Positions 1-64,000 of a stretch of 64,000 nt of DNA are shown here, in pieces. The DNA is from Candidatus Omnitrophota bacterium (GTDB taxonomy: Bacteria > Omnitrophota > Gorgyraeia > B26-G9 > JBDRCZ01). The notes below the pieces were generated by a model. It was not told the origin of the DNA and did no database searches. It was given only the letters and a program-made list of their open reading frames with translations. The stretch lies in the NCBI GenBank assembly GCA_043821285.1, contig JBDRCZ010000051.1, positions 2,199 through 66,198 on the forward strand, written 5' to 3'. Position 1 is the first letter of the stretch, and the number at the start of each line of letters is the position of its first letter. A program made the translations under genes and the position numbers.

Positions 1-1335
1 TACGAAAATAAGAATAGACTTAAAGAGGCAATTCGCGAATATAAGAAAGCATTGTCTTATGACTATCGTTCAGCAACAATGCATATGCATTTGGGAGCGG
101 TTTACGTGAAATGTGCACAGATTTCAAACGCGGTTAATGAATTTGAGTTAGCTCTTAAGTTTGATCCGCAAAGTGAGCGGTCGCTGTTTCTCCTGGCAAT
201 ACTCTATGCCACCCAGGGCAGAACTGCCGATGCCATTTCGACTTATGAAAAATTAATTACCGTAAATCCCAGCCATCTCCATGGACTGATGAATTTGGCC
301 GATCTTTATGAGCAGCAGGGTAATGCGGAGAAAGCAATTCTTGTTTACGAAAATCTGACAAAGGAAGAAGGGTATCCTGGAATTGTCGCGTTTAATTTAG
401 GGATGCTTTATGGACGTATTGCTAAATACGATGAGGCGATATCTTGTTTGGAAAAGGCCGTAAATCTTAGCCCAAATTTCGCCCAGGCTTATTTAGGATT
501 GGGATTGATTTATGAGCTTAAAAATGAACTAAGTAAATCAGAACAGGCTTATGAAAAGGCAATTGCCTTAAGTCCAGACTCAACGTTTGCTTATCACCGC
601 CTGGCAATGGTCTATCAGCAATATAAATTATATGATCAGGCAAAAGAGCTATATGAAAAGATACTCACAATTAACCCGCAGGACTTAGATGGATATATCG
701 AACTTGCCCAGATATACTTCAAAGAGAAAAACGATGATGTGGCCATAGAAATATTAAATAAGGCGGAAAAACTAAATCTAAAAAGTGAACAGCTTTATTT
801 AATGCTCGGGATTTTATATACAGAAAAAAAAGAATATGAGAAAGCTAAAAAATATTATGAACAGGCATTGCAAATTAATCCCAAAGATGATATAATACTT
901 TTTTATTTTAGCGTATTTTATGATACGATAAATGAACGCGCGAAAGCCGTAGAATATTTAAAAGAGACTCTGAAGCTTAACCCCTATAATGCTACGGCTT
1001 GTAATTACCTGGGATATATATATGCCGAGGATGGGGTAAATCTCGATCAGGCGGTTGAATTAATAAAACGTGCGCTGGAGCAGGACCCGCAAAATGGGGC
1101 GTATGTGGACTCTTTAGGCTGGGTATATTTTAAGAAAGGAATGATTGAGGAGGCGGTTGTAGAATTAGAACGTGCGGTGCAATTGATCCCGGAAGATGCG
1201 ATTATCCGTGATCATTTGGGAGATGTTTATTATGAAAAGGGATTGAAGGATGAGGCGAAAGAACAATGGCAGAAATCTTTCGAACTTAATCCAGACCAGC
1301 CAAAAGTTAAACAAAAAATTGGAGAGCCTGAATAA
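1..1335 (+). CDS. TPR-repeat protein (5'-partial; frame is open to the window start, first in-window TTG at 52)
   Basis: The reading frame continues upstream of the ORF-track start (YENKNRLKEAIREYKKAL...). Repeated 34-aa TPR-like units (A..Y.KAL..NP....A...LG.IY). Confidence 0.7.
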   Translation, partial: YENKNRLKEAIREYKKALSYDYRSATMHMHLGAVYVKCAQISNAVNEFELALKFDPQSERSLFLLAILYATQGRTADAISTYEKLITVNPSHLHGLMNLADLYEQQGNAEKAILVYENLTKEEGYPGIVAFNLGMLYGRIAKYDEAISCLEKAVNLSPNFAQAYLGLGLIYELKNELSKSEQAYEKAIALSPDSTFAYHRLAMVYQQYKLYDQAKELYEKILTINPQDLDGYIELAQIYFKEKNDDVAIEILNKAEKLNLKSEQLYLMLGILYTEKKEYEKAKKYYEQALQINPKDDIILFYFSVFYDTINERAKAVEYLKETLKLNPYNATACNYLGYIYAEDGVNLDQAVELIKRALEQDPQNGAYVDSLGWVYFKKGMIEEAVVELERAVQLIPEDAIIRDHLGDVYYEKGLKDEAKEQWQKSFELNPDQPKVKQKIGEPE

Positions 1336-2160
1336 ATGAAAGAAAAAGTAAACTTCAAAGAACTCGAAAAAGCTGCCGGTCAAATACGCCGGAATATTTT
1401 ACAAATGCTTGAAAAAGCCGGCACCGGGCATCCCGGGGGTTCGCTGTCTTGTGTGGAACTTATGGTTGGACTCTATCTTGCTAAAATGCGCCATGACCCG
1501 AAAAATCCCTGCTGGGAGAATAGAGACCGATTTATTCTTTCAAAAGGACATGGTTGTCCCACATTATATGCGGCGCTTTCATATTGTGGTTATTTCCCGC
1601 ATGAAGAACTCTTGACTCTGCGCAGTTTTGGTTCACGCCTGCAAGGACATCCGGCCAGGTGTGTTGCTATGGGCATTGAGGTTTCCAGCGGCTCGCTTGG
1701 CCAAGGGTTATCAATCGCGAATGGCTTGTGTTTAGCCGCAAAAATGGATAAAAAACAAACACGGGTTTATTGCCTTATGGGTGACGGTGAGACTAATGAG
1801 GGACAGGTCTGGGAGGCGGCAATGACTGCGGCACATTATAAGCTGGATAATCTTTGCGCAATTATTGATTTTAATAACCAGCAGATTGATGGTTGGCTGA
1901 AAGACGTAAAAGATATGGAGCCATATGCGGAAAAATGGAAGGCATTTGCATGGCATGTGCTTGAAATTAATGGTCATGATTTTAACGAAATTTTGACAGC
2001 CTTTGACACTGCTGAACAGGTTAAAGATAAACCGACACTGATCCTTGCGCATACGATAAAAGGGAAAGGGGTTTCGTTTATGGAAAATAACCCGCATTGG
2101 CATGGCGTGGCCCCAAATAAAGATGAACTTAATCAGGCCTTGGCGGAGTTGAAGATTTAG
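1336..2160 (+). CDS. tktA_N: Transketolase, N-terminal (TPP-binding) subunit
   Basis: GHPGGSLS and the GDGE..EG TPP-binding motifs. The length matches the N-terminal half only. The C-terminal half is a separate gene at 5341. Confidence 0.85.
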   Translation: MKEKVNFKELEKAAGQIRRNILQMLEKAGTGHPGGSLSCVELMVGLYLAKMRHDPKNPCWENRDRFILSKGHGCPTLYAALSYCGYFPHEELLTLRSFGSRLQGHPARCVAMGIEVSSGSLGQGLSIANGLCLAAKMDKKQTRVYCLMGDGETNEGQVWEAAMTAAHYKLDNLCAIIDFNNQQIDGWLKDVKDMEPYAEKWKAFAWHVLEINGHDFNEILTAFDTAEQVKDKPTLILAHTIKGKGVSFMENNPHWHGVAPNKDELNQALAELKI

Positions 2161-2318
2161 GACAATATGGCGGGGCATTTAAAGGAAAATAGCTGAAGAT
2201 CCCGCCTCGCCGACTGTGGGGAAATTATTTGTCAATAATTTTCCCACAGTCGGTGGGATAAATTCCGACGATATAAGTTACCGTGCTTAAGCACGGTAAC
2301 TTATATCGTCATTTAAAG
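2161..2318 (+). repeat. Structured intergenic element, copy A (hairpin units each followed by GGGATAAATTC / TCATTTAAAG boxes)
   Basis: A near-perfect palindrome ccgactgtggggaaatt...aatttcccacagtcgg is followed by gggataaattccgac. A second perfect palindrome gacgatataagttaccgtgctt/aagcacggtaacttatatcgtc is followed by atttaaag. The same architecture occurs at 17207, 19526, 22121 and 27053. Confidence 0.7.
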
Positions 2319-2412
2319 TTTGAAAACCGCAGGTTTTCATATGACAACCTGAACGAGCCAGAAAAACCCTGATGATGTTTGGTTCAGGCTCGTGTAGGTT
2401 GAGGAGGACAAA

Positions 2413-4035
2413 ATGAAGTTTTTTCGAAAAATGATATTTTTTTGGCAGCAGAGCTGGGTAATTATTGTGGTAATTACGGTAATTACCGGGTTGATTACCT
2501 GGGCAGTAATTGGCTTAACGTCTTTGGAGTCTTTTTACCGGAATCAAATATTGGCGACAATGCCGGTCTGGATGCTTATTGGGATATTCCAGGGGATTGC
2601 ATTTGTTACGATGTATTGGTTTATCTTGTATGGCGGATTTACAAAGATTACTTCAAAAAAGATTAAGGCAAGAGACATTAATATTCGGTTTGATGATGTG
2701 ATTGGAATTGAGCAGGCAAAAACAGAGGCTTGGGAAATGGTTGAGCTGATTAAGGACCGGGCAAAGCTTAAAAAGATTGGCGGTAAAATTCTGCGCGGGA
2801 TACTTATGGTTGGCCCCCCCGGATGCGGTAAAACTTATCTGGCAAAAGCTATCTCTACCGAAGCAAAAGTGCCTTTTTTAGCCATGGCCTCTAGTGAGTT
2901 TAATGAGGTTTTTGTTGGCGTGGGCGCAAGCAGAATAAGAAAATTATTCCGGCAGGCGCGCATGCTGGCTTATGCCCATGGGGCATGTATTATCTTTATT
3001 GACGAATTAGACGCGATTGGCCGGTCAAGAACTTTTAGTTTTTTAGGCGGAAGTGAAACAAATGCCACCCAGAACCAGCTGCTCGTGGAAATGGATGGTT
3101 TAAAAGAAAAAGATTATAATGTTATTGTTATCGGGGCAACTAATGCTGCAGAAAATGTGCTTGACCTGGCGCTGCTAAGACCCGGGAGATTTGACCGGAA
3201 GATTTATATCCACTTGCCTAATCTTGAAGGCCGGGAAAAATTGTTTCAATACTATTTAAGCAAGGTAAAATATGACCCTTCCATAGATATTGGGCGGCTG
3301 GCGCGTAAAGCCGTGTATAAAAGCCCGGCGGATATTGAAAATATCATCAAAGAAGCCGCGCTTATTGCCACGCGTTATAAGAAAGATATTGTCAGCTATA
3401 AAGAAATAACCGAGGCCATGGAACGTATTGATATGGGAATAAAACATAAGCGTAATCTTACCCCGCAGGAACGGGAGATGGTTGCTTATCACGAATCCGG
3501 ACATTTGTTAGTGCTTTATATATTGCATCCTACAGATGATGTGTTTAAAGCTTCAATTGTTTCAAGAGGCGCGGCTTTGGGAGTAGTGCATCATCAGCCG
3601 CGTGAAGAATTATTTACCTATAGCCGGGAAAGGGTACTCGCAGAAATAAAAGTTGCTTTAGGGGGATATATTGCCGAAAGACTGCAATGTGGGGTAACTT
3701 CTACCGGTGTTTCCAGTGATTTCAAACAAGCCATGCACTGGGCACATGATATGGTATGGATGTATGGTATGGGTATTGGCGGATATGTGGGTGATTATAC
3801 ACTTATCGATAAATCGGAGATTTCGGAAAAAATAAAAGAAAAATTGAATGAGGAAAGTAATCAGATTTTAAGGCAGTGTCTCAAAGAAGTAGAAGAGCTG
3901 TTAGTGCGGGAAAAGACACTGCTTGACCGATTTGCTAAGGAGCTGCTCGCCCGGGATGAGTTGGAATACGATGAAATCGAGGCAATTTTTGCGGAATATG
4001 GTAAAAGCAATATCCGCAGTAAAATTACGGTGTAA
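2413..4035 (+). CDS. FtsH-like membrane AAA+ ATP-dependent zinc metalloprotease (short N-terminal paralog)
   Basis: Two N-terminal TM helices. Walker A GPPGCGKT, Walker B IIFIDELD, second region of homology, and an HESGH zinc motif. Confidence 0.85.
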   Translation: MKFFRKMIFFWQQSWVIIVVITVITGLITWAVIGLTSLESFYRNQILATMPVWMLIGIFQGIAFVTMYWFILYGGFTKITSKKIKARDINIRFDDVIGIEQAKTEAWEMVELIKDRAKLKKIGGKILRGILMVGPPGCGKTYLAKAISTEAKVPFLAMASSEFNEVFVGVGASRIRKLFRQARMLAYAHGACIIFIDELDAIGRSRTFSFLGGSETNATQNQLLVEMDGLKEKDYNVIVIGATNAAENVLDLALLRPGRFDRKIYIHLPNLEGREKLFQYYLSKVKYDPSIDIGRLARKAVYKSPADIENIIKEAALIATRYKKDIVSYKEITEAMERIDMGIKHKRNLTPQEREMVAYHESGHLLVLYILHPTDDVFKASIVSRGAALGVVHHQPREELFTYSRERVLAEIKVALGGYIAERLQCGVTSTGVSSDFKQAMHWAHDMVWMYGMGIGGYVGDYTLIDKSEISEKIKEKLNEESNQILRQCLKEVEELLVREKTLLDRFAKELLARDELEYDEIEAIFAEYGKSNIRSKITV

Positions 4036-4081
4036 AAAATCGCACCAGGGGTCTCCACTGCGTATACCGGGGGGGAGATTT

Positions 4082-5344
4082 GTGCAAATAGCCGCGATAA
4101 TTATTGTTTTATCATTTTGTAAATGCGCGCCAGGGCCGACCTATCATCAAGATAAGATTGCCGAATCAATAAAAGAAATTTGCCGGAAAGAATACAATAT
4201 CAATGTGTGCGCAAAAATTATTGGTAAAACGATTGGCGTGTATATTCCCTTAGAGAGATTATTTGACGAAAACTTAAATATTGACCAGCAAATTTCGCAA
4301 AAAATCGATGATGTGATTTTAGGCACATCAAGAGTATTGCTCAGTTCCGATACCGAGCTTGATTTTTATCAGGTGGTTGCCGCGGATACGGCACAAATCG
4401 CCGCTGAACTGGTGATGATCCGTTATATTCCAGACATTAAAAAAATTTATTGCGGCAGTATCTCCCGCGATGAATATACCAAACGCATGCTCTGGGAGGT
4501 AAAGATAAATACCCAGATACTCGCGCGCAAAAGGGTGGAAGAATTGTTTCATATGATGCCGACGGGGAATAGTGATAAGATTATTGCGGATTTTTTTGTA
4601 CGAAAACCAAAAGTTAGTCTGGAGGCGATGATTTTTTTCCGGACGCTCAAAGAGTTAGCGATGAAAAAAAACATTGAATATAAGATTTTGAAAATTAAAT
4701 CGAGAGCAATTGATAAAAATAAAATACTGGTTTATTGCCGCGTATTTGAGGACTATACGCCAAAAACAGGATTTATGGATTATGATTTTTTGTCCCCGCG
4801 GCAATTTTATAACGAATATCTATCATTAGTCATGATAAACAGAGGCGCGGCGACAATTGACCAGATTTATTCCCTTTATCATCGAAGCGAAGGCCGTCAG
4901 ATTCGCCGCTTCCCGGACCAGTATATTACCATGAATAATATCGATGAATGGCTGGAGACAGATTTTGTTTTTTCCGATATGACCACCGGAGATTTTTTGG
5001 CGAAACAGATTTTGAAAAGAATAAAGGATGATTTAATCGAAAATTTTGAAGTTAGTTTTTTACAGGGATATTTTGATCAGGAGAAAAAGAACTTCATTTT
5101 TTTATTAAGCGCAAAAAGTAAAAAACCGGATCTTTTGTTTGGGGAAACCGGGATTAACCATGTTATCGATTTAATTAGTAATTTGTTATATAGTTATGAG
5201 TTTTCGGATTACCAGACGCTCTATCTAACGGATATTTCGGAAAATAAGGAATTAGTCATCAGCCGGGAAGATTTGGAACAGAGGGAATTAGATAAAATGA
5301 ATGTGATAAGGAAATTTTTTATAAAAAAAGGGAAAAAAAGATGA
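4082..5344 (+). CDS. Hypothetical lipoprotein-like protein (GTG start proposed at 4082)
   Basis: The ORF-track start at 3923 overlaps ftsH. A GGGGGAGA RBS precedes GTG 4082, which is followed by the hydrophobic IAAIIIVLSFCKC signal with a lipobox-like Cys. No recognisable domain. Confidence 0.5.
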   Translation: MQIAAIIIVLSFCKCAPGPTYHQDKIAESIKEICRKEYNINVCAKIIGKTIGVYIPLERLFDENLNIDQQISQKIDDVILGTSRVLLSSDTELDFYQVVAADTAQIAAELVMIRYIPDIKKIYCGSISRDEYTKRMLWEVKINTQILARKRVEELFHMMPTGNSDKIIADFFVRKPKVSLEAMIFFRTLKELAMKKNIEYKILKIKSRAIDKNKILVYCRVFEDYTPKTGFMDYDFLSPRQFYNEYLSLVMINRGAATIDQIYSLYHRSEGRQIRRFPDQYITMNNIDEWLETDFVFSDMTTGDFLAKQILKRIKDDLIENFEVSFLQGYFDQEKKNFIFLLSAKSKKPDLLFGETGINHVIDLISNLLYSYEFSDYQTLYLTDISENKELVISREDLEQRELDKMNVIRKFFIKKGKKR

Positions 5345-6297
5345 TTGTTGAAAAACCAACACGGGACGGATTTGGTGAGGGGCTTTTGGAATTAGGCGAA
5401 ACAAATAAGGATGTGGTAGTATTGACCGCGGATTTATCGGCTTCGGTAAGGGCACAATGGTTTATGGATAAATATCCCCTGCGCAGTTTTAAATTAGGGG
5501 TGGCCGAACAGGACATGATTGGCACGGCCGCGGGGCTTAGCCTTGGAGGCAAAATCCCATTTGCCGGTACATTTGGAGTTTTTGCCAGCGGCCGGGCATG
5601 GGATCAATTAAGGGTTTCGGTATGCTATATGAACCTGAATGTTAATATTGCCGCCAGCCATGGCGGTATTTCTGTAGGTGAAGACGGGGCAACGCATCAG
5701 GCGCTCGAAGATATAACGTTAATGCGTGCCTTACCGAATATGACGGTAGTTGTTCCTTGTGATGCTCTGGAGGCAAAAAAGGCAACTATTGCCAGTGCAA
5801 GTTATCCCGGACCGGTATATTTACGGCTGGGGAAACAAAAGGTTCCTTTTATGACTTCACCAGAGGCAATTTTTAACATTGGTAAGGCAGATATATTGCG
5901 GACGGGAAAGGATATAACAATTTTTGCCTGTGGTCTTATGGTCGCTGAAGCATTGAAAGCAGGGGAGTTATTGACCAAGAAAGGCATTGATGCGCGGATT
6001 ATTAATATGCATACCATAAGCCCGATAGATATTCAGGCGATAATCGATGCGGCTCAAGAAACCCGGGCCATTGTTACCATAGAAGAGCATAGTTTAACCG
6101 GAGGACTCGGGTCGGCGGTTGCCGAGGTTGTTGTCGAAAGGTGCCCGGTACCGATGAAAATGATTGGTATTCGATCGCAATTTGGCCAATCCGGCAAGCC
6201 GCTGGTTTTACTAAAAGAGTACGGCTTAACCGCCGAGGACATAAAAAATACGATCATTGGTTTTTTAGAGACGGTTAAACCGAATTATTCCCTGTAG
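5341..6297 (+). CDS. tktA_C: Transketolase, C-terminal (pyrimidine-binding) subunit
   Basis: Pyr and C-terminal transketolase domains (GLSLGGKIPF..., EDGATHQ, HTISPID). Its stop-start overlaps the upstream gene. Confidence 0.85.
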   Translation: MIVEKPTRDGFGEGLLELGETNKDVVVLTADLSASVRAQWFMDKYPLRSFKLGVAEQDMIGTAAGLSLGGKIPFAGTFGVFASGRAWDQLRVSVCYMNLNVNIAASHGGISVGEDGATHQALEDITLMRALPNMTVVVPCDALEAKKATIASASYPGPVYLRLGKQKVPFMTSPEAIFNIGKADILRTGKDITIFACGLMVAEALKAGELLTKKGIDARIINMHTISPIDIQAIIDAAQETRAIVTIEEHSLTGGLGSAVAEVVVERCPVPMKMIGIRSQFGQSGKPLVLLKEYGLTAEDIKNTIIGFLETVKPNYSL

Positions 6298-6317
6298 CAA
6301 ACTAGTGCACTGTGACA

Positions 6318-6941
6318 TTAATTTTTGATATTATCATAGAATATAGAGAATTTCTCACGAGCCTTGTTCTTTGTAAACTGCCAAGAGATTGTAATCTTTT
6401 TTTGGTTCCGTTGTTTTGTCCAAGGATAAACTTCATCGGCTAATTTTTTTATGTTTGCGATACGCCGGTCAAGACACTGCTTTGATAGCGCCGACAACTC
6501 AATCTCGGCCATATTCAGCCAGCTGGCTTTCTTGGGAGTATAGGCCATTTCAAAGCGTTGCGATAACACAAAGGTCTCAGGCGCGTCAAAAAGTTCGTAA
6601 AACGAAGAAGGATTATGCGTGTTAAGATTATCCTGAACCAAAATAATCTTATCGGCATCGGGATAATGTGACGCTACATCTTTCATAAAATCAGCATAAT
6701 CTTTCTTAGTCTTGCGTTCTGTGACTTTAACAATACGCTTACCGGCTAAAGGTTCAACAGCCATAAGCACAGCACATGTTCCGTTGCGCTCATAATGATA
6801 GTCCTGACGCTCAACGCATCCTGTTTTCATGGGAATTGGCATCATAACATCACCCAACAACTGACAGGGGCGTTCGTCAAAACAGACAACTGGCCTTTTC
6901 GGATTATAAGGTTGTTCATAAATGTCCAAAACCTGCTCCAT
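6318..6941 (-). pseudogene. IS630 transposase, C-terminal DDE fragment
   Basis: DDE_3-like motifs. It lacks its own N-terminal DNA-binding domain. Confidence 0.7.
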
Positions 6942-7120
6942 CCGCCAGAGATAATCGGCGGTGATGGTTGTAACACACCATTGTTTCTTTAGGTGAGGCT
7001 TAAGTTCGTTTTTTTAAAGTTCTCTCAATGGTTTTATAAGAAATGTTATTAACAAAATTTAACTTGGAATTCTCCGCCCCTTGGGGCGTGGAATGGCGAA
7101 GTTATAAAAAAAGTTCCTTA

Positions 7121-7558
7121 TTATCGGCGAAGCGTAGCGAAGTCGACGTGATGCCCCGCTCCCTTGGGGCGGGGAGAGTTCATTTCAACGACTTTATCGG
7201 CTAAAAGACGCAGACTCCACCTGCAGTGTTCTTGGGGAGCTTTTGAACATGCCAGGGCTGTAATCTGTGCCAGTTGCTTACCGCTGAACTTATTGGGGGC
7301 GCCAGGCCGAGGCTGTTCATATATTGCTGCATTAATTCCTTCTTTTGTATATCGCTGGCGTACTTGGCGAACGGTATTTCGGACTAATCCCAGCGCTTTG
7401 ATGATTCCGCTGTCAGTTTCGCCCTTATCCGCTAACAGTAATATTCGGCACCGAGTTAATGTGCGTGCTTTTTCTTTACCTTTTACCAAAGACCATGAGC
7501 TAGGCTTAAGGGAACAGAGCAATCTTTCAGCAGTCCCTTGAAGGTGTAGAAGACCCAA
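7121..7558 (-). pseudogene. IS630 transposase, N-terminal HTH fragment
   Basis: Transposase HTH_Tnp_IS630-like segment (LLLADKGETDSGIIKALGLVRNTVRQVRQRYTKEG). Confidence 0.65.
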
Positions 7559-7991
7559 GACTTCTTCTTACCATCTTTGCTCGTGGAGGTAAAAACCCAA
7601 CACTTATGCGGATAATGTTTTTTGATGAGTTTCACCAGCTCATCCTGCTGGCTCCAGCAGTGTTTCCGCTTTAGCGGATGGTAAAAGAAGATGTTACGAT
7701 TGGACTTTAATTCACCAATGAAGGGCAGTTTTTTATGGGAGAGAACAAACTTAAGGAATTCAGAGGACTGAGCATACTAGGCACCAATGACCAGGGAAGA
7801 GAATTTTATTTTTCTATGTAAGGCATTATCGACTAATATTCGGGCAAGATCGAGCTTACTTTTAAAATCTACATCCTCTTTGCCAAATAAGAACTCCTCT
7901 GCGGGGAGATAAGATTTAAAGTTTATCGGGAAGCGTTTGGTTTTGGAGGCGAAGGCAGAGAAGACAGCAACATTACAGATTTCTTCACGAT

Positions 7992-8363
7992 TTAAGACAC
8001 CACAGTGTTGACGTTTAGCGCCGGCGTAGCTTTAGCAAAAGGCTTAGGAGAAGAAGTATCATCGATAACTAAGACGCCGGAGGAAGTAGCAGAAGTAGTT
8101 CTTTGATGTTCAATAATTTTTAACCTTATATTGTTAAGATCATTGCTACTCCATTTTGCTTCAGATAAGAAGTACTGACAAGCATGATAGTTGATTGGGG
8201 TTTTAGAGGCGAGGGCATAAAGGGAATTTCTCTTGTAGTCTTTAAACAAAGCATAGATAAGGAAGGAGAAAACGATAAATTGTTTTTTTGAGAAGGCAGG
8301 TTTAAAACGAAATAAGAAATTATTGATTACCGAAATAGTGAGATTAAAAATACCCATATCCAC
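7992..8363 (-). pseudogene. IS701/IS4-like transposase, N-terminal fragment; the remainder is decayed
   Basis: The N-terminal motif ACQYFLSEAKWSSNDLN resembles the IS701-family HxFLS(D/E)SPW box. No intact downstream DDE ORF lies between 7560 and 7990. Confidence 0.5.
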
Positions 8364-8565
8364 CTCCTGTTGTGTGTTACGGTAGTTTAGTTACAACTAT
8401 ATACCATAGCAGGAGTTGTGGATATTGTTAAGGGAAAAATTAACGTAACACATTGAAATTACATAAGTTATTAGTTTTCACGACTTACGTTAAAAGATTT
8501 TTTGAAAAAGCTTAAATTTTAACAAAGTACTAGAAGTACAGAAGGTACCACAGCTTATTTCCTAA

Positions 8566-8913
8566 GGGATTGAATGGAAAAAATCCTTATCTGAAATAAA
8601 AGATATAATAAAAACGGTATCGGTTTTTTCCAATACCGAAGGTGGAAGAATGCTAATTGGATTATCGGAAACAGGCACTGTTGCTGGTGTAGAAATTGGC
8701 AAAGGCACAATAGAAAACATTACCAATCTAATTTCACAGCATACTGAACCTAAAATCCATCCACGAATTATTGTAAAAACAACTGGCGGTAAGGATATCA
8801 TTATAATTGACGTAACAAAATCACATGACAGCCCTGTTTTAGCTGACGGAATTTCTTATATACGAGTTGGTAAGTCAAGCATGAAAATGTCGAAGCACGG
8901 AGAAAAACTTTAA
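8566..8913 (+). pseudogene. AlbA_2 (Schlafen-like, ATP-dependent DNA-binding) domain fragment, truncated at both ends
   Basis: The in-frame stretch SEIKDIIKTVSVFSNTEGGRMLIGLSETGTVAGVEIG matches the AlbA_2 N-terminal consensus. It has no start codon upstream (stop at 8563) and ends after about 115 codons. Confidence 0.5.
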
Positions 8914-9157
8914 TTGCTTTTTTTAAGAACAAATCAGATAAATTGCATGTATTAATTACTACGGCGTATTAATAAAACTGTTTCAATACACAATACACAA
9001 TACTCAATACAATCTTCTAAACGACACGGCGGGCAGGCGATACAAAAAAATAAAATAAAATTATCACACAGAGGCACAGGGCACACGGAGAAAAACGTTT
9101 GAACTACGTATTGCGGATTTTGTGTAAAAACAGATAAGAAGAGAATAAAAGGAAAAA

Positions 9158-10480
9158 ATGCTATTAAAAGTATGGGTAGCAATTATATTAGTTATGACAA
9201 TTGTGGCAAGTACGGTTTTTTGTGCTGAAAGGATAGATGTTAGCCAATTAGAAGAGCAGAGCGAGATTTATTTTAGCCGGGATGACTATGATGGGTTTAT
9301 AGAGTATTTAAACAGCATAGATATAACAAAGGAAAACATATTAGCTGCCTATCGTAACTATTATCTGGCATTAACCTATATGAAAAAAATAGAATATTTG
9401 GACAAAAGAGAGGATTGGGAACGTTTTTATAAAGTCAAAGGTAAATATTGCAAAGAGGTTTCTAATCTTACTATACAGTTTTCATCATTGTCCGCATCTG
9501 AGGAATTAATTATTGATTTTTTATATCTAAATTGGGCTATCCATGAAAAAGCCGAATATCGAGAATATGCCGCTCAAGCATTTACGAAACTAAAGAAAAG
9601 ATTATTTGACTATGCAATTAGTACCGGTGATTATAAAAAACTTAAAGAAATAGCTGATCGAATAGAGTCAGAAATTGGTGGGAATTTTTCTTCGAAATTT
9701 TTTCAGAAATATATTATGCAGCTTGTTAAAGTGGATGATTATAATAAGGTATTTGCAATAATATTTTCTTTTTCCAAAGAACGGTTTGAAAAGTCCGACT
9801 TTACTGCTTCAAGTTTTGCAGATGAGAAATTATTGGAATTGTCACAACAAATTTATGATATAGATAAACAGATTAGTTTAGCAAATAGTATCGCAGAAAA
9901 GTATTTAGATCGCAATGAATTTTATTATTATGATTCATTTTATAGGCAGTACTTAACTTTACTCTTAAAAAAAGGGAAGGAAGAAGAATTCTATAATGCT
10001 GTACAAAAGGCTATTGATGTATTTGATAGTTCACCGACAAGAAATTCCCAACTGGCAAGAATATATTATAGTATGCTTTTAAATCACACCCCCAAAGAAT
10101 CAGTCTCTTTTACTGTTCTTTATGCCTCAGCTCGTGCTTCGTTGAGGTCAGGAGAATTTGAGGAAGCAATAGGGGAATTTGGGGAAATTATAGAACTTTT
10201 CCCTTCGCACAAAAATATTGCCGATTGCTACTTTCAGATTGCAAACGCTTATTTTTATCTTGAAAAATATGAAAAGGCTGCTGAAAATTTATCAATTATT
10301 GTTGAAAAATTCCCTGAAACAAGTATAGCGGAAGAGGCATTATATTTACTTGGTATTGCAAAAATAAAAGAGAAAAAATATTCCGATGCCTTACACAACT
10401 TTGAAAATTTTTTAATAATATATCCCGAAAGTGTTAGAAATGATAAAGTAATGAAAAAGGTTATGGAGATAAAAAAGTGA
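9158..10480 (+). CDS. Secreted TPR-like repeat protein
   Basis: N-terminal signal peptide. C-terminal TPR-like helices (YFQIANAYFYLEKYEKAAENL...). Confidence 0.55.
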   Translation: MLLKVWVAIILVMTIVASTVFCAERIDVSQLEEQSEIYFSRDDYDGFIEYLNSIDITKENILAAYRNYYLALTYMKKIEYLDKREDWERFYKVKGKYCKEVSNLTIQFSSLSASEELIIDFLYLNWAIHEKAEYREYAAQAFTKLKKRLFDYAISTGDYKKLKEIADRIESEIGGNFSSKFFQKYIMQLVKVDDYNKVFAIIFSFSKERFEKSDFTASSFADEKLLELSQQIYDIDKQISLANSIAEKYLDRNEFYYYDSFYRQYLTLLLKKGKEEEFYNAVQKAIDVFDSSPTRNSQLARIYYSMLLNHTPKESVSFTVLYASARASLRSGEFEEAIGEFGEIIELFPSHKNIADCYFQIANAYFYLEKYEKAAENLSIIVEKFPETSIAEEALYLLGIAKIKEKKYSDALHNFENFLIIYPESVRNDKVMKKVMEIKK

Positions 10481-11283
10481 AGAAAACAAAATTTTTTACA
10501 AAAAAACTGCCTTTAATATTTTTTCTTACATTAATATTAAACTCTGCGTTTATTTTAGATGTTTTATCAATCGATGAGAGTGTTAGTAGAGATATTGTAA
10601 AGGTTATAAACAGTTATTGCAATGCGTGGATTAGAGGCAATGCAAAAGAAATGTATCAATTTCTAATCCGGCCGACCGTGTTAACAGAAGAAGAATACGT
10701 GAAAGACTGGGAAGGGAAGCTCGATGATGGTAAACGTCCAATAAAAATCATTAATATTAATGACGTTAAGTATATAAATAATACAAGCTATAGTATTGTT
10801 GTAACCTTAGAAGTTCCTCCAAGCTGGTATAAACCATGTAATGCAGCGCAATTTGAATACTTTTTAGAACTTGGCATAGATGACGAATGGGGCATAACAG
10901 GTAGTCGCGAACTTGTTGTTAAAAAAGAAGTAAATATTGCAGAATTAAAAGAAATTGTTCGTAAAGAGATAGAGTTTTGGATGGCAGGAGATGTGCACGC
11001 GATGTATCAATTAGGTACCAAACCGATTACCTTACCGGAAGAGCAATTTGTAAAAGATATGGCAGAAGGGCTTAAACCTGAAAATCGTCCAAAAAAGATA
11101 ATATCCATAAGTGAACCAGAACATGTGAAAGGAAATATGTACAGTGTAATTGCGAAATTGGCGGTGCCTGAGAGTTGGATTAAGCCGGATAATGCAGCAA
11201 AAATTAAGTATTTTTTATTACCGGGAGCAGATAATAAATGGGGACTAACCGGTCAAACAGAGCTATCATTGTCTCTAAAATAA
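10477..11283 (+). CDS. Secreted protein with a tandemly duplicated ~110-aa domain
   Basis: GTG start overlapping the upstream stop (GTGA). Signal peptide. Two internal repeats: EMYQFLIRPTVLTEEEYVKD...WGITGSRELVVKKE versus AMYQLGTKPITLPEEQFVKD...WGLTGQTELSLSLK. Confidence 0.55.
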   Translation: MKKTKFFTKKLPLIFFLTLILNSAFILDVLSIDESVSRDIVKVINSYCNAWIRGNAKEMYQFLIRPTVLTEEEYVKDWEGKLDDGKRPIKIININDVKYINNTSYSIVVTLEVPPSWYKPCNAAQFEYFLELGIDDEWGITGSRELVVKKEVNIAELKEIVRKEIEFWMAGDVHAMYQLGTKPITLPEEQFVKDMAEGLKPENRPKKIISISEPEHVKGNMYSVIAKLAVPESWIKPDNAAKIKYFLLPGADNKWGLTGQTELSLSLK

Positions 11284-11297
11284 TGCAAAAAATATAA

Positions 11298-11540
11298 ATG
11301 AAGAATAATAACAAAATTACAGAAACGGTTATTTTTATTTTAGCATTTATTTTTATTCAGATAATACAGTTAAATAAAAGTTTTCAAGATTTATTTACTC
11401 AATATTTGTCTAAAAATAAAGATAGAAGTAAACAAGAAACCATTGAGTCAATTCGTGTTATTTTAACTTTGTCTGGAGTAAATGCTGCGATAAGTAAAAG
11501 CAGTGGTTGCGGCATGGCTGCAGATTGTATTGGATGTTAG
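11298..11540 (+). CDS. Small membrane-anchored Cys-rich protein; C-terminus GCGMAADCIGC
   Basis: 80-aa ORF with an N-terminal TM helix. It overlaps the start of the SPASM gene by 34 nt in another frame. Coding status is uncertain. Confidence 0.3.
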   Translation: MKNNNKITETVIFILAFIFIQIIQLNKSFQDLFTQYLSKNKDRSKQETIESIRVILTLSGVNAAISKSSGCGMAADCIGC

Positions 11541-12325
11541 TAGAAAACTCAATAAAAAGATTAATATCTATCGGAAAAACTCCTGGGATTAGAGTAACTC
11601 TTACTGATCATAACCAGAATAGGATTGTAGAATCCATAGATTACTTAAAAAAGTTAGGAATACGTTCAGCTGCCTTTATTCCGATGGAAATACCTTTTTA
11701 TTTAGAAGACAATATAGCTCAGCTGGCAACGGATCCTGAGATAGTATATAATGAATATATTAGGGCTTATGAATATACATACAGATTATATTGTAATGAG
11801 GGGTATGCCTTCCATCTTTTGCCGATAACCATGATTTTAGAAGGAGTGATGTCCGGAGGAAGGTTTCAAGGTTGTGGGATGGGAAGAGGTTTTTTTTCGA
11901 TAGGTACTAGTGGAAATATACATTCATGTCAAAGAGTGAGAACAGATGAATTTTATATAGGAAATATATACGATAATGATATTTTTTATAAACTTGATAA
12001 TGTGCCGGAAAGTAAAAAAGGAAATAGCGTTTTGTCAGCATTGCTTAGTGAACGAACTACTGATGTAAAAGGCAATTCTTGTGCTAATTGTGAAGTTTTA
12101 GCGTTTTGTGCGGGAGGTTGTGCTGCCGCTGCCTGGGCGCAGTTTAAAGATAAGGACATAGGGTCCCCTAATATTAATGACTCGATGTACCATGAAAAAT
12201 GTTATTATACAAAGAAATTGATAAAAAGGCTTTTTTGGGATTATATTGAACGTCCAAAGAAAGATGACAAATATTTCAAATATCTTTCAACTATTGCGCC
12301 AATAAGACGAAATTTTTGGATGTAA
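11507..12325 (+). pseudogene. Radical SAM / SPASM-domain maturase, 5'-truncated (no CxxxCxxC cluster motif)
   Basis: Complete SPASM/twitch signature CGMGRGFFSIGTSGNIHSC ... CANCEVLAFCAGGC ... HEKC. The upstream rSAM-barrel-like segment is present but the N-terminal ~100 aa with the SAM-cluster cysteines is absent. The frame is closed by a stop at 11495. Confidence 0.6.
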
Positions 12326-12465
12326 ACAACGTTTTTTTATCATTAAACAGTTCCGCTATACGGTTATGCAGTTCAAAACATTTAATGTTTATTGGATGAG
12401 ATTTACATGAACTGATTGCACAGTTAAATGCACAAAAGGAACTGTTAGGACAAACATTTGCAGAA

Positions 12466-12560
12466 ATGGATAAAAAAAATTCCGGTGCTGCGGAGCAGTA
12501 TTAGCTTGGCATAATGCTCTGTAGCCTTGCTGGAGAATGGTCAAACTGCAGAAAATTATT
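12466..12560 (+). repeat. ~95-bp intergenic repeat family (GGATAAAAAATTCCGGTGCTGC...CTGTAGnCTTGCT...GGTCAA)
   Basis: Near-identical copy at 21906-22000 and a partial copy at 63648-63708. Confidence 0.7.
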
Positions 12561-12583
12561 TATTTGGTATTATTTAACAAGTT

Positions 12584-13438
12584 ATGAAAAGTATTCGCTT
12601 GCTTGCCCCGGCAAAGATAAATTTGTATTTAGATATAGTTGGCCGCCGCCGGGATGGCTATCATAATATTTTAACTTTTTTGCATAAAATTAATTTAGCA
12701 GATACGATTGAACTAAAGCCGCGGCAGCAGAAGATTGTGGTGAAATGTAGTCATGCACATGTGCCCAGTGGCCGGACAAATCTTGTGTATAAAGCCGCGA
12801 GGATGCTTCAGCAGAAGACGTGTACAAATTTTGGTGCGGAGATTAAAATAATAAAAAGGATTCCTCCAGCCAGTGGGTTAGCAGGAGGTTCCAGTGATGC
12901 GGCAAGTGTGCTTTTAGGGTTAAACCGGTTATGGAAGCTAAAGATTCCGGCAAAAACGCTTGAACTCTGGGCAGCAGAGATTGGTGCAGATGTTCCATTT
13001 TTTGTTAGCAGATATAATTCAGCTATTGCTCGCGGCATTGGAGATAAACTTCGGCCGATAGACACCACGGCAAAATACTGGGTTGTCCTGGCAGTTCCGC
13101 ATAGAAGGATTTCTACAAAAAAAATTTACCGTCTGTTAAAACAAATCTTGACAAAGAGACCGGGTAATGTTAAACTAATCATTCACGCCTTCAAGCATAA
13201 AGACTTAGAAACGTTATCGGTCTATTTGTATAATGCATTGGAACATATAACACTTAAGCGGTGTAAAGAGACCGGGAAGATTAAGTCGCTGTTTAGTCTT
13301 TTAGGTTGTAAGGTAGCACTTATGTCCGGCAGCGGCCCAACAGTATTTACACTAACAACATCAAGGGGGGAGGCGAGGAGAATAGCACAGAGCACGAGTT
13401 CAGAGAAGTGCGAGACATTTGTCGTAAGAAGCTTGTAG
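12584..13438 (+). CDS. ispE: 4-diphosphocytidyl-2-C-methyl-D-erythritol kinase
   Basis: N-terminal LLAPAKINLYLDIVGRRRDGYH and the GHMP kinase motif PPASGLAGGSSDAA. Confidence 0.9.
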   Translation: MKSIRLLAPAKINLYLDIVGRRRDGYHNILTFLHKINLADTIELKPRQQKIVVKCSHAHVPSGRTNLVYKAARMLQQKTCTNFGAEIKIIKRIPPASGLAGGSSDAASVLLGLNRLWKLKIPAKTLELWAAEIGADVPFFVSRYNSAIARGIGDKLRPIDTTAKYWVVLAVPHRRISTKKIYRLLKQILTKRPGNVKLIIHAFKHKDLETLSVYLYNALEHITLKRCKETGKIKSLFSLLGCKVALMSGSGPTVFTLTTSRGEARRIAQSTSSEKCETFVVRSL

Positions 13439-13553
13439 CTAATAGTAGACAGCCGGTACATGCAAGCGTACCTTAAAAGAGAATTGTTACTGCGATGTTT
13501 TTTCAATGGTTTCTTCGGCTGCCTACAACAACATGGAAAAAGGAGTGAGTTCA

Positions 13554-13976
13554 ATGGAGATTACCGAGGTGAGAGTGTTTTTGAAAACAAGTCCGGATAA
13601 AAAATTAAAGGCATATACCACAATAACATTAGATAATGCCTTTGTTGTTCGAGATATTAAGGTCATTGAAGGCAGTAAAGGATTATTTGTCGCGATGCCT
13701 TCAAGAAAGCTAAAAAATCAATGTGCAAAATGCGGATATAGAAATGTTGTTCGCAGCAAGTTTTGCAACCAATGCGGCTCAGCACAAGACACTTATTCGA
13801 GTAAGCCCGCAGTAACCCCGGAAGAACAGCGTCAGTCAGAACACCGCGATATTGCCCACCCAATTACGCCAGAATGCCGTGAATATATCCAGCGCAAAGT
13901 CTTAGAAGCTTATGATCTGGAAAAGAAAAAGGCCCCTGGGGTGACGGTTGTGTCTGAAGAAGAGGTAGAAGAATAA
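13554..13976 (+). CDS. spoVG: SpoVG-family protein with an inserted 4-Cys zinc ribbon
   Basis: MEITEVRV...TITLDNAFVVRDIKVIEGSKGLFVAMPS and RDIAHPIT match the SpoVG core. The insert reads CAKCGYRNVVRSKFCNQCG. An AGGAG RBS sits 8 nt before ATG 13554. The ORF track started at 13506. Confidence 0.85.
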   Translation: MEITEVRVFLKTSPDKKLKAYTTITLDNAFVVRDIKVIEGSKGLFVAMPSRKLKNQCAKCGYRNVVRSKFCNQCGSAQDTYSSKPAVTPEEQRQSEHRDIAHPITPECREYIQRKVLEAYDLEKKKAPGVTVVSEEEVEE

Positions 13977-14146
13977 CCCGGGCAAAAAGGGTGTGGCAAA
14001 GAGGCATGCCTTTATGACAGCGTAAAATTAGCTATGCTAATTTTGTTTTTGCCGGTCAAGGTGTGTAGTAGAAAAAACCTGGCATATTTTGTATAAAGAT
14101 ACCGGGGCAAGTGCTTTTATATTAGTGAAAACTACAAAATATGGTT

Positions 14147-14220
14147 TGCCCGGTAGTGTAATGGTAACACATCAGATTTTGGTTCTGAGTTTCGAGGTTC
14201 GAATCCTCGCCGGGCAGCCA
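14147..14220 (+). tRNA. tRNA-Gln (anticodon UUG), CCA encoded
   Basis: Cloverleaf folds by hand: acceptor TGCCCGG/CCGGGCA, anticodon stem UCAGA/UCUGA with loop UUUUGGU, T-arm CGAGG-TTCGAAT-CCTCG, discriminator G plus CCA. Confidence 0.85.
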
Positions 14221-14477
14221 GTTCAGCAAATTGCAAATAATAAGTAGCAAATGGTAATTGACAAAGAGGATGAGAACCTAAAAGGGGATTTTAAGGGGAA
14301 AGATTGTTTCCCTTTATCCGCGTACTGGAATATCCTTGCGGAAGGAAGGAAAATATTAAAAGGAAACAATCAGAGTTTCTTTTTAAGGAGCGAAATCGAA
14401 GAGAGCCCGTCATGCTTTATGGCGGGACGAAGCTGCTGAATAGCAGCGGAGTGTTGAGCGACAGGTTCAAGCACGAA

Positions 14478-14500
14478 GTGCGGAATCCTCGCAGGGCAGC
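14478..14500 (+). repeat. Direct repeat of the tRNA-Gln 3' end (att-like)
   Basis: ggaatcctcgcagggcagcca versus cgaatcctcgccgggcagcca at 14200-14220. Confidence 0.6.
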
Positions 14501-14587
14501 CAATTTTTGGCGATGCCAAAAATTGGCAGAGTCCGCCTAAGGCGGACGGTCTAATGTTCTATTGTTTATGGCTCAAAAAGGTGATTT

Positions 14588-14716
14588 ATGCCTTTCATGT
14601 TCGAAAACCTTGAAGTTTATCAGAAAGCAATCGGAAATCTTACAGAAAGGTTTACAAAAGGCAATTATTATCTTATATGTGAGAATAAGATAGCAGGTAA
14701 AGCGAAGGAATTATGA
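14588..14716 (+). pseudogene. Four-helix-bundle (23S rRNA IVS) family protein, truncated to 42 aa
   Basis: MPFMFENLEVYQKAIGNLTERF matches the family N-terminus. It stops after 42 codons, and its TGA overlaps the ATG of the methyltransferase (ATGA). Confidence 0.45.
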
Positions 14717-15855
14717 AAACGAGCGAACAGGCTATAGATTTGTTTGTAGATTTAGAAAAAGAACAGTATGACTGGAAGAAAGATATTATTATTAATAAGT
14801 CTAAACTGTTGGAAAAGATCAAAGAAATCACACAGATAGATGCGCCCATTCAACTGAAAAGAAATATAGCTTTTATTAAATCAGTAATTAATTATCCTAA
14901 AAATGATAGAGATGGTTTAGTTAATATAGATCAGAATGGCGATACTACGGTTTTGAAGAAAGGGACTCTCCTTGAAGAGTTAAATCAAATTGAAGAAGCC
15001 CAAACAGTAGAAAGAGCAAGATATTATCTCCATCGGTTAAGAAAGGGCATAAGTGAAATAAAAACTAGTAAAATTAATGACATAAATCTCAATCGCTGGA
15101 AGGAGTATCAAAATATTTTAACTGATAGTTTATGGATTTTAGAGAGAAGAGATGATTCGGGTGTTCATGCGGGCTGGTACTGGGGTAATTTTATCCCGCA
15201 AATACCACATCAGTTAATGATGCGGTATACAAAAAAAGGCGATTGGGTTCTTGATCCATTTTTAGGTAGTGGCACGACTTTAATTGAGTGTCGGCATTTA
15301 GGCAGAAACGGGATTGGGGTTGAATTAAATCCAGAAACCGCGAGAAAAGCGAAAGATTTAATCGAAAGAGAAAACAACAGTGAAAATATTACTACTGAAG
15401 TTGGAGCCGGAGATAGCAGAAAAATAAATTTTAAAGAACTTTTAGATAAACAAGGAGTTAAGCAAGTTCAACTTATTATTATGCATCCGCCATATCACGA
15501 CATAATTAAGTTTAGTAGAGAAACAGAAGATTTATCTAACGCCGCAACCACGGAAGATTTCATAGAAATGTTTGATGAGGTTTTAGATAACACTGCCCCG
15601 CTTTTAGAGAAAGGCAGATATCTTGGGATAGTTATCGGAGATAAATATTATAAAGGTACTTGGATCCCCTTATGTTTTTATATTATGAATGAAGTTTTAA
15701 AAAAGGATTTTACCCTTAAAAGTATAATTGTTAAAAACTTTGAAGAAACAAGAGGAAAGAGGAATCAAAGAGAGTTATGGCGCTATCGAGCATTGGTGGG
15801 CGGTTTTTATATTTTCAAACACGAGTATATTTTATTATTTAAAAAAGGGAAGTAG
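14713..15855 (+). CDS. DNA N6-adenine/N4-cytosine methyltransferase (type II R-M, M subunit)
   Basis: Motif I DPFLGSGTT and motif IV HPPY (N6_N4_Mtase family). Low-GC coding style relative to its neighbours. Confidence 0.8.
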   Translation: MKTSEQAIDLFVDLEKEQYDWKKDIIINKSKLLEKIKEITQIDAPIQLKRNIAFIKSVINYPKNDRDGLVNIDQNGDTTVLKKGTLLEELNQIEEAQTVERARYYLHRLRKGISEIKTSKINDINLNRWKEYQNILTDSLWILERRDDSGVHAGWYWGNFIPQIPHQLMMRYTKKGDWVLDPFLGSGTTLIECRHLGRNGIGVELNPETARKAKDLIERENNSENITTEVGAGDSRKINFKELLDKQGVKQVQLIIMHPPYHDIIKFSRETEDLSNAATTEDFIEMFDEVLDNTAPLLEKGRYLGIVIGDKYYKGTWIPLCFYIMNEVLKKDFTLKSIIVKNFEETRGKRNQRELWRYRALVGGFYIFKHEYILLFKKGK

Positions 15856-15858
15856 TAG

Positions 15859-17013
15859 ATGACAACGCATGTTTTTATTGTTGATTTTGTAACTTTTAAA
15901 TATCACTTAGAATACTTATTTGCTGGTACCGGAGCAAAAGATAATGTCATTGATTTTAATGCAAAATCCAGCACGTCGTTAAAGCCTATGACTGAAAATA
16001 ATTTAGTAGGAATGATTGCGGATTCGCAAAGAATAAGAACAGGCGATTATATAATTTTCTATTTACAACAAGATATGTCCGAAGGCATTTATGAAGGCAA
16101 GTTTTACGGTATATTTAAGGCTAAAGAAGACCTGTCGTTTTTAGACAACAATGATAAGAATCAATTTCTCAAAAAAGAATTAATAAAGTCATTAACTTTC
16201 AGAACTCTTATAGAACCCTATGAAGTTTATGCTGTAGGTGTTACAGAATGGGAAGCGTTAGATGAAATAAAGTTTATACAGTCACCTAACCAGATGCTTT
16301 GGAGTCTTATTTATAGAAAATTAAAAGTGAATAGAGGCAACACGATGATAACCATTTATGAAAGCGATAGACTTTTTAAGCTATTGCGCGATAAAAATAA
16401 TAGAAAAACGCTCGATAGTCAAAATCTTACATATGACAATGTAACACGAGAAATAAAGCCAAGTAATGACAAAAATGTTTATTTGGGGAGAAAAGTAGCG
16501 ATAGACATCTTAACTCGATTAGTAAGAAAGCATAATGAAGGAAAAGCATTTGAGATGCATTTACAAGCTTATGTAATTCAGAATATTGACAGGAATAAAA
16601 ATAAAACTTTAGACGTCTGTTTGCTTGATAGCTTATCACTGGAATGGATTGGTAATGAGGTTTCTTGCGGCGTAGGAATGCAAAGAATAGACGTCATGCT
16701 CTCGGTTTTTAAGGAGAATTCAAGAATAATTATCCCTATAGAATTAAAAGCGGTCGAAGCAGATGAAAAAAATATTTCCCAGATTCAAAGATATGTCGAC
16801 TGGCTCGAGCAATATTACATTCCTAACAGGATCAGTGATACACAACCGGTATTAATTTCAAAGAAGATTGAAAACAAAACAACAGCTTCATATAAAAATA
16901 TTATCAAAACTTTCGAAGAGTTTAATAAAAAGAATACCAGATGCTTGCCTTTGAAATTTATAGAGTATGAGTTAGCCAGTAATAATTTATATTTTAAAGA
17001 AGAAAAGTATTAA
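15859..17013 (+). CDS. Putative cognate type II restriction endonuclease
   Basis: Lies 4 nt downstream of the MTase. Candidate PD-(D/E)xK core RIDVMLSVFKENSRIIIPIELK. No other recognisable domain. Confidence 0.45.
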   Translation: MTTHVFIVDFVTFKYHLEYLFAGTGAKDNVIDFNAKSSTSLKPMTENNLVGMIADSQRIRTGDYIIFYLQQDMSEGIYEGKFYGIFKAKEDLSFLDNNDKNQFLKKELIKSLTFRTLIEPYEVYAVGVTEWEALDEIKFIQSPNQMLWSLIYRKLKVNRGNTMITIYESDRLFKLLRDKNNRKTLDSQNLTYDNVTREIKPSNDKNVYLGRKVAIDILTRLVRKHNEGKAFEMHLQAYVIQNIDRNKNKTLDVCLLDSLSLEWIGNEVSCGVGMQRIDVMLSVFKENSRIIIPIELKAVEADEKNISQIQRYVDWLEQYYIPNRISDTQPVLISKKIENKTTASYKNIIKTFEEFNKKNTRCLPLKFIEYELASNNLYFKEEKY

Positions 17014-17206
17014 GATTGGTTGATAATTAGGTTGATGGTTTTAACCCCGTGGTTTACCTAAATATAAATATCCCTTTGCCACGGTTGACTATAATTTTAT
17101 GACTAATTGGCAACATTGATTCTTTGATTTTCGGTTGATGACAACTTTCTTTCTTTTGGTTCTACCTTTTCTTTTTAAGAAAAGGTAGAGCAAAATATCC
17201 GCCTAA

Positions 17207-17279
17207 TAAACTGGCGGATTAAATTCCGACAAATAATTTACATCGCCTATAGCTCTGTAAATTATGTCGTTATTTAAGG
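17207..17279 (+). repeat. Structured intergenic element, copy B (upstream of glmU)
   Basis: Hairpin atccgcc-taataaact-ggcggat, then taaattccgac, then a second hairpin cgacaaataatttaca.../tgtaaattatgtcg, then ttatttaagg. Confidence 0.7.
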
Positions 17280-17314
17280 TAGATGGCAAAATTAGTGCCG
17301 AAGGCAATAATTTT

Positions 17315-18580
17315 ATGAAAAACATTACCGCGATAATATTAGCTGCAGGAGAAGGTACGCGGATGTATTCACAGCGGCCGAAAATTTTGCATAAGATTTG
17401 CGGTCAGCCGATGATTGATTATGTTGTAAATGCGGTCAGGGGTATTGGGATTAAAAAGATTATTATTGTTGTCGGACATAAATCTCAACTGGTAGAAGAC
17501 CACCTTAGTAAAGATGTCATCACGGTAAAACAGAAAAAACTGTTAGGTACCGGTGATGCGGTAATGAGCGCAAAATCCAATATCGGGCTGGATGATGAGC
17601 TGCTTATTCTTTATGGCGATACCCCGCTGGTAACCAGTGAGACCTTGAAAGAGCTTCTAAAAAAACACCGTGAGACCGCAGCAGCGTGCACTCTTTTAAC
17701 CGCGGTAATAAAAAATCCTTCCGGCTATGGACGGGTTTTACGTGATGATAGCGGAAAAATCCAGCGCATTGTTGAAGAAAATGATGCAACCTTGTTTCAA
17801 AAGGTTGTGGAAGAAATAAACGTAGGGGTATATTTCTATAAAGCCAAAGACCTGTTTGAAGCATTAGCAAAAATCCGGCCGTTGAATAAAAAAAATGAGT
17901 ATTATTTAACCGATACAATTTCTTTACTGATTAAAAAAAATAAACAGATTGCCTCGATACGAACAGAAAATAATGATGAAATTTTAGGGATTAATTCCCG
18001 GCGTGAACTCTCAGTTGCCAGCCGGATTATTAAGATGTGCTTGATTGAAAAAATAGTTGATTGTGGGGTAACCGTAGTTGACCCGGATAATACCTATATT
18101 GAAGTTAATGTAACAGCTTCGAAAGATACGGTTATTTATCCATTTACCTACATCGAACAAGACGTTACTATTGGTAAAAATTGTATCATCGGGCCGTTTG
18201 TTAGAATTAGGCGGGGGACGACGATTGGTAATGACACCATAGTCGGTAATTTCGTTGAGCTCAACCGTTCGGAAATTGGCAATCAATGCCGGATAAAACA
18301 TCAAAGCTATTTAGGCGATACGTTATTAGAGGATGAAGTGAATATTGGTGCGGGAACAGTGGTCGCTAATTATGACGGAAAGAATAAACATAAGACGAAG
18401 ATAAAAAAAGGTGCCTTTATTGGCTGCGGGACGATTCTTGTTGCTCCGGTGACCATAGGTAAATCTGCGGTTACCGGTGCGGGTACCGTAGTGCCGAAAA
18501 ACAAGGATGTTGCGGATAACACCGTGGTTGTTGGTGTGCCGGCACGGACGCTAAAGAAGAAGGAAAATGGCAATGCGTAA
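17315..18580 (+). CDS. glmU: Bifunctional GlcNAc-1-P uridyltransferase / glucosamine-1-P acetyltransferase
   Basis: N-terminal AIILAAGEGTRM nucleotidyltransferase motif and C-terminal left-handed beta-helix hexapeptide repeats. ATG at 17315 is preferred over the ORF-track start at 17264. Confidence 0.9.
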   Translation: MKNITAIILAAGEGTRMYSQRPKILHKICGQPMIDYVVNAVRGIGIKKIIIVVGHKSQLVEDHLSKDVITVKQKKLLGTGDAVMSAKSNIGLDDELLILYGDTPLVTSETLKELLKKHRETAAACTLLTAVIKNPSGYGRVLRDDSGKIQRIVEENDATLFQKVVEEINVGVYFYKAKDLFEALAKIRPLNKKNEYYLTDTISLLIKKNKQIASIRTENNDEILGINSRRELSVASRIIKMCLIEKIVDCGVTVVDPDNTYIEVNVTASKDTVIYPFTYIEQDVTIGKNCIIGPFVRIRRGTTIGNDTIVGNFVELNRSEIGNQCRIKHQSYLGDTLLEDEVNIGAGTVVANYDGKNKHKTKIKKGAFIGCGTILVAPVTIGKSAVTGAGTVVPKNKDVADNTVVVGVPARTLKKKENGNA

Positions 18581-19511
18581 TGATATTGTTATTTTTTCTG
18601 GCAATTCTAATATTAAACTGGCGGAAGATATTTGCAGGTATTTAGGTATCGAACTGGGTGCGGCAATCGTCGATAGGTTTAGTGAGGGAGAAATAAGAGT
18701 AAAAATAGATCACAATGTCCGCGGCAAAGATGTGTTTGTAATACAGCCGACTTCTCCGCCGGTCAATGATAATCTGATGGAGCTTTTAATATTACTTGAT
18801 GCCTTAAAACGGGCATCCAGCGGGAGACTAACCGCGGTTATTCCTTTTTACGGGTATGCACGCCAGGACAGAAAAGATCAGCCGCGGGTGCCGATTACGG
18901 CCAAACTTGTGGCTAATCTATTAACAACAGCAGGAGCGGATAGAATTTTAACAATGGATTTGCATGCCGGACAAATCCAGGGATTTTTCGATATCCCGGT
19001 AGATCATCTTTTTGCTGCGCCGGTATTGGTTAAATATTTTGAGAAACTTAAAGGGCCGGATTTGGTTATTGCCGCGCCTGATGTTGGCGGGGTTAAAATG
19101 GCCAGGGCATTTGCCAAACGTCTGGAAGCCGGACTGGCAATTGTTGACAAAAGGCGTATTGATGCCCAAAGCGCAGAAGTGATGAATGTCCTGGGTGACA
19201 TTAAAAATAAACGGGTTATTATTGCGGATGATATGATTGCCACTGCGGGTTCTTTGACGGAAGCGGCAATTGTTTTAAAGGAAAAAGGGGCAGAGGAAGT
19301 CTATGCCGGGGTGTCGCATGGCGTATTTTCCGGACCGGCAATAGAAAGAATTACAAAATGTCCATTAAAAGAAGTTGTGATTACCGACAGCATTTTATTT
19401 GACGATGGTAAACAGCATTTTAAGATCAAGGTATTATCAATAGCAGAGCTTTTGGGTGAAGCGATAAAACGTATACATGAGGAGGAATCTGTAAGTTCGC
19501 TGTTTATTTAA
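18567..19511 (+). CDS. prs: Ribose-phosphate pyrophosphokinase
   Basis: Classic Prs N-terminus and the PRPP-binding loop. Confidence 0.9.
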   Translation: MAMRNDIVIFSGNSNIKLAEDICRYLGIELGAAIVDRFSEGEIRVKIDHNVRGKDVFVIQPTSPPVNDNLMELLILLDALKRASSGRLTAVIPFYGYARQDRKDQPRVPITAKLVANLLTTAGADRILTMDLHAGQIQGFFDIPVDHLFAAPVLVKYFEKLKGPDLVIAAPDVGGVKMARAFAKRLEAGLAIVDKRRIDAQSAEVMNVLGDIKNKRVIIADDMIATAGSLTEAAIVLKEKGAEEVYAGVSHGVFSGPAIERITKCPLKEVVITDSILFDDGKQHFKIKVLSIAELLGEAIKRIHEEESVSSLFI

Positions 19512-19525
19512 GGAATAATTTTAAT

Positions 19526-19647
19526 ATCCCACCTCGCAGATCGTGAGGAAATTCTTGATTAATAATTTCCTCCACGCTCGGTGGGATAAATTCGCACACA
19601 TAAGTAATGTCGCTTTACAGCGGCATAACTTATGTGCTCATTTAAAC
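19526..19647 (+). repeat. Structured intergenic element, copy C (upstream of rplY)
   Basis: Outer stem atcccacc...ggtgggat, then aaattcgcac, then the hairpin gcacacataagtaatg.../...cataacttatgtgc, then tcatttaaac. Confidence 0.7.
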
Positions 19648-19686
19648 TTTGAAAACCGTAGATTTTTAAATGACCCGCCAAAAGAC

Positions 19687-20388
19687 ATGGCGGGGGAGGA
19701 TATTGTCGTGGAAAATGTGGTGCTTAAGGCAGAAGAGAGGGAGATTACCGGAAAGTCGACAGTTAAAAAACTTCGGCAGAGGTCTAAGGTTCCGGCGGTT
19801 ATTTACAGAAAAGGCAAAACTGGCGCGAATGTTTTTGTGGACAAAAAAGATGTTTTAAAGGTTTTGCATACTAAAGCGGGTGAAAATGTCCTGATTAATC
19901 TAGAAATTATGGATGCAGATAAGGATAAGAATAAAACAGTTATTATTAAAGAAATTCAGCATGATCCGATAACTAGAGAGATGTTGCATATTGATTTTTA
20001 TCAGATAAGTCTGACGGAACGTATAAAAATAAATGTTCCTTTGATGGTAAAAGGAGATGCCCCGGGAATTAAAGAAGGCGGTATTTTGGAACATGTAATA
20101 CGGGAAGTGGAGATTGAGTGCTTGCCGACAAAGATTCCGGAAAGTATTGATATTGATGTTTCAAATATGAATATTGGTGATGTTATGCATTTAAAGGACA
20201 TAGCTTTGCCAGTAGATCTGCATGTGCTTACAAACTTAGAACAGGTAGTTGTTTTAATTAAGGCGCCGGTTGAAGAAAAGGCAGCAGAAGAAGCGGTGAT
20301 CACAGAAGCAGCACCAGCAGAGCCGGAAGTAATAAAACAAAAGAAGCCAGAAGCAGCGGCTGAAGGTGAAACCAAAGAAGAAAAATAG
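19687..20388 (+). CDS. rplY: 50S ribosomal protein L25 / general stress protein Ctc (long form)
   Basis: The L25 N-terminal domain (KVPAVIYRKGK...) plus the Ctc C-terminal domain and an acidic/Lys tail. The internal ATG is preferred (MAGEDIVV...). The exact coordinate may be off by one: my reading of the printed sequence at about 19680 disagrees with the ORF track by one base. Confidence 0.8.
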   Translation: MAGEDIVVENVVLKAEEREITGKSTVKKLRQRSKVPAVIYRKGKTGANVFVDKKDVLKVLHTKAGENVLINLEIMDADKDKNKTVIIKEIQHDPITREMLHIDFYQISLTERIKINVPLMVKGDAPGIKEGGILEHVIREVEIECLPTKIPESIDIDVSNMNIGDVMHLKDIALPVDLHVLTNLEQVVVLIKAPVEEKAAEEAVITEAAPAEPEVIKQKKPEAAAEGETKEEK

Positions 20389-20421
20389 CAAATTAGTGTC
20401 GCAGACAATAATTTGATTTAT

Positions 20422-20976
20422 ATGAAAATATTGATTGGGCTGGGGAATCCGGGGATTGCTTATAAAGATACCCGGCATAACATTGGCTTTAGAATTATTG
20501 ATAATTTTGCCCAGAGACATAAGTTTTTGTTGAAAAAAAGAAAGTTTAGAAGTATTATTTTAGAAGGGAATAGCTGTAATCAGAAAGTACTACTGGTTAA
20601 AGCCCAGACATTTATGAATTTGAGCGGGGAGGCAGTGCGAGCAGTAGTATCATTTTATAAAATTGTTCTTGAAGAGATGCTCGTAATATGCGATGATAGC
20701 GCCTTGCCGCTGGGGAAAATACGTTTGCGTAAAAAAGGCAGTGCCGGGGGACACAAGGGAATCATTTCGATAATTGAAAATATTCATAGCAATAACTTCC
20801 CGCGCCTTAGAGTAGGTATTGGCCGGCCCCGGGACCGGAACATGACAAATTATGTACTGCAGCCTTTTGAAAAGGAAGAAAAAAAAACGGTTGAGACGGC
20901 AATTAACCTGGCAACTGATGCGATAGAGTTGTGGATTGAATTAGGCATAACTGAGGTAATGAATACATATAACTAA
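20422..20976 (+). CDS. pth: Peptidyl-tRNA hydrolase
   Basis: MKILIGLGNPG...RHNIGF signature. Confidence 0.9.
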   Translation: MKILIGLGNPGIAYKDTRHNIGFRIIDNFAQRHKFLLKKRKFRSIILEGNSCNQKVLLVKAQTFMNLSGEAVRAVVSFYKIVLEEMLVICDDSALPLGKIRLRKKGSAGGHKGIISIIENIHSNNFPRLRVGIGRPRDRNMTNYVLQPFEKEEKKTVETAINLATDAIELWIELGITEVMNTYN

Positions 20977-21057
20977 AAACGATAAAATCCTAAGCACGAA
21001 TATCGAAATCCGAGTGTAGGTAATTCTTGACCGACCGGTATGGGGGGGTAAAAAGTA

Positions 21058-21348
21058 ATGAAAAGTTATGAAGCAATGTTTATAATTTCTACGCAACTGG
21101 ATAAAGACGCATTAAGTAATGCAATTACGCAAATCAATGAGCTAATCACAAAAAACAGCGGGATTATAGAAAATACGCAAAACTGGGGAAGACGGTCGCT
21201 TTCGTTTAAAATAAAGAAAAGGCATGAGGGGGTATATTATTTAGTAAATTTCAAAATTTCACCGGATGAAATTTCTAAGCTCAATGCGCAATATCGATTG
21301 AAAGAATTCATTTTACGCCATACGATTTTTGCGGCACAAAAATCATAA
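21058..21348 (+). CDS. rpsF: 30S ribosomal protein S6
   Basis: MKSYEAMFII..., S6 family. Confidence 0.85.
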   Translation: MKSYEAMFIISTQLDKDALSNAITQINELITKNSGIIENTQNWGRRSLSFKIKKRHEGVYYLVNFKISPDEISKLNAQYRLKEFILRHTIFAAQKS

Positions 21349-21405
21349 GTCATATAATCTACAGCCGTTTTAATCAGGCTAAAAAACAGAAAGGAGAGAA
21401 ATAAA

Positions 21406-21834
21406 TTGGCAAGTCTTAATAAGGTGTTTTTGATTGGTAACCTGACCCGTGATCCGGAACTGCGTTATGTTCCGAGTGGTACCGCGGTCACAACGTTTTC
21501 TATAGCCGTAAACCGTGTATTTACACAACAGAACGGAGAACGTAAAGAAGATGTGTGTTTTATCCGGATCGTTGCATGGGGAAAGCTGGCGCAAAGCTGT
21601 GGTGAATATTTAAATAAAGGAAGTTCTGTTTTTATTGAAGGACGGCTGCAAAACCGCAGCTGGGAAGCAGGAGACGGTACGAAACGTTCAACAATGGAAG
21701 TTATTGCCCAGCGGGTACAATTTCTCGATCGGGTAAAACAAACCTCCACGGGAAGCAATGCGGAGATGGCCATGGATGAAGACACAGAACCAATGGAACC
21801 AGTATCTGCTCCTGATGAGACTGTGCCATTTTAA
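21406..21834 (+). CDS. ssb: Single-stranded DNA-binding protein
   Basis: OB-fold N-terminus NKVFLIGNLTRDPELRY, and an acidic C-terminal tail ending DETVPF. Confidence 0.9.
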   Translation: MASLNKVFLIGNLTRDPELRYVPSGTAVTTFSIAVNRVFTQQNGERKEDVCFIRIVAWGKLAQSCGEYLNKGSSVFIEGRLQNRSWEAGDGTKRSTMEVIAQRVQFLDRVKQTSTGSNAEMAMDEDTEPMEPVSAPDETVPF

Positions 21835-21866
21835 ACTTGATTATTCCCTATAGCTTGATAGAGGGT
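21831..21866 (+). terminator. Repeat-family terminator-like element (TTAAACTTGATTATTCCC plus hairpin)
   Basis: ttaaacttgattattccc followed by ccctatagcttgatagaggg. Paralogs at 40711 and 47401 have the same conserved flank with different, compensating hairpin sequences. Confidence 0.55.
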
Positions 21867-21881
21867 GATCTTTTGGATGGA

Positions 21882-21909
21882 AAGTTTGAAAACCTACGGT
21901 TTTCAAATG
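21882..21909 (+). repeat. Palindromic unit AAGTTTGAAAACC-N3-GGTTTTCAAATG
   Basis: Other copies at 2316-2342, 40788-40815 and 45760-45788, and a degenerate copy at 19645-19675. Confidence 0.7.
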
Positions 21910-22000
21910 GATAAAAAATTTCCGGTGCTGCATTGCCTCATCAGCTTGGCAAAATACCCTGTAGTCTTGCTACAGGGATGGTCAAGCTGAAGGAAATTTT
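21906..22000 (+). repeat. ~95-bp intergenic repeat family, copy 2
   Basis: Matches 12466-12560. Contains the hairpin ccctgtagtcttgctacaggg. Confidence 0.7.
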
Positions 22001-22120
22001 TTATTTATTATTTTTACTGCGCAAAAATAAGCATTTATAAGCAAAGCGGATAAAAAAAGACGAAGCGCAAATATTAAATACCCCGCCAAAATACCGAAGA
22101 TCCGCCGAAGTATTAGTGGT

Positions 22121-22231
22121 GGACATGGCGGGTCATTTTAAGGAACTAAGCTGAATATCCCCCCAGTTTTCTAACGAAAACAAGACGGAGGGATAAATTC
22201 GCCCGCCCAAAAGCATGGCGGGCTCATTTAA
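22121..22231 (+). repeat. Structured intergenic element, copy D (upstream of rpsR)
   Basis: ggacatggcgggtcattttaaggaa...atcccccc...ggagggat, then aaattcgcccgcc, then hairpin gcccgcc/ggcgggc, then tcatttaagagaggg. Confidence 0.7.
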
Positions 22232-22246
22232 GAGAGGGTTGGTTAA

Positions 22247-22498
22247 ATGGCGAGAGTCGTGAAGAAAAATAAAAAGCTGGATATGATCCGAAGAAGACCA
22301 AGAAGTTGCAGATTGTGTATAGAGAAAATAAATGCGATGGATTATAAAGATCATACCAGGCTGCGGAAGTTTATCAACGAACGCGGAAAGATTATCCCGA
22401 GCCGTATATTTGCAACCTGTGCAAAACACCAAAGAATGTTAGCCCGAGCGATTAAACGTGCAAGATTTATGGCGCTGTTGCCTTATACTAACGAATAA
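22247..22498 (+). CDS. rpsR: 30S ribosomal protein S18
   Basis: [10 protein letters not shown]...DYKD...LRKFI conserved S18 core. Confidence 0.85.
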
Positions 22499-22680
22499 AA
22501 TTTTATTCGTTTGCCTGCGGCTGTGCAGAGAGTAGAAGCGGCAGTGATAATTGATGCAAAAGAGATTTTTAAATTCCCATAACCTGCCTTTTTTTCTTTT
22601 GGCATACCTTTTCTTTTCTAAAGAAAAGGTAGTGGATAGATTAGTGCCTTCGGCACTAATCTATGAGGTGATGATTTATT

Positions 22681-23130
22681 ATGATAAAGATAATCTTAAG
22701 AGAAGATATTAAGAGCTTAGGCAAACGTGGTGAAATTTTCAATGTCCGGGACGGCTATGTGCGTAATTTTCTTATTCCCAGAGGATTGGCTTATGAGGCG
22801 ACCGATGCGAATGTGCGTTCTTTTGAACAGCACAAGAGGCTGGAAGAAGTCCGTCTGACGAGCGAGAAGAAAAATGCCGAACGTCTTGCCAATAAACTGA
22901 TGAACGTTTCTTGTACCGTGATAATGAACGCGACCAGTGATGATAAACTATTCGGTGCGGTTACCGCAAAAGATATTGCCGCTGCTCTCGAGCAACAGGG
23001 CAATATCCTTATTGACAGAAAATTAATCTGCCTGGACTCTCCAATCAAAGAACTTGGTGTGTTTCATGTTCCGGTAAAATTACATCCGGAGTTTACGCAA
23101 ACCATAAAAGTTTGGGTTGTGAAAAAATGA
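22681..23130 (+). CDS. rplI: 50S ribosomal protein L9
   Basis: MKIILREDIKSLGKRGEI...VRNFLIPRGLA. Confidence 0.9.
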   Translation: MIKIILREDIKSLGKRGEIFNVRDGYVRNFLIPRGLAYEATDANVRSFEQHKRLEEVRLTSEKKNAERLANKLMNVSCTVIMNATSDDKLFGAVTAKDIAAALEQQGNILIDRKLICLDSPIKELGVFHVPVKLHPEFTQTIKVWVVKK

Positions 23131-24488
23131 ACGGTAATTTTTCCACGGTGCAGAATGCAGTTTTAGATAAAGTCCCGCCGCAGAATGTTGAGGCAGAGGC
23201 AGCGGTTTTAGGCTCGATGCTTTTGGAAGAGAGCGCAATTGGCATAGCTATTGAACTGCTTAGCGAAGGTTCTTTCTATAATGATGCCCACCGAAAAATA
23301 TTTGCAACAATCAGTAAAATGTATAATGCCAACCAGGCCGTTGATATTGTAACGTTATCAGAATGCTTGCGGCAGGGAAGTATTTTAGAAAACGTGGGCG
23401 GGGCGATGTATCTCACCCATCTGGTTAATTCCATTCCTACAGCAGCAAATGCAGCCCACCATGCAAAAATTATAAAAGAAAAAGCGATCTTGCGTAATTT
23501 AATTTCCGCGGCGACCCAGATTGTTTCTGAGAGTTTTGAAAGTCATGCCGATGCCGCAAGCATGCTTGATAAAGCTGAGCGGTTGATTTTTGATATTGCC
23601 TCCTCCAAAATAAAAGGCGGATTTGTCAATATCAAGGAAATAATTAAAAATAGTATCGAAGCAATAGAAAGTCTTTACCAGAAAAAAACGTATGTTACTG
23701 GTGTGCCTACTGGATTTTATGATTTAGATGTTATGACCGCCGGGCTTCAACCTTCGGATTTTATCGTTGTTGCCGGAAGACCATCAATGGGCAAAAGTGC
23801 ATTAGTTGCGAATATCATTGAGCATGTTGCCGTAGTCGAACATATGCCGGTTGCCGTTTTTAGTATCGAGATGTCCAGAGAACAATTAGTTCAGAGAATA
23901 CTTTGTTCTCATGCCCGGGTAAATATGCAGAATGTAAGAACCGGATATCTTGCCGAAAGGGAATGGGGTAATCTGGTCAATTCCGCCAGTAAATTATCAA
24001 TGGCGCCAATATTTATCGATGATACTCCGGCGATCAACGTCTTAGAATTAAAGGCAAAGGCAAGAAGATTAAAATCACAGCATGATATAAAACTTGTGGT
24101 ATTGGATTATATGCAATTAATGCAGGCCGCGGTATTTGTCCAGAGTCGTCAACAGGAGATTGCCGACATTTCCCGTTCCCTGAAATCTTTGGCAAAAGAA
24201 CTGAATGTCCCGATGGTTGCGGTAAGCCAGTTATCACGCGCTCCGGAACGCCGCGAAAACTTTCGCCCCCGATTGTCAGATTTGCGGGAATCAGGAGCAA
24301 TTGAACAGGATGCAGATGTAGTAATGCTTTTGTTTAGAGAGGAATATTATAACCCCACGCCGGAAAATAAGGGAATTGCCGAGGTGATAATTGCCAAACA
24401 AAGAAATGGTCCGGTGGGAACAAAAAACATGTCTTTTTTAAAAGAATTTAGCCGTTTCGAAAGCATATCTACTAGGGAGAAAACTTAA
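23127..24488 (+). CDS. dnaB: Replicative DNA helicase
   Basis: DnaB N-terminal domain (PQNVEAEAAVLGSML), Walker A GRPSMGKSAL, RecA-like C-terminal domain. Confidence 0.9.
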   Translation: MNGNFSTVQNAVLDKVPPQNVEAEAAVLGSMLLEESAIGIAIELLSEGSFYNDAHRKIFATISKMYNANQAVDIVTLSECLRQGSILENVGGAMYLTHLVNSIPTAANAAHHAKIIKEKAILRNLISAATQIVSESFESHADAASMLDKAERLIFDIASSKIKGGFVNIKEIIKNSIEAIESLYQKKTYVTGVPTGFYDLDVMTAGLQPSDFIVVAGRPSMGKSALVANIIEHVAVVEHMPVAVFSIEMSREQLVQRILCSHARVNMQNVRTGYLAEREWGNLVNSASKLSMAPIFIDDTPAINVLELKAKARRLKSQHDIKLVVLDYMQLMQAAVFVQSRQQEIADISRSLKSLAKELNVPMVAVSQLSRAPERRENFRPRLSDLRESGAIEQDADVVMLLFREEYYNPTPENKGIAEVIIAKQRNGPVGTKNMSFLKEFSRFESISTREKT

Positions 24489-24489
24489 T

Positions 24490-26781
24490 ATGCTGACCAG
24501 TATGGGAGGTAAAAAATTTTTCATTTGTCTTGCGATGTTGATTATTGTTTCATTTTGTACCTGCGGGCTTGCAGATGAGCCGGGGGGGGCAAAAAAAATT
24601 ACCGCGGTTCTGGTAGTGAATAATCAGGCAGTTAGTACACAGGCAATATTATCTAAAGTGCGTATCCGTACCGGACAAGAGTTTTTACCCGCGGCTTTAA
24701 GCGAGGATATAAAAAAATTATATGCTACTGGTTATTTTTCTGAAGTAAGCGTAGATATCGAAGATTATGAACAGGGGGTTAAAATTACGTTTATCGTTAA
24801 GGAAAAACCAGTGCTTGATGAGATAGTATTTTCAGGAAATAAAAAATTCCATCGACGCCGATTGAACGAAAAGATACAATGCCGGATTGGAACTTTTGTT
24901 AATCAGCAGCAATTAAAGGCTGATCAGAAAAGACTTTCTGATTTTTATAATAATCAGGGATACCCGCACAATTCTGTGCATTATCAGGTTGAGGTTAATC
25001 AGGATACGAACCGTGCGGTCGCTACATTTGTGATTGATGAGGGCACGCATGTTAAGATAAAAAGGATGGAGTTAAGCGGTAATTTGGCATTTAAGACTGG
25101 CAGGATTTTGAAGATAATTAAAACCAAAAAGGCCTGGCTTTTTGGCCGGGGGTATTTTCAGGAAGACACATTTCAGGAAGATATGGAGCGGATAAGATCG
25201 TTTTACCGCGAAAATGGTTTTTTGGATGTTGCCGCTGATTATAGCATTGAATACCAGAAAAAAGACCGGTTAATGATCATTAAAATTAAAATTGCAGAAG
25301 GCAAAAAATATGTTACGCGCAAGATTAGTTTTTCTGGAAATAAAATTATTGCCGGTGACTTGCTTCTTGAACAATGTGCGCTTAAACCCGGGTCAGCATA
25401 TGGACAGGAATTATTAAGGGGAGATATTTCTCGCATTCAGGGGTATTATTTTGGCAAAGGATATATTTATGCACGGATTAAAGTAGATACGTATTTAGAC
25501 CCTGAAACCGGCAGTGTTGATATTAGTTATAATATCGAAGAGGGTGAAATAGCTCATGTAGATAAAATAGAAGTTAAAGGAAATACGCGTACCCGGGATA
25601 TTATAATAAGACGTGAACTGCGGCTGGTGCCGGGAGATAGATTTGACGGAGATAAACTGCAGCGCAGTAGAGAAAGAATTCAGAATCTTGGTTATTTTGA
25701 AGAGGTAAGTTTTGATACTGAGGCAACGGATGAAAAAAATAAAGAGAAATTGATTGTTAATGTAAAAGAGACGAAGACCGGAGAGTTTAGTTTTGGTGCG
25801 GGGTATAGCTCGTTAGACAAATTTGTTGGTTTTTTTGATATTTCCCAGAAAAATTTTGACATCACGAATTTTCCTAATTTTACCGGCGGCGGACAGCTTT
25901 TGCGTGCCCGGGCGGAATTTGGCACGACAAAGAAAGATTATGACCTTGACTTTACCGAACCCTGGCTTTTTAACCGTCCGATATCAGTGGGTTTTGCGGC
26001 TTATCAGCGTTCGCGGGAATGGGAACAATATGACCAGGAACGTAAAGGTTTTGACTTGCGTTTTGGCAAGGAGTTTGATGAGTATTTAAGAGGTGATATT
26101 GGCTACCGTAATCAAAATGTTAAAATTTATAATTTTGACGAAGGGGTGTCGGGGGAAATTCGAATGGAAGAAGGAAAGAATATGATTAGCGCGCTTTCCC
26201 TTTCGGTAACTTATGATAAGAGAGATAATGTATTTGAACCCACGCGCGGCTATTTGCGTAGTGCAACCTTTGAAGTTGCCGGCGGCATGTTTGGCGGAGA
26301 TAAGGATTTTCTGAAATATACTGCCTACCATAGCTGGTATTTTACGCAATTCGAAAAGATTGTGCTGGAGATTAAACTAAGAGGCGGATATATGACGACT
26401 TATGATGATAGTCCGACTATTCCGATATATGAACGATTTTATGCTGGAGGCGCAAGTACATTACGTGGATTTAAAGACCGCCGGGTTGGTCCGATAGATT
26501 CTGCCGGTGACCCGGTTGGGGGAAAAATGATGTTTATGGCCAATGTGGAATATCTTTTTCCATTAGTAAATAATATCAAATGGGCAATCTTTTATGATAC
26601 CGGGAACGTATGGGATTCTTTAGATCATGCCGAGTTTGGGGATTTACGTTCCAGTGTGGGAGCAGGAATACGTTTGAAAACGCCGGTTGGCCCGATAAAA
26701 TTTGATTATGGCTTTGTCCTTGACCATAAAGAAGGCGAGGCGAGGACTAGACCGCATTTCAGTATGGGTTATGCTTTTTAG
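24490..26781 (+). CDS. bamA: Outer membrane protein assembly factor BamA
   Basis: Signal peptide, multiple POTRA repeats, C-terminal Omp85 beta-barrel ending in aromatic ...GYAF. Confidence 0.9.
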   Translation: MLTSMGGKKFFICLAMLIIVSFCTCGLADEPGGAKKITAVLVVNNQAVSTQAILSKVRIRTGQEFLPAALSEDIKKLYATGYFSEVSVDIEDYEQGVKITFIVKEKPVLDEIVFSGNKKFHRRRLNEKIQCRIGTFVNQQQLKADQKRLSDFYNNQGYPHNSVHYQVEVNQDTNRAVATFVIDEGTHVKIKRMELSGNLAFKTGRILKIIKTKKAWLFGRGYFQEDTFQEDMERIRSFYRENGFLDVAADYSIEYQKKDRLMIIKIKIAEGKKYVTRKISFSGNKIIAGDLLLEQCALKPGSAYGQELLRGDISRIQGYYFGKGYIYARIKVDTYLDPETGSVDISYNIEEGEIAHVDKIEVKGNTRTRDIIIRRELRLVPGDRFDGDKLQRSRERIQNLGYFEEVSFDTEATDEKNKEKLIVNVKETKTGEFSFGAGYSSLDKFVGFFDISQKNFDITNFPNFTGGGQLLRARAEFGTTKKDYDLDFTEPWLFNRPISVGFAAYQRSREWEQYDQERKGFDLRFGKEFDEYLRGDIGYRNQNVKIYNFDEGVSGEIRMEEGKNMISALSLSVTYDKRDNVFEPTRGYLRSATFEVAGGMFGGDKDFLKYTAYHSWYFTQFEKIVLEIKLRGGYMTTYDDSPTIPIYERFYAGGASTLRGFKDRRVGPIDSAGDPVGGKMMFMANVEYLFPLVNNIKWAIFYDTGNVWDSLDHAEFGDLRSSVGAGIRLKTPVGPIKFDYGFVLDHKEGEARTRPHFSMGYAF

Positions 26782-26973
26782 TTAGCCGAACAAAGGTAGT
26801 GTCAAAAATAAAATGAAATAAACCACAGAGAGCACAGAGGGGGAGGGGTAAGATTACACGGTAAGTGTTTTATTCTCAAGTAGCTCTGTGTCCTCTGTGG
26901 TTAAGTATATGACAGAACCCGAACAAAAAAAGGAGGATGTGATGTTAGTAGAAAACCGAAGTTAAACTTTGTC

Positions 26974-27002
26974 TTGACCGTAAGTAGTTGTTGTGCTATA
27001 AT
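26974..27002 (+). promoter_or_regulatory. Sigma-70-type promoter candidate (TTGACC-17 bp-TATAAT)
   Basis: ttgacc gtaagtagttgttgtgc tataat. Consensus hexamers with the optimal spacer, about 190 bp upstream of skp and just ahead of repeat copy E. Confidence 0.5.
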
Positions 27003-27052
27003 TAAGTGAAATTCCCTTGCCAAAAAATTGAAAATCCGCCAGTGTTTTGTGG

Positions 27053-27182
27053 AGGACATGGCGGGGTCATTAAAGGAAGCTGCTTAATATCCGCCTAACA
27101 AACTGGCGGGTTAAATTCGCAGACGGACATAGTCCTACAATTTACGAAGTTTACACCCCGTAAATTGTCTGCTCATTTAAGG
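27053..27182 (+). repeat. Structured intergenic element, copy E (5' leader of skp)
   Basis: ggaggacatggcggggtcattaaaggaa; hairpin atccgcc-taacaaact-ggcggg, then ttaaattcgcagac, then the hairpin gcagac...caatttacg/cgtaaattgtctgc, then tcatttaaggagg with its RBS, then GTGATG. Confidence 0.7.
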
Positions 27183-27189
27183 AGGTTAC

Positions 27190-27672
27190 GTGATGAAGAG
27201 ATTAGTAGTTTTTACCGTAGTGTGTGTGTTGGTATTGACAGGGTCGGCTTATGCCGCAGATAAATTTGTTTGTGTTGATATTGCTAAAATATTTGATGAG
27301 TATAACAAAACTAAAGACTTAGATGAACAATTACAGAACAAGAAAACAGACCGTGATAATTTAATCAATGAAATGAAAACACTTAACGAAGGTATGGATT
27401 TGTTAAGTGATAAGGCTAAACAGGAGCGCCAGCAGCAGATTGCCGATAAAGAAAAAGAGCTGCGTCAACTAAGTGAAGATTTATTACGTGAACGTGATGA
27501 ACTGGCGCGTAAAATATTAGAAGAAATACAGTCAGTTATTGAGGAACAGAGTAAAAAAAATGGATATGTATTTGTATTTAATGATCGTCTGCTACTTTAT
27601 AAAGATAAAAAACTTGATATCACAGATGATATTATTAAAATCTTAAATACCGGCTATAAAAAAGGTAAATAA
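27190..27672 (+). CDS. skp: Periplasmic chaperone Skp (OmpH family)
   Basis: Signal peptide, then a long coiled-coil region. Located between bamA and lpxD as in many diderms. Confidence 0.75.
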   Translation: MMKRLVVFTVVCVLVLTGSAYAADKFVCVDIAKIFDEYNKTKDLDEQLQNKKTDRDNLINEMKTLNEGMDLLSDKAKQERQQQIADKEKELRQLSEDLLRERDELARKILEEIQSVIEEQSKKNGYVFVFNDRLLLYKDKKLDITDDIIKILNTGYKKGK

Positions 27673-27707
27673 ATCTTCCCCGCAGCAAGAGACGGGGTAT
27701 TTTCATA

Positions 27708-27733
27708 CACGGAAAATGCAAGCATTTTCCACG
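27708..27733 (+). repeat. 23-nt palindrome family CGGAAAATGC-N3-GCATTTTCCG
   Basis: Copies at 27708, 40172, 45619 and 55116. Each follows a terminator-like hairpin. Confidence 0.7.
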
Positions 27734-27877
27734 CATCCGCCAATGCGGATGCAAGCGAAATTGTCTTCGCTTCCGCCACAAGGCGTTGGCGGACAGGTCC
27801 GCCAACGCCTTGTGGCGGGTCTTCGACAATTTCGCAGAAAATAAAAACCGTTTACCTTCTGCTTGCTACAGGGAATA

Positions 27878-28954
27878 ATGAAGGTTATGAGAAAGACACT
27901 TAAAGAATTAGCAGAATTGGTGGATGGTGAAGTAGTTGGCGACGGGAAAACAGTAATTACCGGTATTTGCGGTATTAAAGAGGCGAAAGAAGGAGATATT
28001 ACTTTTATTGCCAACCATCGTTACCTGCCACTTATGGAAAGTACACGCGCTTCGGCAATTATTACCGGTAGAGAGATTGAATGTGCAGCAACACCGATAA
28101 TTCGAACGGACAATCCTTCTCTTAGTTTTGCAAAAATTGTCGGATTGCTTGCCCCTAATTCCATAATCTCTCCTGTGGGAATTCATCCGACAGTTGTTTT
28201 AGGAAGAAATGTTGTTTTAAGTAAAGATGTTGCCATACAGGCGTATGTGGTTATTGAAGATAATGTTACAATTGGGGAAGGGACAATAATATATGCCGGC
28301 GTCTACATTGGCGCGCATACAAGGATTGGGAAAAATACGATTATTTATCCCCATGTGAGCATAAGGGAACGGGTTGTTATTGGTGACCGGGTGATCATTC
28401 ATAATGGGACAGTTATCGGAAGTGACGGTTTTGGTTTTGCAACTGTTCGTGGAATTCACCATAAAATTCCGCAGATTGGCACAGTGGTTATTGAAGACGA
28501 CGTTGAAATTGGGGCAAATGTGACGATTGACCGTGCCCGATTTGAAAAAACTTTGATAAAAAAAGGAACAAAAATTGATAATCTCGTTCAGATTGCCCAT
28601 AATGTTGTTTTAGGAGAAAACACAATTATTGTTGCCCAGGCCGGGATATCGGGAAGTACCGTTATTGGTAAGAACGTTACCTTAGCCGGGCAAGCCGGTC
28701 TTGTCGGACATATAACCGTTGGTGATAATGCGGTGATTGCTGCTCAGTCGGGAGTAACAAAATCAGTGCCCGCGCACACTTGTGTATCCGGATATCCGGC
28801 AAAACCGCATGATCGGGCAAAGAAAATTAATGCACACCTGCAGCGGCTGCCGCAGTTGTATAAGCAAATTCAAAAATTGCAGAAAAAAATTGAGGAGTTG
28901 GAAAAAAATAATGGTAAATCAGCAGACAATAAAGGAGGAGGTCAGCCTACCTGA
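27878..28954 (+). CDS. lpxD: UDP-3-O-(3-hydroxyacyl)glucosamine N-acyltransferase
   Basis: LpxD N-terminal domain plus left-handed beta-helix hexapeptide repeats. The start is ambiguous between 27863 (TTG), 27878 and 27887. Confidence 0.85.
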
Positions 28955-30227
28955 AGGTATTGGTCTACATACCGGTAAAAAAGTAAAAGTTAAATTTAGA
29001 CCAGCTCCTGTTGGTGAGGGGATAGTGTTTATTCGCGTTGACCTTACTAATAAACCACAAGTTCCTGCCAGTATATCACATGTAATTGATGAAACCAAAC
29101 GTTCCCGCCGTACCTCCGTAGGAATAAATTCAGTAGAGGTTCATACGATTGAGCATTTAATGGCCGCGTTATGCGGATCATGGATTGATAATATTTATAT
29201 AGAAATCAGCGGGGAAGAATTACCCGGTTATGATGGGAGTGCCTGGGCGTTTTATCAGGCAATAAAAGAAGCCGGGATTAAGGAGCAATCCGCGTCAAAG
29301 AAAATATTTAAAATAAAAGAGCCGATTTGGATGGAGGAAGATGATGCATCGATTATAATTTTACCCGGGAAGGAATTTCAGGTTTCGTATACTTTGAACT
29401 ATGAGCATCAATTTTTAAGATCACAATACGCCAATATTATATTTAATAACGATGTTTTTGAACGGGAGATTGCTTCAAGCCGGACATTTTGCATGGAAAA
29501 TGAAATAGAGAGATTACGTGCTCAGGGGTTAGGCAAAGGGGCAGATTATAACAATACGATTGTGGTAACAAAAGATGGTATTTTGGGTAAACTAAGATTT
29601 CCCGATGAATTTGTTCGGCATAAAATTTCCGACTTAATGGGTGATCTATATCTTTTAGGCTGTATGATTGAAGGGCATGTAATTGCCATAAAAAGCGGAC
29701 ATTCTCTTAATATAAAATTATTACATAAAATAAAGGCACAACTTGACAGATATGACCGGCAGGCCGTCAATCGAAGGGGTAGTTTGACGGCAGCCACTTC
29801 TTCTTTGGATATTACCTCAATACAGAAGATTCTGCCGCACCGCTATCCATTTTTATTAGTAGACCGGATATTAGAACTGGAAGACAGATACGCCGCAGGC
29901 ATTAAAAATGTGACGATTAATGAACAATTTTTTAATGGGCATTTTCCCGCGTATCCGGTGATGCCTGGTGTTTTAATCATTGAAGCAATGGCTCAGGTCG
30001 CGGGAGTTTTAATGCTCAGCCGTCAGGAAAATTTAGGCAAACTCGCTTATTTTATGAGCATGGATAAAGTAAAATTCAGAAAAAGAGTTGTGCCGGGAGA
30101 CCAGTTATTGATCAAAGTAACTGTGGGCAAAGTGCGCTCCCGTGTATTACAGGTTGAGGCAAAGGCATTTGTTGACGGCAGGGTGGTTACCGAAGCAGAT
30201 TTAATGTTTTCTTTAGGTCAGGCATAG
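28911..30227 (+). CDS. lpxC-fabZ: Bifunctional UDP-3-O-acyl-GlcNAc deacetylase / 3-hydroxyacyl-ACP dehydratase (LpxC-FabZ fusion)
   Basis: LpxC N-terminus ([40 protein letters not shown]) and a C-terminal FabZ hot-dog domain ([35 protein letters not shown]). ATG 28911 is preferred. It overlaps the lpxD end by 44 nt. Confidence 0.85.
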
Positions 30228-30320
30228 TTTTAACCTATAGAATTTTTTTTATTTGGTCCACCGTTTCTTTTTTTAAAAGAAAAGGTAAGTGCTAAATTAG
30301 TGCCGAAGGCAATAATTTAT

Positions 30321-31145
30321 ATGAAAATACATAAAACAGCAATAATTCATCCCGGGGCACATTTGGAAGACAATGTTGAGGTTGGCCCGTATACGGTTAT
30401 TGGTACGGGTGTGAAGATTAGCAAAAATACCAAAATTTTCGCTAACTGTGTTATTGAAGGCGATACAACTATTGGCGAAAACTGCCAGATTTTTTCCGGC
30501 GCGGTAATCGGGAGTATCCCGCAAGATTTGAAATACAGCGGCGAAGAGACTAAAGTTGTTATGGGCAATAATAATATTATTCGTGAATATGTGACAATAA
30601 ATTTAGGGACGAAAGAAAAAGGGATTACCGAGATCGGAGACAACAATCTGCTGATGGCTTATGCGCATATTGCACATGACTGTACCGTAGGCTCAGAGGT
30701 GGTTATTGCAAACTGCGGCACCTTAGCAGGGCATGTACATATCGATGATGGGGTAATTATTGGCGGGCTGGTGGCAATTCATCAATTTGTTCATGTGGGG
30801 AAACTGGCGATAATTGGGGGATGCTCTAAGGTTGTTCAGGACATCCCGCCGTATGTTATGGCCGATGGTCACCCGGCCCAGGTATATGGATTAAATACGT
30901 TGGGACTTAAGAGAGTAGGGGTTAGTCAACTTGTGCGTCAGAGCATAAAAACTGCGGTGCGTGTCCTATTTTCTTCTGGTTTGGTGACCAGGGCTTCAAT
31001 TGATAAACTTGAGAAATTATTATCTGCGCAGCCGTCGGTAGAAGAAATACGTTATCTAATAGAATTTGTTAAAAATTCAAAAAGAGGTTTGTGCAAGTCA
31101 TCATGGTCGAAGAAAAATCTCTACCGGGGCAAACTATCGGCTTAA
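30321..31145 (+). CDS. lpxA: Acyl-ACP--UDP-GlcNAc O-acyltransferase
   Basis: Hexapeptide-repeat beta-helix (AIIHPGAHLEDNVEVGPYTVIG...) and C-terminal helical domain. Alternative GTG start at 30300. Confidence 0.8.
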   Translation: MKIHKTAIIHPGAHLEDNVEVGPYTVIGTGVKISKNTKIFANCVIEGDTTIGENCQIFSGAVIGSIPQDLKYSGEETKVVMGNNNIIREYVTINLGTKEKGITEIGDNNLLMAYAHIAHDCTVGSEVVIANCGTLAGHVHIDDGVIIGGLVAIHQFVHVGKLAIIGGCSKVVQDIPPYVMADGHPAQVYGLNTLGLKRVGVSQLVRQSIKTAVRVLFSSGLVTRASIDKLEKLLSAQPSVEEIRYLIEFVKNSKRGLCKSSWSKKNLYRGKLSA

Positions 31146-31924
31146 TTGCCGGTAATGGCCGCTTACCGTTATTATTTATTAAGAGCGCGAAAGAGCGGAA
31201 TTATAAAGTTATTGCAGTTGCCTTTTATCAAGAAACAAGCCGCCGGGTGGCGCAGTTAGCAGATAAAGTTTGCTGGATAAATGTGGGCGAGCTTTCCCGC
31301 CTTGCGGAAATTTTTCAAAAAGAAAATATTAAACATGCTGTGATGATCGGACAAATCAGGCATACGTTTCTTTTGCGCAGATTAGCCATAGATGATGAAT
31401 TAACGAATTTATTGGGACAGGTAAAAGATAAAAAAACCGATACCCTCTTAGGAAAAATTGCCGAATGGCTGGAAAATAAAGGCATAATCCTTATTAATTC
31501 AACAACATTTTTGAGTGAATATATGCCCGGAGCGGGAGTACGGACGAAAATTCCCCCGGCTACCGGTGAATGGGAAGACATCAGATTTGGCGTGGATACG
31601 GCGAAGTATTTAGGAGCTGCTGATATTGGACAGACGGTTGTGGTGAAAGATAAGATCGTACTTGCGGTTGAAGCTATTGAAGGTACGGATCAAACGATTA
31701 GACGCGGGGGGAGACTGGCGCGCGGTAGCGTTGTGGTTAAGACCAGCAAACCAGAGCAGGATTTTCGGTTTGATGTTCCGGTAATCGGGCCGCGTACAAT
31801 AACTAATCTTACCAGGGTAAAAGCGAAAATTTTGGCTTATGAAGCAGGCAAGACTTTAATAATTGATGAGCCGGCCTGCGTAAAATTAGCAAATCGTCAT
31901 AATATTTGTATTGTGGGAGTGTAG
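31103..31924 (+). CDS. lpxI: UDP-2,3-diacylglucosamine hydrolase LpxI (DUF1009) candidate
   Basis: N-terminal GLIAGNGRLP motif, about 275 aa, positioned directly after lpxA as in LpxI-using bacteria. Confidence 0.55.
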   Translation: MVEEKSLPGQTIGLIAGNGRLPLLFIKSAKERNYKVIAVAFYQETSRRVAQLADKVCWINVGELSRLAEIFQKENIKHAVMIGQIRHTFLLRRLAIDDELTNLLGQVKDKKTDTLLGKIAEWLENKGIILINSTTFLSEYMPGAGVRTKIPPATGEWEDIRFGVDTAKYLGAADIGQTVVVKDKIVLAVEAIEGTDQTIRRGGRLARGSVVVKTSKPEQDFRFDVPVIGPRTITNLTRVKAKILAYEAGKTLIIDEPACVKLANRHNICIVGV

Positions 31925-31931
31925 GAAATAA

Positions 31932-32711
31932 ATGACAAATATCAAAAGACAAAAGCCAGGATTTATATTAAAAAAAATAAAGGAGCAGAGAGTGGAAAAG
32001 ATTAAAGAGAATATTATAAACTGGATAAAACAACAGGTTGTTCAGGCAAAGGCGCGGGGTGTTGTCTTGGGATTAAGCGGCGGGGTAGACTCTGCGGTTT
32101 GTGCGGCTTTGGTTAAAGATGTCTGTGAAAAAAATCACCAGGCATTAATCTTACCGTGTGAGAGTATAGAAAATGATATTAAAGATGCAAAACTTGTTGC
32201 GGATGTTTTAAAGCTTAATATGCAGCTAATGGATTTAACCGCGGTATATACTAAACTGTTGGAAATTTTGCCAAAGGGTAATCTGGTTGCGCAAGGCAAT
32301 CTTAAGGCCAGGCTGCGGATGACGACCCTGTATTATTTTGCCAACAGCCGCAATTTTTTAGTCTGCGGTACAGGAAATCGAACAGAACTATTGCTGGGGT
32401 ATTTTACGAAATACGGTGATGGCGGAGCGGATATTTTACCAATTGGTGACTTATTCAAGCATGAAGTTCGGCAGTTGGCAGAGAGCGTTGGTATCCCAAA
32501 AAAGATAATTAAAAAGAGACCAAGTGCCGGACTTTGGCCGGGACAGACCGATGAGCAAGAATTGGGATTAAGCTATAGAGAGCTGGATGATATTTTAAGT
32601 AATCTTTATCACCCAAAACATATCTCCAAAAAATTTAAAAAGGTTAAGGGGTTAATAGATAAATCATTACATAAAAGGCAGGGAGCAAAAATATTTTATT
32701 GTAAAGAGTGA
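31932..32711 (+). CDS. nadE: NH3-dependent NAD+ synthetase
   Basis: PP-loop SGGVDS motif. Length and surrounding conservation fit. Confidence 0.8.
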   Translation: MTNIKRQKPGFILKKIKEQRVEKIKENIINWIKQQVVQAKARGVVLGLSGGVDSAVCAALVKDVCEKNHQALILPCESIENDIKDAKLVADVLKLNMQLMDLTAVYTKLLEILPKGNLVAQGNLKARLRMTTLYYFANSRNFLVCGTGNRTELLLGYFTKYGDGGADILPIGDLFKHEVRQLAESVGIPKKIIKKRPSAGLWPGQTDEQELGLSYRELDDILSNLYHPKHISKKFKKVKGLIDKSLHKRQGAKIFYCKE

Positions 32712-32905
32712 ATAAATCTTCCCCTCCGCTTGCCGAGGGGAAAATTTATTATAATTTTTTTTATTGACAACAATCATATTATATGTTACGCTCGAAAATG
32801 GGAAATAATGTTTAACCATCTAAACTTAAAGGGCTTAAATTATAAACTAAAAATATTTTAAAAAGAAATTAAATGCCTGCGTTATAGAGAAAAAATGAGG
32901 AAGAG

Positions 32906-34510
32906 ATGCTGGGATTAGGAAATTGTCCGACACTTTATATTGGCTTGGAGTCTTTGCAGTTAATTCAAGTGCAGGGAGCAGGGGCTAATATTAAGATAGC
33001 TAATTTAGCGCATGTTGACATCTTCTCCGATAATGCTCGTCCTTCAGAAGAAGCGATACGTAATGAATTGATCGTTTCTGCCATTCAAAAAGCTATCCGT
33101 AAATGTAAATTGAACATAAAAGAAGTCTATACCGTTCTACCGCATGGAGCAGTACTCGCGCGTTTTTTTGCAATGCCCAAGCTGCCTAAAGAGGAATGGG
33201 ATAGTGCTATTCGTTTTGAATCTAAAAAATATATACCATTTAGGTTAGAAGAAATAATTGCTGATTATGTTGTAGTTCATGATCCAAAGCAAAAGAAGAT
33301 AAAAGTAGTTTATGTGGCGGCAAAGATTGAAACGATAAAACGCCACATTGCCTTACTGGCCAAGGCGGGACTTCGTCCGAGAAAAATCGACATTATTCCC
33401 TTTGCCTTGATTAGAGCGTTTAAGCAGATGGGAGTTATCGATAATAAGGATAGTTATGCCATTATTGACATTAATCCGGGGATGGCCACAGTTGTGATTA
33501 TCTCTGAAGACATTCCCTACTTTATACGGGATATTTCGTTATCACAGGCAGAAGAATGGATTGATGATGCAGCGGCGCAGACAATATTTGAACAGGGAGT
33601 GGCATCCGTAGATGAGCGGGTTAAAATGCAGGAGAGTCTGGTGAGTGAATTGCGCCTTTCTTTTGATTATTATCAAAAGGAGTTGAATAATAAACCGATT
33701 ACGAAAATCGTGCTCTGCGGCGAGACAAACATATTTGATAAAATTGATGATTTGCTGTTTGAGCGGCTGAACACTCCGGTGGTTATACCAGATGTGGTTA
33801 AATATCTCGAAGGGACAAAGATAAAATTGCAGCCACGGTTTAATTCGATTATGCCAATCAGTTTTGGGGCCGCGTTAAACAAAATCGTTAGATCAAAGAT
33901 TACGGTGGACATGTTCAAGGTAAAAGAAGTTGTTCAGGTTAAAAAGAAGGTCTTCATGCGTAAACTGATATTTACAGAAATAATGACCGCGCTTATTTGC
34001 CTTTCACTTTTATTTCTGGTGATGAATGCAACCATTATCAAAGAACGAAGTATTTTCAGTAACATTGAGGCCCAGCGTCCAAACCTGGCGATTATAGAGA
34101 CGGATCTCAGCAAAAAACAATTAGAGGATACCAAAGAAGAATTAGGGGGACGGTTGAGGCTGTATCGTAAAATTGTCAAGGAAAGGCAGACTTGGACGAA
34201 GAAGTTAAACAGCCTGACGAAAATGCTGCCAGATTCTGTCTGGCTTACATCTATTGCCGGGCAGGATATCATTACCAAAAGCGGTATATCGAATAAAGAT
34301 CTTGTGCTTTCCGGAGTTGTTTATACAAGGAAAATGGGTGAGGAAACGAATATCATCAATAAACTAATCGCCGACTTTAAGCAGGATGAGGATTTTTATG
34401 AAGGATTTTCGATGCTTAATTTGACTTCAACAGAAAGTATGCGGGTGTTGGAATACGACGTTATGAAGTTTGAGATCTTGTGTTCAGCACAATTGGAGAA
34501 GACAGAGTAA
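32906..34510 (+). CDS. pilMN: Type IV pilus assembly PilM-PilN fusion
   Basis: N-terminal actin-like ATPase-fold PilM (~350 aa). A C-terminal TM helix (MRKLIFTEIMTALICLSLLFLV) plus coiled-coil/periplasmic region matches PilN. Confidence 0.65.
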   Translation: MLGLGNCPTLYIGLESLQLIQVQGAGANIKIANLAHVDIFSDNARPSEEAIRNELIVSAIQKAIRKCKLNIKEVYTVLPHGAVLARFFAMPKLPKEEWDSAIRFESKKYIPFRLEEIIADYVVVHDPKQKKIKVVYVAAKIETIKRHIALLAKAGLRPRKIDIIPFALIRAFKQMGVIDNKDSYAIIDINPGMATVVIISEDIPYFIRDISLSQAEEWIDDAAAQTIFEQGVASVDERVKMQESLVSELRLSFDYYQKELNNKPITKIVLCGETNIFDKIDDLLFERLNTPVVIPDVVKYLEGTKIKLQPRFNSIMPISFGAALNKIVRSKITVDMFKVKEVVQVKKKVFMRKLIFTEIMTALICLSLLFLVMNATIIKERSIFSNIEAQRPNLAIIETDLSKKQLEDTKEELGGRLRLYRKIVKERQTWTKKLNSLTKMLPDSVWLTSIAGQDIITKSGISNKDLVLSGVVYTRKMGEETNIINKLIADFKQDEDFYEGFSMLNLTSTESMRVLEYDVMKFEILCSAQLEKTE

Positions 34511-34512
34511 CT

Positions 34513-35064
34513 ATGCCAAAACAACAGCTGTCTCAGGAATTTGATCAAATCAGTATTATTAGTATAATTATCGTAATTATCGGAATTCTTTTTGGCGGGT
34601 ATATTATCTATACCAACCGTATTGCAGAAATACAAAATCTACGTAATGCGCAAGAGAAGGAGAGATTACGTAATCATGTAGGTAAATTACAGGAGGCATA
34701 TGACCGCTGTCAGCAAAATTTACCCGAGGTGAAAGAGACGGCCTGGCTTTTAGGCAGAGTGGCAAAAATCGCCAACGAAAACAGAATAAAACTTGAGGCA
34801 ATTAAACCAAAACCCATGCTGCGTGAAAAAGATTATCTTAAATTCTCAATCGAGCTGGATATAAAATGTACTTATCACGAATTGGGCAGTTTTATCAGCC
34901 GTTTAGAAAGTCATAAGAAATTTATCCGCGTAGATAAGTTAGCGGTTAACGTGATTAAAGAAAAACCATCGGAAGCAGATGAAAAAAAAGACACATCTCC
35001 GCTGGCTGATGTTTTGCTTGAAGTTAGCACTTTTGTTTTTAACCGGTTGAAGGTAACGTTATGA
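34513..35064 (+). CDS. PilO-like pilus assembly protein
   Basis: Single N-terminal TM helix, coiled coil, and the expected position after pilN. Confidence 0.5.
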   Translation: MPKQQLSQEFDQISIISIIIVIIGILFGGYIIYTNRIAEIQNLRNAQEKERLRNHVGKLQEAYDRCQQNLPEVKETAWLLGRVAKIANENRIKLEAIKPKPMLREKDYLKFSIELDIKCTYHELGSFISRLESHKKFIRVDKLAVNVIKEKPSEADEKKDTSPLADVLLEVSTFVFNRLKVTL

Positions 35065-35555
35065 CAAAATCAGATATTTTCATAACCACACCCGTACGCG
35101 TATCCTTGGCAGCTTCCATCTGCCAAAACGGATTAGTGGAAAATATAAAACTTATCCAAAACTGGCGATGGCAGAAGTTCATAGTTTTTATGATGATAAG
35201 TATTCTTGCAATAAATGCCTGGGCAGAAGTGGATAAAATCGGGGATGAGACTGAGGAAATTGATGAGATTCCCACGATCGAATATATTGGCCGAAGCCGT
35301 CGCGATCCACTGAAAAGTCCAATAAAAATAAAAGACCTTGACAATCCCCAGCCGTCGCCGGAAACAATTGTCCTGCCGAAATTGCAGCTTCAGGGACTGC
35401 TGAGTGGTGCGCAGACGCCGGCCGCAATAATAAATAATCAGATTATCAGGGTTGGCAATTTAATAATGGAAGCAGAAATTATAGAAATTACGAATAATGG
35501 AGTAAAATTATTATATAAAGGTAAGGAATTTTTTATCGAAAAAGAACATTTGTAA
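35061..35555 (+). CDS. PilP-like small periplasmic protein
   Basis: Single TM helix, about 160 aa, positioned just before the secretin. Confidence 0.4.
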   Translation: MTKSDIFITTPVRVSLAASICQNGLVENIKLIQNWRWQKFIVFMMISILAINAWAEVDKIGDETEEIDEIPTIEYIGRSRRDPLKSPIKIKDLDNPQPSPETIVLPKLQLQGLLSGAQTPAAIINNQIIRVGNLIMEAEIIEITNNGVKLLYKGKEFFIEKEHL

Positions 35556-35577
35556 AATTAACAAGAGGAGAGAGAAA

Positions 35578-37167
35578 ATGCAAAAGTATAAATGGATTAT
35601 AGCTTATATACTCATTATCTTATTTATGAACAGTTTGAGTTTTAGCCAGACGGTTACTCCTTTGAAAGATGACCTGGATGAAGATGTTTCCCTGCCAGCG
35701 GTATCTGCTAATAAAATTTCCCTGGACTTTAAAGATGCAAATATTATTGATGTGTTGAGATTGCTTTCTCAGGAAGCAGGTATTAGTTTTGTTCCGACTA
35801 AGGATGTCGAAGATAAGGAAGTAACATTGATTATGGAAAACGTTACGGTTGAAGAAGCAATTGCCGCGCTGATGAGTGCCAATGACCTGATTTTTGAAAA
35901 GACAAAGGGTAACATAAATATTATTAGAAAAAGCGGTGCCCCGGAAATAAAAACTGAAACTAAGATATATACCTTGAATTATGTCCGGATTGGAGAGGCA
36001 GCCAGTGGGAGTAAAGACAAGCGGGTCGGGGATGAGAAAGGTGGAATATTTGAAATAATGAAGAAAATACTGACGTCTTACGGTTCAGTGGTGGCAGATG
36101 CCAGAACGAACAGTATAATTATTACGGATATATCTACGCGTTTCGAACTAATTGAAGAAGTCCTGGCGCGTTTGGATACGCCAACACCACAGGTGGTAAT
36201 CGAGGTGGAGGTGATTGAGACAACGGCCGGATTAGTTGATGACTTAGGTTTTAAATGGGGTGGGGTGACCGGAACGATATTATCGGCAACTCCAGCAATA
36301 AGGCCATCACCATTTCCTTTTAAAAAGGTTGGGGTCCCGACTAGTTATGGAGTGGAATATAAGGAAAACACCTTTACTTTTGGCACATTGTCCGCATCAG
36401 CATTTGAGACGACTTTAAATATGATTAGACAGGATACCTCTACAAGATTTCTTGCACGGCCAAAAATTATGGTATTGAATAATGAATCTGCAGAGATTAA
36501 GATTGTTGCGGATCAGGCTATTGGCCGGGAGATAACCACGGATCCTGATTCTAATCTTGTAACCATTACATATGAACGGGCAGAGATTGGCACAACTTTA
36601 AAAGTTACGCCGCTGGTAAATAATATAAATATGATTACGTTAAAGATCGAACCGGAAGTGAGCAGGGCAGTTGATTCACCAGTTTTTTCTGAGGTTATTG
36701 ATAAACATTCCCGTAAGGCAGATACCGTGGTTATGTTAAAAGACGGAGAGACGGTTGTCTTGGGAGGATTTATTACGACTGAAGATAGCGGAGCAGAGCG
36801 GAATTTACCAGGACTCTCCAGCCTGCCATTTATCGGCGCATTGTTTAAACATAATAGAAAATCCAGAACAGACAAAGAACTGCTTGTATTTTTAACTCCC
36901 CATGTTGTAAAACAGTTAGAAACTGTAGTCCTGCCGGTTGAGCAGAGGGAAGAAATAGCCGAACAGCCGCAGCGAGAGGAGGTTACAAAAAAGACATCTA
37001 AAGAAATAAAAGTGATAAAAGAATCAGAGCGGATAGAAGGACAAAGCGCCTCAAAGCCAAAGGCTCTTCAGCCGAGTGCTAAACCAATAGCATTACAACC
37101 GCAGGAAAAATTTTCCTCGAAAAAAGATACCCCAAAAGTTGAAAATACTTTTATAAGAGAACAATGA
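35578..37167 (+). CDS. pilQ: Secretin PilQ/GspD family
   Basis: Signal peptide and C-terminal secretin domain (VVLGGFITTEDSGAERNLPGLSSLPFIGALFKH...LLVFLTPHVV). Extra charged C-terminal tail. Confidence 0.85.
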   Translation: MQKYKWIIAYILIILFMNSLSFSQTVTPLKDDLDEDVSLPAVSANKISLDFKDANIIDVLRLLSQEAGISFVPTKDVEDKEVTLIMENVTVEEAIAALMSANDLIFEKTKGNINIIRKSGAPEIKTETKIYTLNYVRIGEAASGSKDKRVGDEKGGIFEIMKKILTSYGSVVADARTNSIIITDISTRFELIEEVLARLDTPTPQVVIEVEVIETTAGLVDDLGFKWGGVTGTILSATPAIRPSPFPFKKVGVPTSYGVEYKENTFTFGTLSASAFETTLNMIRQDTSTRFLARPKIMVLNNESAEIKIVADQAIGREITTDPDSNLVTITYERAEIGTTLKVTPLVNNINMITLKIEPEVSRAVDSPVFSEVIDKHSRKADTVVMLKDGETVVLGGFITTEDSGAERNLPGLSSLPFIGALFKHNRKSRTDKELLVFLTPHVVKQLETVVLPVEQREEIAEQPQREEVTKKTSKEIKVIKESERIEGQSASKPKALQPSAKPIALQPQEKFSSKKDTPKVENTFIREQ

Positions 37168-38867
37168 TAAAATCAAACCTAAAATTAGGTGAAATATTAA
37201 TAAAACAGAGATTAATTACCAAGGAACAGCTTCAAGCGGCATTAGAGGTTCAAAAGAGAGAAAAATGCCGCTTAGGCGAAGCATTGGTAAAGACCGGGGT
37301 TGTCAGTGAAGAAAACATAGCTATGGCGCTGTCTAAGCAGTTAGGAATTATTTATGCTTCTTTAGAAAAGGGGCTGCTGCGGCCGAGTTTATTTCAGGAT
37401 TTAGATAAAATAATTCCCGAAGAATTTGCCCGGCTAAATAAGGTCATGCCGCTTTCCCATCATCTTAACTCTTTAACCATTGCCTGTGTAGATCCGTTGG
37501 ATTTAATCCTTATTGATAATATTACAAAGATGACTGGTTGTGATATTCATGTTGCGGTCAGTACGCCAGGCGAGATAACCGAGGCAATTGACCGTTTTTA
37601 CGGCAAGCAGGATTTATTAAAAAAGGCAATCGACGGCACATATTCGATTGAGGATGACACGGAAAGAAGTGAGACCGAGAAGAGAGATTTAGATAATTTA
37701 ATTGCCCAGGCAGAAGAAGCGCCGGTAATAAAACTTGTGGATTTAATTCTTCGACAGGCAATTGATGACCGGGCCAGTGATGTTCATGTAGAAAAGTTTG
37801 AAACGCGAGTGAGCATCCGCTACCGAATAGACGGCATATTATATGAAATTGCTCCCCCGGCACATCAATTATACCTGCCGATTGTTTCCCGGATTAAAAT
37901 AATTTCAAAAATGGATATTGCTGAACGCCGGCTGCCGCAAGACGGCGGGTTGAGTATTAAAGCCGGCAGCCGGCACCTGGATCTACGGGCATCGAGTATC
38001 CCTACGGTTTATGGCGAAAAGATCGTGCTTCGAATTTTGGATAAATCATCTTTGCCTACGAGTTTAGACATTTTAGGATTTTTACCGCATGAGCTTGAAA
38101 TCTTAAGGCAGGAAGTTGTCAAGCCCCATGGTATGGTTTTAACTACCGGTCCGACAGGTAGTGGAAAAACAACAACGTTATATGCGATTTTAAATACCAT
38201 AAAAACTCCGAAAAAGAATATTTTGACAGTTGAAGATCCGGTGGAATACAAGTTAGATGGGGTAAATCAGGTGTTGGTAAGACCGGAAATCGGTTTGAAA
38301 TTTTCAAGTGTTCTACGTGCATTTTTACGCCAGGATCCGGATATTATATTAGTTGGTGAAGTCAGAGATTTGGAGACGGTACAAATATGTTTGCGTGCCG
38401 CTTTAACCGGACATCTGGTGCTTAGCACACTACATACTAATGATGCGGCGGGAGCAGTTGTACGTTTGATGGATATGGGGGTTGAGCCGTTTTTGATCGG
38501 TTCCTGTATAAATCTAATCATGGCACAGCGTCTGGTGCGGAGAATTTGTCCTAAATGTAGAGTCGAATGTAAGGCACCGTTTGATGTTCCGCATTACGGC
38601 AAAATAACTCAGCCGATATTCGAGGCCAGGGGATGCAATGAGTGCCGTTTTATCGGATATAAGGGAAGAGTGGGGATTTATGAGTTATTGAGGTTAACAC
38701 CACGGATACGGAGTTTGATTCACCGCCGGGCAACAACAGATGAAATAAGAAAAGCCGCAATTGATGAAGGAATGACAACATTGTTCCAGGCGGGGATGGA
38801 AAAGGTTATCAGCGGATTGACCACGCTGGAAGAGATAATGTCAGTTACCACGATAGAGGAGGATTAA
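37164..38867 (+). CDS. pilB: Type IV pilus / T2SS assembly ATPase PilB/GspE
   Basis: N-terminal MshEN-like domain, Walker A GPTGSGKTT, and tetracysteine motif CPKC...CNEC. Confidence 0.9.
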   Translation: MIKSNLKLGEILIKQRLITKEQLQAALEVQKREKCRLGEALVKTGVVSEENIAMALSKQLGIIYASLEKGLLRPSLFQDLDKIIPEEFARLNKVMPLSHHLNSLTIACVDPLDLILIDNITKMTGCDIHVAVSTPGEITEAIDRFYGKQDLLKKAIDGTYSIEDDTERSETEKRDLDNLIAQAEEAPVIKLVDLILRQAIDDRASDVHVEKFETRVSIRYRIDGILYEIAPPAHQLYLPIVSRIKIISKMDIAERRLPQDGGLSIKAGSRHLDLRASSIPTVYGEKIVLRILDKSSLPTSLDILGFLPHELEILRQEVVKPHGMVLTTGPTGSGKTTTLYAILNTIKTPKKNILTVEDPVEYKLDGVNQVLVRPEIGLKFSSVLRAFLRQDPDIILVGEVRDLETVQICLRAALTGHLVLSTLHTNDAAGAVVRLMDMGVEPFLIGSCINLIMAQRLVRRICPKCRVECKAPFDVPHYGKITQPIFEARGCNECRFIGYKGRVGIYELLRLTPRIRSLIHRRATTDEIRKAAIDEGMTTLFQAGMEKVISGLTTLEEIMSVTTIEED

Positions 38868-38873
38868 TCTTTA

Positions 38874-40127
38874 ATGCCCGATTTTTTATATCGTGCACGG
38901 GATAGCAGTGGAAACATTGTACAAGGGACACTTAGTGCGCAAAGCCGCGATGATTTAGTTGATATCTTACAGCGCCGTAATTTATTAGTTACCTATATTG
39001 AAGCGCTTACCTCGCCGAAATCAACCGTACAGAAAAAAGAATATATTCGCCAGCGATCAAAAAGCAAATTTCGGATTTCTCTATTTCAACGGGTCAAATT
39101 GGATGATTTGACCCTGTTTGCCCGTCAGCTCTCAACCCTGCTTAATGCGGGTGTGCCCCTGCTGCGCAGTTTGACCATTTTAACAAAACAGGTAGAAAGT
39201 CTGCCCCTGCAGGAGGCAATTTCCGGGGTAAGAAAAGATATCCAGTCTGGTTTTACGCTGCGGGATTCCTTGGCGAAATATCCGCAGATTTTTACTAAGT
39301 TTTGGGTTAATTTAGTAGGTACGGGGGAGGCGAGCGGACAACTGCCTTTGGTGCTTGGGCAGATTGCAGTCTATTTTGAGAATGAAGGCGCTTTACGCCG
39401 TAAAATTATCTCGGCATTGATATATCCGGCAATTCTGATGACTGTGGCGGTGGTTGCAATATTTATCTTTATTATGAAAATTGTTCCTATTTTTGCAGCA
39501 ATGTTTGAGTCTTTTGATGTGGAATTACCTCAAGCAACAAAATTTCTGATAGTTTTGAGCAAGCTATTAGGGGGGTATAATTCTCTTTGGGTTATTGCGT
39601 CTTTAATCATAGGTTTTTTTATTTTAAAAAAGGTTATTTCGACCAAGCACGGCCGGTTTATTTTTGATAGCATTAGATTAAAACTTCCGATTTTTGGGAA
39701 TTTTTTCAGAAATATTGCCATTGCGACTTTTACGCGCGGGTTAGGGACAATGATCTCCAGCGGGGTACCGATATTATATGCCTTAGAGATTGTTACCAGC
39801 ACCGTAGGCAATAGCGTCATCGAGCGTTCGCTGGATGTAGTTAAGGAGAGTGTCCGCGAGGGCAAAACTGTAGCAGAACCATTAGAAGCAAATACGATAT
39901 TTCCGCCGCTGGTAGTACAGATGGTGAATGTTGGCGAAGAGACCGGAAATCTTGCGGATATGTTGATTAAGATTGCGGAGTTTTATGAAGAACGGGTAAC
40001 GGTAGTAACCGAACGGATGGCTTCACTGATTGAACCGATAATGCTGGTATTTATGGGGATCATTATTGGCGCGATGGTTGTTTCGATGTTTTTACCAATA
40101 TTTAAATTAGCTACGTCGGTAAGATAA
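38874..40127 (+). CDS. pilC: Type IV pilus platform protein PilC/GspF
   Basis: Two GspF repeats and three TM segments. Confidence 0.85.
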   Translation: MPDFLYRARDSSGNIVQGTLSAQSRDDLVDILQRRNLLVTYIEALTSPKSTVQKKEYIRQRSKSKFRISLFQRVKLDDLTLFARQLSTLLNAGVPLLRSLTILTKQVESLPLQEAISGVRKDIQSGFTLRDSLAKYPQIFTKFWVNLVGTGEASGQLPLVLGQIAVYFENEGALRRKIISALIYPAILMTVAVVAIFIFIMKIVPIFAAMFESFDVELPQATKFLIVLSKLLGGYNSLWVIASLIIGFFILKKVISTKHGRFIFDSIRLKLPIFGNFFRNIAIATFTRGLGTMISSGVPILYALEIVTSTVGNSVIERSLDVVKESVREGKTVAEPLEANTIFPPLVVQMVNVGEETGNLADMLIKIAEFYEERVTVVTERMASLIEPIMLVFMGIIIGAMVVSMFLPIFKLATSVR

Positions 40128-40130
40128 GAA

Positions 40131-40165
40131 ACAAATCTCTCCCTCCGCTTGCGGAGGGGGAGATT
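40131..40165 (+). terminator. Rho-independent terminator, member of a conserved repeat family
   Basis: aaatctctccctccgcttgcggagggggagattt. Paralogs at 27672, 32714, 42095 (opposite orientation) and 45585 share the cgcttgcg-type loop region. Confidence 0.65.
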
Positions 40166-40320
40166 TATACACGGAAAATGCAGCACATTTTCCGGAGGTT
40201 ATGCCTTTTTCACAAAGGGGAAAGAATAAGATTGCACCATAACTGTTTTGTTCTTAAGCCGTTCTGTGTCCGCGGTGGTTAAGTATTTGACAAAATGCTG
40301 GATTAATACAGGGGGATGAT

Positions 40321-40710
40321 ATGAGAAAGACAGCATTTACCTTAATTGAGGTAATGATTACAATCATAATCGTCGCGATTTTAGCGACACTTGCTGTGCC
40401 AACATATATGAAGATGGCAGAGCGGGCAAAAAGACGTGAGGCAATTGCTACTTTAAACACAATATTTGCCGCGGAGAGGGTCTATTGTACAGAGAGAAGG
40501 ACGTATATTGATGCTGCTGCTGCCGCTGAGTGGGCGGCATTAAATATGGATGATCCTAATGCCAACCCGCAAAGTAATTTTGGCTATACAATTAGTGGTG
40601 CAACAACAACTACTTTTAACGCTACGGCGACGAGAAACTCCGGTACTTATTCGGGTAATACAGTAACTATTGACCAAACAGGTAACCTCGGAGGGACATT
40701 TAACCCCTAA
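40321..40710 (+). CDS. pilA: Type IV pilin (prepilin with class III signal)
   Basis: MRKTAFTLIEVMITIIIVAILATLAVP, i.e. the G-F-T-L-I-E prepilin cleavage/methylation motif. Confidence 0.85.
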   Translation: MRKTAFTLIEVMITIIIVAILATLAVPTYMKMAERAKRREAIATLNTIFAAERVYCTERRTYIDAAAAAEWAALNMDDPNANPQSNFGYTISGATTTTFNATATRNSGTYSGNTVTIDQTGNLGGTFNP

Positions 40711-40845
40711 TTAAACTTAATTATTCCCGGCAGCTAGAGGGTAAAAAGGTTTTGGTTCTTTCTTATCTGGGTTGTAAGAAGTGATGTAAAGTTTGAAAAC
40801 CGTAGGTTTTTAAATGGATAAAAAGATTCCAAAGGAATTTTTTTA

Positions 40846-41976
40846 TTAGGCAAGATAACTGATAATTATCTCGGCGGCGCGTTCTGAGGCATTATGCGGC
40901 AGAAAATTTTCTTTAAGCAGTCTTAGTTTTTCACGGATATCCGCTCTATTGTTCTCCCGATGTAAAAGCTTAAGTGCATGGTGAGAAATCGTTTTTGGAT
41001 TTGCCTGAAACTGGATAAGTTCAGAAACTACCTTTTCATTGGCAATAATATTTACCATACCAATAAATTTTACCTTAATCAAGAGTTTTAAAATCAGCCA
41101 GGTAAGGAGGGTTGTTTTATATACAATAATCATTGGTACTTCCATGAGTGCAAGTTCTACGGTTGCGGTTCCGGAGCAGGCTAAAACTAACTCACACCCC
41201 TTAACCGCGGCATAGTGTTCGGTTTCAATAATCGTAATATTTATTTTATATCTTTTAATTAATTGTCTGATTATGTCCAGTTCAATCGTTTCAGCCTTGA
41301 TCAGTACAAATTGGACTTCCGGGATTTTATTTTTAATCAGTGCGGCGCTATTAAGGAGGAGGGGAAGGATTTTTTTAATTTCATTTAGGCGTGAGCCGGG
41401 CATAAGGCCAATAGTATGTTTATTTTCGTAGAGACGGTAGCGCGCAAAAAGCGCCGGCTGGCTGCACTCTAAATGGATTAATTCGAGTAAGGGATGCCCG
41501 AGGTAGATTACCTCAATGCCGTGTGATTTATAAAATTTTTTTTCGAACTCAAAAATTACGAGCATCTGGGTAACATAACGTTTAATTAAACTCAGGCGAT
41601 TTTTACCCCAGGCCCAGAGCTGCGGGCTGATATAGTAAATTACTGGGATGCTTTTATTAATCTTTTTTGCCAACCGCAGGTTAAACCCGGGAAAATCAAT
41701 CAGGACTAGAGCCGCGGGGTGATGGGTTCTGATAAAGGAAAGGATTAGTTTAAAGGCTGATTTAAATTTTTGAATATTTTTTAATACTTCGAAAAATCCG
41801 ATCACGGCAAATTGGGAAATATCGCAGATAATCTCAGCCCCGGCCTGTTGCATTAATTTACCACCCATAGCAAATATGCCAAGCGACGGCTGTTGCTGTT
41901 TCAGAGATTTTACCAGTTGTGCGCCGTAGAGGTCACCAGAGGCTTCTCCAGCAATGATCAGAATTTTTTTTGGCAT
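40846..41976 (-). CDS. lpxB: Lipid-A-disaccharide synthase
   Basis: MPKKILIIAGEASGDLYGAQL... LpxB N-terminus and GT-B fold. Confidence 0.85.
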   Translation of the reverse strand: MPKKILIIAGEASGDLYGAQLVKSLKQQQPSLGIFAMGGKLMQQAGAEIICDISQFAVIGFFEVLKNIQKFKSAFKLILSFIRTHHPAALVLIDFPGFNLRLAKKINKSIPVIYYISPQLWAWGKNRLSLIKRYVTQMLVIFEFEKKFYKSHGIEVIYLGHPLLELIHLECSQPALFARYRLYENKHTIGLMPGSRLNEIKKILPLLLNSAALIKNKIPEVQFVLIKAETIELDIIRQLIKRYKINITIIETEHYAAVKGCELVLACSGTATVELALMEVPMIIVYKTTLLTWLILKLLIKVKFIGMVNIIANEKVVSELIQFQANPKTISHHALKLLHRENNRADIREKLRLLKENFLPHNASERAAEIIISYLA

Positions 41977-42064
41977 AGGATTATATATTTTTTAGCCACG
42001 GATTTACACAGATATTGCACGAATTTTTAAAAAACAATTTTGCTTCCTTAAATAAGCTTATTCC

Positions 42065-43036
42065 TCATGTCGGATACGACTTAGGCCTATCCGTGTATAA
42101 ATTCCCCCTCTGCTTGCGGGAGGGGGAATTTATTTTTCTGGTGATTTTCAGGGCAATCTTTAATGCCTCTAAGGCTTCACGGCCCGAGACCATTGGCGGT
42201 TTTTTTGTTTTTATCGAATTAATAAAAGACAAAAGCTCGGCTTTTAGGGGATTTTCTTTTTTTATATTTAGTTTTTGTTTATAGATCATATGATTAATTT
42301 TTCGATAGATTACTGCCTGCTGGCTGACATAATCAAGTGAGATATATGCGTCTTGGGTAAATATTCTAATTTTGCGCATTGTTTCCTGGGTCAGGCGGCT
42401 GGCGGTGAGGTTACAGATAGTGTTGTTTTCAAAGACCACCCGGGCATTAGCAATGTCTTCCTGATTAGTCAGTACGTTTACGCCCACGGCTGCGATATTT
42501 TTAATCCTTGATTTTATCAACCCGAGGATAATATCAATATCATGGATCATTAAATCCAGCACCACGCCAATATCTTTTACCCGCGGGTCAAAAGGGCCGA
42601 GGCGGTGACATTCAATAAAGCGCGGGGCAGAGATCATTGATTGGACTGCCTGAAAGGCCGAATTGAACCGTTCGATATGTCCGACCTGCAGGATGCACCC
42701 ATTTCGCTGGGCAAGAGCAAGCAGTGCGGCGGCATGGGTTACGGTTTTTGTAATCGGTTTTTCTACCAGCACATGTATTTTTCGGCGCAGGAATTCTTTG
42801 GCAATTTTATAATGCCAGATTGTCGGTACGGCAATGCTTACTGCATCCACCTTCTCAAACATCTGAGTAAAATTAAGGAAGGGGGTGCAATTTGTTTCGC
42901 GGGCGGCCTTTTTTGCCTTTTGCGGCAAGATATCACATACCCCGGTAAGGTTAACCGCCGGGATATGTTTATAATTGTGGGCATGAAAATATCCCACCCG
43001 TCCAACACCAATAACACCGACTTTTATTTTTTTCAT
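42065..43036 (-). CDS. Gfo/Idh/MocA-family NAD(P)-dependent oxidoreductase
   Basis: Rossmann N-terminus KIKVGVIGVGRVGYFHAHNY. ATG at 43036 is preferred over the ORF-track start at 43144. Its 3' end reads through a terminator-family repeat at 42095-42131. Confidence 0.75.
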   Translation of the reverse strand: MKKIKVGVIGVGRVGYFHAHNYKHIPAVNLTGVCDILPQKAKKAARETNCTPFLNFTQMFEKVDAVSIAVPTIWHYKIAKEFLRRKIHVLVEKPITKTVTHAAALLALAQRNGCILQVGHIERFNSAFQAVQSMISAPRFIECHRLGPFDPRVKDIGVVLDLMIHDIDIILGLIKSRIKNIAAVGVNVLTNQEDIANARVVFENNTICNLTASRLTQETMRKIRIFTQDAYISLDYVSQQAVIYRKINHMIYKQKLNIKKENPLKAELLSFINSIKTKKPPMVSGREALEALKIALKITRKINSPSRKQRGNLYTDRPKSYPT

Positions 43037-43473
43037 CGTTATTTTCTTTTTGATTACTGTAACATAGACAAATATTTTTGTCAAGTCAAACCAGGAGTTA
43101 ATGCCGTCGGCCGGGGAAAAATAAAAATTAAAATTGTTGCACAAAACAGTAAAGGGTTAAAAACTTGACAGGCGTTATAACTTGGGGGCAGATAAAATAA
43201 AAACCTAAAAACTAAAAAAACATTTTCGCACGAAGTTGGTTAGCACACAAGGCATTTTATCCAAATTATCACATTTTGTATCAGATTTAGCAAGTATAAC
43301 ATATTGTAATTACTAATGGTTATAGAAAAGTTTTATAAAAGACTTGACAAAACGTTAAAAATGTGATAAACTTATCTTGGGTATAAAGAGATAAGCGTGG
43401 CGGAAATATATTTTAGAACAAATATCCACTATAATAACTCATAAAATATTCAATTTTAATCCTGAAATTTTAC

Positions 43474-43506
43474 TTGACAAAAAATAATGCTTTATTACAA
43501 TATAAT
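43474..43506 (+). promoter_or_regulatory. Strong sigma-70 promoter candidate upstream of the second pilin
   Basis: TTGACA, 16 nt, TACAAT overlapping TATAAT, about 280 bp upstream of ATG 43784. A 12-codon uORF (GTG, MRKRLIGKRGFT) with an AAGGAGG RBS lies at about 43557. Confidence 0.45.
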
Positions 43507-43780
43507 CAACCGGAATAATCATGATTTTTTAATCTAAAACAAGGAGGTGAGCAAGGTGAGAAAAAGACTTATCGGCAAAAGGGGGTTTACCTAAGGAGAA
43601 CGCTGAGGCGTATTTTTATTACACCAGAGTCTAAGTTTCATGCTATAGATAATACTGGGGCAATAATCAGAAGAGAAGAATATACCGGGAGCGATGTTAG
43701 GCAATGTCTTTTAAGATTATTGAGTTTTATGGTTTTGTTATAATCTATCAGGGAATTGTATAATTTAAAAGGGGGAGATT

Positions 43781-44158
43781 GTGATGAAGTTAGGTACAAA
43801 AAAAGGTTTTACGTTAGTAGAGTTAATGATTGTTGTAATCATCATTGGTATTTTGGTATCGGTGGCATTACCACAATACGCTAGATCAGTCAATCGCGCA
43901 AAGGCAACCGAAGCAACAAGAATACTAGGTCAAATAAAAGAAGCTGAGCAGGTTGTGCTTGATGCAACTGGAGCGTATACCGCTGCATGGGTTACGCTAG
44001 GAATGGATGACCCATCTAATGCAAAGTGGACATACACCATACCAGCGGCAGCTGCGGCTGCTTTTCAAGCTCAAGCTAGTGATGGAACTGATACAGTTAC
44101 GATAGATGAAACTGGGACGCTAGTGGGTACAGGTAAATATACCGGTCTTTTGCAATAA
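43781..44158 (+). CDS. Type IV pilin paralog
   Basis: GFTLVELMIVVIIIGILVSVALPQY prepilin motif. The C-terminal region is paralogous to pilA at 40321 (MDDP..N...YTI...T.TID.TG.L.GT). The likely true start is ATG 43784. Confidence 0.85.
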   Translation: MMKLGTKKGFTLVELMIVVIIIGILVSVALPQYARSVNRAKATEATRILGQIKEAEQVVLDATGAYTAAWVTLGMDDPSNAKWTYTIPAAAAAAFQAQASDGTDTVTIDETGTLVGTGKYTGLLQ

Positions 44159-44491
44159 GTAAACATGGCATGACTAAGATATTGAAGGAAGATAATACTT
44201 GGACATTGTAAGTGTAAAATGTTTGTCTAAAAAGACCCACGGAATTTCATTCCGTGGGTCTTTTTATTATAAAAGTTCTTTTATGGTATAGGAAAGTATA
44301 CCCTTACACCCTTACGGGCACAAGCAAAATATTTTCCTAACCTAGGGAAAATCGCTAAAAACAGCTAAAAACGATTTTCTTGTTGCAATTTTTAGGATTA
44401 TAGGGTATACTTTTATTAGTAATAATAATTCCTGCCGGGTAGAAAGAAAGATTAAATAAGTAAACAGAACAACCTAAAAAAGGAAGGTGAT

Positions 44492-45583
44492 ATGCGAGTA
44501 ATTGCTGTTGCTAATCAGAAAGGTGGATGTGGTAAAACAACAGTTGCCATAAACCTTGCCGCAGCTCTTGCCAAAAGAAAAAAACAGGTTCTCTTAATTG
44601 ATTTAGATCCGCAGGCACACGCGACATTAGGACTTAATGTGAAATCCGAGGGATTAGAAGACTCGATGTATAATGTATTGACCGTAGATGAGGCAAAAAA
44701 GAAACGTTTGGATGAGATTGTTGTTTCTTTTAATGAAAATCTTGATTTAGCCCCGGCGACAATTATGCTTAGTGCAATTGAACAGGAATTAAATGCCCGA
44801 GAGGAGCGGCATGCCCGGCTTTCCCAGGCAGTATCTTTGATGGTTAATGCTAAAAATTATGATTATATGATCATTGATTGTCCGCCAAACCTTGGGATGA
44901 TCACCTTTAATGCCTTACATTGCGCGGATGAGGTAATTGTGCCGATTGATATTGGGTTTTTCTCTTTACACGGTGTTGCCAGGCTTATGGAGACAATTAC
45001 CATGCTGCGCGAGACAACCCGGCATAAATTAGCGGTAAGGATTTTGATTAATATGTATGAGCGGCGGACGCGTTTTACCCAGGAAGTAGTTGAAGAGATC
45101 CGCACGCATTTTAAAGAAGCGGTGTTTAATACCCAGATTGTTGCTTCCGTGAGATTGAAGGAAGCAACAGGGTTTGGCCTGCCGGTAATCGAATATGCCA
45201 AAGGGACATCTGTGGCAGAGTCTTTTTTAAATCTTGCCCATGAAGTAATTACCGATGGCGTGGACCAGTCCAGACCGGATTTAGCGGCAAAAGATAAATT
45301 GGCCGGTCCGCGATTTATTGATCAAGGAGTAATGTTTACTTATTATGCGCCAAATGCGCGTTCGATAGAAATTGTCGGTGATTTTAATAACTGGATTGCG
45401 GATAAACAGAGTAAGTTAGAACTAATTTCCGACGGCCTTTGGGCAAGAACATTACCGTTGAACCGGGGCAAATACTTTTACAAATTTCTCGTCGACGGTA
45501 TTTGGAAAAATGATCCGGGAAATTTACATATTGAAAATGATTCATTCGGCGGAGTAAATTCTGTAGTCGAGATACATAAATAA
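44492..45583 (+). CDS. ParA/Soj-type ATPase fused to a C-terminal CBM48 / AMPK-beta-like glycogen-binding domain
   Basis: Deviant Walker A KGGCGKTT and the ParA fold through about residue 260. The C-terminal ~85 aa (IEIVGDFNNW...GKYFYKFLVDGIWKNDPGNL...GGVNSVVEI) aligns by eye to the AMPK beta glycogen-binding domain / CBM48. Confidence 0.8.
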   Translation: MRVIAVANQKGGCGKTTVAINLAAALAKRKKQVLLIDLDPQAHATLGLNVKSEGLEDSMYNVLTVDEAKKKRLDEIVVSFNENLDLAPATIMLSAIEQELNAREERHARLSQAVSLMVNAKNYDYMIIDCPPNLGMITFNALHCADEVIVPIDIGFFSLHGVARLMETITMLRETTRHKLAVRILINMYERRTRFTQEVVEEIRTHFKEAVFNTQIVASVRLKEATGFGLPVIEYAKGTSVAESFLNLAHEVITDGVDQSRPDLAAKDKLAGPRFIDQGVMFTYYAPNARSIEIVGDFNNWIADKQSKLELISDGLWARTLPLNRGKYFYKFLVDGIWKNDPGNLHIENDSFGGVNSVVEIHK

Positions 45584-45879
45584 AATTCTCCGCAGCAAAC
45601 TGCGGAGAATTTTATAATCGGAAAATGCTGTGCATTTTCCGGAAATTTGAATAACGCAGGAAAAGCACCATTGGATTTAGCAATTATGTGTTTTGAATAC
45701 TACAACGAAACATTGTATCAAAGAAAGGAAACGATAGATAAATAAATCAACCAAAGGGAAAGTTTGAACACGAAAGGTTTTCAAATGACAAGCTGAACGA
45801 GCGAATAACATCTAAGTATTAATAAATTACTCGTCCGGTACCCCAGATCTGGTTGATTATAGTTCGTTTAGCTTATACA

Positions 45880-46770
45880 ATGGATAAAAAATTAGGAAAA
45901 GGACTAGACCAGCTCTCTCAGGTATTTATTGACACGCAGTCATCTGTGCTTGATTTAAGGCAGGCCGCTCAAGAAAACAGACATAAGGTATCAACCACGC
46001 GGGTAATCTGTATTTTAGGTACCGAAGGGTATATTACCCGTAATGCTTTTCTTACCTGTAACCTTTCCGCAGCACTTTCACGTTTAGGTATGAAAATTGC
46101 TATTTTGGATACAAACAGTTCGCTATCCTGCAGAAATTTTTTTTTCGGAGAAGGCAATATCCCTGGCACCAACTCTGGAGACAAGGAAAAAATTATAAAG
46201 GAAGGTCCTTTAGGGATAAAATTAATACCTTTTACCCTGGATATGACTGGGGCAGGCACTGGTGAATATGCAGAGATATTAAAAGATTTGAAGAATAATC
46301 ATTATGATTTAACACTTATATCTGCTTCAATATCAGATATTAACATTCAGGCGCTGGCTAAGAATATCCAAACCTTTATTTTAATTGCTCCGGCGGCAAC
46401 TCCGGAGATGATTAAGACCTACCAAATAATCAAGGCGATTTATTACCATAATCCGCGTGGAGAAATTGGGCTGGTTGTTGACGGGGCAGAGGAGGAATTT
46501 AAGGCGGATTCTATTTTTGCCAAAATTGCCGAAGTGACCAGCAAATATTTAAATAAAGAGGTGTTAAAGTTTGGCAATCTTTGTTATAAAATGAAGGATT
46601 TGCATTGTGAAAAAAACAGACAAACGAGCCACATTTCGATTTATGACGCAAGACTGCAGGCTTCAATTTCAAATATTGCCCAGATAATTGTCTTGCGGAT
46701 GAATGTTAATAATGGTTCGGCTGAGATGATTTTTTCTTTTGAAGATCTGAGCAAAATTCTTGAAAAATAA
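45880..46770 (+). CDS. MinD/FlhG/ParA-like protein with a degenerate Walker A (likely ATPase-dead partner)
   Basis: The overall MinD-like succession of motifs is kept (...AILDTNSS..., ...GIKLIPFT..., ...TFILIAPAATPEMIKTYQIIKAI...). The P-loop is ILGTEGYITRN, with no GK[ST]. Confidence 0.5.
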   Translation: MDKKLGKGLDQLSQVFIDTQSSVLDLRQAAQENRHKVSTTRVICILGTEGYITRNAFLTCNLSAALSRLGMKIAILDTNSSLSCRNFFFGEGNIPGTNSGDKEKIIKEGPLGIKLIPFTLDMTGAGTGEYAEILKDLKNNHYDLTLISASISDINIQALAKNIQTFILIAPAATPEMIKTYQIIKAIYYHNPRGEIGLVVDGAEEEFKADSIFAKIAEVTSKYLNKEVLKFGNLCYKMKDLHCEKNRQTSHISIYDARLQASISNIAQIIVLRMNVNNGSAEMIFSFEDLSKILEK

Positions 46771-46782
46771 GGGAGTGGTTAT

Positions 46783-47364
46783 ATGTCGTTAATATTTAAT
46801 GAGAAAAAAATAAAACAGTCGGAATTGAAAAATATTTTAACCGCTAATATCAGAAATCTCCAGAATAATCTCCGAATTGTTGATTTGGAATGTGACATGG
46901 TGGAAAAAGATACGGTGTTATTTGCGGCGGATGCCCGGGGTCTGGTGGTGATTGCATATTCTACCGCACCAAACAGTATAAAACTTATCCACGGTTTTGC
47001 GGCTGTTGGCTGGCTTAAGAAAAATTTTAAACTCGTCAAAGGTTATTTAAAAGGGCAGGATATTGCCTGCGGTGATCATACCAGATTATGGTATATTTCG
47101 TCCCGGCATAGCGATGAACTAAAGCAGGCAATAGGGTTTATGAATATCCCGGTTACCCTGATAAGTTACAAATATATATATTCTGAAGGGGTAAGCGGCA
47201 TACTCTTTGAACGTTTTGAACTTAATCAGCTTAATGATGTTAAGCCGGAAACAATCGAGGAAGAGCCATCGCTGATAATATCTGCACAAGATCAGGATAG
47301 AGTTAATTTAACATCAGAAGAAGAAGCAGAATTTATAAATTTTGGCAAACTGATAAATCCCTAA
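46783..47364 (+). CDS. Hypothetical protein, third gene of the ParA-like module
   Basis: No recognisable motif. Tightly spaced after the MinD-like gene. Confidence 0.4.
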   Translation: MSLIFNEKKIKQSELKNILTANIRNLQNNLRIVDLECDMVEKDTVLFAADARGLVVIAYSTAPNSIKLIHGFAAVGWLKKNFKLVKGYLKGQDIACGDHTRLWYISSRHSDELKQAIGFMNIPVTLISYKYIYSEGVSGILFERFELNQLNDVKPETIEEEPSLIISAQDQDRVNLTSEEEAEFINFGKLINP

Positions 47365-47400
47365 CCAAAATTCTAAATCCAAAATCCGAATATCGAAATT

Positions 47401-47437
47401 TTAAACTTGATTATTCCCTGCAGCTTGCTGCGGGGAA
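47401..47437 (+). terminator. Repeat-family terminator-like element (TTAAACTTGATTATTCCC plus hairpin)
   Basis: ttaaacttgattattccctgcagcttgctgcgggg. Confidence 0.55.
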
Positions 47438-47522
47438 GATTCAGTAAAATAAAAATTTTCGTCAGCTTAAATTGTTTCGTGCTTTGTGATGAGGAGTTAG
47501 AGTTTATGCTGCTGGGGATTTA

Positions 47523-50500
47523 TCAGTCACCGCTTATCTCTATAATATACGCTGCCCGTGGATGGTTTTTGTTACGCTGGAGGATTTTTTTTGCGTATGC
47601 TCTGGCTTTTGCCTTGTTCCCGCAATTTAACTGAGTAACAGCAATATCGGCAAGAAATTTCTCATAGTTAATTCCTTGAGCCTTTGCCGCATTTTTGGTC
47701 GTAATTAATTTCTCCGCCTGATTAAAGAAATTTAAGGCATTTTTATCGTCATTTATGCTCAAATAAATTTTTCCTAAAAAATAATAAAACCTTGCCTTTT
47801 TATCCAAAGATAAATCAACGCACGTTTTTATATTTTCTACGGTTTCCGTGAACACTTCCGGTAAAAGAAAAGACTGCAGGGTATGATACCTATTCATCGC
47901 TAAAGCGGCATATTGCTCTATGTGTTCAATTTTTTTGTCAGTAAAAATTAATTTTTTTAATATCCGGATAGATGTCTCCAATCCTTCAATGTTATATGAA
48001 CAAAAAGCCAGCGCAGCTTGTTCGTCTTCGGGGTATTTTGTATGCCATTTTTTAACCAAAGAGATAAGGAAATGATTATTATATGCGGGATTTTCATGGA
48101 GATAGGTATAGAGATTTTTCAGATTGTTATAATTGATTTGCGCGGATCCAAGGTAATTTTTAATTAAAAGCACGCTGTTTTCTAAAGGCAATTTTCGCTC
48201 ATCGAACATTTTAATGAATTTCTCGGATACGGATATTTTTGTATACAGGCCCAAAGGCGCTTGATAATCCAAGGATGGGAAGTAATCGCTATTTACCGCG
48301 GCAGCATTTTTGGGAATTAATTTAGCGATACTTTTACTGGAGGACAATTGCAGGCTGAGCAAGGTAAATATGTCATTTACCTTTATTCTAAATAAGTCAT
48401 GGGTTATATTTTCCTCGGCAAGTCTTTTTTCCATTTCAATAAAATCAGGGGTAAATTCTTCCCGTGAGCCGATGATAAAGATATCATAAATCCCGGTCGT
48501 CCACAAAGAGACGTGCGGGAAGACGGAGAAAAATGTTTGCAGGATCAGAGCAAATGTTTCATTATTCATCTCATAAGTCTGGACCCACTGGAGCATTATT
48601 CCGCGTTTATTGAGATGATTGTAACATTCCTGATAAAACTCTTGTGAAAACAACGCCCCGATTCCGCTAATCCACGGATTAGAAGGTTCGCTGATTATTA
48701 CATCGTATTTCTTATCAGTTCGTAATAAAAAGGTTTTTGCATCTTCCAGATGGAGATTGAGACGCGCGTCTCTCAAGGCATTATAATTATAAGAGGAAAA
48801 ACATTTGTTTGCTTCAACGACGGTGCGGGAGATTTCAATAAGGTCAAGGTTTTTAATCGGATGAAGTAGCGCCGAACCACAAGTAACCCCGCTGCCTAAC
48901 CCTACGACCAGGACGTCTTTTGCCGCGGGTTTTAATAATAAAGGAAGGTGTGCGCTAAGTATTTGTGTGGGCATATCAGCACCGGTAGATGCATCCGGTT
49001 TTCCATTTATAAATAATATACGTTCCTCACGGGAGGCGCTTACAACATGCATAACCGCGACGCTGGCATTTAACCCATCCTGATAAAAGAGGATATTGTT
49101 TTCTTTTATTTCCTGGGAAAAATCGTTAAAGGTTTCCTTAATATTACGGGGGTACCTAAAGGCTTGGGTGCTAAAATAGGCCATATTCCAGTCAGGCACA
49201 AGTATTTTATAACTGGTGAAAATACAAACTACTAAGAAGGAACAGATTAGTTTTTGCTTTAATTTAAAACTATTGTCTAAAAATAGCACAATCATACCCA
49301 GCAGCAGATTTATTATTATTCCAAGCTCTAACGTATATTTTAAGCCAATAAGCGGAATGATAAATAACCCGGTGGCAAAGGCGCCGGCAATATTGCCGCT
49401 GGTATTAGCCGCAAAGACACTGCCAATATTTTTTCCGAGGGTCTGCAGTTTAGACGATGCAATTTTACTCACCAAGGGCAGGGTCATGCCCATAAACATG
49501 GTCGGGATAAACATTACGGTAAATGAGAGTAAAAATTTAAGTCCGGCATACAACGGAAAGGTTTGTGGCGTTCTTACGAAAATTGCCGCGAGTTTCGAAA
49601 ATATAAACGGGAGTTTTTCATAAAAAGGCAGCGTACAAATCAGGGAAATCCCGATTAAAATTTCGCAGATACCAAATACGAAGAAGGTAAATTTTTCTTT
49701 CGGCATAAGACGAGAGATTAAAAATGAACCGAGCGTAATGCCCGAGATAAATGCCGCAAGCATCAGTGAAAATGAATAAGTAGAAGAGCCGAGGATAAGC
49801 GAAAGTAATCTTATCCAGACAATTTCATAAAGCATTGCCGCAAACCCGGAGACAAATATTCCGGTTTTGGCAATATTTACTGTTTTGTCAGTGAAAACAT
49901 ATTGGTACACGGACGATAGTTCTTGCGGCGGAGTTTTTTCAAAAGGGCGTGGTTTTTTAGAGATATTTCGATAGAGCAGGTTTAAAATAATCGCGGCACC
50001 GCCAACAAAAAAATTAATAAACACGGCGATAAATATAGAAAACTCAAGGCCGAAAGAATAAATCAGATAAAACCCGGCCCAAATTGTTCCGGCTACCGCA
50101 CCGAAACTATTTAGATAATATAGCCGGGCGACTATTTTCCCGCGCACCGAGAGTGCTTTAATCATAAATCTGCTCAAAATCGGCAGTGTCCCCCCCATCA
50201 GAATTGTCGGCGGCAGCATGATCAAGGCGCTAATAATAAATTTAGTAATAACAATTAACACCGGAAATTGAGATAAATTTTTAGCAGCCGCTAAATAGAT
50301 ATTTCGTGAAAAGACAAAAAGATTTGGCGTGAAGACACAAAATAAGGCAATGCCGATTTCTACCCAGGCAAAAAAGGAAAGCCGGTTTTTAACCCGGTCG
50401 GCAAACTTACCTAATAAAAAGCTGCCCAAGGTAAGCCCGGTCATAAACGTAGCCAGTACTAAAGTATGGGCATAGGCAGTATTGCCGAGTATTAATGTGA

Positions 50501-50591
50501 GATATTTAGCCCAGACAATCTCATAGATAAGGCCGGCCACCCCGGAAAGAAAAAAACAGAGATATAGTACGAAATTGTATTTTAATCGCAT
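47523..50591 (-). CDS. Fused MFS-type membrane domain / spermidine-synthase-like methyltransferase / C-terminal TPR protein
   Basis: About 500 aa of polytopic TM region. A PABS-like fold (VLVVGLGSGVT...DVIISEPSNPW...) follows. TPR-like helices run to the C-terminus. Confidence 0.75.
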   Translation of the reverse strand: MRLKYNFVLYLCFFLSGVAGLIYEIVWAKYLTLILGNTAYAHTLVLATFMTGLTLGSFLLGKFADRVKNRLSFFAWVEIGIALFCVFTPNLFVFSRNIYLAAAKNLSQFPVLIVITKFIISALIMLPPTILMGGTLPILSRFMIKALSVRGKIVARLYYLNSFGAVAGTIWAGFYLIYSFGLEFSIFIAVFINFFVGGAAIILNLLYRNISKKPRPFEKTPPQELSSVYQYVFTDKTVNIAKTGIFVSGFAAMLYEIVWIRLLSLILGSSTYSFSLMLAAFISGITLGSFLISRLMPKEKFTFFVFGICEILIGISLICTLPFYEKLPFIFSKLAAIFVRTPQTFPLYAGLKFLLSFTVMFIPTMFMGMTLPLVSKIASSKLQTLGKNIGSVFAANTSGNIAGAFATGLFIIPLIGLKYTLELGIIINLLLGMIVLFLDNSFKLKQKLICSFLVVCIFTSYKILVPDWNMAYFSTQAFRYPRNIKETFNDFSQEIKENNILFYQDGLNASVAVMHVVSASREERILFINGKPDASTGADMPTQILSAHLPLLLKPAAKDVLVVGLGSGVTCGSALLHPIKNLDLIEISRTVVEANKCFSSYNYNALRDARLNLHLEDAKTFLLRTDKKYDVIISEPSNPWISGIGALFSQEFYQECYNHLNKRGIMLQWVQTYEMNNETFALILQTFFSVFPHVSLWTTGIYDIFIIGSREEFTPDFIEMEKRLAEENITHDLFRIKVNDIFTLLSLQLSSSKSIAKLIPKNAAAVNSDYFPSLDYQAPLGLYTKISVSEKFIKMFDERKLPLENSVLLIKNYLGSAQINYNNLKNLYTYLHENPAYNNHFLISLVKKWHTKYPEDEQAALAFCSYNIEGLETSIRILKKLIFTDKKIEHIEQYAALAMNRYHTLQSFLLPEVFTETVENIKTCVDLSLDKKARFYYFLGKIYLSINDDKNALNFFNQAEKLITTKNAAKAQGINYEKFLADIAVTQLNCGNKAKARAYAKKILQRNKNHPRAAYIIEISGD

Positions 50592-50921
50592 CGGAATTTG
50601 CCTTTTTATTAGTTTATTTTTTCTTTATTCTAACAGAATTAATTATTTTGTGAAAGTAAAATGTGTGTAGATGCTAAGAGCCATAGTTTGTGCCTTTATT
50701 TTTTCAATCTCCCGCAAAGTTGCCGGAATGCCAAGCTGCTCATCACATCCGCCCAGGCGGATGACCGGAAAATGATTGCATTTTCCGTGTATGAAACAAT
50801 CTCGCAGCAAGCTGCAGGGTGGTTTCATTCGGCAGACAGGTATATTTTTCATTGTGTATAATTGACTTGCCATTTATCGCAACTTTGGTTAACATATTAA
50901 AGAAAGGCGCACAGAGGCAAA

Positions 50922-51665
50922 ATGGTAAAAATAGATAGGATTTTTATCAGCCGCGGTAAAGAGGTAGTGATTGGCATAAGTAGCGGGAGAAGAAATTTTG
51001 ATCTACGTGCGGGAAATTTCAAACAAGAAATAATCGCCGCCCGGCAGGAGTTTTTTCATCAACTGGGAATGGAGATTAATGATAGTGTTTTTTTAGAACA
51101 GGTTCATGGGGCGCGGGTTTTTCAGGTTTCAAAAAAACACCGCGGCCGCGGGAGCTTTAATTATCAGCACAGTATAAAAGGATCGGATGCCGCGGTTACT
51201 GATGAAGCGAATCTGGGACTGTGTATTTTAACCGCTGATTGCTTAAATATATTTTTTTATCAAAGAAGGTCTCAGGCTATTGGCATCTCTCATGCCGGCT
51301 GGCGTAGTACACAAAAACAGATCGCCGTAAAAACCGCCGAGAAATTAATAAATGTTTATAAAGGGGCAATCGTTGACCTTGAGGTATATATTGGCCCGGG
51401 GATTAGAAGATGCTGTTATGAGGTAAGCCGTAGTTTTAAGAAAATTTTTCCCGAGTCAACTGTTAGCCGGAGGGGGAAAGTTTATTTAGATTTAGCAGGA
51501 GAAAACATCTTACAGCTTAAACGTATCGGGGTATTAGCAAAGAATATCAAAGTCATCAGCCAATGTACGAGTTGTTTACACAGAAAATATTTTTCATACC
51601 GCCAGGGAGATATAAAAGAACGAATGATTGGGGTGATTGTTAAGAGAGACAAAAACAAAAAATGA
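50922..51665 (+). CDS. pgeF: Peptidoglycan editing factor PgeF / YfiH (laccase-domain, DUF152)
   Basis: LEQVHGARV, TADCLNIFFY, HAGWRST and C.YEV motifs conserved in the YfiH family. Confidence 0.75.
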   Translation: MVKIDRIFISRGKEVVIGISSGRRNFDLRAGNFKQEIIAARQEFFHQLGMEINDSVFLEQVHGARVFQVSKKHRGRGSFNYQHSIKGSDAAVTDEANLGLCILTADCLNIFFYQRRSQAIGISHAGWRSTQKQIAVKTAEKLINVYKGAIVDLEVYIGPGIRRCCYEVSRSFKKIFPESTVSRRGKVYLDLAGENILQLKRIGVLAKNIKVISQCTSCLHRKYFSYRQGDIKERMIGVIVKRDKNKK

Positions 51666-51758
51666 ATTTCGTATTTCCAGTTAGCCATTGATATATCTGT
51701 CATTATAGCATAGAAGATCGATAATGGTAATAGACGGGAACCGAGAAGGAGAGTAAAA

Positions 51759-53663
51759 TTGTCAGAACAATCTTATCGTCAAGTGCCGGTTAAAATTAAA
51801 GAAGCAATGTATCAAGCCCTGAAGCAGTATTGGGGATATAGCGCATTTCGCCCGCTGCAGGAGGTGATTGTTGGCGCGGTTTTAAACGGAGAAGAATCCC
51901 TTACGGTTTTGCCCACCGGCGGCGGGAAATCTTTGTGCTATCAGCTTCCGGCATTGCTTGTTCAGGGCATGGCGGTAATTATTTCTCCGCTGATTTCTTT
52001 GATGAAAGATCAGGTCGATAGTCTGAGAGAAATGGGAATTGCCGCGGCCTATCTTAATTCCAGCCTCCTGACAGAAGAGCGTGTTTCACTGGTCAGACGG
52101 ATTAAAGCAAAAGAAATAAAATTACTTTATATCTCTCCGGAAGGTCTGCAAAAAGAGGGAATGATTGATTTATTGCAGAAAACGCCGCTTTCTTTTTTCG
52201 TGATTGATGAAGCACATTGTATTAGCCACTGGGGGCATGACTTTCGCGAAGATTACCGAAATTTAAAGATTATAAAACAATGCCTTCCGAATGTAAATCT
52301 GCATGCATTTACGGCTACGGCGACGATCGAGGTGCAGCGGGATATTATCGAACAATTACAGTTTCAAAATCACCGCACTTTTGTTTCCCCGGTAGACCGG
52401 ATAAATTTAACCTACCGGGTAAAACCACGCGCACAGTTAATTTTCCAATTAAAAGAAATTCTGGAAAAACATCCCAACGAACCAGGGATTGTTTATTGTT
52501 TGCGCCGGGATGACGTGGATCGGATTTCTTTAGAACTTAATGAATTAGGTTATAAGAATTTGCCTTATCATGCCGGACTTTCTGATGAACGGCGCCATCG
52601 GCATCAGGATGCATTTTTGCAGGAAGAAGTTGATATCATTGTCGCAACGATTGCTTTTGGCATGGGGATTGACCGTTCAAATATTCGTTTTATCATTCAT
52701 GCGGCTATGCCCAAGAGTATCGAACATTACCAGCAGGAAACCGGCCGCGCCGGCCGTGACGGGTTGCCGGCATATTGTTATATGTTTTATGGCGGGGGAG
52801 ATTACCGCACCTGGAGCTTTTTTGCCGGACAGTCGCCTAACCGCACGGTGATGCTCGATAAACTTAATTTTATGTATAATTTTTGCTCGCGGCCGCAGTG
52901 TAAACATCAGGCGTTAACAAATTATTTTGGACAAAGCTATGAAAAACATTCATGTAATAGTTGTGATTATTGTTTAGGAGAAGTGGAGATGGTGGAGGAC
53001 CCTTTAGATGTTGGACAGAAAATATTATCGTGTGTGGAACATGTTAAACATGGAGAGAACCGGGGATTTGGCGCCGGGTATATTGCCAATTTATTAAAAG
53101 GAAATTTAACCGAACAGATTGAACGGTGGGGACATCATCATCTGCCGGCTTTTGGTACGATGGCAGAAAAATCATTGGCCTATATCCGTTATATGACCGA
53201 GCAGTTAATCGGGCAGGGATTTTTACAGCGTGAAGCGGAATACGCCATGCTTTTTTTGACGGAGCTGGGGGGAGAGGTTTTACAAGGCAAATTAACCCCG
53301 GTTCTAGCAAAACCCCTTGTGGCAAAAAAGAAAAAAGAGATTTCCCGGATGAGTAAAGAAAGAAGAGAGCAGGAATGGGGAGATATTGATAAACAATTAT
53401 TTGAAGATTTACGTAATAAAAGGGCAGAGCTGGCAAGAGAGCAGAATGTTCCGGCCTTTATTATTTTTGCCGATACTTCATTGAAAGATATGGCGGCAAA
53501 AATGCCTACGACCAAACAGGCTTTTGCTAATGTCTTTGGCGTGGGAGAACAGAAATTAAAGGCGTATGCCGAGCATTTCATTACGGTGATTGAACAATAC
53601 CGGCTTAGTTCAGAACCTGAAGCGGATAATCAAGGGCAGGAAAAGGCAGCAAAGGTGTCTTAA
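51759..53663 (+). CDS. recQ: ATP-dependent DNA helicase RecQ
   Basis: DEAD/DEAH helicase motifs (TGGGKS, DEAH), the RQC zinc-binding cysteines, and a C-terminal HRDC domain. TTG start with an AAGGAGAG RBS. Confidence 0.9.
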   Translation: MSEQSYRQVPVKIKEAMYQALKQYWGYSAFRPLQEVIVGAVLNGEESLTVLPTGGGKSLCYQLPALLVQGMAVIISPLISLMKDQVDSLREMGIAAAYLNSSLLTEERVSLVRRIKAKEIKLLYISPEGLQKEGMIDLLQKTPLSFFVIDEAHCISHWGHDFREDYRNLKIIKQCLPNVNLHAFTATATIEVQRDIIEQLQFQNHRTFVSPVDRINLTYRVKPRAQLIFQLKEILEKHPNEPGIVYCLRRDDVDRISLELNELGYKNLPYHAGLSDERRHRHQDAFLQEEVDIIVATIAFGMGIDRSNIRFIIHAAMPKSIEHYQQETGRAGRDGLPAYCYMFYGGGDYRTWSFFAGQSPNRTVMLDKLNFMYNFCSRPQCKHQALTNYFGQSYEKHSCNSCDYCLGEVEMVEDPLDVGQKILSCVEHVKHGENRGFGAGYIANLLKGNLTEQIERWGHHHLPAFGTMAEKSLAYIRYMTEQLIGQGFLQREAEYAMLFLTELGGEVLQGKLTPVLAKPLVAKKKKEISRMSKERREQEWGDIDKQLFEDLRNKRAELAREQNVPAFIIFADTSLKDMAAKMPTTKQAFANVFGVGEQKLKAYAEHFITVIEQYRLSSEPEADNQGQEKAAKVS

Positions 53664-53710
53664 CCCCGCGATGATTAAACACCAATGATGGAGAGTTTAT
53701 TATATTCTAC

Positions 53711-54148
53711 TTAATCTTCCTTGGTTCTGGGTTGTCCAAGATAGGCCTTATCTAATAATTTATTGATCAGGGATACCAAAGGCCAGAATTTATCATTCTT
53801 TCTGATCGTGATATGTTGCCCCCCTCCGTTTTTAAGACGCTCGCCTAATTCGTTTATTATCCGATCAAAAGGACCGATTATTGCGTGAGTTATCCGGTAA
53901 ACAAAGATGAGCATTACTGAGATATAAACCGGCGCCAGCGCTAATAATATTATGATCACCTTCCGGGCCGCAGGGATAATATTATAGGCAATAGATTCGG
54001 GGATAGCAAATTGACTGGCGGTAATATTAAAGATTAGATAATAAAGGACAATTGTAACAATAATTGTTGGTGATGAAACTGCCATGAGGACAAGCAGGAA
54101 GATATTCCGGTGCATTTTATTGGCAAATATTTTTTTTCTTTTATTCAT
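53711..54148 (-). CDS. Hypothetical small membrane protein
   Basis: Two or three N-terminal TM helices. Overlaps the upstream gene by 4 nt. Confidence 0.4.
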   Translation of the reverse strand: MNKRKKIFANKMHRNIFLLVLMAVSSPTIIVTIVLYYLIFNITASQFAIPESIAYNIIPAARKVIIILLALAPVYISVMLIFVYRITHAIIGPFDRIINELGERLKNGGGQHITIRKNDKFWPLVSLINKLLDKAYLGQPRTKED

Positions 54149-54825
54149 TTTTTATACCCCACCTTTATATCTTTATATAATGTCTCAGCCGTAGATAATG
54201 TATTATCGGTATCTGTCATTAAGGCAATGGCGCCGACATAATCAGAAGGAAATGTGCCAAAGGCTTTGTTATAGTCTTCATAGATATTATGTTCTTCAAA
54301 GATCCATTTGCCGATTTTTTCTCTACCGGATTGTGCGACGATTAATTTAATATTATGGAAATAAGGACTGGATAGTATTGTTCCTTCGGGTAGGCTTTCA
54401 TCCCAGATATATTCGATGCTCTTTGTATGGGTAAAAATCCAACTGGGAAATATAACGTATACCCTGCCGGCATAATCATCTTTTTCGATCCAACCCTTCT
54501 TTGTACCGTCAATTGTTTCTTTTTCAGGAAATTTTAATACCTTCCATTGCCAGCTGATCATCGGGAGTTCTCGGGGATGGAACTTTATTTTATAAAATAA
54601 ACCGGAACAGGACTCGGTGCTTTTGGCTAAAAGATAACCGCCTTCCTTGATCGGTTCGACCAGGTACAACACTTTGTTTTTAAATACCTTTTCTTCCCAT
54701 TCCCCTAATGCATCCTTTTTATTAAACGGGAACAATTTGGGCAGGTCAAAGCTGTAGGTATAATGAATAAATAAGGTTGATAATATTAACAATATCAAAA
54801 GATAAATAAATCTTCTTCTACGCAT
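54145..54825 (-). CDS. Hypothetical secreted/membrane-anchored protein (possibly DUF3047-like)
   Basis: N-terminal signal/anchor. Trp-rich conserved segments (W.EK.F...Y..V.., ISWQWKV). Confidence 0.4.
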   Translation of the reverse strand: MRRRRFIYLLILLILSTLFIHYTYSFDLPKLFPFNKKDALGEWEEKVFKNKVLYLVEPIKEGGYLLAKSTESCSGLFYKIKFHPRELPMISWQWKVLKFPEKETIDGTKKGWIEKDDYAGRVYVIFPSWIFTHTKSIEYIWDESLPEGTILSSPYFHNIKLIVAQSGREKIGKWIFEEHNIYEDYNKAFGTFPSDYVGAIALMTDTDNTLSTAETLYKDIKVGYKK

Positions 54826-54967
54826 GCTTTTATTTTAATTCAAATAAAGAAAATAGTCAAATATTACTTAGCTTTTTAATAAAAATCTTGAAAAAATCAT
54901 GGGGTTTTATTATAATATTTATTATAAGGGCATTGATATTTTGGCCGGCTCATGAGGAGGTGGAAAT

Positions 54968-55036
54968 ATGGGGTGTGGGACTTGCAGACCAAAGAAGAAA
55001 GCAAAGAAAAAAGCTGCTAAAAAGAAAAAGAGATAA
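54968..55036 (+). CDS. Small 22-aa poly-Lys peptide with a CxxC motif (MGCGTCRPKKKAKKKAAKKKKR), not in the ORF track
   Basis: A perfect GGAGGTGGAAAT-ATG RBS, an in-frame TGA just upstream, and a TAA stop. Lies immediately upstream of the ABC transporter genes. Confidence 0.4.
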   Translation: MGCGTCRPKKKAKKKAAKKKKR

Positions 55037-55180
55037 CATAAACCATTAACTTAATTCTCTATGGTCTTGTCGCAGATCCGCGGTGGCGGAGCTGAAACTA
55101 ATTTCGCTTCACGGTCGGAAAATGCAGTGCATTTTCCGAACATGAAGATACCCTGTCTCAAGAGACGGGGGAGATGCATT

Positions 55181-55936
55181 ATGGAAAATATAATCCTCGT
55201 AGAAAATTTGCGGGTTGTTTATAAACCGAGTGGGGGAATGACTAAATCAGCGCTAAAAGATGTGAGCTTTAGGGTGAGGCCGGGAGAAATATTTGGTTTT
55301 TTAGGACCGAATGGAGCCGGGAAAACTACCGCAATTAAGGTAATCCTGGGATTAGTCAGACCGGCCCAGGGCCGGGTAGAGGTTTTAGGCCGGCCCTGCG
55401 GAGATATTAAAAGTCATTATCAATTAGGGTATATGCCGGAAATTGCTTATTATTATCAATATCTTACCCCGCAAGAACTGCTGTTCATGTATGGCCGATT
55501 GCTGAAATTAAGTAAAAACACAATAAAAGAACGTACGGATTATCTGCTGGATATTGTGGGGCTTATTGACAGCCGGAATATCCTGATGAAAACCTTTTCT
55601 AAAGGCATGATGCAAAAGGTAAGTTTAGCACAGGCATTGCTAAATGAACCGGAACTGTTAGTTCTTGATGAACCGACTTCCGGCTTAGACCCAATTGCCC
55701 GGATGAAGGTACGGGACATTATCCGGGATTTAAAATCAAAAAACAAAACGATATTTTTTTCATCGCATGAGCTCTCAGAGGTAGAAACCGTAAGTGATAA
55801 CATTGGAATTTTACATGAGGGAAATTTGTTAAAAATTGGTAAACTCAATGAAGTGCTTAATGAACGCGGACAGCATGAGAGCCTGGAAAAATATTTTTTA
55901 AGAATAATTCAGAAAGAGATATGTTTAAATCTTTAA
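55181..55936 (+). CDS. ABC transporter ATP-binding protein (ABC-2 type)
   Basis: Walker A GPNGAGKTT, ABC signature LSKGMMQKVSLAQ, Walker B LLVLDEPTSGLD. ATG at 55181 with a GGGGGAG RBS. Confidence 0.85.
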   Translation: MENIILVENLRVVYKPSGGMTKSALKDVSFRVRPGEIFGFLGPNGAGKTTAIKVILGLVRPAQGRVEVLGRPCGDIKSHYQLGYMPEIAYYYQYLTPQELLFMYGRLLKLSKNTIKERTDYLLDIVGLIDSRNILMKTFSKGMMQKVSLAQALLNEPELLVLDEPTSGLDPIARMKVRDIIRDLKSKNKTIFFSSHELSEVETVSDNIGILHEGNLLKIGKLNEVLNERGQHESLEKYFLRIIQKEICLNL

Positions 55937-56691
55937 TTATTGCCCAAAATGTCCTGCGGGAGTCATTACGCAAAAAAGATTTTTATGTCTTTTTGATATT
56001 TTTGCTTATTTTGGTGGTTTTTTTGGCAAATATCAATATGTTTAATGTTTCCGGTATTTCGCGTTATCTTAAAGAAATGTCTTTGGAAATGGCTTATCTT
56101 TTTAGTCTGATTATTGTTATCGTCTTTAGTGCTAAACTTATGCCGCAGGAACTTGGTGCAAAGACAATATATCCGCTGCTGGCAAAACCGGTGAGCCGCA
56201 GAGATGTGCTCGCGGGTAAATTTCTTGGGGCATGTTTTATTGCCGGTGTTTGTTTTAGTATCTTTTATTCTCTGATTGGTATTGCTGCGGCACTTAAAGG
56301 TGAAGGATTTTCGCTGGATTTATTTTTTCAGGGATATATTTTATGGAGCCTGCAGCTAATGCTTATGGCGGCAATGGTAATCTTTTTTTCAATGCACTTG
56401 ACCGTTTCGGCAAATATAACCCTTAGTTTTTGTATTTATTTTTTGATGAACTGGTTTGGCCCGCATATTCGAGAAATATCTTTTATGTTAAATAAGACCA
56501 GCGGCATTGTGCTGTCGCTATTTTATTATCTCCTGCCGCATTTTGAATTTTATGATCTACGTACCAGAATGGTACATATGTGGACTCCTTTACCGGCATT
56601 TATTATGGGCTACATTATGCTTTATACACTTATCTATGTACTATTATTAATTTCCGCAGCGATTTATTCCTTTAAGAAAAAAATATTATGA
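55921..56691 (+). CDS. ABC-2 family permease
   Basis: Six predicted TM segments. Overlaps the ATPase gene. Confidence 0.7.
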   Translation: MFKSLIIAQNVLRESLRKKDFYVFLIFLLILVVFLANINMFNVSGISRYLKEMSLEMAYLFSLIIVIVFSAKLMPQELGAKTIYPLLAKPVSRRDVLAGKFLGACFIAGVCFSIFYSLIGIAAALKGEGFSLDLFFQGYILWSLQLMLMAAMVIFFSMHLTVSANITLSFCIYFLMNWFGPHIREISFMLNKTSGIVLSLFYYLLPHFEFYDLRTRMVHMWTPLPAFIMGYIMLYTLIYVLLLISAAIYSFKKKIL

Positions 56692-57506
56692 TTCTCAAAG
56701 GGAAAACTATCCTTTTTTTACCGCTGTTAATCCTGATTCTCTCGATAAACCTTGATACGTATTTTTTCGACGATAATTTCAAAAAAGGCATCAGAGAAAA
56801 AGATATCTTATTTAAGGCAATCGGCAGTTTTCGGGAGTCAATCGGCGCGATGGTCTGGCTGAAAACTGATGAATATTTTCATGGGGGTATTCCGCGGCCA
56901 AAAGAAGAAAAATGTTTAGAACAAGGGATGGACGCGGAGCATGAGCATGAACATAAAGAAAGACATAGCACAGATGTGGTCAGGTTAGCCGGAGATGATT
57001 TTATCGCGTTGATTAACCATTATGTATCAATTGCCGAACATAAACACTTAAGCAGCCAGCAGGAAAAAGAAATTGTTCCTTGGTTTATGCTGGCAGCAAA
57101 AATTGACCCGCATAATATTCAGGCATATGTTGTGGGCGGTTACTGGCTTGGGGAGAGACTGGGACGTCCGGACGAAGCATTACAGTTTTTGGAGGAAGGA
57201 AGGATGAATAATCCTGACGAGTGGCAGATTTATGAGCAATTTGGGGACATTTACTATCGTGCAAAGCAGGATTATTTAAAAGCGGCAAATTATTTTAAGA
57301 TGTGTTATCGCCTGATGACGGGTGAAAACTCAACCGTTCATGACCGAAAGAGAATATTGACCTTTTTAGCGGCAAGCTACGAGAAGATAGAGGAGTATTC
57401 TTTAGCCATAGAATATTTTAAATTGCTTAAGCAGTTAGAGAGCACCGCCGGGGATATTGACAAACGCATTAAACATCTGGAAGAACTGAACAGAAAGTTA
57501 AATTGA
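56688..57506 (+). CDS. Secreted TPR-like protein with a His/Glu-rich segment (DAEHEHEHKERH)
   Basis: Signal peptide. TPR-like C-terminus. Overlaps the permease stop. Confidence 0.5.
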   Translation: MILKGKTILFLPLLILILSINLDTYFFDDNFKKGIREKDILFKAIGSFRESIGAMVWLKTDEYFHGGIPRPKEEKCLEQGMDAEHEHEHKERHSTDVVRLAGDDFIALINHYVSIAEHKHLSSQQEKEIVPWFMLAAKIDPHNIQAYVVGGYWLGERLGRPDEALQFLEEGRMNNPDEWQIYEQFGDIYYRAKQDYLKAANYFKMCYRLMTGENSTVHDRKRILTFLAASYEKIEEYSLAIEYFKLLKQLESTAGDIDKRIKHLEELNRKLN

Positions 57507-58440
57507 TGAAAAGTTTAAAAACAATTATTCCTCATTATTTTTTAGCTACGGATTTACACGGATGGAACACGGATTTTTAATAATTAATTCATTTTTTGAC
57601 CCGTTTACCCTATTTTATACCCTCCCCGGATTTAATCAAAAGATTTTTTCTAAAAAAGATTGGGATAGGTTTAACATTGCAACGCTAATAGGGCAAGCGG
57701 TATAAGGTATTTAAGGATTCATTTTATTTTTAACAACAAATATCACCAATTACACGAATATGGTAAGTATCTTTTATTTGTGATGTTTGTGTGATTTGTT
57801 GTTTAAAAAAAAATTATTTTTTATGCTCTAATGTAAAGCTCAGCAATACGTTGTAAATTTTTTTATTCTCACACAGAGCCACAGCGCTCACAGAGTTTTT
57901 TTTAATTTCTGACCAGCTGGTACAGACTTTTCTGCGTATTGATTATTGTTTTAAATATTATCGGAAAGATATTTAAATTTTTTCTCATCCTTGGGATATT
58001 CGCAGCCTTGATTGTTTGGTTGATGATTAAATTTAATCTTATCAGTTTTTGAACCTAAGACATAAGACAGAAATTTTTGATTTTTATTAATCCCCCGCCA
58101 AGCCACAAAGCTTACAAGAAAAATTTATGTAGATAATTTTTTGTTCCCCGCCCAAAAAAATATTTTTGTTTTGAATTTAGTTTATGTTTAGAGTAAAATA
58201 TATGCTGTATATCGTATGTCGTGAGGCTTGTTGTTAAGCGGGTACCGTTTGTCGGTACAGAGAGTGGATAGAAATATACAACGGGACTTTGTCTCAAGGT
58301 CTGTGATCATCCCTGCCTGTGGCAGGCAGGAGTATCTTTCAATCTGCGATCATGAGGAAAAAGAAGAGAAAGAGTTGTTTCCGCTTGTAAAGAAATATGA
58401 GGTTGAGTTAGAATAATATGGCGGCCAGTAGTGATTAGAT

Positions 58441-59223
58441 ATGATAGATACGTATTGCGTGAAAAAAATATTAATTTTTTTAGTGATTGTTTTAACCGCG
58501 CAGGTTAGTTATGCCGAAGAAACTGGGGAAAAGACATGGAATAGAATTCTCGGGATCGGATGGTTAGCGTATAATGGCCCGTATAAAGATAAAGACGCTG
58601 ACCTGGCACCGGTTTTGATTACCTTTTGGCAGCAAGACCGGGTTTTTATCCGTGGGTCAAAAGCCGGGTATGTCGTGGGAAAACTAAAAGACTTAAATCA
58701 AACAGAGATTGACCTGTATATTGAACCGCGCTTTATGGGATATTCTGCCGAAGATAGTGCTGTGTTTCAAGGGATGTCTGATAGAAAATATTCAGCGGAT
58801 ATTGGGGTGCAGTTTAAAGGGAAGCTGCCGGATTTAAAAGATGTATCCGTTAATGTTTCCCTGTCCACGGATTTACTGGCTAAGCATGAAGGTCAGGAGA
58901 TAAAACTTGAGTTGTTAAAATCCTTTGACCATGGCTTTTATTTTTTAAGACCAGGGATCGGGGTGGAGTGGCAAAGCAAGGATATGGTGGATTATTATTA
59001 TGGGGTGTGCGGAGAAGAGGTGACGACAATTAGGTTTGAATATTCGCCGAATGATGCGATAAATTTTTATACGGGCATAGATGGTTATCTGGGCTTGTCC
59101 GAGAACTGGCTTTTAGTAGGAAATGTCTGTGTTTATTTTTTGCATAAGGCAATTAAGAATAGCCCGATTGTGGATAGTGCATATGCCCTGCGCGGGATTG
59201 TTGGGGTTAGTAGAAAATTTTGA
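58441..59223 (+). CDS. MipA/OmpV-family outer membrane protein
   Basis: Signal peptide and an alternating beta-strand pattern. Family-like segments (GIGWLAYNGPYKDKDAD, LYIEPRF, GYSAEDS). Confidence 0.55.
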   Translation: MIDTYCVKKILIFLVIVLTAQVSYAEETGEKTWNRILGIGWLAYNGPYKDKDADLAPVLITFWQQDRVFIRGSKAGYVVGKLKDLNQTEIDLYIEPRFMGYSAEDSAVFQGMSDRKYSADIGVQFKGKLPDLKDVSVNVSLSTDLLAKHEGQEIKLELLKSFDHGFYFLRPGIGVEWQSKDMVDYYYGVCGEEVTTIRFEYSPNDAINFYTGIDGYLGLSENWLLVGNVCVYFLHKAIKNSPIVDSAYALRGIVGVSRKF

Positions 59224-59396
59224 TATAACTTCGTATTGAGTATTGCGTATCGAGTATTAAGCATAAAAAGACGATAATAAAAAACGCAATACTCACGACG
59301 CAATACACAATACAGAAAATTACGTTACTGTAACCGATACCAAAATGCTGAAGAACTACTCTATCGGCAGGCATTTGGCAAGGAGCGGATGTAGGC

Positions 59397-59942
59397 ATGG
59401 CGCGGGTACGCGGGATACATATTATTGCTATTTTAGAGTATCTTAAGAAAAAAGGGGTAAATAACCAGGTTTTATCTGCTTTGGGTGAACAGAAATATAA
59501 GATTGATCACGGACTAAACCCCTATGAATGGTATTCGATTGAAGAAATAGAAACCCCCTTACTTGAGGCCGCGGATAAGATTATTGGCAAAGGTAATGAA
59601 CAGTTTTTTATTGATATGGGCTGGTATGATGCGGAGTATAATGCGAAGTGGTATCTTAAGCTCTTTTTTAAATTCATATCACCCTCGGGAATGATCAAGA
59701 AACTGCCGACCTTATGGAGTATATACTTTGATACCGGCGGGATTAATATTATCTCCTTAGATAAAAATTCTGCCATGTGCCGGTTGATAGATATTCATAC
59801 CATATCTTTGCTTGATCTTAAAATTAAAGGCTGGATTCTCTATGCCTTAGAAAAGGCCGGGGCAAAAAATGTGCGATGTGATATCACTAAAGGCAGCGAA
59901 AATAATAAGGAATATACGGAGTTGGGGATGGAATGGGAGTGA
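59397..59942 (+). CDS. Hypothetical sensor-like protein upstream of the histidine kinase
   Basis: 181 aa, no firm motif. A weak H-NOX-like N-terminal pattern, but no Y-x-S-x-R motif. Confidence 0.4.
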   Translation: MARVRGIHIIAILEYLKKKGVNNQVLSALGEQKYKIDHGLNPYEWYSIEEIETPLLEAADKIIGKGNEQFFIDMGWYDAEYNAKWYLKLFFKFISPSGMIKKLPTLWSIYFDTGGINIISLDKNSAMCRLIDIHTISLLDLKIKGWILYALEKAGAKNVRCDITKGSENNKEYTELGMEWE

Positions 59943-60099
59943 GGTAAAATGACAAAATCCAAATTTCAAATGAATCATTCAACAAAAAAATGACAAATGA
60001 AAGACAAAAGAATCGATTTTTTAAGATTAAAATATTTAGAGATTTATTTGGATTTTGGGTTTTGATATTTGGAATTCTTTGCGGGGTGAGGAGCAAAGC

Positions 60100-61155
60100 A
60101 TGGCTTTTATTGATGAATTAAAGGCACAGATTGAGCAGTTGAAGAGTGAAAAAAAAGAATACGAACAGTATGTGGAGAGGCAATTGACGCATATGATCGG
60201 GGTAATCTCCCAGATTGCCCTGGGTGATTATAACGTGCGCGCGCAGTATGAAAAGGAAGATGATTTTGCCGCATTGGTTATGGGGATAAATATGATGATT
60301 GATGAGATAAATAAAAAGGTGCGGGAGGAGCATACCCTTGCGGCAATTGCCACCGAAGCTGCCGAGGCAGAACGGGCAAAGGCGGAAGAGTTGCAAATGA
60401 CCTATGAGGAATTAAATAAGACTCAGGCACAATTAATTCATGGAGAGAAACTTTCTGCTCTCGGACAGATGGTTGCGGGAATCGCGCATGAACTACATAA
60501 TCCCCTGACAGTTATTTCCTGCGAGGCACAGATGTTGTTAAAGGAGGATCACCGTAAAGATGCAGAAAAGATTACAAAAATTATCCTCGAACAAACAGAA
60601 AGAATTAAAGCAATAATTGAGACACTGTTAGAATTTTCCCGCGTGCGGCCGGCGCAATATGCACCCTTAGACGTAAATAATGTAGTGGAAAAATCTATTT
60701 CCCTGCTGATGTATCAGGCGGAGATTGAAGGCAAAGAGATCATAACAGAACTGAATGCTGGTCTTCCAACAATACTCGCGGATAATACCCAGCTGCAACA
60801 GGTATTTTTGAATATAATGTTGAATGCCGTGCAGGCAATGGAACGCGGGGGAAAAATAACCGTACAAACCCGCAAAGAAAATGTGCCAGAAGATAAAAAA
60901 GAAGATGTAGAAAAATTTACCCCGGGGCGAGAACTTGCGGTGGTGGCAATTGAAGATACCGGCAAAGGCATGGATGCCGGAACCAGAGAAAAGGTATTTA
61001 TGCCGTTTTTTTCGACCAAAGAACAGGGTACCGGGCTGGGACTGGCGATTTGCCAGAAGATTGTCGAAGAGCATAAAGGAGTTATTGAGATCGATAGCAG
61101 ATTGGACGCGGGCACACGATTTATTATTAAATTACCGGCGATAAGCAGGAGATAA
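60100..61155 (+). CDS. Cytoplasmic sensor histidine kinase
   Basis: HAMP-like segment, then HisKA H-box HELHNPLT, then HATPase_c N/G1/G2 boxes. ATG at 60100 with a GAGGAG RBS. Confidence 0.85.
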   Translation: MAFIDELKAQIEQLKSEKKEYEQYVERQLTHMIGVISQIALGDYNVRAQYEKEDDFAALVMGINMMIDEINKKVREEHTLAAIATEAAEAERAKAEELQMTYEELNKTQAQLIHGEKLSALGQMVAGIAHELHNPLTVISCEAQMLLKEDHRKDAEKITKIILEQTERIKAIIETLLEFSRVRPAQYAPLDVNNVVEKSISLLMYQAEIEGKEIITELNAGLPTILADNTQLQQVFLNIMLNAVQAMERGGKITVQTRKENVPEDKKEDVEKFTPGRELAVVAIEDTGKGMDAGTREKVFMPFFSTKEQGTGLGLAICQKIVEEHKGVIEIDSRLDAGTRFIIKLPAISRR

Positions 61156-61156
61156 G

Positions 61157-61774
61157 ATGCGAGATATTTTTAATGAACGCATTAATAAAAATAAACAAAA
61201 AGCTATCTCGATATTGGAAATACTGATCATATTGGCAATCGTGGCGGTTATGCTGGGAGCAATGGTTCCGATAATGACATCTTTTACTGAACAAAGACAA
61301 TTAGAAACCGCAGCAGTTACTTTGCTCGGAGACCTAAGACAGACTTATCAGTTTTCCCGTACACAACGAGATGGTTATAAATATTATGGACTTCGCTTTT
61401 ATAACAATCTGGGGGAAGGTGGAGACCGTTTTGGGTACAAGATAATCCGCTATGAACCCCCAGACGGCACTCCTCCGCAGGATTATATGCCGCCGGTAAC
61501 GCTTGCGAATTTTAGCGTGATAAAAGGTCCTGATCCCGTGGATAATCATGAGCTTTTGGAAAATACATTTTTTGGGCCAAGAGTGGTTATTGATGCGAGT
61601 AGTGAGTTTCATGTTGGCGTTGTGGAAGATATTATCTTTACCCCGGAAGGCGCAGCAACGTATGATGGATTAAAGTTGCTTACCCCCAGCAACGACGAGA
61701 TTGTCCTTTCGGTAAATGGGAATACGAAAACAATAACCATACAACCATTAACCGGAAATATTAGAATACAGTAG
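61157..61774 (+). CDS. Pseudopilin / minor pilin-like protein
   Basis: Prepilin-type N-terminus ...KAISILEILIILAIVAV. Confidence 0.6.
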   Translation: MRDIFNERINKNKQKAISILEILIILAIVAVMLGAMVPIMTSFTEQRQLETAAVTLLGDLRQTYQFSRTQRDGYKYYGLRFYNNLGEGGDRFGYKIIRYEPPDGTPPQDYMPPVTLANFSVIKGPDPVDNHELLENTFFGPRVVIDASSEFHVGVVEDIIFTPEGAATYDGLKLLTPSNDEIVLSVNGNTKTITIQPLTGNIRIQ

Positions 61775-61775
61775 A

Positions 61776-62291
61776 ATGAAATTTAGTAAAGGACTTACAT
61801 TCTTAGAGATTATTATCGCCCTGTCACTGTTTACGATTGCCTTACTTGGCATTTTTCAAATGTTTAATATGGCTTTGAATGCCGGATACCGGGCAACGCA
61901 GGAAACTATTGCCACAAACCTTGCCCGCGGACTGATGAACGAAATAATGAGTAAGAATTTTGAAGACCCCATGGAGCCTGGCACGGATATTGGCCCAAAT
62001 ACCGAAGAAATTACCCGTAGTCACTTTGATGATGTAGATGATTATCATGGATTAACGGAGTCACCTCCGGTCACAGTCGGGGGAGCAGACATGGATGGAA
62101 CCGGGGAGCCCCCTTTACCTGATTATTCAGATTTTACCCGTAACGTTACCGTTGTTTATTGTAACATCGATGGGGCGAATAATATTGTAGTAAGTGGTAG
62201 TCCTACTAATTATAAACAGATCAAAGTGACGGTCAGCGGTCCGTATACCCGGGATATTCTTATAGATGCCGTTAAGGCAAGAGTGCCTTAG
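61776..62291 (+). CDS. Pseudopilin / minor pilin-like protein
   Basis: MKFSKGLTFLEIIIALSLF, i.e. the G-(F/L)-T-(F/L)-(L/I)-E N-terminal methylation motif. Confidence 0.7.
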   Translation: MKFSKGLTFLEIIIALSLFTIALLGIFQMFNMALNAGYRATQETIATNLARGLMNEIMSKNFEDPMEPGTDIGPNTEEITRSHFDDVDDYHGLTESPPVTVGGADMDGTGEPPLPDYSDFTRNVTVVYCNIDGANNIVVSGSPTNYKQIKVTVSGPYTRDILIDAVKARVP

Positions 62292-62322
62292 AGGAAATTT
62301 TTTATTTGAAGGAACAGGTTTT

Positions 62323-63543
62323 ATGTTGTTGATCCCAATATTAGCCTTAGGGATTATTGCCATGGTAATTCTTGCGGCGGTATTATTAAGGAAGAATATT
62401 AATTTAAATAAAAAGTCGCAGGTATTGGAAAAAGAAATTGCCATCCAGAGCGATAAACTAAGTTACCAGAAAAAAACCTACTCGGAAGCAGCAAATTATT
62501 TTTATTCGACCATGGTAATCATTATCGAGATTATCCGGGAAATAGAAAGTGTACTGAGGTCCGAAGAGGGGGATTTGTCCGAGAAGGTGTTGCAGATCAT
62601 TTTTGAAAAGGTAAAGACCATCCTTGATCCTCAAAAATGTGTGCTGTTTACGATAAATAATGCTAACCATACTTCAGCTTGTCTTTATGCGTTTGGCTAT
62701 GATCAAGAGAAATTAGACAGCCTGAATCCTTCCATTGATGCGGACAATAGTTTTTTAGGCTGGACCGCGGTTACCGGCAGGTTTCTTTCCATATCCGATG
62801 CAAAACACGATTCGGTTTTGCGCCACCTAATTGATACTGACCCCATTGGCTGTCATTATGCCCAGCCGTTTAAGGTACAGAATAAAGTCAGAGCGGTTCT
62901 TTGCGTGGGAGAAATTAAGCAAAACATGCAGGATGATTTTATATTACGGCTGTTTTCGATATTATCGAACATTACCGCAATATCATTAAATAATGCCTCA
63001 CTCACGCAGCAATTAAGGGAATTATCCGTAAAAGACGGACTAACCGGAGTGTATAATCATAGTTATTTTCAGAAGTGGCTTAAAAACGCCCTCGCAGAGT
63101 TAAATGGGAAAAATACAACCCTTTCTTTGGCGATGGTCGATTTAGATAATTTTAAAACGATAAATGATACTTATGGACATCAGACGGGAGATCTTATGTT
63201 GCAAGCCGTAACTAGTGCGTTGAATAGTATAAAAACCCCGGATTATATTTGTGCCCGATATGGCGGGGATGAATTTGTTTTAGGGTTTAAGAATAAGGAT
63301 ATTAATCAAACACAGGCAATTATGACCAGGGTTAGAGAAAAAATCGCACAGGAACTATTTTCATTGCAAAATAATGGGATTAGCGTTACCATAAGTATCG
63401 GCGTTGCCGAAGCACGGTTTTCGGAAAATAAAAAAATAAATAAAACAGATCTGATTAAATCAGTAGATCAGGCATTGTATCAGGCAAAGGCTGCCGGGAG
63501 AAATACAGTGGTGATCGCAGATATTAGTTCGTATTGTGTATAA
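62323..63543 (+). CDS. GGDEF-domain diguanylate cyclase with N-terminal TM and GAF-like region
   Basis: GGDEF motif RYGGDEFVL. An inhibitory-site-like RxxD is not obvious. One TM helix near the N-terminus. Confidence 0.8.
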   Translation: MLLIPILALGIIAMVILAAVLLRKNINLNKKSQVLEKEIAIQSDKLSYQKKTYSEAANYFYSTMVIIIEIIREIESVLRSEEGDLSEKVLQIIFEKVKTILDPQKCVLFTINNANHTSACLYAFGYDQEKLDSLNPSIDADNSFLGWTAVTGRFLSISDAKHDSVLRHLIDTDPIGCHYAQPFKVQNKVRAVLCVGEIKQNMQDDFILRLFSILSNITAISLNNASLTQQLRELSVKDGLTGVYNHSYFQKWLKNALAELNGKNTTLSLAMVDLDNFKTINDTYGHQTGDLMLQAVTSALNSIKTPDYICARYGGDEFVLGFKNKDINQTQAIMTRVREKIAQELFSLQNNGISVTISIGVAEARFSENKKINKTDLIKSVDQALYQAKAAGRNTVVIADISSYCV

Positions 63544-63717
63544 GAAAGCAGAAGGCGGAAGACAGACGGCAGAAAAGATGACGAATGACGAAACAAAAAA
63601 CAACAATACATAAAAAATTTCTTACTGTTGCTAAATAGTAACATTTTAGAGCAATACCTCTGTAGTCTTACTACAAAAGTAGTCAAGAAGAGAGAAATTT
63701 TTTTATAAGGAGTAAAC

Positions 63718-64000
63718 ATGGATATTGAAGAATTGATGTCTATGACTAAAGAAAGAGAGGCTTCGGATTTGATCTTGACCGCGGGTAGTCCTCCGATACT
63801 TAGAATAGATAAAAGAATCGTATTTACAAAACTTTCCGCACTTTCTCCCGGACAGATCGATAAGTTGCTTGAGCCGCTCATGGATGAAGATAAAAAGGCG
63901 AGATTTAAAAAATCATCAGAGGTTAGCTTTATTTATTCGATGAGCGGGTGGGGAAGATTTCGGGTAACGGTTTTTAAACAGAGAGGTTCCGCGGCAATTG
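63718..64000 (+). CDS. pilT: Twitching motility ATPase PilT (3'-partial, runs off the window)
   Basis: N-terminal ASDLILTAGSPPILRIDKRI, typical of the PilT N-terminal domain. Confidence 0.75.
   Translation, partial: MDIEELMSMTKEREASDLILTAGSPPILRIDKRIVFTKLSALSPGQIDKLLEPLMDEDKKARFKKSSEVSFIYSMSGWGRFRVTVFKQRGSAAI

Follow-up and report, generated by a model that had tools for sequence, protein, structure and literature searches.

The five intergenic elements described here probably belong to a REP/BIME-like mosaic family of dispersed palindromic repeats, conserved throughout the phylum Omnitrophota and maintained in DNA. They do not act as regulators specific to ftsH, glmU, rplY, rpsR or skp. The family is previously undescribed and has no match in the literature or in Rfam, where the window (the whole 64-kb stretch of DNA analysed) reached a gathering threshold with a tRNA only and an E-value limit of 10 gave no match on copies C and D.

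Five copies in the window

Upon inspection of the sequence, the two-hairpin architecture is present in all five regions named in the original prediction (A to E). A covariance model (R1), run with filters off, found exactly these five in the window, with scores of 35-65 bits, the next-best match reaching 17.8 bits. The seed of this model came mostly from other genomes and did not contain copies B and E, which nevertheless score 55.5 and 35.1 bits despite having no exact boxes. The short boxes alone showed no significant enrichment; the signal lies in boxes and hairpin in combination. Each copy folds as two adjacent hairpins, hp1 and hp2, with folding z-scores of -14.8, -6.4, -8.1, -4.4 and -4.8 for copies A to E, respectively.

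All elements lie on the plus strand. Copy A (2199..2318; 55.3 bits, MFE -72.9 kcal/mol) is located between the transketolase N-terminal subunit gene and the ftsH-like gene and consists of a long-form hp1 (2199-2259), the junction GGGATAAATTC (2255-2265), an hp2 with perfect pairing over 20 bp (2266-2308) and the end box TCATTTAAAG (2309-2318). Copy B (17197..17278) precedes glmU (start 17315). Its short hp1 (ATCCGCC/GGCGGAT, 17197-17219) begins 10 nt before position 17207, where the element had been thought to start, and is followed by the junction GGATTAAATTC (17216-17226), an hp2 carrying the phylum consensus AATTTAC/GTAAATT (17227-17269) and the end box TTATTTAAG (17270-17278). Copy C (19526..19646; 65 bits), between prs (stop 19511) and rplY (GTG 19708), has a long-form hp1 (19526-19587), the junction box GGGATAAATTC (19583-19593), an hp2 with a 2-nt bulge in its 5' arm (19594-19637) and the end box TCATTTAAA (19638-19646).

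Copy D (22157..22232; 39 bits) occupies the gap between ssb and rpsR (ATG 22247). A short-form hp1 (22157-22194) is joined through the junction box GGGATAAATTC (22190-22200) to a short hp2 (GCCCGCC/GGCGGGC, 22201-22223), whose end box TCATTTAAG (22224-22232) continues into the ribosome-binding site. Copy E (27089..27181), between bamA and skp (GTG 27190), comprises a short-form hp1 (27089-27111), the junction GGGTTAAATTC (27108-27118), an hp2 (27119-27172) whose internal loop contains an inserted mini-hairpin of 12 nt and again the end box TCATTTAAG (27173-27181), here continuing into GGAGG. Running of the elements into the ribosome-binding site, predicted as the usual case, thus applies to D and E only; A and C pass into another module and B ends 37 nt before the glmU start. 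That all copies lie on the coding strand is correct for the window, but nearly all window genes are on the plus strand and five out of five gives a two-sided p of 0.06.

The extra unit predicted at the start of several copies, GGCGGG(G)(T)CATTTAAAGGAA, was found 5' of copies A, D and E (2169-2187, 22127-22145 and 27060-27078). Before copy A, the upstream unit (2161..2198) is made of GGCGGGGCATTTAAAGGAA (2169-2187) and the linker aatagctgaag; it is read as an hp1-like hairpin foot fused to a copy of box B, i.e. a putative derivative without hp2. The unit before copy D (22083..22156) contains a hairpin ATCCGCC...GGCGGGT (22100-22133), then TCATTTTAAGGAA and the linker ctaagctgaat, and the one before copy E (27016..27088) a hairpin ATCCGCC...GGCGGGGT (27034-27067), then TCATTAAAGGAA and the linker gctgcttaat. 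Attached to the end of copy A is a different repeat module, a AAAGTTTGAAAACCGYAGGTTTTCAWATGAC hairpin (2316..2346). It recurs 3' of copy C (19645-19674) and is solitary at about 21876, 40783 and 45754, so the intergenic DNA of this region is a mosaic of modules.

Directly 5' of the unit preceding copy E lies a sigma-70-type promoter-like site (26974..27002, plus strand), recognised by its near-consensus sequence: TTGACC, 17 nt and TATAAT with a preceding TG, matching at 11 of 12 positions. If this site is active, copy E would be in the 5' untranslated region of skp. No hairpin of the elements was called as an intrinsic terminator in a scan of 16900-27400; the tail is UCAUUUAA.

Anatomy, covariation and distribution of the family

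Throughout the family the architecture is (AG)ATCCC-hp1-GGGATAAATTC-hp2-TCATTTAA. The foot of hp1 reads NTCCC.../...GGGAT, its short form having 18-30 nt and its long form about 58 nt. An 11-nt junction, GGGATAAATTC, separates it from hp2, whose shape is constant. Read upwards from its base, hp2 starts with an A-U helix of 5-6 bp between junction and end box, which a UC/UC internal loop separates from a helix of 4 bp. An asymmetric internal loop (3x1) comes next, and above it the 8-bp helix AACUUAYG/CRUAAGUU carries a free tip. Together with its boxes hp2 takes up about 62 nt, and the whole unit 80-125 nt. Units were seen alone, in direct tandem (A, D and E with their extra unit), as inverted dimers sharing hp1 (in loci L072, L082 and L019) and as head-to-head pairs (L034). 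Symmetric ends, TTAAATGAG...CTCATTTAA, are found in the inverted dimers only.

The boxes had been described as single-stranded, which proved incorrect. In the basal helix of hp2, AUUUA of box B is the pairing partner of UAAAU in box A, and other copies show covariation between the boxes (TTCAAT/ATTGAA, TGACAT/ATGTCA, TAAGT/ACTTA). The prediction of a genuine family with covarying stems between conserved boxes, as opposed to random duplication, was borne out when more copies were aligned: among 89 copies, 97.9% of stem cells are paired vs 78.3% in shuffled alignments, and slid controls reach 20-46%. Double-sided changes occur in 16 of 17 pairs (299 cells), a result attained by none of 500 shuffles.

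These changes are almost wholly Watson-Crick, and only about 1.5% of the paired cells are G.U. The two strands differ in folding energy independently of the direction of transcription (p = 0.48), and the side taken by the asymmetric internal loop goes with the orientation of the element and not with that of the transcript. These three features are the grounds for proposing that the structure is maintained at the DNA level.

The covariance model also detected the family in other genomes. The architecture recurs in more than 60 of them, mostly Omnitrophota. In 64 loci drawn from species-representative genomes, 86 copies reach 35 bits or more; chance exact-box matches score 24-31 bits. Most of the loci were ascertained via the exact-box pattern, and their genes are defined by crude ORF calls. 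The BamA encoded in the window is identical to a protein of a Candidatus Omnitrophota metagenome-assembled genome. The positive loci are labelled mostly as Omnitrophota metagenome-assembled genomes, and also as Planctomycetia/Planctomycetales, one Deltaproteobacteria and three Bacteroidota. After removal of one ascertained copy per locus, the 64 loci still hold about 47 further copies per Mb. The window holds five in 64 kb, and the copies are intergenic apart from overlaps with ORF ends. Copies inside one genome are highly diverged, yet their stems are perfect, and sharing of hp2 variants is almost as frequent between genomes as within them (0.555 vs 0.528, permutation p = 0.09). Such sharing is unlike typical burst-amplified REP/MITE families and fits long-term functional constraint.

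Placement, turnover and competing explanations

Next, we examined the position of the elements relative to genes. A downstream neighbour could be called for 83 copies; it shares the strand of the element in 41 cases and lies on the opposite strand in 42 (binomial p = 1). Relative to GC skew, orientation is 49 to 42. Both orientations were found inside a single operon. The two ends of the element behave differently: of 83 TCATTTAA ends, 58 directly abut an ORF boundary, compared with 8 of 42 hp1 ends (Fisher p = 6e-8). A flush TCATTTAA end either stands directly before a Shine-Dalgarno sequence and start codon (AGGAGG and ATG follow immediately in about a third of copies phylum-wide) or supplies the stop of the opposite-strand gene, as the box read on the other strand (TTAAATGA) gives TAA or TGA. 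The stop codon lies inside the element in 30 of 42 opposite-strand cases. Of ten such neighbours tested, nine match Pfam families of ordinary cellular genes, and in several the Pfam domain extends to the last residues. Lack of orientation bias together with random positions, or lack of covariation, had been named as observations that would speak against a structured RNA. Indeed no orientation bias exists, but placement is non-random and covariation is very strong.

A relative, L129, has the nine-gene order prs-rplY-pth-rpsF-ssb-rpsR-rplI-dnaB-bamA of the window and no element before rplY or rpsR, the gaps corresponding to copies C and D being 19 and 31 nt long. It carries an element in the dnaB-bamA gap, which measures 1 nt in the window. 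Operons that are otherwise syntenic have gained and lost the family at different gaps. On the other hand, the orthologous fabG-acpP gap keeps its element in two species (flanks 83-88% identical), with boxes and lower stem retained and hp1 and the hp2 tip swapped. This retention, together with the flush placement of an intact element, suggests purifying selection, i.e. a host function.

Such a function could reside in RNA. Under one alternative, which we regard as unlikely, the host maintains the elements as punctuation of its messages: an endoribonuclease would cut mRNA in GGGAUAAAUUC, each cistron would keep a protective terminal hairpin, and the roughly symmetric design would work in both orientations. 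Boxes conserved phylum-wide, hp2 types common to different species, the element kept at fabG-acpP, elements intact where spacers to ORFs have disappeared, the very stable hairpins and the strong promoter-like site 5' of copy E all agree with it. The joint sequences AAAUU and GAAUU also resemble RN|WUU, the preference of RNase E. Against it stand the near absence of G.U pairs and of any strand asymmetry tracking transcription, and the joint is partly paired with box B. Moreover, the internal loop and the hp1/hp2 order are fixed to the element, so that antisense transcripts give the mirror-image structure.

The original prediction left a choice between a regulatory 5' leader and a structured MITE family. 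Findings come much nearer to the repeat or MITE-like side, and regulation of ftsH, glmU, rplY, rpsR and skp by a leader is not supported. A cis-regulatory RNA sensing a protein or ligand and controlling the downstream gene would account for the five coding-strand copies 5' of start codons, the frequent AGGAGG and ATG after the element, the strong covariation and the promoter-like site before copy E. It is very improbable all the same: the 41 to 42 split leaves no fixed sense orientation, the element often carries the stop of an opposite-strand gene, and rplY and rpsR of syntenic L129 lack it. The flanking genes (prs, rplY, ssb, rpsR, bamA, skp, fabG, acpP, pheS, dnaJ and similar) are functionally unrelated. 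Nucleotide conservation is confined to a helix and a 2x2 loop, which do not make a binding pocket; Rfam gives no match; and so low a share of G.U pairs is atypical of selection at the RNA level.

Slightly less probable still is a classical MITE, a non-autonomous IS derivative moved by a DDE transposase, for instance that of the IS630-type element whose transposase remnant lies in the window (6318-7558). Multiple intergenic copies in both orientations, positions differing between relatives and inverted dimers with symmetric ends would be expected of it. Single units, the great majority, have neither terminal inverted repeats, the left end (AG)ATCCC and the right end GCTCATTTAA not being mutually complementary, nor a target-site duplication, as the 44 copies whose ends are defined have no flank in common. 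Because the TTAA in box B covaries with box A, it belongs to the element and is not a duplicated target. In the window, the IS630-like remnant has no element-like ends, and the divergence of copies with perfect stems within one genome is likewise at odds with this origin. Folded single-strand recombination sites of attC or Xer/lox type marking gene cassettes are the least credible candidates: shape, conservation of structure over varying sequence and ORF stops inside the site are similar, but the RYYYAAC/GTTRRRY core is lacking, the basal helix is (T)TAAAT/ATTTA(A) with TC/TC loops, the flanks are syntenic housekeeping operons and not cassettes, no integrase is encoded nearby or in the window, and both orientations occur inside one operon.

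Maintenance and relation to known repeats

We return to the repeat family maintained at the DNA level. Complementarity and the signature of boxes and shape would be kept in DNA, where a structure-specific protein probably recognises one folded strand and copies or homogenises the units; this part of the scheme is possible, at somewhat less than even chances. The leading guess for the predicted protein is an HUH/RAYT-like or recombinase-like enzyme. No HUH-like ORF was detected in 68 loci by a motif scan, and Pfam scans gave no mobilising or recognising candidate in the window. Among the copies examined there are no near-identical ones, no target duplications and no terminal inverted repeats; recent transposition is therefore not demonstrated. 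When co-transcribed, the two very stable rods with their A/U-rich joint probably act as cistron punctuation in either orientation, shielding upstream 3' ends and downstream 5' ends or offering a processing site. As an added or exapted role, we put this forward tentatively, with a little less conviction than the maintenance mechanism itself.

A more far-reaching reading, which we consider rather doubtful, is that the family is not junk and makes up the visible half of a phylum-conserved system that installs, copies or homogenises hairpin modules exactly at ORF boundaries. A dedicated structure-specific enzyme would then read one folded strand by its A-U basal helix, UC/UC loop and asymmetric loop. 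If true, this would mean a new class of hairpin-borne elements or a host "gene punctuation" system, without terminal inverted repeats or target duplications, with types common to several species and perhaps reaching Flavobacteriia.

Functionally closest to the Omnitrophota family are REP/BIME, ERIC or BOX elements. Like the REP/BIME of proteobacteria with their RAYT transposases, it is extragenic and multi-copy and forms stable imperfect palindromes. As in BIMEs, alternating or tandem units with conserved linkers build mosaics, often inside operons and in either orientation; conserved stem asymmetry suggests recognition of a folded strand, and inverted dimers sharing hp1 resemble REPINs. Unlike in REPs, the alignments show neither a GTAG nor a CGTC head, the hairpins being flanked by NTCCC/GGGAT, GGGATAAATTC and TCATTTAA, and the units, with two hairpin types and 80-125 nt in total, are longer than the 20-40 nt of a REP. 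Further differences are that boxes are conserved phylum-wide instead of genus-wide with stems far more diverse between copies, and that one element end is flush with ORF boundaries, often supplying the stop codon. No RAYT was found in 68 loci (motif scan) or among window proteins (Pfam).

ERIC/IRU sequences of enterobacteria and vibrios are imperfect palindromes of about 100-130 nt, located in transcribed intergenic regions in either orientation; they are conserved across genera, and their chromosomal positions vary between species. The Omnitrophota element shares the 100-nt scale, intergenic location, free orientation, cross-genus occurrence and species-dependent positions. ERIC, however, folds as one long hairpin, its ends are MITE-like and it carries a TA duplication, whereas our element consists of two or three separate hairpins joined by conserved junction boxes and lacks terminal inverted repeats and a target duplication. 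The sequences are unrelated. The BOX elements of Streptococcus pneumoniae (PMC3049150) are modular (boxA, repeated boxB, boxC), stably folding and intergenic, their spread being left unexplained. Modular build, stable folding and location between genes are thus common to both, but BOX is limited to a species group, in contrast to the phylum-wide Omnitrophota family, and differs in sequences and module logic. Integron attC sites, finally, offer a likeness of form: an unpaired spacer between a basal and a second helix, the latter with unpaired bases in one arm, a variable tip, structure conserved over varying sequence, and stop codons of adjacent ORFs that can fall inside the site. Unlike attC, the Omnitrophota elements have no R''/R' core sequences, integrase or cassette context and occur in both orientations in housekeeping operons.

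Architecture of the element

The original prediction held that five intergenic regions of the window share one architecture, and reading of all five bears this out. The copies, all on the + strand, are A (2199..2318), B (17197..17278), C (19526..19646), D (22157..22232) and E (27089..27181). Each consists of a first hairpin (hp1) with feet ATCC(N)CC / GG(N)GG(G/A)T, a junction (box A) GG(G/A)(A/T)TAAATTC, a second hairpin (hp2) and an end box (box B) (T/C)(C/T)ATTTAA(A/G). An extra unit, GGCGGG(G)(T)CATTTAAAGGAA, and a linker of 10-11 nt stand in front of copies A, D and E. The neighbouring genes are also as first named: transketolase-N / ftsH-like, glmU, prs / rplY, ssb / rpsR and bamA / skp. 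Copy A lies in the 3.2 kb between the genes of the N-terminal (1336-2160) and C-terminal (5341-6297) transketolase subunits, together with a 540-aa FtsH-like protein (AAA + peptidase M41) and an overlapping 473-aa ORF without Pfam match.

The decisive signal is the combination of boxes and hairpins; taken by themselves, the short boxes show no significant enrichment within the window. A covariance model of the element (R1), seeded with 45 copies from other genomes plus A and C and run with filters off, found exactly five matches in the window, all on the + strand (65, 55.5, 55.3, 39 and 35.1 bits); beyond these no match exceeds 17.8 bits. Copies B and E, which were absent from the seed and lack the boxes in exact form, are therefore independent confirmations. 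Two adjacent hairpins are predicted in all five copies (folding z -4.4 to -14.8).

The boxes had been described as conserved single strands, which did not hold: RNAalifold, applied to 47 copies, pairs box A with box B (UAAAU of GGGAUAAAUUC with AUUUA of UCAUUUAA), and the two covary. In 25 copies lacking exact boxes, the pairs TTCAAT/ATTGAA, TGACAT/ATGTCA, TAAGT/ACTTA and TTTAAT/ATTAAA occur, so that the box-box helix is real and TTAA belongs to the element. Above this helix, hp2 continues with a UC/UC internal loop and a 4-bp helix, then an asymmetric internal loop (5' side about 3 nt, 3' side 1 nt), and finally the 8-bp helix AACUUAYG/CRUAAGUU, which carries a free tip. The feet of hp1 are NTCCC/GGGAT, and it occurs in a short form and a long form of ~58 nt; the latter carries an AAAATT/AATTTT apical stem and is common to several species, window copies A and C included.

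Covariation of the stems, as originally proposed, was confirmed. In 89 copies aligned by fitting to the model, 97.9% of stem cells are paired vs 78.3% in shuffles, and 16 of 17 pairs show changes on both sides (299 cells); none of 500 shuffles reaches the observed values, pairing in slid controls is 20-46%, and a MAFFT alignment agrees in picture.

Distribution and mosaic behaviour

BamA of the window is identical to a protein from a Candidatus Omnitrophota MAG. When one genome per species was scanned for GGGATAAATTC-N20-50-TCATTTAA, at least 120 loci were obtained; about half of those listed are chance matches (no fold, 24-31 bits) and the other half possess the full architecture. Among the matches listed, the positive loci mostly bear the label Candidatus Omnitrophota on their MAG records. 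Other labels are Planctomycetia/Planctomycetales, Deltaproteobacteria (n = 1) and Bacteroidota (n = 3). The last three copies (L027:5080-5132, L043:3300-3360 and L093:812-874, on contigs labelled Bacteroidetes bacterium, Flavobacterium sp. and Algibacter sp.) score 42-58 bits and have their own hp2 consensus, and in all three the opposite-strand gene has its stop codon overlapped by box B; they may reflect either true cross-phylum presence or mis-binning.

In the positive loci listed, R1 detects at least 86 copies at 35 bits or more, 22 of them additional to the one by which each locus was retrieved. Most loci were ascertained by the exact-box pattern; after subtraction of one ascertained copy per locus, density amounts to ~47 copies per Mb in the loci listed. 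Up to six copies occur per 8-kb stretch (locus L034), and L080, L082, L008 and L019 are further multi-copy loci. Viral contigs gave only chance-level matches (24-28 bits) and one borderline match at 37.6. Rfam gave no match at gathering or permissive thresholds, literature searches retrieved no description of the family, and the words repeat, intergenic and palindrom are absent from a 2023 phylum-wide genome survey.

Units combine in several ways. Head-to-head pairs are frequent between co-directional genes, each ORF boundary facing a TCATTTAA end (L034), and in L072, L082 and L019 two units with one common hp1 form a symmetric three-hairpin element. The upstream unit of copies A, D and E is a direct tandem, resembling hp1 joined directly to box B. 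Sharing of hp2 variants between genomes almost equals that within genomes (0.555 vs 0.528, permutation p = 0.09), which gives no sign of recent lineage-specific bursts; concerted evolution within genomes is, by the same comparison, weak or absent.

Copies A and C run on into a different repeat module, also found alone elsewhere. This second family, the hairpin module AAAGTTTGAAAACCGTAGGTTTTCAAATGAC/GGA, was located at 2297-2345, 19626-19674, 21876-21923, 40770-40830 and 45741-45801 of the window, fused to the ends of A and C and alone in three other gaps. Two more hairpin families, AATCTTCCCCTCCGCTTGCGGAGGGG... and ACACGGAAAATGCAGCACATTTTCCGG, lie just past gene ends and are often mutually adjacent (27668-27734, 32711-32749, 40130-40196, 42095-42133, 45604-45643, 47406-47444 and 55101-55140). 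A composite repeat (T-rich tract, hairpin ACCTTTTCTTTTTAAGAAAAGGT, then AAATTAGTGCCGAAGGCAATAATTT into the start codon) stands upstream of glmU, rplI and lpxA (17147-17313, 22589-22664 and 30243-30320), and its glmU instance lies on either side of copy B. There are also two-copy intergenic repeats of 54-85 nt with 79-81% identity, some of which contain motifs of the CACAGAGG / ACACGGAT type (26833-26917 and 40211-40295; 12473-12531 and 21913-21971; 41986-42039 and 57536-57589). A patchwork of repeat modules seems to make up much of this MAG's intergenic DNA. In other genomes, widespread short hairpin repeats (GTCATTGCGAGGAGCCGAAGGCGACGAAGCAATC-like and GTCATTCCCACGAAAGTGGGAATC-like) occur just upstream of elements in L002, L018, L098 and L071.

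Placement at gene boundaries and the leader reading

Random placement, which the original prediction would have taken as pure MITE behaviour, is not seen. With ORFs called mechanically, the box-B end is flush with an ORF boundary in 58 of 83 cases vs 8 of 42 for the hp1 end (Fisher p = 6e-8). By these crude calls, a same-strand downstream start codon falls -17 to +15 nt from the TCATTTAA end in 28 of 41 cases, frequently as TCATTTAA-AGGAGG-N-ATG, and an opposite-strand gene has its stop codon inside box B in 30 of 42. On that strand box B reads TTAAATGA, the stop being TAA (overlap 4) or TGA (overlap 8). Nine of ten neighbour genes tested have a Pfam match (FtsW/RodA, sigma-70, aldolase, L,D-transpeptidase, outer-membrane efflux protein, aminotransferase, PheS, DnaJ and porin), with several domains reaching as far as the final residues. 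Three copies (L070:2536-2597, L090:6723-6783 and L032:7741-7803) adjoin tRNA genes instead of protein genes, and the sequence beside them reads as a reverse-complemented tRNA 3' end (GGTTCGAACCC-type).

A regulatory 5' leader, one of the two readings originally offered, would account for the covarying stems and for elements abutting start codons. Orientation does not fit: the downstream neighbour shares the element's strand in 41 cases and lies opposite to it in 42 (crude ORF calls; binomial p = 1). Nor does orthology. The collections examined hold no close relatives of the window organism; its BamA stands alone in its cluster, and L25 relatives from metagenomes reach ~50% identity at best. 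Locus L129 (L25 46% identical) has the same order prs-rplY-pth-rpsF-ssb-rpsR-rplI-dnaB-bamA, and its prs/rplY (19 nt) and ssb/rpsR (31 nt) gaps are devoid of the element, which is found in the 330-nt dnaB/bamA gap, a gap of 1 nt in the window. An element between fabG and acpP is kept in two species with flanks 83-88% identical; the boxes and the lower part of the hp2 stem persist, a single T-A pair having been exchanged for C-G in compensation, and hp1 and the hp2 tip are wholly different. As to the strand under selection, G.U makes up ~1.5% of paired cells in the 89 copies, and the strand difference in folding energy is equal for sense and antisense elements (p = 0.48). Orientation, orthology, retention and strand of selection together refute a gene-specific 5' leader and point to complementarity being maintained at the DNA level.

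A dispersed palindromic repeat as the best-supported reading

The evidence best supports a dispersed mosaic palindromic repeat, conserved across the phylum and behaving like REP/BIME, ERIC or BOX elements. A promoter or terminator role is rejected, no element hairpin being terminator-like and no conserved -35/-10 pair existing within the element. Strand-specific insertion of IS200/IS605 type is rejected for want of orientation bias against GC skew (49 to 42, skew being confounded with gene strand, rho 0.86). Insertion into TTAA or TTTAA with duplication fails as well, because the flanks share nothing and box B covaries with box A. A DNA-uptake sequence, considered on account of a minor pilin (40321-40710) with a weak match to ComP_DUS, the DNA-uptake-sequence receptor type (E = 1.5e-7), adjoining a type IV pilus cluster (pilM, pilO, secretin, pilB and pilC, 32906-40127), is rejected too: the 11-mer is confined to the elements.

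An IS630-type transposase remnant in the window is no source either, its ends being unrelated to the element. It comprises DDE_3 and HTH_32/HTH_23 matches in two ORFs 179 nt apart (6318-6941 and 7121-7558, - strand), without clear terminal repeats; a short DDE_5 fragment lies nearby (7992-8363, - strand). Beyond it, 8000-17000 is of low GC (0.33-0.36 vs about 0.40-0.42) around tRNA-Gln (14147-14220) and contains a Schlafen/AlbA_2 fragment, several ORFs that match nothing in Pfam and, in succession, an N6/N4 DNA methylase (14713-15855) and a 384-aa ORF without match (15859-17013); the last two might form a restriction-modification pair within an acquired island.

For the repeat, we propose that a protein would recognise one of the element's strands in folded form, whether or not the element is transcribed. 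Three features suggest this: the helix-loop signature at the foot of the hairpin is invariant, the asymmetric internal loop has a set position with respect to the element, and G.U pairs are nearly absent. No candidate protein was found in the window, and the ORFs of element-bearing loci, a coverage too small to dismiss such an enzyme, contain no HUH/Y1 transposase motif. If transcribed, the element would fold into two rods of high stability with an A/U-rich joint between them, and orientation-independent punctuation of cistrons is a plausible role; copy E, at least, has a near-consensus promoter-like site upstream of it. Intact elements without spacer to ORFs and the fabG/acpP retention hint at selection. 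Possible resemblances, on which no reading is built, are to an H-NS site (tCGATAAATT), a loxP arm (ATAACTT), Nus boxA (CUCUUUAA) and a slippery heptamer (UUUAAAU).

The Omnitrophota are uncultured bacteria, for the most part ultra-small; to our knowledge, essentially no work has addressed their non-coding DNA. It is unusual for a small repeat to unite invariant boxes, a fixed hairpin shape, types common to dozens of species and an end that merges with start or stop codons; the combination implies conserved recognising machinery, and the elements offer a handle for locating the enzyme that maintains them. Since they supply stop codons and abut ribosome-binding sites, they affect how genes are called and operons predicted in these MAGs, and searches for riboswitches and leaders could be misled by textbook covariation without gene-specific regulation.

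The family lacks defining traits of several known classes. Its conserved part extends from (AG)ATCCC at the left to TCATTTAA at the right, and its ends show neither the terminal inverted repeats nor the target duplications of MITEs. It has no core sequences or cassette context as attC sites do, no U tract as intrinsic terminators do, and fails as a regulatory leader on orientation and orthology. From REPs, which it resembles in behaviour, it is set apart by lacking their defining GTAG/CGTC head.

Follow-up and report, generated by a model that had tools for sequence, protein, structure and literature searches.

The short repeats dispersed through the intergenic regions of the window, that is, the whole 64,000-nt stretch of Candidatus Omnitrophota DNA analysed here, are best explained (with a probability that we put at about 0.7) as ends and internally deleted miniature copies of insertion sequences of the IS200 group (IS200/IS605, Y1 HUH transposase). 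The initial annotation described five modules, here labeled a to e, that combine freely with one another. We argue that these are not five independent modules but mostly pieces of one known kind, transposase-less IS200 relics. On this reading, the left terminus with its first subterminal hairpin would be represented by b and d, and the second stem-loop of the left end, found immediately before the transposase start codon in autonomous copies, by a and e; c would be a stump of the transposase gene together with a hairpin of the right-end type. Instead of free combination, b+a(+c) would form a single IS200-type element composed of left end, remnant and right end, and d+e follows the same layout.

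Distribution and genomic context of the repeats

All five modules recur near the positions first reported for them and far above chance expectation (Table 1); for module a, 0 of 100 shuffled sequences contained any match. Module a is present at 2316, 19645 (with 3 mismatches), 21882, 40789 (a one-nucleotide correction from 40788) and 45760, on the + strand throughout. Module b occurs at 21831, 40711 and 47401, and an additional degenerate copy at 6275 makes up the last codons of tktC, giving its product a C-terminus unlike those of the orthologues. The two copies of module c at 12466 and 21906 are ~80% identical across 103 nt, and further copies comprise a partial one at 63610-63703 and a 32-nt "mini" version at 40812-40843. 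The five d hairpins previously described (27668, 32711, 40130, 42095 and 45585) are all present, and a sixth, on the minus strand at 50793-50828, had been overlooked. The loop cgcttgcg, taken to be common to this family, is found only at 32711, 40130 and 42095, the loops at 27668 and 45585 being GCAAGAG and GCAAAC. Exact copies of module e occur at 45619 and 55116, the copy at 40172 has 1 mismatch, and that at 27710 is degenerate with a shorter loop; a fifth copy at 50766-50787, likewise overlooked before, has a spacer shorter by 1 nt. The statement that e always lies just 3' of a d hairpin holds for 27710, 40172, 45619 and (reversed) 50766, and does not hold for 55116.

All 24 listed copies are intergenic (~14% of the window) or overlap gene 3' ends, and the strong preference for positions just after stop codons noted previously, with some copies extending over gene 3' ends, is borne out by our analysis. 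Two of the three b copies described as directly following stop codons do so (21831 at -4 nt and 40711 at 0 nt), and the third, at 47401, starts 36 nt past the stop. The d copy at 42095 was correctly placed inside an oxidoreductase reading frame, which belongs to the Gfo/Idh/MocA type. The G-rich + strand carries 21 of the 24 copies, as well as most of the genes in the window, and the orientations relative to replication and to transcription are inseparable here. GC skew is positive over the entire window and the + strand is therefore the lagging-strand template, which is the reported orientation for the IS200/IS605 family (PMC5027513).

Spacers between orthologous genes measure 196, 412, 408 and 205 nt here compared to 12, 23, 44 and 9 nt in L133, with L130 and L132 similar; related Omnitrophota have spacers of 2-60 nt where the window has 196-412 nt. 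The spacer between ssb and rpsR is 412 nt long compared to 9-23 nt in L130 and L133, and that between prs and rplY is 196 nt long compared to 12-56 nt in relatives. It appears that IS200 relics have enlarged the spacers inside otherwise conserved operons.

Table 1. Repeat elements in the window and the putative assignment of their parts
Position	Strand	Assignment	Parts	Context and remarks
2255..2360	+	Left-end unit	GGGATAAATTC; 20-bp hairpin 2267-2310; ATTTAAAG; a 2316-2343; 'ATGACAACCTGAACGAGCCAG'	Upstream of FtsH-like gene, which with ORF 3923-5344 separates tktN from tktC; 76% identity with 19526-19674 over 150 nt, stem changes compensatory
6275..6298	+	Solo b	Left terminus and half hairpin	Encodes last 7 codons and stop of tktC; adjoins IS630-family transposase gene
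12466..12565	+	c copy, structure decayed	Remnant and right-end-like hairpin	Upstream of ispE; 79.6% over 103 nt; weaker fold, z=-2.1
19583..19672	+	Left-end unit, same build as 2255..2360	GGGATAAATTC; hairpin 19594-19637; TCATTTA; degenerate a 19645-19672	Between prs and rplY
21831..22006	+	Putative transposase-less miniature IS200-type element	b 21831-21868 (left terminus and first hairpin); a 21882-21909 (second left-end stem-loop); c 21906-22006 (remnant and right-end-like hairpin)	Between ssb and rpsR; 22006 is not a defined element boundary
27668..27730	+	d-e unit	Hairpin; TTTCATACA; e palindrome	Hairpin overlaps ompH stop codon; 86% identity with reverse complement of 50746-50796 over 51 nt
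32711..32749	+	Solo d hairpin		At nadE stop codon; T-rich tail; most terminator-like context among d copies
40130..40194	+	d-e unit		Begins 2 nt past T2SS-F gene stop codon; -23.4 kcal/mol as DNA, z=-8.6
40711..40843	+	Second putative mini element, more deleted	b 40711-40745; a 40789-40816; mini-c 40812-40843 (outer stem only)	Begins 0 nt past pilin gene stop codon
42095..42133	-	d hairpin with truncated e palindrome	Hairpin; TTTATACACGGA	Last ~23 codons of oxidoreductase ORF
45585..45641	+	d-e unit		Begins 1 nt past ParA/MinD-like gene stop codon; -27.4 kcal/mol, z=-10.6
45753..45805	+	Decayed left-end remnant	GGGAAAG; degenerate a 45760-45787; tnpA-start-like 'ATGACAAGCTGAACGAGCG'	86% identity with 2315-2358 over 44 nt
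47401..47441	+	Solo b	Left terminus TTAAACTTGATTATTCCC; perfect 10-bp hairpin with CTTG loop	Fold z=-4.2
50766..50828	-	d-e unit, reversed		In the spacer of a divergent gene pair; upstream of the promoter-like site that scores best for the minus-strand gene
55116..55138	+	Solo e palindrome, without d hairpin		3 nt before start codon
63610..63703	+	Partial diverged c copy		78% over 51 nt

Correspondence with the ends of IS200-group elements

A scan of the genome collection with module a alone yielded 8 loci. In a gammaproteobacterial and a Flavobacterium MAG, module a has a b-type hairpin ahead of it and is directly followed by an IS200-like gene for a Y1 transposase (PF01797). At loci L007 and L001 the gene after a encodes the Y1_Tnp domain PF01797 (E 1e-38 and 8.5e-36), and ahead of a both loci have an 'ATTCCCC-hairpin-GGG ... 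(T)AAAG GAAAG' segment, which did not form part of the search pattern. In L005, a Flavobacteriales contig of 664 nt that holds only part of the upstream segment, the tnpA following a encodes a protein 90% identical to that of L007 (tblastn), and L006 contains the upstream segment and a on a contig that ends inside the left end.

TnpA homologues 78-80% identical to the L001 TnpA query (P0137 from Legionella and P0170 from metagenomes) were found at 15 places, representing at least 6 distinct insertion sites with flanks differing on both sides. These sites set the left end of the element as TTN|AACTAGTATTCCCCGCGGCTTGCCGCGG..GGAAAG-TTTGAAAACC-ATA-GGTTTTC..ATG and its right end as ..ATACCCCGTGGCTTGCCACGGGGAGGTTCATT|. 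The left terminus of this Legionella-type IS200 (TTN|AAC..ATTCCCC-hairpin) falls where b starts. In the window the sequence of b is TTA|AAC-TTGATTATTCCC-hairpin(GCTTG loop)..GGAAAG-a, and 4 of 4 copies have their junction at the same position. Because the composite is linked to a Y1 transposase and its left terminus is set by insertion sites, we take b + a to be an IS200 left end.

An nhmmer profile made from transposase-linked left ends only detected the five copies of a at E=1.1e-7 (21877-21908), 4.8e-6 (the unit at 2255..2360), 3.4e-5 (45753..45805), 3.6e-5 and 0.047 (19583..19672), and weak matches to its first-hairpin part land on b and d copies. The sequence ATGACA.C.T.AACGAGC.AG, found after a at 2340 and 45784, matches the first tnpA codons in L145 and L001, and ATGACAACCTGAACGAGCCAG in the 2255..2360 unit likewise resembles the first codons of IS200 tnpA in an alignment with the beginning of tnpA from L140, L145 and L001. 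Module c keeps 'TTTCCGGTG' (compare TTTCCGGTA, coding for F-P-V of the transposase) and has an 'AATACC-hairpin-GG' resembling the right ends of L001, L007, L137 and L140; it is the top match of a right-end profile, yet not a significant one (E=2).

Judged by its sequence, the chain at 21831-22006 appears to be one miniature IS200. The left-end hairpin in b and the 'AATACC-hairpin' in c are both on the + strand and subterminal, without terminal inverted repeats, as is typical of IS200/IS605 ends, and the chain aligns with the ends of L001, L007, L137 and L140. In L137, a Mu-like phage contig, the element is an independent counterpart of 125 nt that has these left and right ends and no transposase, and 21831..22006 can be aligned with bona fide IS200 left ends and with this mini element. 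A weak match to the Rfam family STnc490, the RNA of the IS200 left-end region, spans 21885-21993 (26.4 bits, local E=0.0016); it is below the 56-bit gathering threshold and supports relatedness only. An alternative alignment pairs module c with the 5'-UTR stem-loop of classical IS200. Searches of the window by tblastn with two TnpA proteins gave nothing significant that would indicate a Y1 transposase gene or remnant ORF, and a Pfam scan of 30 proteins from the window detected no Y1_Tnp domain.

The d-e units probably constitute a second left-end subfamily. The b-a units, the d-e units and true IS200 left ends have a common two-hairpin fold layout in which the second hairpin is 10-3-10, and the hairpins of b and d belong to one sequence family: that of b at 47401 is identical to the d hairpins at 50803-50819 (17/17) and 27672-27689 (18/18) when these are reverse-complemented. 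Module e was not found next to a transposase (matches in metagenomes were unrelated repeats or chance, and the viral and plasmid collections gave no matches), so the assignment of d-e draws on the layout and the shared first hairpin only. For d-e, the profile of transposase-linked left ends gives only weak matches, at 32716 and 45578.

Compared to IS200-group insertion sequences (the Legionella element with TnpA P0137 and the IS200 of Salmonella and E. coli), the window elements have in common the left terminus with the first subterminal hairpin (ATTCCC-hairpin, GCTTG loop), the second stem-loop (TTTGAAAACC-N3-GGTTTTC) ahead of where the transposase begins, a right end arranged as 'ATACC-hairpin-GG', insertion 3' of a short target without duplication, and the location of all structures on one strand. 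They differ in having no transposase gene and being mostly solo left ends or internally deleted, in stem sequences unlike those of any autonomous copy retrieved, and in the d-e subfamily, which has no autonomous counterpart in the data searched. PATE-type MITEs are non-autonomous derivatives of IS200/IS605. Like these and the 125-nt copy of L137, the window elements have left and right ends joined with the transposase deleted, a length of 125-180 nt and intergenic locations, but they are chained with other end fragments and reside inside essential operons.

Alternative origins of the repeats

REP sequences and BIMEs consist of 20-40 nt imperfect palindromes with a GTAG-like 5' tetranucleotide, often in inverted pairs, and are present in hundreds of copies per genome, with the RAYT gene flanked by REPs. 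A strict REP/BIME system, in which short palindromes are kept at high copy number by one domesticated RAYT (TnpA-REP) and are not decayed autonomous IS200 copies, seems to us unlikely as an explanation, even though the majority of units consist of one hairpin or a pair and lack a right end, and the chains and the positions after stop codons inside operons are as in the REPs of enterobacteria and pseudomonads, which are likewise intergenic, mosaic and related to Y1 substrates. One protein of the same TnpA family (P0132) is labelled "REP-associated tyrosine transposase" by JGI. The window units are longer than REPs, comprising two hairpins plus linkers, and no conserved GTAG-like tetranucleotide precedes the hairpins, the flanks being ATTATTCCC, AATCTTCCCC or AAATTC; nor were inverted doublets or a RAYT found in the window. 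The b+a unit matches the left end of a mobile multi-copy IS200 nucleotide for nucleotide, including the tnpA coding stump, which indicates derivation from an autonomous insertion sequence. The analogy to BIMEs drawn in the initial annotation is nevertheless apt in kind, because REPs and BIMEs are known relatives of the subterminal hairpins of IS200/IS605 (PMC3333891, PMC8266576).

It is somewhat less probable still that the repeats are cis-regulatory signals evolved by the host, with b and d as terminators, a and e as a protein- or RNA-binding palindrome and c as a small structured RNA. A trans-acting factor that they have in common would then account for their similarity, and their resemblance to IS200 ends would be incidental or due to capture. 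Such a role would fit the sense orientation of 21 of the 24 copies, the close abutment of the hairpin feet on stop codons and the imperfections of two a stems, which are G-T (G-U) and not A-C on the sense strand. Module a is followed by a hairpin, a ribosome binding site and a host gene start at 2413 and 19708 as well as in another Omnitrophota MAG (L002/L004), and c at 21906 has a very stable fold (-46.7 kcal/mol, z=-7.5). However, the orthologous spacers of three other Omnitrophota do not contain the elements, the downstream genes form no evident common regulon, no Rfam family reaches its threshold among the window elements, and one d-e unit lies between divergent promoters. The truncated and decayed copies at 42095, 45760 and 12466 are also difficult to reconcile with host signals, and three other phyla have the same composite in physical linkage with transposase genes.

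An origin as MITEs from a DDE transposon (for instance the IS630-family element at 6318-7558) or as Correia-like elements is very improbable: although an apparently frameshifted IS630-family transposase (DDE_3 + HTH) adjoins b at 6275 and c has an outer inverted repeat ATAAAAAATTTCC/GGAAATTTTTTAT, this repeat is not common to the IS630 copy, the copies have no flanking TA target duplication, and the remaining features all match IS200-type ends. Correia elements of Neisseria measure 100-155 bp and are characterised by terminal inverted repeats of ~26 bp, an IHF site and a TA duplication. The resemblance suggested earlier extends to short intergenic repeats able to affect transcription, but the comparison fails on structure, as no long terminal inverted repeats of that type, TA duplication or IHF site were found at the ends of the b-a-c and d-e units, and the transposase belongs to a different family.

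Proposed transposition route and effects on transcription

The IS200 origin leads us to propose a route for the window elements that follows what is established for the IS200/IS605 family. The transposase, whose gene would lie at another place in the genome or have since been lost, would have recognised hairpins formed on one strand while the DNA was single-stranded and cut out that strand as a circle. The circle would then have inserted 3' of a short target on the lagging-strand template, TTA for the b type and roughly (T/C)AA for the d type; in the IS200/IS605 family the left end goes in 3' of a specific tetra- or pentanucleotide. IS200 transposition of this kind could explain why nearly all copies are co-oriented with replication, why there are no target duplications, and why elements start within or right after TAA-type stop codons. 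The placement at stop codons may arise because ancestral spacers of 2-60 nt left the stop region as almost the sole tolerated target. No direct repeats flank the copies, and the search for target-site duplications that had been suggested as a mark of mobility cannot work because the IS200/IS605 family makes none; the mark of insertion is rather the conserved TTA trinucleotide 5' of the left end. Chains would have been built by repeated insertion beside earlier copies. Most units are solo left ends, which by themselves could not be mobilised by a transposase, and their multiplicity would therefore need decay after insertion or another copying route.

The left-end hairpin of Salmonella IS200 was shown experimentally to be a bidirectional terminator (PMC4513863). 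Because this first left-end hairpin terminates in both directions, the window copies probably reduce read-through or protect the 3' ends of upstream mRNAs as a side effect, and a role of the hairpins in termination or RNA stability, as first suggested, is by this analogy plausible. The d-e copy at 50766-50828, between divergent genes, has nothing there to terminate. In rho-independent terminators a U tract follows a G+C-rich hairpin situated behind a gene, and the tails after d at 40130 and 27668 contain only 3-4 T. A terminator consensus scan, in which terminator-like sites overall were not above shuffle expectation, picks out sites at 32719 (+), 42097 (+), 27697 (-) and 45615 (-).

Module copies and the conserved gene block

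The five recurrent modules reported in the initial annotation exist in the window, far above the expectation from shuffled sequences, and their placement near gene ends was borne out: 24 of 24 copies are intergenic (intergenic DNA makes up 14% of the window) or overlap gene 3' ends. Six of the ten first-hairpin units (modules b and d) start -5 to +2 nt from a stop codon. The catalogue itself needs several corrections. One copy of a, a stem-loop of two arms and N3, is real and lies at 40789 rather than 40788; the listed copies of b are present and are joined by a fourth, degenerate copy at 6275, and the list lacked a d-e unit, complete but reversed, at 50766-50828. The loop said to be shared by the d hairpins occurs in three of the five copies only, and module e, said to lie always just 3' of d, has no d hairpin before it at 55116. 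Module c, a unit of ~95 bp, occurs at 40812 in a 32-nt "mini" form as well. The loop of the b/d hairpins reads CTTG in some copies and the complement CAAG (or CAAA) in others with a constant flank orientation (sets compared: 27668, 45585 and 42095 versus 32711, 40130, 47401 and 50793), and it appears to be flipped inside a fixed stem.

The window has a G+C content of ~40% and a GC skew that is positive throughout (+0.10 to +0.23), with most genes on the + strand. Pfam matches and three syntenic loci of other Omnitrophota (L130, L132 and L133) define a conserved block tktN-tktC-ispE-spoVG-tRNA-glmU-prs-rplY-pth-rpsF-ssb-rpsR-rplI-dnaB-bamA-ompH-lpxD. The spacers of this block are long in the window and short in L133 (see table), with values in L130 and L132 similar to those in L133, and no modules were found at the orthologous spacers of the three loci. 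The presence of the modules is thus lineage-specific among these loci, and they are additions rather than conserved signals. The closest other L25 proteins are just 51-54% identical to that of the window, so these comparisons are made in the absence of a close relative. Among known RNA families, tRNA-Gln alone reaches threshold in the window.

Spacer lengths in the conserved block and coordinates of further repeat units, with values for other retrieved loci
Feature	Window	Other locus
prs-rplY spacer	196 nt	L133, 12 nt
ssb-rpsR spacer	412 nt	L133, 23 nt
bamA-ompH spacer	408 nt	L133, 44 nt
ompH-lpxD spacer	205 nt	L133, 9 nt
AAATTAGTGCC-GAAG-GCAATAATTT hairpin	17286-17318, 20387-20426, 30291-30324, 22635-22683	L002, ~6075-6100
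CCTTTTCTTTT..AAAGAAAAGG hairpin	17145-17188, 22588-22632, 30243-30287	
85-nt repeat (79% identical)	26833-26917, 40211-40295	
CACAGAG-rich stretches related to the 85-nt repeat	9060-9090, 57865-57895	
54-nt repeat (81% identical)	41986-42039, 57536-57589	
CAATACA/CAATACT arrays	8984-9010, 59233-59314	
~170-nt repeat		L132, 12030-12225, 13010-13174

Modules b, a and c and the ends of IS200-type elements

Module a, used alone as the query against 185,579 species-representative genomes, matched eight loci. In a gammaproteobacterial MAG (L001) and two flavobacteria (L006 and L007), strong similarity extends beyond the searched pattern: upstream of a lies "ATTCCCC + variable hairpin + GGG" followed by "(T)AAAG..GGAAAG", which is the b-a arrangement seen in the window at 21831-21909. 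The next gene after a encodes a PF01797 IS200-like Y1 transposase in L007 (E = 1.4e-38) and L001 (E = 8.5e-36). A 664-nt Flavobacteriales contig (L005) starts within the upstream segment, and its TnpA shares 90% identity with the L007 protein. The L006 contig stops within the left end. A profile built solely from transposase-linked left ends matches the five copies of a in the window, with E-values from 1.1e-7 to 0.047.

The element boundaries were drawn from 15 places carrying TnpA homologues 78-80% identical to the L001 protein (P0137 from Legionella and P0170 from metagenomes), at least six of which are distinct insertion sites with different flanks on both sides. The left boundary of this Legionella-type insertion sequence (^ marks the boundary) is TTN^AACTAGTATTCCCCGCGGCTTGCCGCGG...TTAATAGGAAAG TTTGAAAACC ATA GGTTTTCGAAT...ATG, the last being the start of tnpA, and the right boundary is ...GATACCCCGTGGCTTGCCACGGGGAGGTTCATT^. 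All four copies of b in the window read TTA^AAC TTGATTATTCCC followed by a hairpin with the loop GCTTG; the TTAAAC conserved in b thus spans the junction of target and element, at the same position as in these insertion sites.

Remnants of the transposase gene follow. Right after a, the copies at 2340 and 45784 continue with ATGACAACCTGAACGAGCCAG and ATGACAAGCTGAACGAGCG, respectively, which align with the tnpA start of L001 and of a further transposase locus, L145 (ATGACACTCAAACGAGCAAG, M-T-L-K-R-A-S). Module c starts with ATGGATAAAAAATTTCCGGTG, comparable to TTTCCGGTA, the F-P-V codons of the HxVFxxKYR region conserved in L001, and includes AATACC-CTGTAG-TCTTG-CTACAG-GGATGGTCAAG; the right ends of L001, L007 and L140 share this "ATACC-hairpin-GG" layout. 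We favour the reading of this inner hairpin of c as the right end over the alternative that it represents the 5'-UTR stem-loop of classical IS200. A compact counterpart is found in L137, an IMG/VR contig that carries Mu-type portal and F-like genes: its 125-nt element consists of the same left end, "AAAATTTTTTCCGTTG" and the same right end, and nothing else. Given this counterpart, the left end and the transposase stumps, window segment 21831-22006 is best read as a single miniature IS200, and 40711-40843 as another with further deletions. The Rfam family STnc490 matches 21885-21993 over its entire model, weakly and below threshold (26.4 bits, gathering score 56; local E = 0.0016). Within the IS200 left end, STnc490/art200 runs antisense to the 5'UTR (PMC4513863), and so this match points to a relationship with IS200, in a supportive role only.

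Further units probably belong to the same family of IS200-type ends, to judge by their form. The true left ends of L001, L137, L003 and L135 have TTTAAAG between the first hairpin and a, the Legionella-type right end finishes in a hairpin followed by GGTTCATT^, and the "hairpin + TCATTTAAAG" units of the window share that form, as at 22078-22140 (ATACCCCGCC...GGCGGGTCATTTTAAGG). The Omnitrophota locus L132 contains GGGATTAATTC-hairpin-CTCATTTAAGGAGG-ATG as well as the same "CACATAAGT" hairpin in reverse, so that such pieces are spread across Omnitrophota. Taken as a whole, the modules are mostly parts of transposase-less elements derived from the IS200 family, and for b, a and c we put the probability of this origin at about 85%.

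Other readings of the modules fared less well. The pilin encoded at 40321 gives a weak ComP_DUS match, and a role as DNA-uptake sequences was rejected because the half-sites of a and e occur solely within palindromes and never singly. Canonical TTGACA/TATAAT promoters are present elsewhere in the window, and spacings and -10 regions do not fit module a as a sigma-70, sigma-28, ECF or sigma-54 promoter. Small ORFs that would begin with the final ATG of a were dismissed, as their reading frames are not conserved between copies, and, judged from the sequence alone, parS, dif and attC sites do not fit in geometry or consensus.

Modules d and e

The hairpins of d and b form one sequence family: 47416-47432 is the reverse complement of 50803-50819 (17/17 identical), and 27672-27689 that of 47424-47441 (18/18). 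As single-stranded DNA, the d-e and b-a units fold like the genuine left ends found in L140 and L007: the first hairpin is G+C-rich and extended by an A/T-rich part, a linker of 11-19 nt follows, and the second hairpin has ~10 bp and a loop of 3 nt. On its left, d is flanked by (T/C)AA^AT(C)TTCCCC, parallel to TTA^AAC..ATTCCC, and the d unit would abut TAA stop codons because of this (T/C)AA target. The shared hairpin family, fold and flanks suggest that d-e could be the left end of a second IS200 subfamily, a proposal to which we give even odds. Searches of metagenomes, viral contigs and plasmids found e nowhere beside a transposase. Its matches in metagenomes (at least 120 loci, none of those listed being related to the window by blastn) comprise chance matches and, in many cases, an unrelated G+C-rich repeat; viral contigs gave no match to e, and plasmids no useful match to d-e or b-a-c. 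Two loci with e matches beside "GGCTCTGCC" hairpins (L092 and L083) were rejected, having no transposase nearby.

The G+C-rich repeat is a separate family of other bacteria. It has its palindrome, CGGAAAATGC-N3-GCATTTTCCG, in common with e, here with CG/CG flanks and followed by CTAGTTTGTCCCATCGCTTCGCTCGGGAGA, and occurs in either orientation, often directly after a stop codon, in many G+C-rich, apparently soil, metagenome contigs (L010, L013, L015, L017, L021, L026 and many others).

Possible origin, function and neighbouring features

The transposase of the IS200/IS605 family works on a single strand of single-stranded DNA, recognises subterminal hairpins and excises a single-strand circle; on the lagging-strand template, the left end goes in just 3' of a short, specific target, and genomic members are oriented accordingly (PMC5027513). 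In the window, the G-rich strand carries 21 of the 24 copies and also most genes, so that orientation by replication and by transcription is inseparable here. No target duplications accompany the copies. Probably a transposase acting in trans moved these elements, their adjacency to stop codons reflects TAA-containing targets within ancestrally tiny spacers, and chains grew by insertion beside earlier copies. Such an accumulation of transposon ends would explain why the orientation is uniform, why copies follow stop codons, why duplications are missing and why gene 3' ends are altered. Five apparently combinatorial motifs would then reduce to one story, in which single-strand transposon ends built up at the stop codons of a genome that was once compact.

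In IS200, the left-end hairpin (nt 12-34) acts as a rho-independent terminator in both directions and stops impinging transcription (PMC4513863), and the window hairpins may be terminators by analogy only. A simple terminator scan flagged four d copies, terminator-like sites across the window are not enriched over shuffles, and the d-e unit at 50766-50828 lies between divergent genes with no gene end there. It seems improbable to us that Omnitrophota co-opted IS200 end fragments as standard operon punctuation, the first hairpin setting 3' ends at stop codons and a or e, together with the hairpin after it and the "TCATTTAAGGAGG" right-end junction, serving as the leader and ribosome-binding region of essential genes (rplY, rpsR, ompH).

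The result marks Omnitrophota as hosts of IS200-derived miniature elements, with L132 as a second, unrelated example, and is useful for annotating their genomes: gene callers over-extend ORFs through the elements (L25 was called at 277 aa versus ~226), and short-read assemblies seem to fragment here, the sole retrieved Logan contig being 2.2 kb long (SRR2544004). The ~170-nt repeat of L132 lies directly after the TAA stops of ssb and rplI, starts with (T)TTTATCCC and a hairpin, finishes with a hairpin and AGCTTCAT, and has a layout of the IS200-end kind; its insertion at ssb is at the same site as that of the window.

The tktN-tktC gap, 2-55 nt in relatives, spans 3.2 kb here (2161-5344) and holds a gene for an FtsH-like AAA+/M41 protease (2413-4035) and an ORF without Pfam match (3923-5344). 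The left edge of the segment bears a left-end unit of IS200 type, and the module-c-ending motif "AAGGAAATTTTTTAT" lies near the right edge (5308-5322); the segment may be cargo between IS200-type ends. Directly after tktC, a 6.3-kb insertion separating it from ispE contains an IS630-family transposase in two minus-strand pieces, one with the HTH (7121-7558) and one with DDE_3 (6318-6941), as well as a DDE_5 fragment (7992-8363) and four further ORFs. Between tRNA-Gln and glmU, which are ~50 nt apart in L133, lie a gene for an N6/N4 DNA methyltransferase and, next to it, a 384-aa ORF without Pfam match (14713-17013); the two may be an inserted restriction-modification module.

Several further repeats were noted (see table). 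The conserved AAATTAGTGCC-GAAG-GCAATAATTT hairpin directly precedes the glmU and pth start codons and that of the gene at 30322, and it stands before rplI in inverted form with a UUCG loop. There is no Shine-Dalgarno sequence between the hairpin and the ATG, and AAGGTA lies just upstream; the hairpin could control translation or form part of a split ribosome-binding site. The CCTTTTCTTTT..AAAGAAAAGG hairpin precedes it in three cases. The 85-nt repeat, whose CACAGAG/CTCTGTG arms form a long hairpin, lies upstream of ompH and the pilin gene, and the 54-nt repeat reiterates CACGGAT/CACAGAT ("TTAGCCACGGATTTACACAGAT..CACGAATTTTT"). The CAATACA/CAATACT heptamers form short arrays in two intergenic regions, part of the second matching the first in reverse orientation. 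Finally, a tiny Lys/Arg-rich ORF (MGCGTCRPKKKAKKKAAKKKKR, 54948-55016) resembles a small basic ORF (MPCGKKRKR...HKKK) found after hisG in L132 (~1050-1143) and L133 (~2903-2992), and the three may represent a conserved unannotated micro-protein.

What the first reader, a model, noticed from the sequence alone, without database searches (positions are those of the whole stretch)
11298..12325. Decayed RiPP-like cassette: small Cys-rich membrane peptide overlapping a 5'-truncated radical-SAM/SPASM maturase
The 272-aa ORF has an unmistakable SPASM/twitch domain: CGMGRGFFSIGTSGNIHSC, then CANCEVLAFCAGGC, then a trailing Cys, plus the distal half of a radical-SAM barrel. It has no CxxxCxxC SAM-cluster motif, and its frame is closed by a stop only four codons upstream of the TTG start. 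An 80-aa ORF with an N-terminal TM helix and a C-terminal GCGMAADCIGC tail ends inside the maturase start, in another frame. The geometry (peptide, then SPASM enzyme, last in a four-gene secreted-protein operon with translational coupling at 10477) resembles a ranthipeptide/sactipeptide-type precursor-maturase pair that has lost the enzyme N-terminus. Alternatively the N-terminal half may be encoded elsewhere.
Basis: partly seen in the sequence, partly recalled or inferred. Interest (0 to 1): 0.5.

Follow-up and report, generated by a model that had tools for sequence, protein, structure and literature searches.

The report
Deletion-killed radical-SAM peptide-crosslinking cassette
This is the broken remnant of a rare gene cassette in which a radical-SAM enzyme modifies a membrane-anchored cysteine-rich protein. 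One roughly 1 kb deletion removed the end of the substrate gene and the catalytic half of the enzyme gene, so the locus is an ordinary dead gene pair that points to an unstudied enzyme family.

Summary
The ORF at 11507/11534-12325 carries a complete seven-Cys SPASM domain (TIGR04085, 47.5 bits against a cut-off of 27). It has no CxxxCxxC motif and no Pfam Radical_SAM match.

Its relatives are 472-596 aa radical-SAM/SPASM enzymes, 28-52% identical. Only profile positions 289-551 of 556 are present here, and the missing half is found in no frame upstream and nowhere else in the window.

Homology begins at 11537, next to the stop codon of the 80-aa ORF (11538-11540). That stop lies inside maturase-derived codons, which fits a single deletion junction at about 11530-11540.

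An Auribacterota locus and another metagenome locus keep the intact arrangement: TPR protein, NTF2-like repeat protein, a 160-179 aa membrane-anchored Cys-rich protein, and the radical-SAM enzyme. The window's 80-aa ORF matches the first 80 residues of those Cys-rich proteins in architecture, with a TM helix at residues 6-26 and the first core Cys at residue 71. Pairwise sequence similarity is not significant.

The surviving half shows no further decay.

Verdict: a dead cassette of an uncharacterised, rare PapB/QhpD-like clade, lying in a low-GC stretch next to IS fragments. Assembly error cannot be excluded without reads.

The parts
9158..10480 (+). Gene 1 of the cassette: a 440-aa TPR protein with an N-terminal signal-like hydrophobic segment. 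It appears intact.
   Evidence: Pfam TPR_6, TPR_2 and YfiO hits. TPR proteins sit at the same position in L007 (E 3e-4) and L016 (E 0.002). NCBI names it 'tetratricopeptide repeat protein'.
10477..11283 (+). Gene 2: a 268-aa secreted protein made of two ~130-aa repeats, possibly NTF2-like. It appears intact, and its GTG start overlaps the TGA stop of gene 1.
   Evidence: It is homologous to the 255-aa protein in the Auribacterota cassette (E 1e-7). It is also homologous to the repeats of the 584-aa protein directly upstream of radical-SAM enzyme P0003 in L005 (E 9e-8). That 584-aa protein has faint NTF2-like Pfam hits below threshold.
11298..11540 (+). Gene 3 remnant: an 80-aa ORF. It is read as the N-terminal signal-anchor, the linker and the first ~10 residues of the Cys-rich region of the maturase substrate.
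   Evidence: It sits at the same position, and has the same architecture, as the 160-aa (L007) and 179-aa (L016) Cys-rich proteins: a TM helix at residues 6-26 and the first core Cys at residue 71 in all three. The chance of such an open frame is 22/20,000. Pairwise similarity is not significant (E 0.27; E 1.1).
11316..11372 (+). Hydrophobic TM or signal-anchor segment of the 80-aa ORF (ITETVIFILAFIFIQIIQL).
   Evidence: Kyte-Doolittle 19-residue mean of 2.19.
11505..11537 (+). Cys tail GCGMAADCIGC, the surviving start of the Cys-rich core.
   Evidence: The GC...CIG motif recurs as a tandem repeat (GCAECIGQGCVECIG...) in the 286-aa protein of L005. A CIxC motif occurs in the 66-aa precursor upstream of P0155.
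11530..11540 (.). Inferred deletion junction, resolved to about +/-6 nt. An estimated 0.9-1.2 kb is missing.
   Evidence: tblastn and the family HMM begin to match at 11537-11540 (LVENS...), and nothing matches upstream. The closest relative, P0157, reads ...NLVESGLEKLI against the window's MLVENSIKRLI. The stop TAG at 11538-11540 of the small ORF is made from the maturase L-V codons (tTA GTA).
11534..12325 (+). Gene 4 remnant: the 263-aa C-terminal half of a radical-SAM/SPASM maturase (272 aa if started at TTG 11507).
   Evidence: E 6e-66 to 1e-31 against 530-582 aa relatives, always matching their C-terminal halves. Family HMM positions 289-551 of 556 are matched. PapB profile positions 141-319 of 330 are matched.
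11873..12202 (+). SPASM domain with all seven cysteines (CX12GX4C, CX2CX5CX3C, trailing C).
   Evidence: TIGR04085 scores 47.5 bits against a cut-off of 27. The seven Cys are invariant columns of alignment A1.

Best explanation
The locus is a four-gene cassette inactivated by one internal deletion. The genes are a TPR protein, an NTF2-like repeat protein, a membrane-anchored Cys-rich substrate protein, and a radical-SAM/SPASM maturase.

**How the intact form would work (inferred).** The cytoplasmic maturase uses its CxxxCxxC [4Fe-4S] cluster and SAM to generate a 5'-deoxyadenosyl radical. It then cross-links cysteines of the Cys-rich region to side-chain carbons of nearby residues, most likely Asp or Glu, forming thioethers as PapB and QhpD do. 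The two SPASM auxiliary clusters assist in this. The cross-linked domain, held by its N-terminal signal-anchor, would then be presented outside the cytoplasm, where the secreted TPR and repeat proteins would act with it.

**What happened here.** A deletion of about 0.9-1.2 kb, with its junction at about 11530-11540, removed three things: the rest of the Cys-rich core, the intergenic spacer, and the first ~255-310 codons of the maturase. Those codons encode the N-terminal extension, the radical-SAM cluster loop, the GGxP SAM-binding motif, and most of the barrel.

**What is left.** An 80-aa stub remains, with a TM helix and GCGMAADCIGC. It terminates on stop codons supplied out of frame by the maturase sequence. 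A 263-aa ORF also remains, encoding the last two beta-alpha units plus the SPASM domain. Without the SAM cluster no radical chemistry is possible, so the pair is non-functional.

The remnant shows no further decay, so the deletion is probably recent. The cassette lies in a low-GC stretch beside IS and other gene fragments, which suggests it was acquired horizontally and is now being lost.
For: **Shown**
- The SPASM domain is complete, and the radical-SAM motif and domain are absent.
- All relatives read from intact contigs are 472-596 aa and carry CNLxCxYC and FGGQP motifs. The window matches only their C-terminal halves.
- The nearest cluster representative, P0002 (346 aa), is a contig-edge fragment of the 530-aa P0155.
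- The family HMM matches only positions 289-551. No other hit was found in six frames of 8400-12400, and tblastn found nothing elsewhere in the window.
- The homology boundary at 11537 coincides with the small ORF's stop at 11538-11540.
- Synteny: L007 reads TPR, 255 aa, 160-aa TM/Cys-rich protein, then 579-aa radical-SAM enzyme. L016 reads TPR, 495 aa, 179-aa TM/Cys protein, with the radical-SAM gene alongside. L005 reads 286-aa TM/Cys-repeat protein, 584-aa repeat protein, then radical-SAM enzyme. The closest relative, P0157, has a 178-aa gene directly upstream.
- The 268-aa protein is homologous to the L007 and L005 repeat proteins.
- TM position and first-core-Cys position (residue 71) are identical in the window, L007 and L016 proteins.
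- The remnant deviates at 3 of 24 family-invariant columns, against 0-6 for intact members.
- GC is 0.325 at 8-12 kb against a window mean of about 0.40. IS630-like, DDE_5 and AlbA_2 fragments lie at 6318-8913.

**Inferred**
- The chemistry. The best NCBIfam similarities of the full-length relatives are PapB and QhpD.
- Related cassettes carry CYVKD[PT] repeats, that is CX3D. PapB makes Cys-Asp/Glu thioethers (PMC9413430 abstract).
Against: - The 80-aa ORF has no statistically significant sequence similarity to any putative substrate (E 0.27, 1.1). Its assignment rests on position, architecture and a short motif.
- The junction cannot be placed to the nucleotide. The small ORF's natural stop could in principle have lain exactly there.
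- The remnant ORF is fully open over 263 codons in AT-rich DNA and keeps all conserved residues. This also fits purifying selection on a functional fragment. Its ATG overlaps the upstream stop in a coupling-like arrangement.
- The source is a MAG contig and no reads were available, so a mis-join cannot be excluded.
- The closest relative with DNA (P0155) has a 66-aa soluble precursor with no Asp or Glu in its core. The Cys-Asp/Glu chemistry is therefore not general for the clade.
- Nothing in this clade has been tested experimentally.
Confidence: 0.7

Rival explanations
1. Assembly artefact. The real genome carries an intact substrate gene and a full-length maturase. The metagenome assembler collapsed or mis-joined the contig at about 11535.
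For: The window is from a MAG. Cys-rich substrate genes in relatives are internally repetitive, and such sequence is prone to assembly problems. The remnant shows no decay at all, as expected if the gene is really intact in vivo.
Against: Collapse of a repeat within the substrate gene would not join it to the middle of the next gene. No repeats flank the junction. The junction lies in the middle of a 78-kb contig with conserved gene order on both sides. Other truncated genes nearby (DDE_5 and AlbA_2 fragments) show that the region does accumulate real deletions.
Confidence: 0.1
2. A functional stand-alone pair. The 263-aa SPASM-only protein is an Fe-S protein in its own right, for example an electron carrier or a peptide-binding partner. 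It would be translationally coupled to a short membrane peptide with a Cys tail.
For: The ORF is intact and the seven Cys ligands and family-invariant residues are preserved. The ATG at 11534 overlaps the upstream stop. At least one unrelated 250-260 aa SPASM-half protein (P0103/P0161) recurs on several contigs, including a 171-kb one. Such fragments are therefore not unique.
Against: No truncated member of this clade was found among 1.84 billion representative proteins; the closer relatives whose contigs were read are full length, and the one short representative checked is a contig-edge fragment. The fragment starts in the middle of the barrel, leaving two beta-alpha units that would be exposed without the rest. 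The AlphaFold model is poor (mean pLDDT 55.6). The start coincides exactly with a deletion junction that also cuts the neighbouring gene.
Confidence: 0.08
3. Only the maturase is truncated. The 80-aa ORF would then be a complete small precursor with a short core (GCGMAADCIGC), like the 66-aa precursor upstream of P0155. The deletion would have started just after its stop.
For: The maturase fragment is closer in sequence to P0155 and P0157 (44-52% identity) than to P0005 (36%). P0155 has a short 66-aa precursor with a CIxC motif.
Against: The stop of the small ORF is formed by maturase-derived L-V codons, so a natural stop would have had to sit exactly at the break. The P0155 precursor has no TM helix, whereas the window ORF shares its TM-plus-linker architecture with the 160-179 aa proteins. 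P0157, the closest relative at 52% identity, is preceded by a 178-aa gene.
Confidence: 0.12
4. Split enzyme. The N-terminal radical-SAM half is encoded elsewhere in the genome, and the two halves assemble.
For: Nothing positive. It simply cannot be excluded beyond the window.
Against: No candidate lies in the 64-kb window. A profile search of 5.8 billion proteins returned no N-terminal-only Omnitrophota protein, although that search also missed known family members, so the negative is weak. To my knowledge, no radical-SAM/SPASM enzyme split within the barrel has been described.
Confidence: 0.03

Closest known systems
PapB / freyrasin-type ranthipeptide maturases (NCBIfam NF047865)
   Same: PapB is the best-scoring curated family for both the fragment and its full-length relatives. 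It is a radical-SAM enzyme with a SPASM domain acting on Cys-rich substrates. Sister cassettes encode CYVKD[PT] repeats, that is CX3D motifs like those PapB cross-links (PMC9413430).
   Different: Scores are far below the family cut-off: 53 bits for the fragment and 93-135 bits for relatives, against 340. The relatives are 200-250 aa longer, with an N-terminal extension. Substrates here are 160-286 aa membrane-anchored proteins with TPR and repeat-protein partners. The window copy lacks the catalytic half.
QhpD, the quinohemoprotein amine dehydrogenase maturation radical-SAM enzyme (TIGR03906)
   Same: QhpD is the second-best family for relative P0155 (125 bits). From my own knowledge, QhpD forms Cys-to-Asp/Glu thioethers inside a protein subunit (QhpC) that is afterwards exported. 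That is an analogy for cross-linking a protein destined for the envelope.
   Different: Scores are well below the cut-off of 453. There are no qhp genes nearby. The substrate is unrelated to QhpC.
CteB (PDB 5WGG) and anSME (PDB 4K37), structurally characterised radical-SAM/SPASM enzymes
   Same: These are the closest solved structures to the family profile (E 7e-29 and 3e-28). The domain order is the same: N-terminal domain, radical-SAM barrel, SPASM.
   Different: The window fragment begins at about CteB residue 235, after the radical-SAM cluster and the SAM-binding motifs. Identity is low.
SCIFF/ScfB thioether maturases (TIGR03974, NF040492)
   Same: They have a SPASM domain and Cys-rich small substrates, and give weak profile hits.
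   Different: The score is 40.8 bits against a cut-off of 425. The precursor has no SCIFF motif.

Membership tests
Radical-SAM/SPASM peptide maturases (functional enzyme) | SPASM domain with the seven-Cys pattern CX9-15GX4C ... CX2CX5CX3C ... C | tested here: met
   TIGR04085 scores 47.5 bits against a cut-off of 27. The motifs can be read directly in the sequence.
Radical-SAM/SPASM peptide maturases (functional enzyme) | CxxxCxxC motif binding the SAM-cleaving [4Fe-4S] cluster | tested here: not met
   The motif is absent from the ORF and from every frame upstream. Relatives carry CNLxCxYC.
Radical-SAM/SPASM peptide maturases (functional enzyme) | Radical_SAM (PF04055) core domain | tested here: not met
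   There is no hit at E<=1. Relatives hit at E 1e-9 to 3e-13.
PapB family ranthipeptide maturase (NF047865) | Score at or above the curated equivalog cut-off of 340 bits | tested here: not met
   The fragment scores 53.3 bits. Full-length relatives score 93-135 bits.
QhpD (TIGR03906) | Score at or above the cut-off of 453 bits | tested here: not met
   The fragment scores 34.7 bits. P0155 scores 125 bits.
SCIFF maturase ScfB (TIGR03974) | Score at or above the cut-off of 425 bits | tested here: not met
   40.8 bits.
Pseudo-SAM/SPASM proteins (TIGR04347) | Score at or above the cut-off of 525 bits | tested here: not met
   25.6 bits, over the SPASM part only.
Uncharacterised clade P0157/P0155/P0003-P0007 (472-596 aa) | C-terminal ~260 aa homologous over the full length | tested here: met
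   E 6e-66 to 2e-18. Family HMM score 274.5 bits over positions 289-551. Identity is 52% to P0157.
Uncharacterised clade P0157/P0155/P0003-P0007 (472-596 aa) | N-terminal extension plus radical-SAM core (profile positions 1-288) | tested here: not met
   Absent from all frames. This is the deleted part.
Uncharacterised clade P0157/P0155/P0003-P0007 (472-596 aa) | Adjacent gene for a Cys-rich substrate | tested here: met
   The 80-aa ORF with its Cys tail lies directly upstream. Cys-rich genes are adjacent in L001, L003, L005, L007, L010, L012 and L016.
Four-gene cassette: TPR, repeat protein, TM/Cys-rich protein, radical-SAM enzyme | Homologous repeat protein and TPR protein upstream on the same strand | tested here: met
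   E 1e-7 and 9e-8 for the repeat protein. E 3e-4 and 0.002 for the TPR protein.
Four-gene cassette: TPR, repeat protein, TM/Cys-rich protein, radical-SAM enzyme | Sequence homology of the TM/Cys-rich protein | tested here: inconclusive
   BLASTP E 0.27 and 1.1. The TM position and first-Cys position are identical.
Ranthipeptide-type chemistry (thioether to a non-alpha carbon) | Demonstrated Cys-to-side-chain-carbon thioether in the product | not testable with these tools
   This needs mass spectrometry or NMR of a product made by an intact relative.

The most novel reading that the evidence does not exclude
The surviving pair may not be dead. On this reading, the 263-aa SPASM-only protein is a free-standing two-cluster Fe-S protein, translationally coupled to an 80-aa membrane peptide with a CX5CX2C tail. 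This would be a case of a maturase remnant being re-used, and a previously undescribed stand-alone use of the SPASM fold.
Probability: 0.07. Interest if true: 0.6.

Novelty: new variant of a known kind. Interest (0 to 1): 0.3.

Why it matters
The window's locus is a dead gene pair and changes nothing by itself. Its value is as a pointer.

- It leads to a very rare, uncharacterised clade of radical-SAM/SPASM enzymes. Fewer than ten members were found among 1.84 billion representative proteins, and none reaches any curated family cut-off.
- The apparent substrates are unusual: membrane-anchored proteins of 160-286 aa with 10-39 cysteines. They are encoded together with a TPR protein and an NTF2-like repeat protein.
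- A sister group has CYVKD[PT]-repeat precursors and a second radical-SAM enzyme. One such cassette is in the cultured Afifella marina DSM 2698, which makes the chemistry experimentally accessible.
- The locus is also a clean example of how a single deletion produces an annotated 'SPASM domain-containing protein' and a 'hypothetical protein' that are really two gene stumps.

Tried and rejected
1. **Frameshift hypothesis.** By eye, the 80-aa ORF seemed to align with the mid-barrel region of relatives (FQDLFTQYLSKNK against IDDELIQFVKKYK). That would have meant a frameshifted but continuous gene. I rejected it because the family HMM gives no hit to that frame even at E<=1000 with filters off.
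2. **N-terminal half elsewhere in the window.** tblastn with eight relatives found nothing better than E 0.09.
3. **Programmed -1 frameshift fusing the two ORFs.** There is no slippery heptamer in the 11507-11540 overlap (read).
4. **Close relatives of the window proteins.** Word-indexed searches with the 272-aa and 268-aa proteins returned only the proteins themselves. The exact-protein contig look-up for P0001 found nothing.
5. **Collection scans for more loci.** The first alignment was too diverse. The second found only four genome loci and one metagenome locus.
6. **Profile search for N-only fragments.** It returned only six proteins and missed known members, so it is a weak negative.
7. 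**Repeats or microhomology at the junction.** None were found.
8. **Promoters and terminators.** The scans were at background level.
9. **Rfam.** Only a tRNA was found.
10. **Structure prediction of the fragment.** Mean pLDDT was 55.6, with the SPASM part below 50. That is too poor for a fold search, so I ran none.
11. **Literature search for CYVKD.** It found nothing relevant.

Full report
**Source and observation.** The window is a contig of a Candidatus Omnitrophota MAG. The 263-aa product is annotated 'SPASM domain-containing protein', and the 80-aa, 268-aa and 440-aa ORFs carry locus tags ABH952_05800, ABH952_05795 and the preceding tag.

- The ORF from TTG 11507 (or ATG 11534) to 12325 contains CX12GX4C, CX2CX5CX3C and a trailing Cys.
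- It has no CxxxCxxC motif.
- Its frame is closed four codons upstream of the TTG.
- The 80-aa ORF (11298-11540) has a strongly hydrophobic segment at residues 7-25. All three of its Cys lie in the last ten residues.

NCBIfam TIGR04085 (SPASM) scores 47.5 bits against a cut-off of 27, and no Radical_SAM domain is detected. An open frame of 80 or more codons arises in 0.1% of shuffles of that AT-rich spacer.

**What the large ORF is.** An exhaustive HMMER scan of 1.84 billion representative proteins found only about seven clear relatives.
- P0002 (45% identical) is a contig-edge fragment of the 530-aa P0155.
- P0003-P0006 are 561-582 aa, P0007 is 472 aa, and P0157 (52% identical, the closest) is 565 aa.
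- All have an N-terminal extension of about 100-150 aa, a CNLxCxYC radical-SAM motif, an FGGQP motif, and then the region homologous to the window ORF.

A profile of the family (556 positions) matches the window only at positions 289-551, at 274.5 bits. With all filters off, it finds nothing else in six frames of 8400-12400. tblastn finds no N-terminal half anywhere in the 64 kb. The Pfam Radical_SAM domain of P0155 spans residues 110-276, and the window fragment starts at about residue 255.

Against solved structures, the family is closest to CteB (5WGG) and anSME (4K37). The fragment begins at about CteB residue 235. It therefore retains roughly the last two beta-alpha units and the SPASM domain, and nothing that binds or cleaves SAM.

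**The junction.** Homology starts at 11537 (L-V-E-N-S...). P0157 reads NLVESGLEKLI where the window reads MLVENSIKRLI. The 80-aa ORF ends with TGT TAG TAG at 11535-11543. Its stop codons are therefore the maturase's tTA GTA Gaa read out of frame. Upstream of 11534 the maturase frame shows no similarity to the Ser/Gly/Lys-rich segment that relatives have there.

The simplest reading is one deletion with its junction at 11530-11540. It fused the early Cys-rich region of the upstream gene, out of frame, to about codon 255-310 of the maturase. By comparison with L001 and L007, about 0.9-1.2 kb is missing.

**What the small ORF is.** Contigs encoding the relatives show Cys-rich genes next to the enzyme in every case examined.

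| Locus | Enzyme | Arrangement |
|---|---|---|
| L007 (Auribacterota MAG) | P0005 | TPR protein, 255-aa protein, 160-aa protein, 579-aa radical-SAM enzyme |
| L016 | P0007 | TPR, 495 aa, 179-aa TM/Cys protein, beside the enzyme |
| L005 | P0003 | 286-aa TM protein with tandem GCAECIGQGCVECIG... repeats (39 Cys), 584-aa repeat protein, enzyme |
| no DNA held | P0157 | 178-aa gene directly upstream |
| L001 | P0155 | 66-aa precursor ending GCSRHCIQCHAAAHCIRCHVTRG |

The L007 160-aa protein has an N-terminal TM helix, then 20 Cys and 25 Asp/Glu in its last 90 residues.

The window's 268-aa protein is homologous to the L007 255-aa protein (E 1e-7) and to the L005 584-aa protein (E 9e-8). The TPR proteins match weakly. 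The gene order in the window therefore equals that of L007.

The 80-aa ORF occupies the slot of the TM/Cys-rich gene. In the window ORF, the L007 protein and the L016 protein, the hydrophobic segment lies at residues 6-26 and the first core Cys is residue 71. The window tail, GC....CIG, echoes the L005 repeat unit.

Pairwise sequence similarity is not significant (E 0.27 and 1.1). The assignment is therefore architectural and positional, not statistical.

**State of the remnant.** The 263-aa ORF is uninterrupted and keeps all seven SPASM Cys. It deviates from family-invariant columns no more than intact members do: 3 of 24, against 0-6. Decay is thus limited to the deletion, which is either recent or followed by selection on the fragment.

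The neighbourhood argues for ongoing loss:
- An IS630-like transposase lies in two ORFs (6318-6941 and 7121-7558).
- A DDE_5 fragment (7992-8363) and a 5'-truncated AlbA_2 fragment (8650-8913) lie just upstream.
- The 8-12 kb segment has the lowest GC of the window, 0.325 against about 0.40.

**Likely mechanism of the intact system (inferred).** Full-length relatives score best against PapB (93-135 bits) and then mostly against QhpD, anSME or DynA. All are far below the curated cut-offs, so the clade belongs to no described family.

PapB forms Cys-Asp/Glu thioethers (PMC9413430). From my own knowledge, QhpD does the same within a protein subunit that is later exported.

Sister cassettes pair the enzyme with a second radical-SAM enzyme and with precursors made of CYVKD[PT] repeats, that is CX3D. 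These are P0004, P0006 and Afifella marina DSM 2698.

I therefore favour radical-SAM-dependent thioether cross-linking of the Cys-rich region in the cytoplasm, followed by membrane insertion or export. The secreted TPR and repeat proteins would act outside the cytoplasm. The P0155 precursor has no Asp or Glu in its core, so the acceptor residue is not uniform across the clade.

None of this can occur in the window copy.

**Rivals.**
- An assembly mis-join cannot be excluded without reads. It is not favoured, because no repeats flank the junction and real gene fragments lie nearby.
- A functional SPASM-only protein is allowed by the intact ORF, by the ATG/stop overlap, and by the recurrence elsewhere of an unrelated 250-260 aa SPASM-half protein on long contigs. 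Against it, this clade shows no other truncated member, the fragment begins mid-barrel, and the structure model is poor.
- A split enzyme has no support.

**Verdict.** The locus is a single-deletion remnant of a four-gene cassette from a rare, uncharacterised PapB/QhpD-like radical-SAM/SPASM clade. As a locus it is ordinary genome decay. The family it points to is the more interesting object.

Noticed in passing
L003 10884-11039; L010 10744-10956; L012 about 8810-9058 (Afifella marina DSM 2698, NZ_FMVW01000002): The precursors consist of 5-8 tandem CYVKD[PT] repeats, that is CX3D. Each is encoded just downstream of a pair of radical-SAM genes: a 577-583 aa family member and a 325-338 aa second enzyme. 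No NCBIfam model matched, and a literature search for the motif found nothing. This looks like an undescribed RiPP family in a cultured organism.
   Followed up: partly
window 6318-6941 (-) and 7121-7558 (-): An IS630-like transposase is split into a DDE_3 ORF and a separate HTH ORF. It is either a frameshifted or decayed copy, or a case of programmed frameshifting.
   Followed up: partly
window 7992-8363 (-) and 8650-8913 (+): There are two more gene fragments here. One is a DDE_5 transposase N-terminal piece (profile positions 2-96 of 272). The other is a 5'-truncated AlbA_2/Schlafen-domain ORF (profile positions 36-118 of 118). Both indicate a deletion-prone region.
   Followed up: partly
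window 8000-12500 and 14500-18000: These two segments have the lowest GC of the window (0.325 and 0.34-0.36, against about 0.40). The second holds ORFs at 14713-15855 and 15859-17013 that look by eye like a DNA methyltransferase and a restriction-enzyme partner. It lies next to a tRNA-Gln at 14147-14220.
   Followed up: no
P0103/P0161 (not in the window): A 250-260 aa protein consists of the distal barrel plus a SPASM domain and has no CxxxCxxC motif. It recurs on several metagenome contigs, including one of 171 kb. SPASM-half ORFs may therefore be a recurrent class, or a recurrent kind of remnant.
   Followed up: no
L005 5332-6192: This 286-aa protein has 39 cysteines in near-perfect GC[AV][EG]CIG[QST] and VCT[AEQ]CVE[GS][ND] tandem repeats after a TM helix. 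It is an extreme Cys-repeat protein with no Pfam match.
   Followed up: partly
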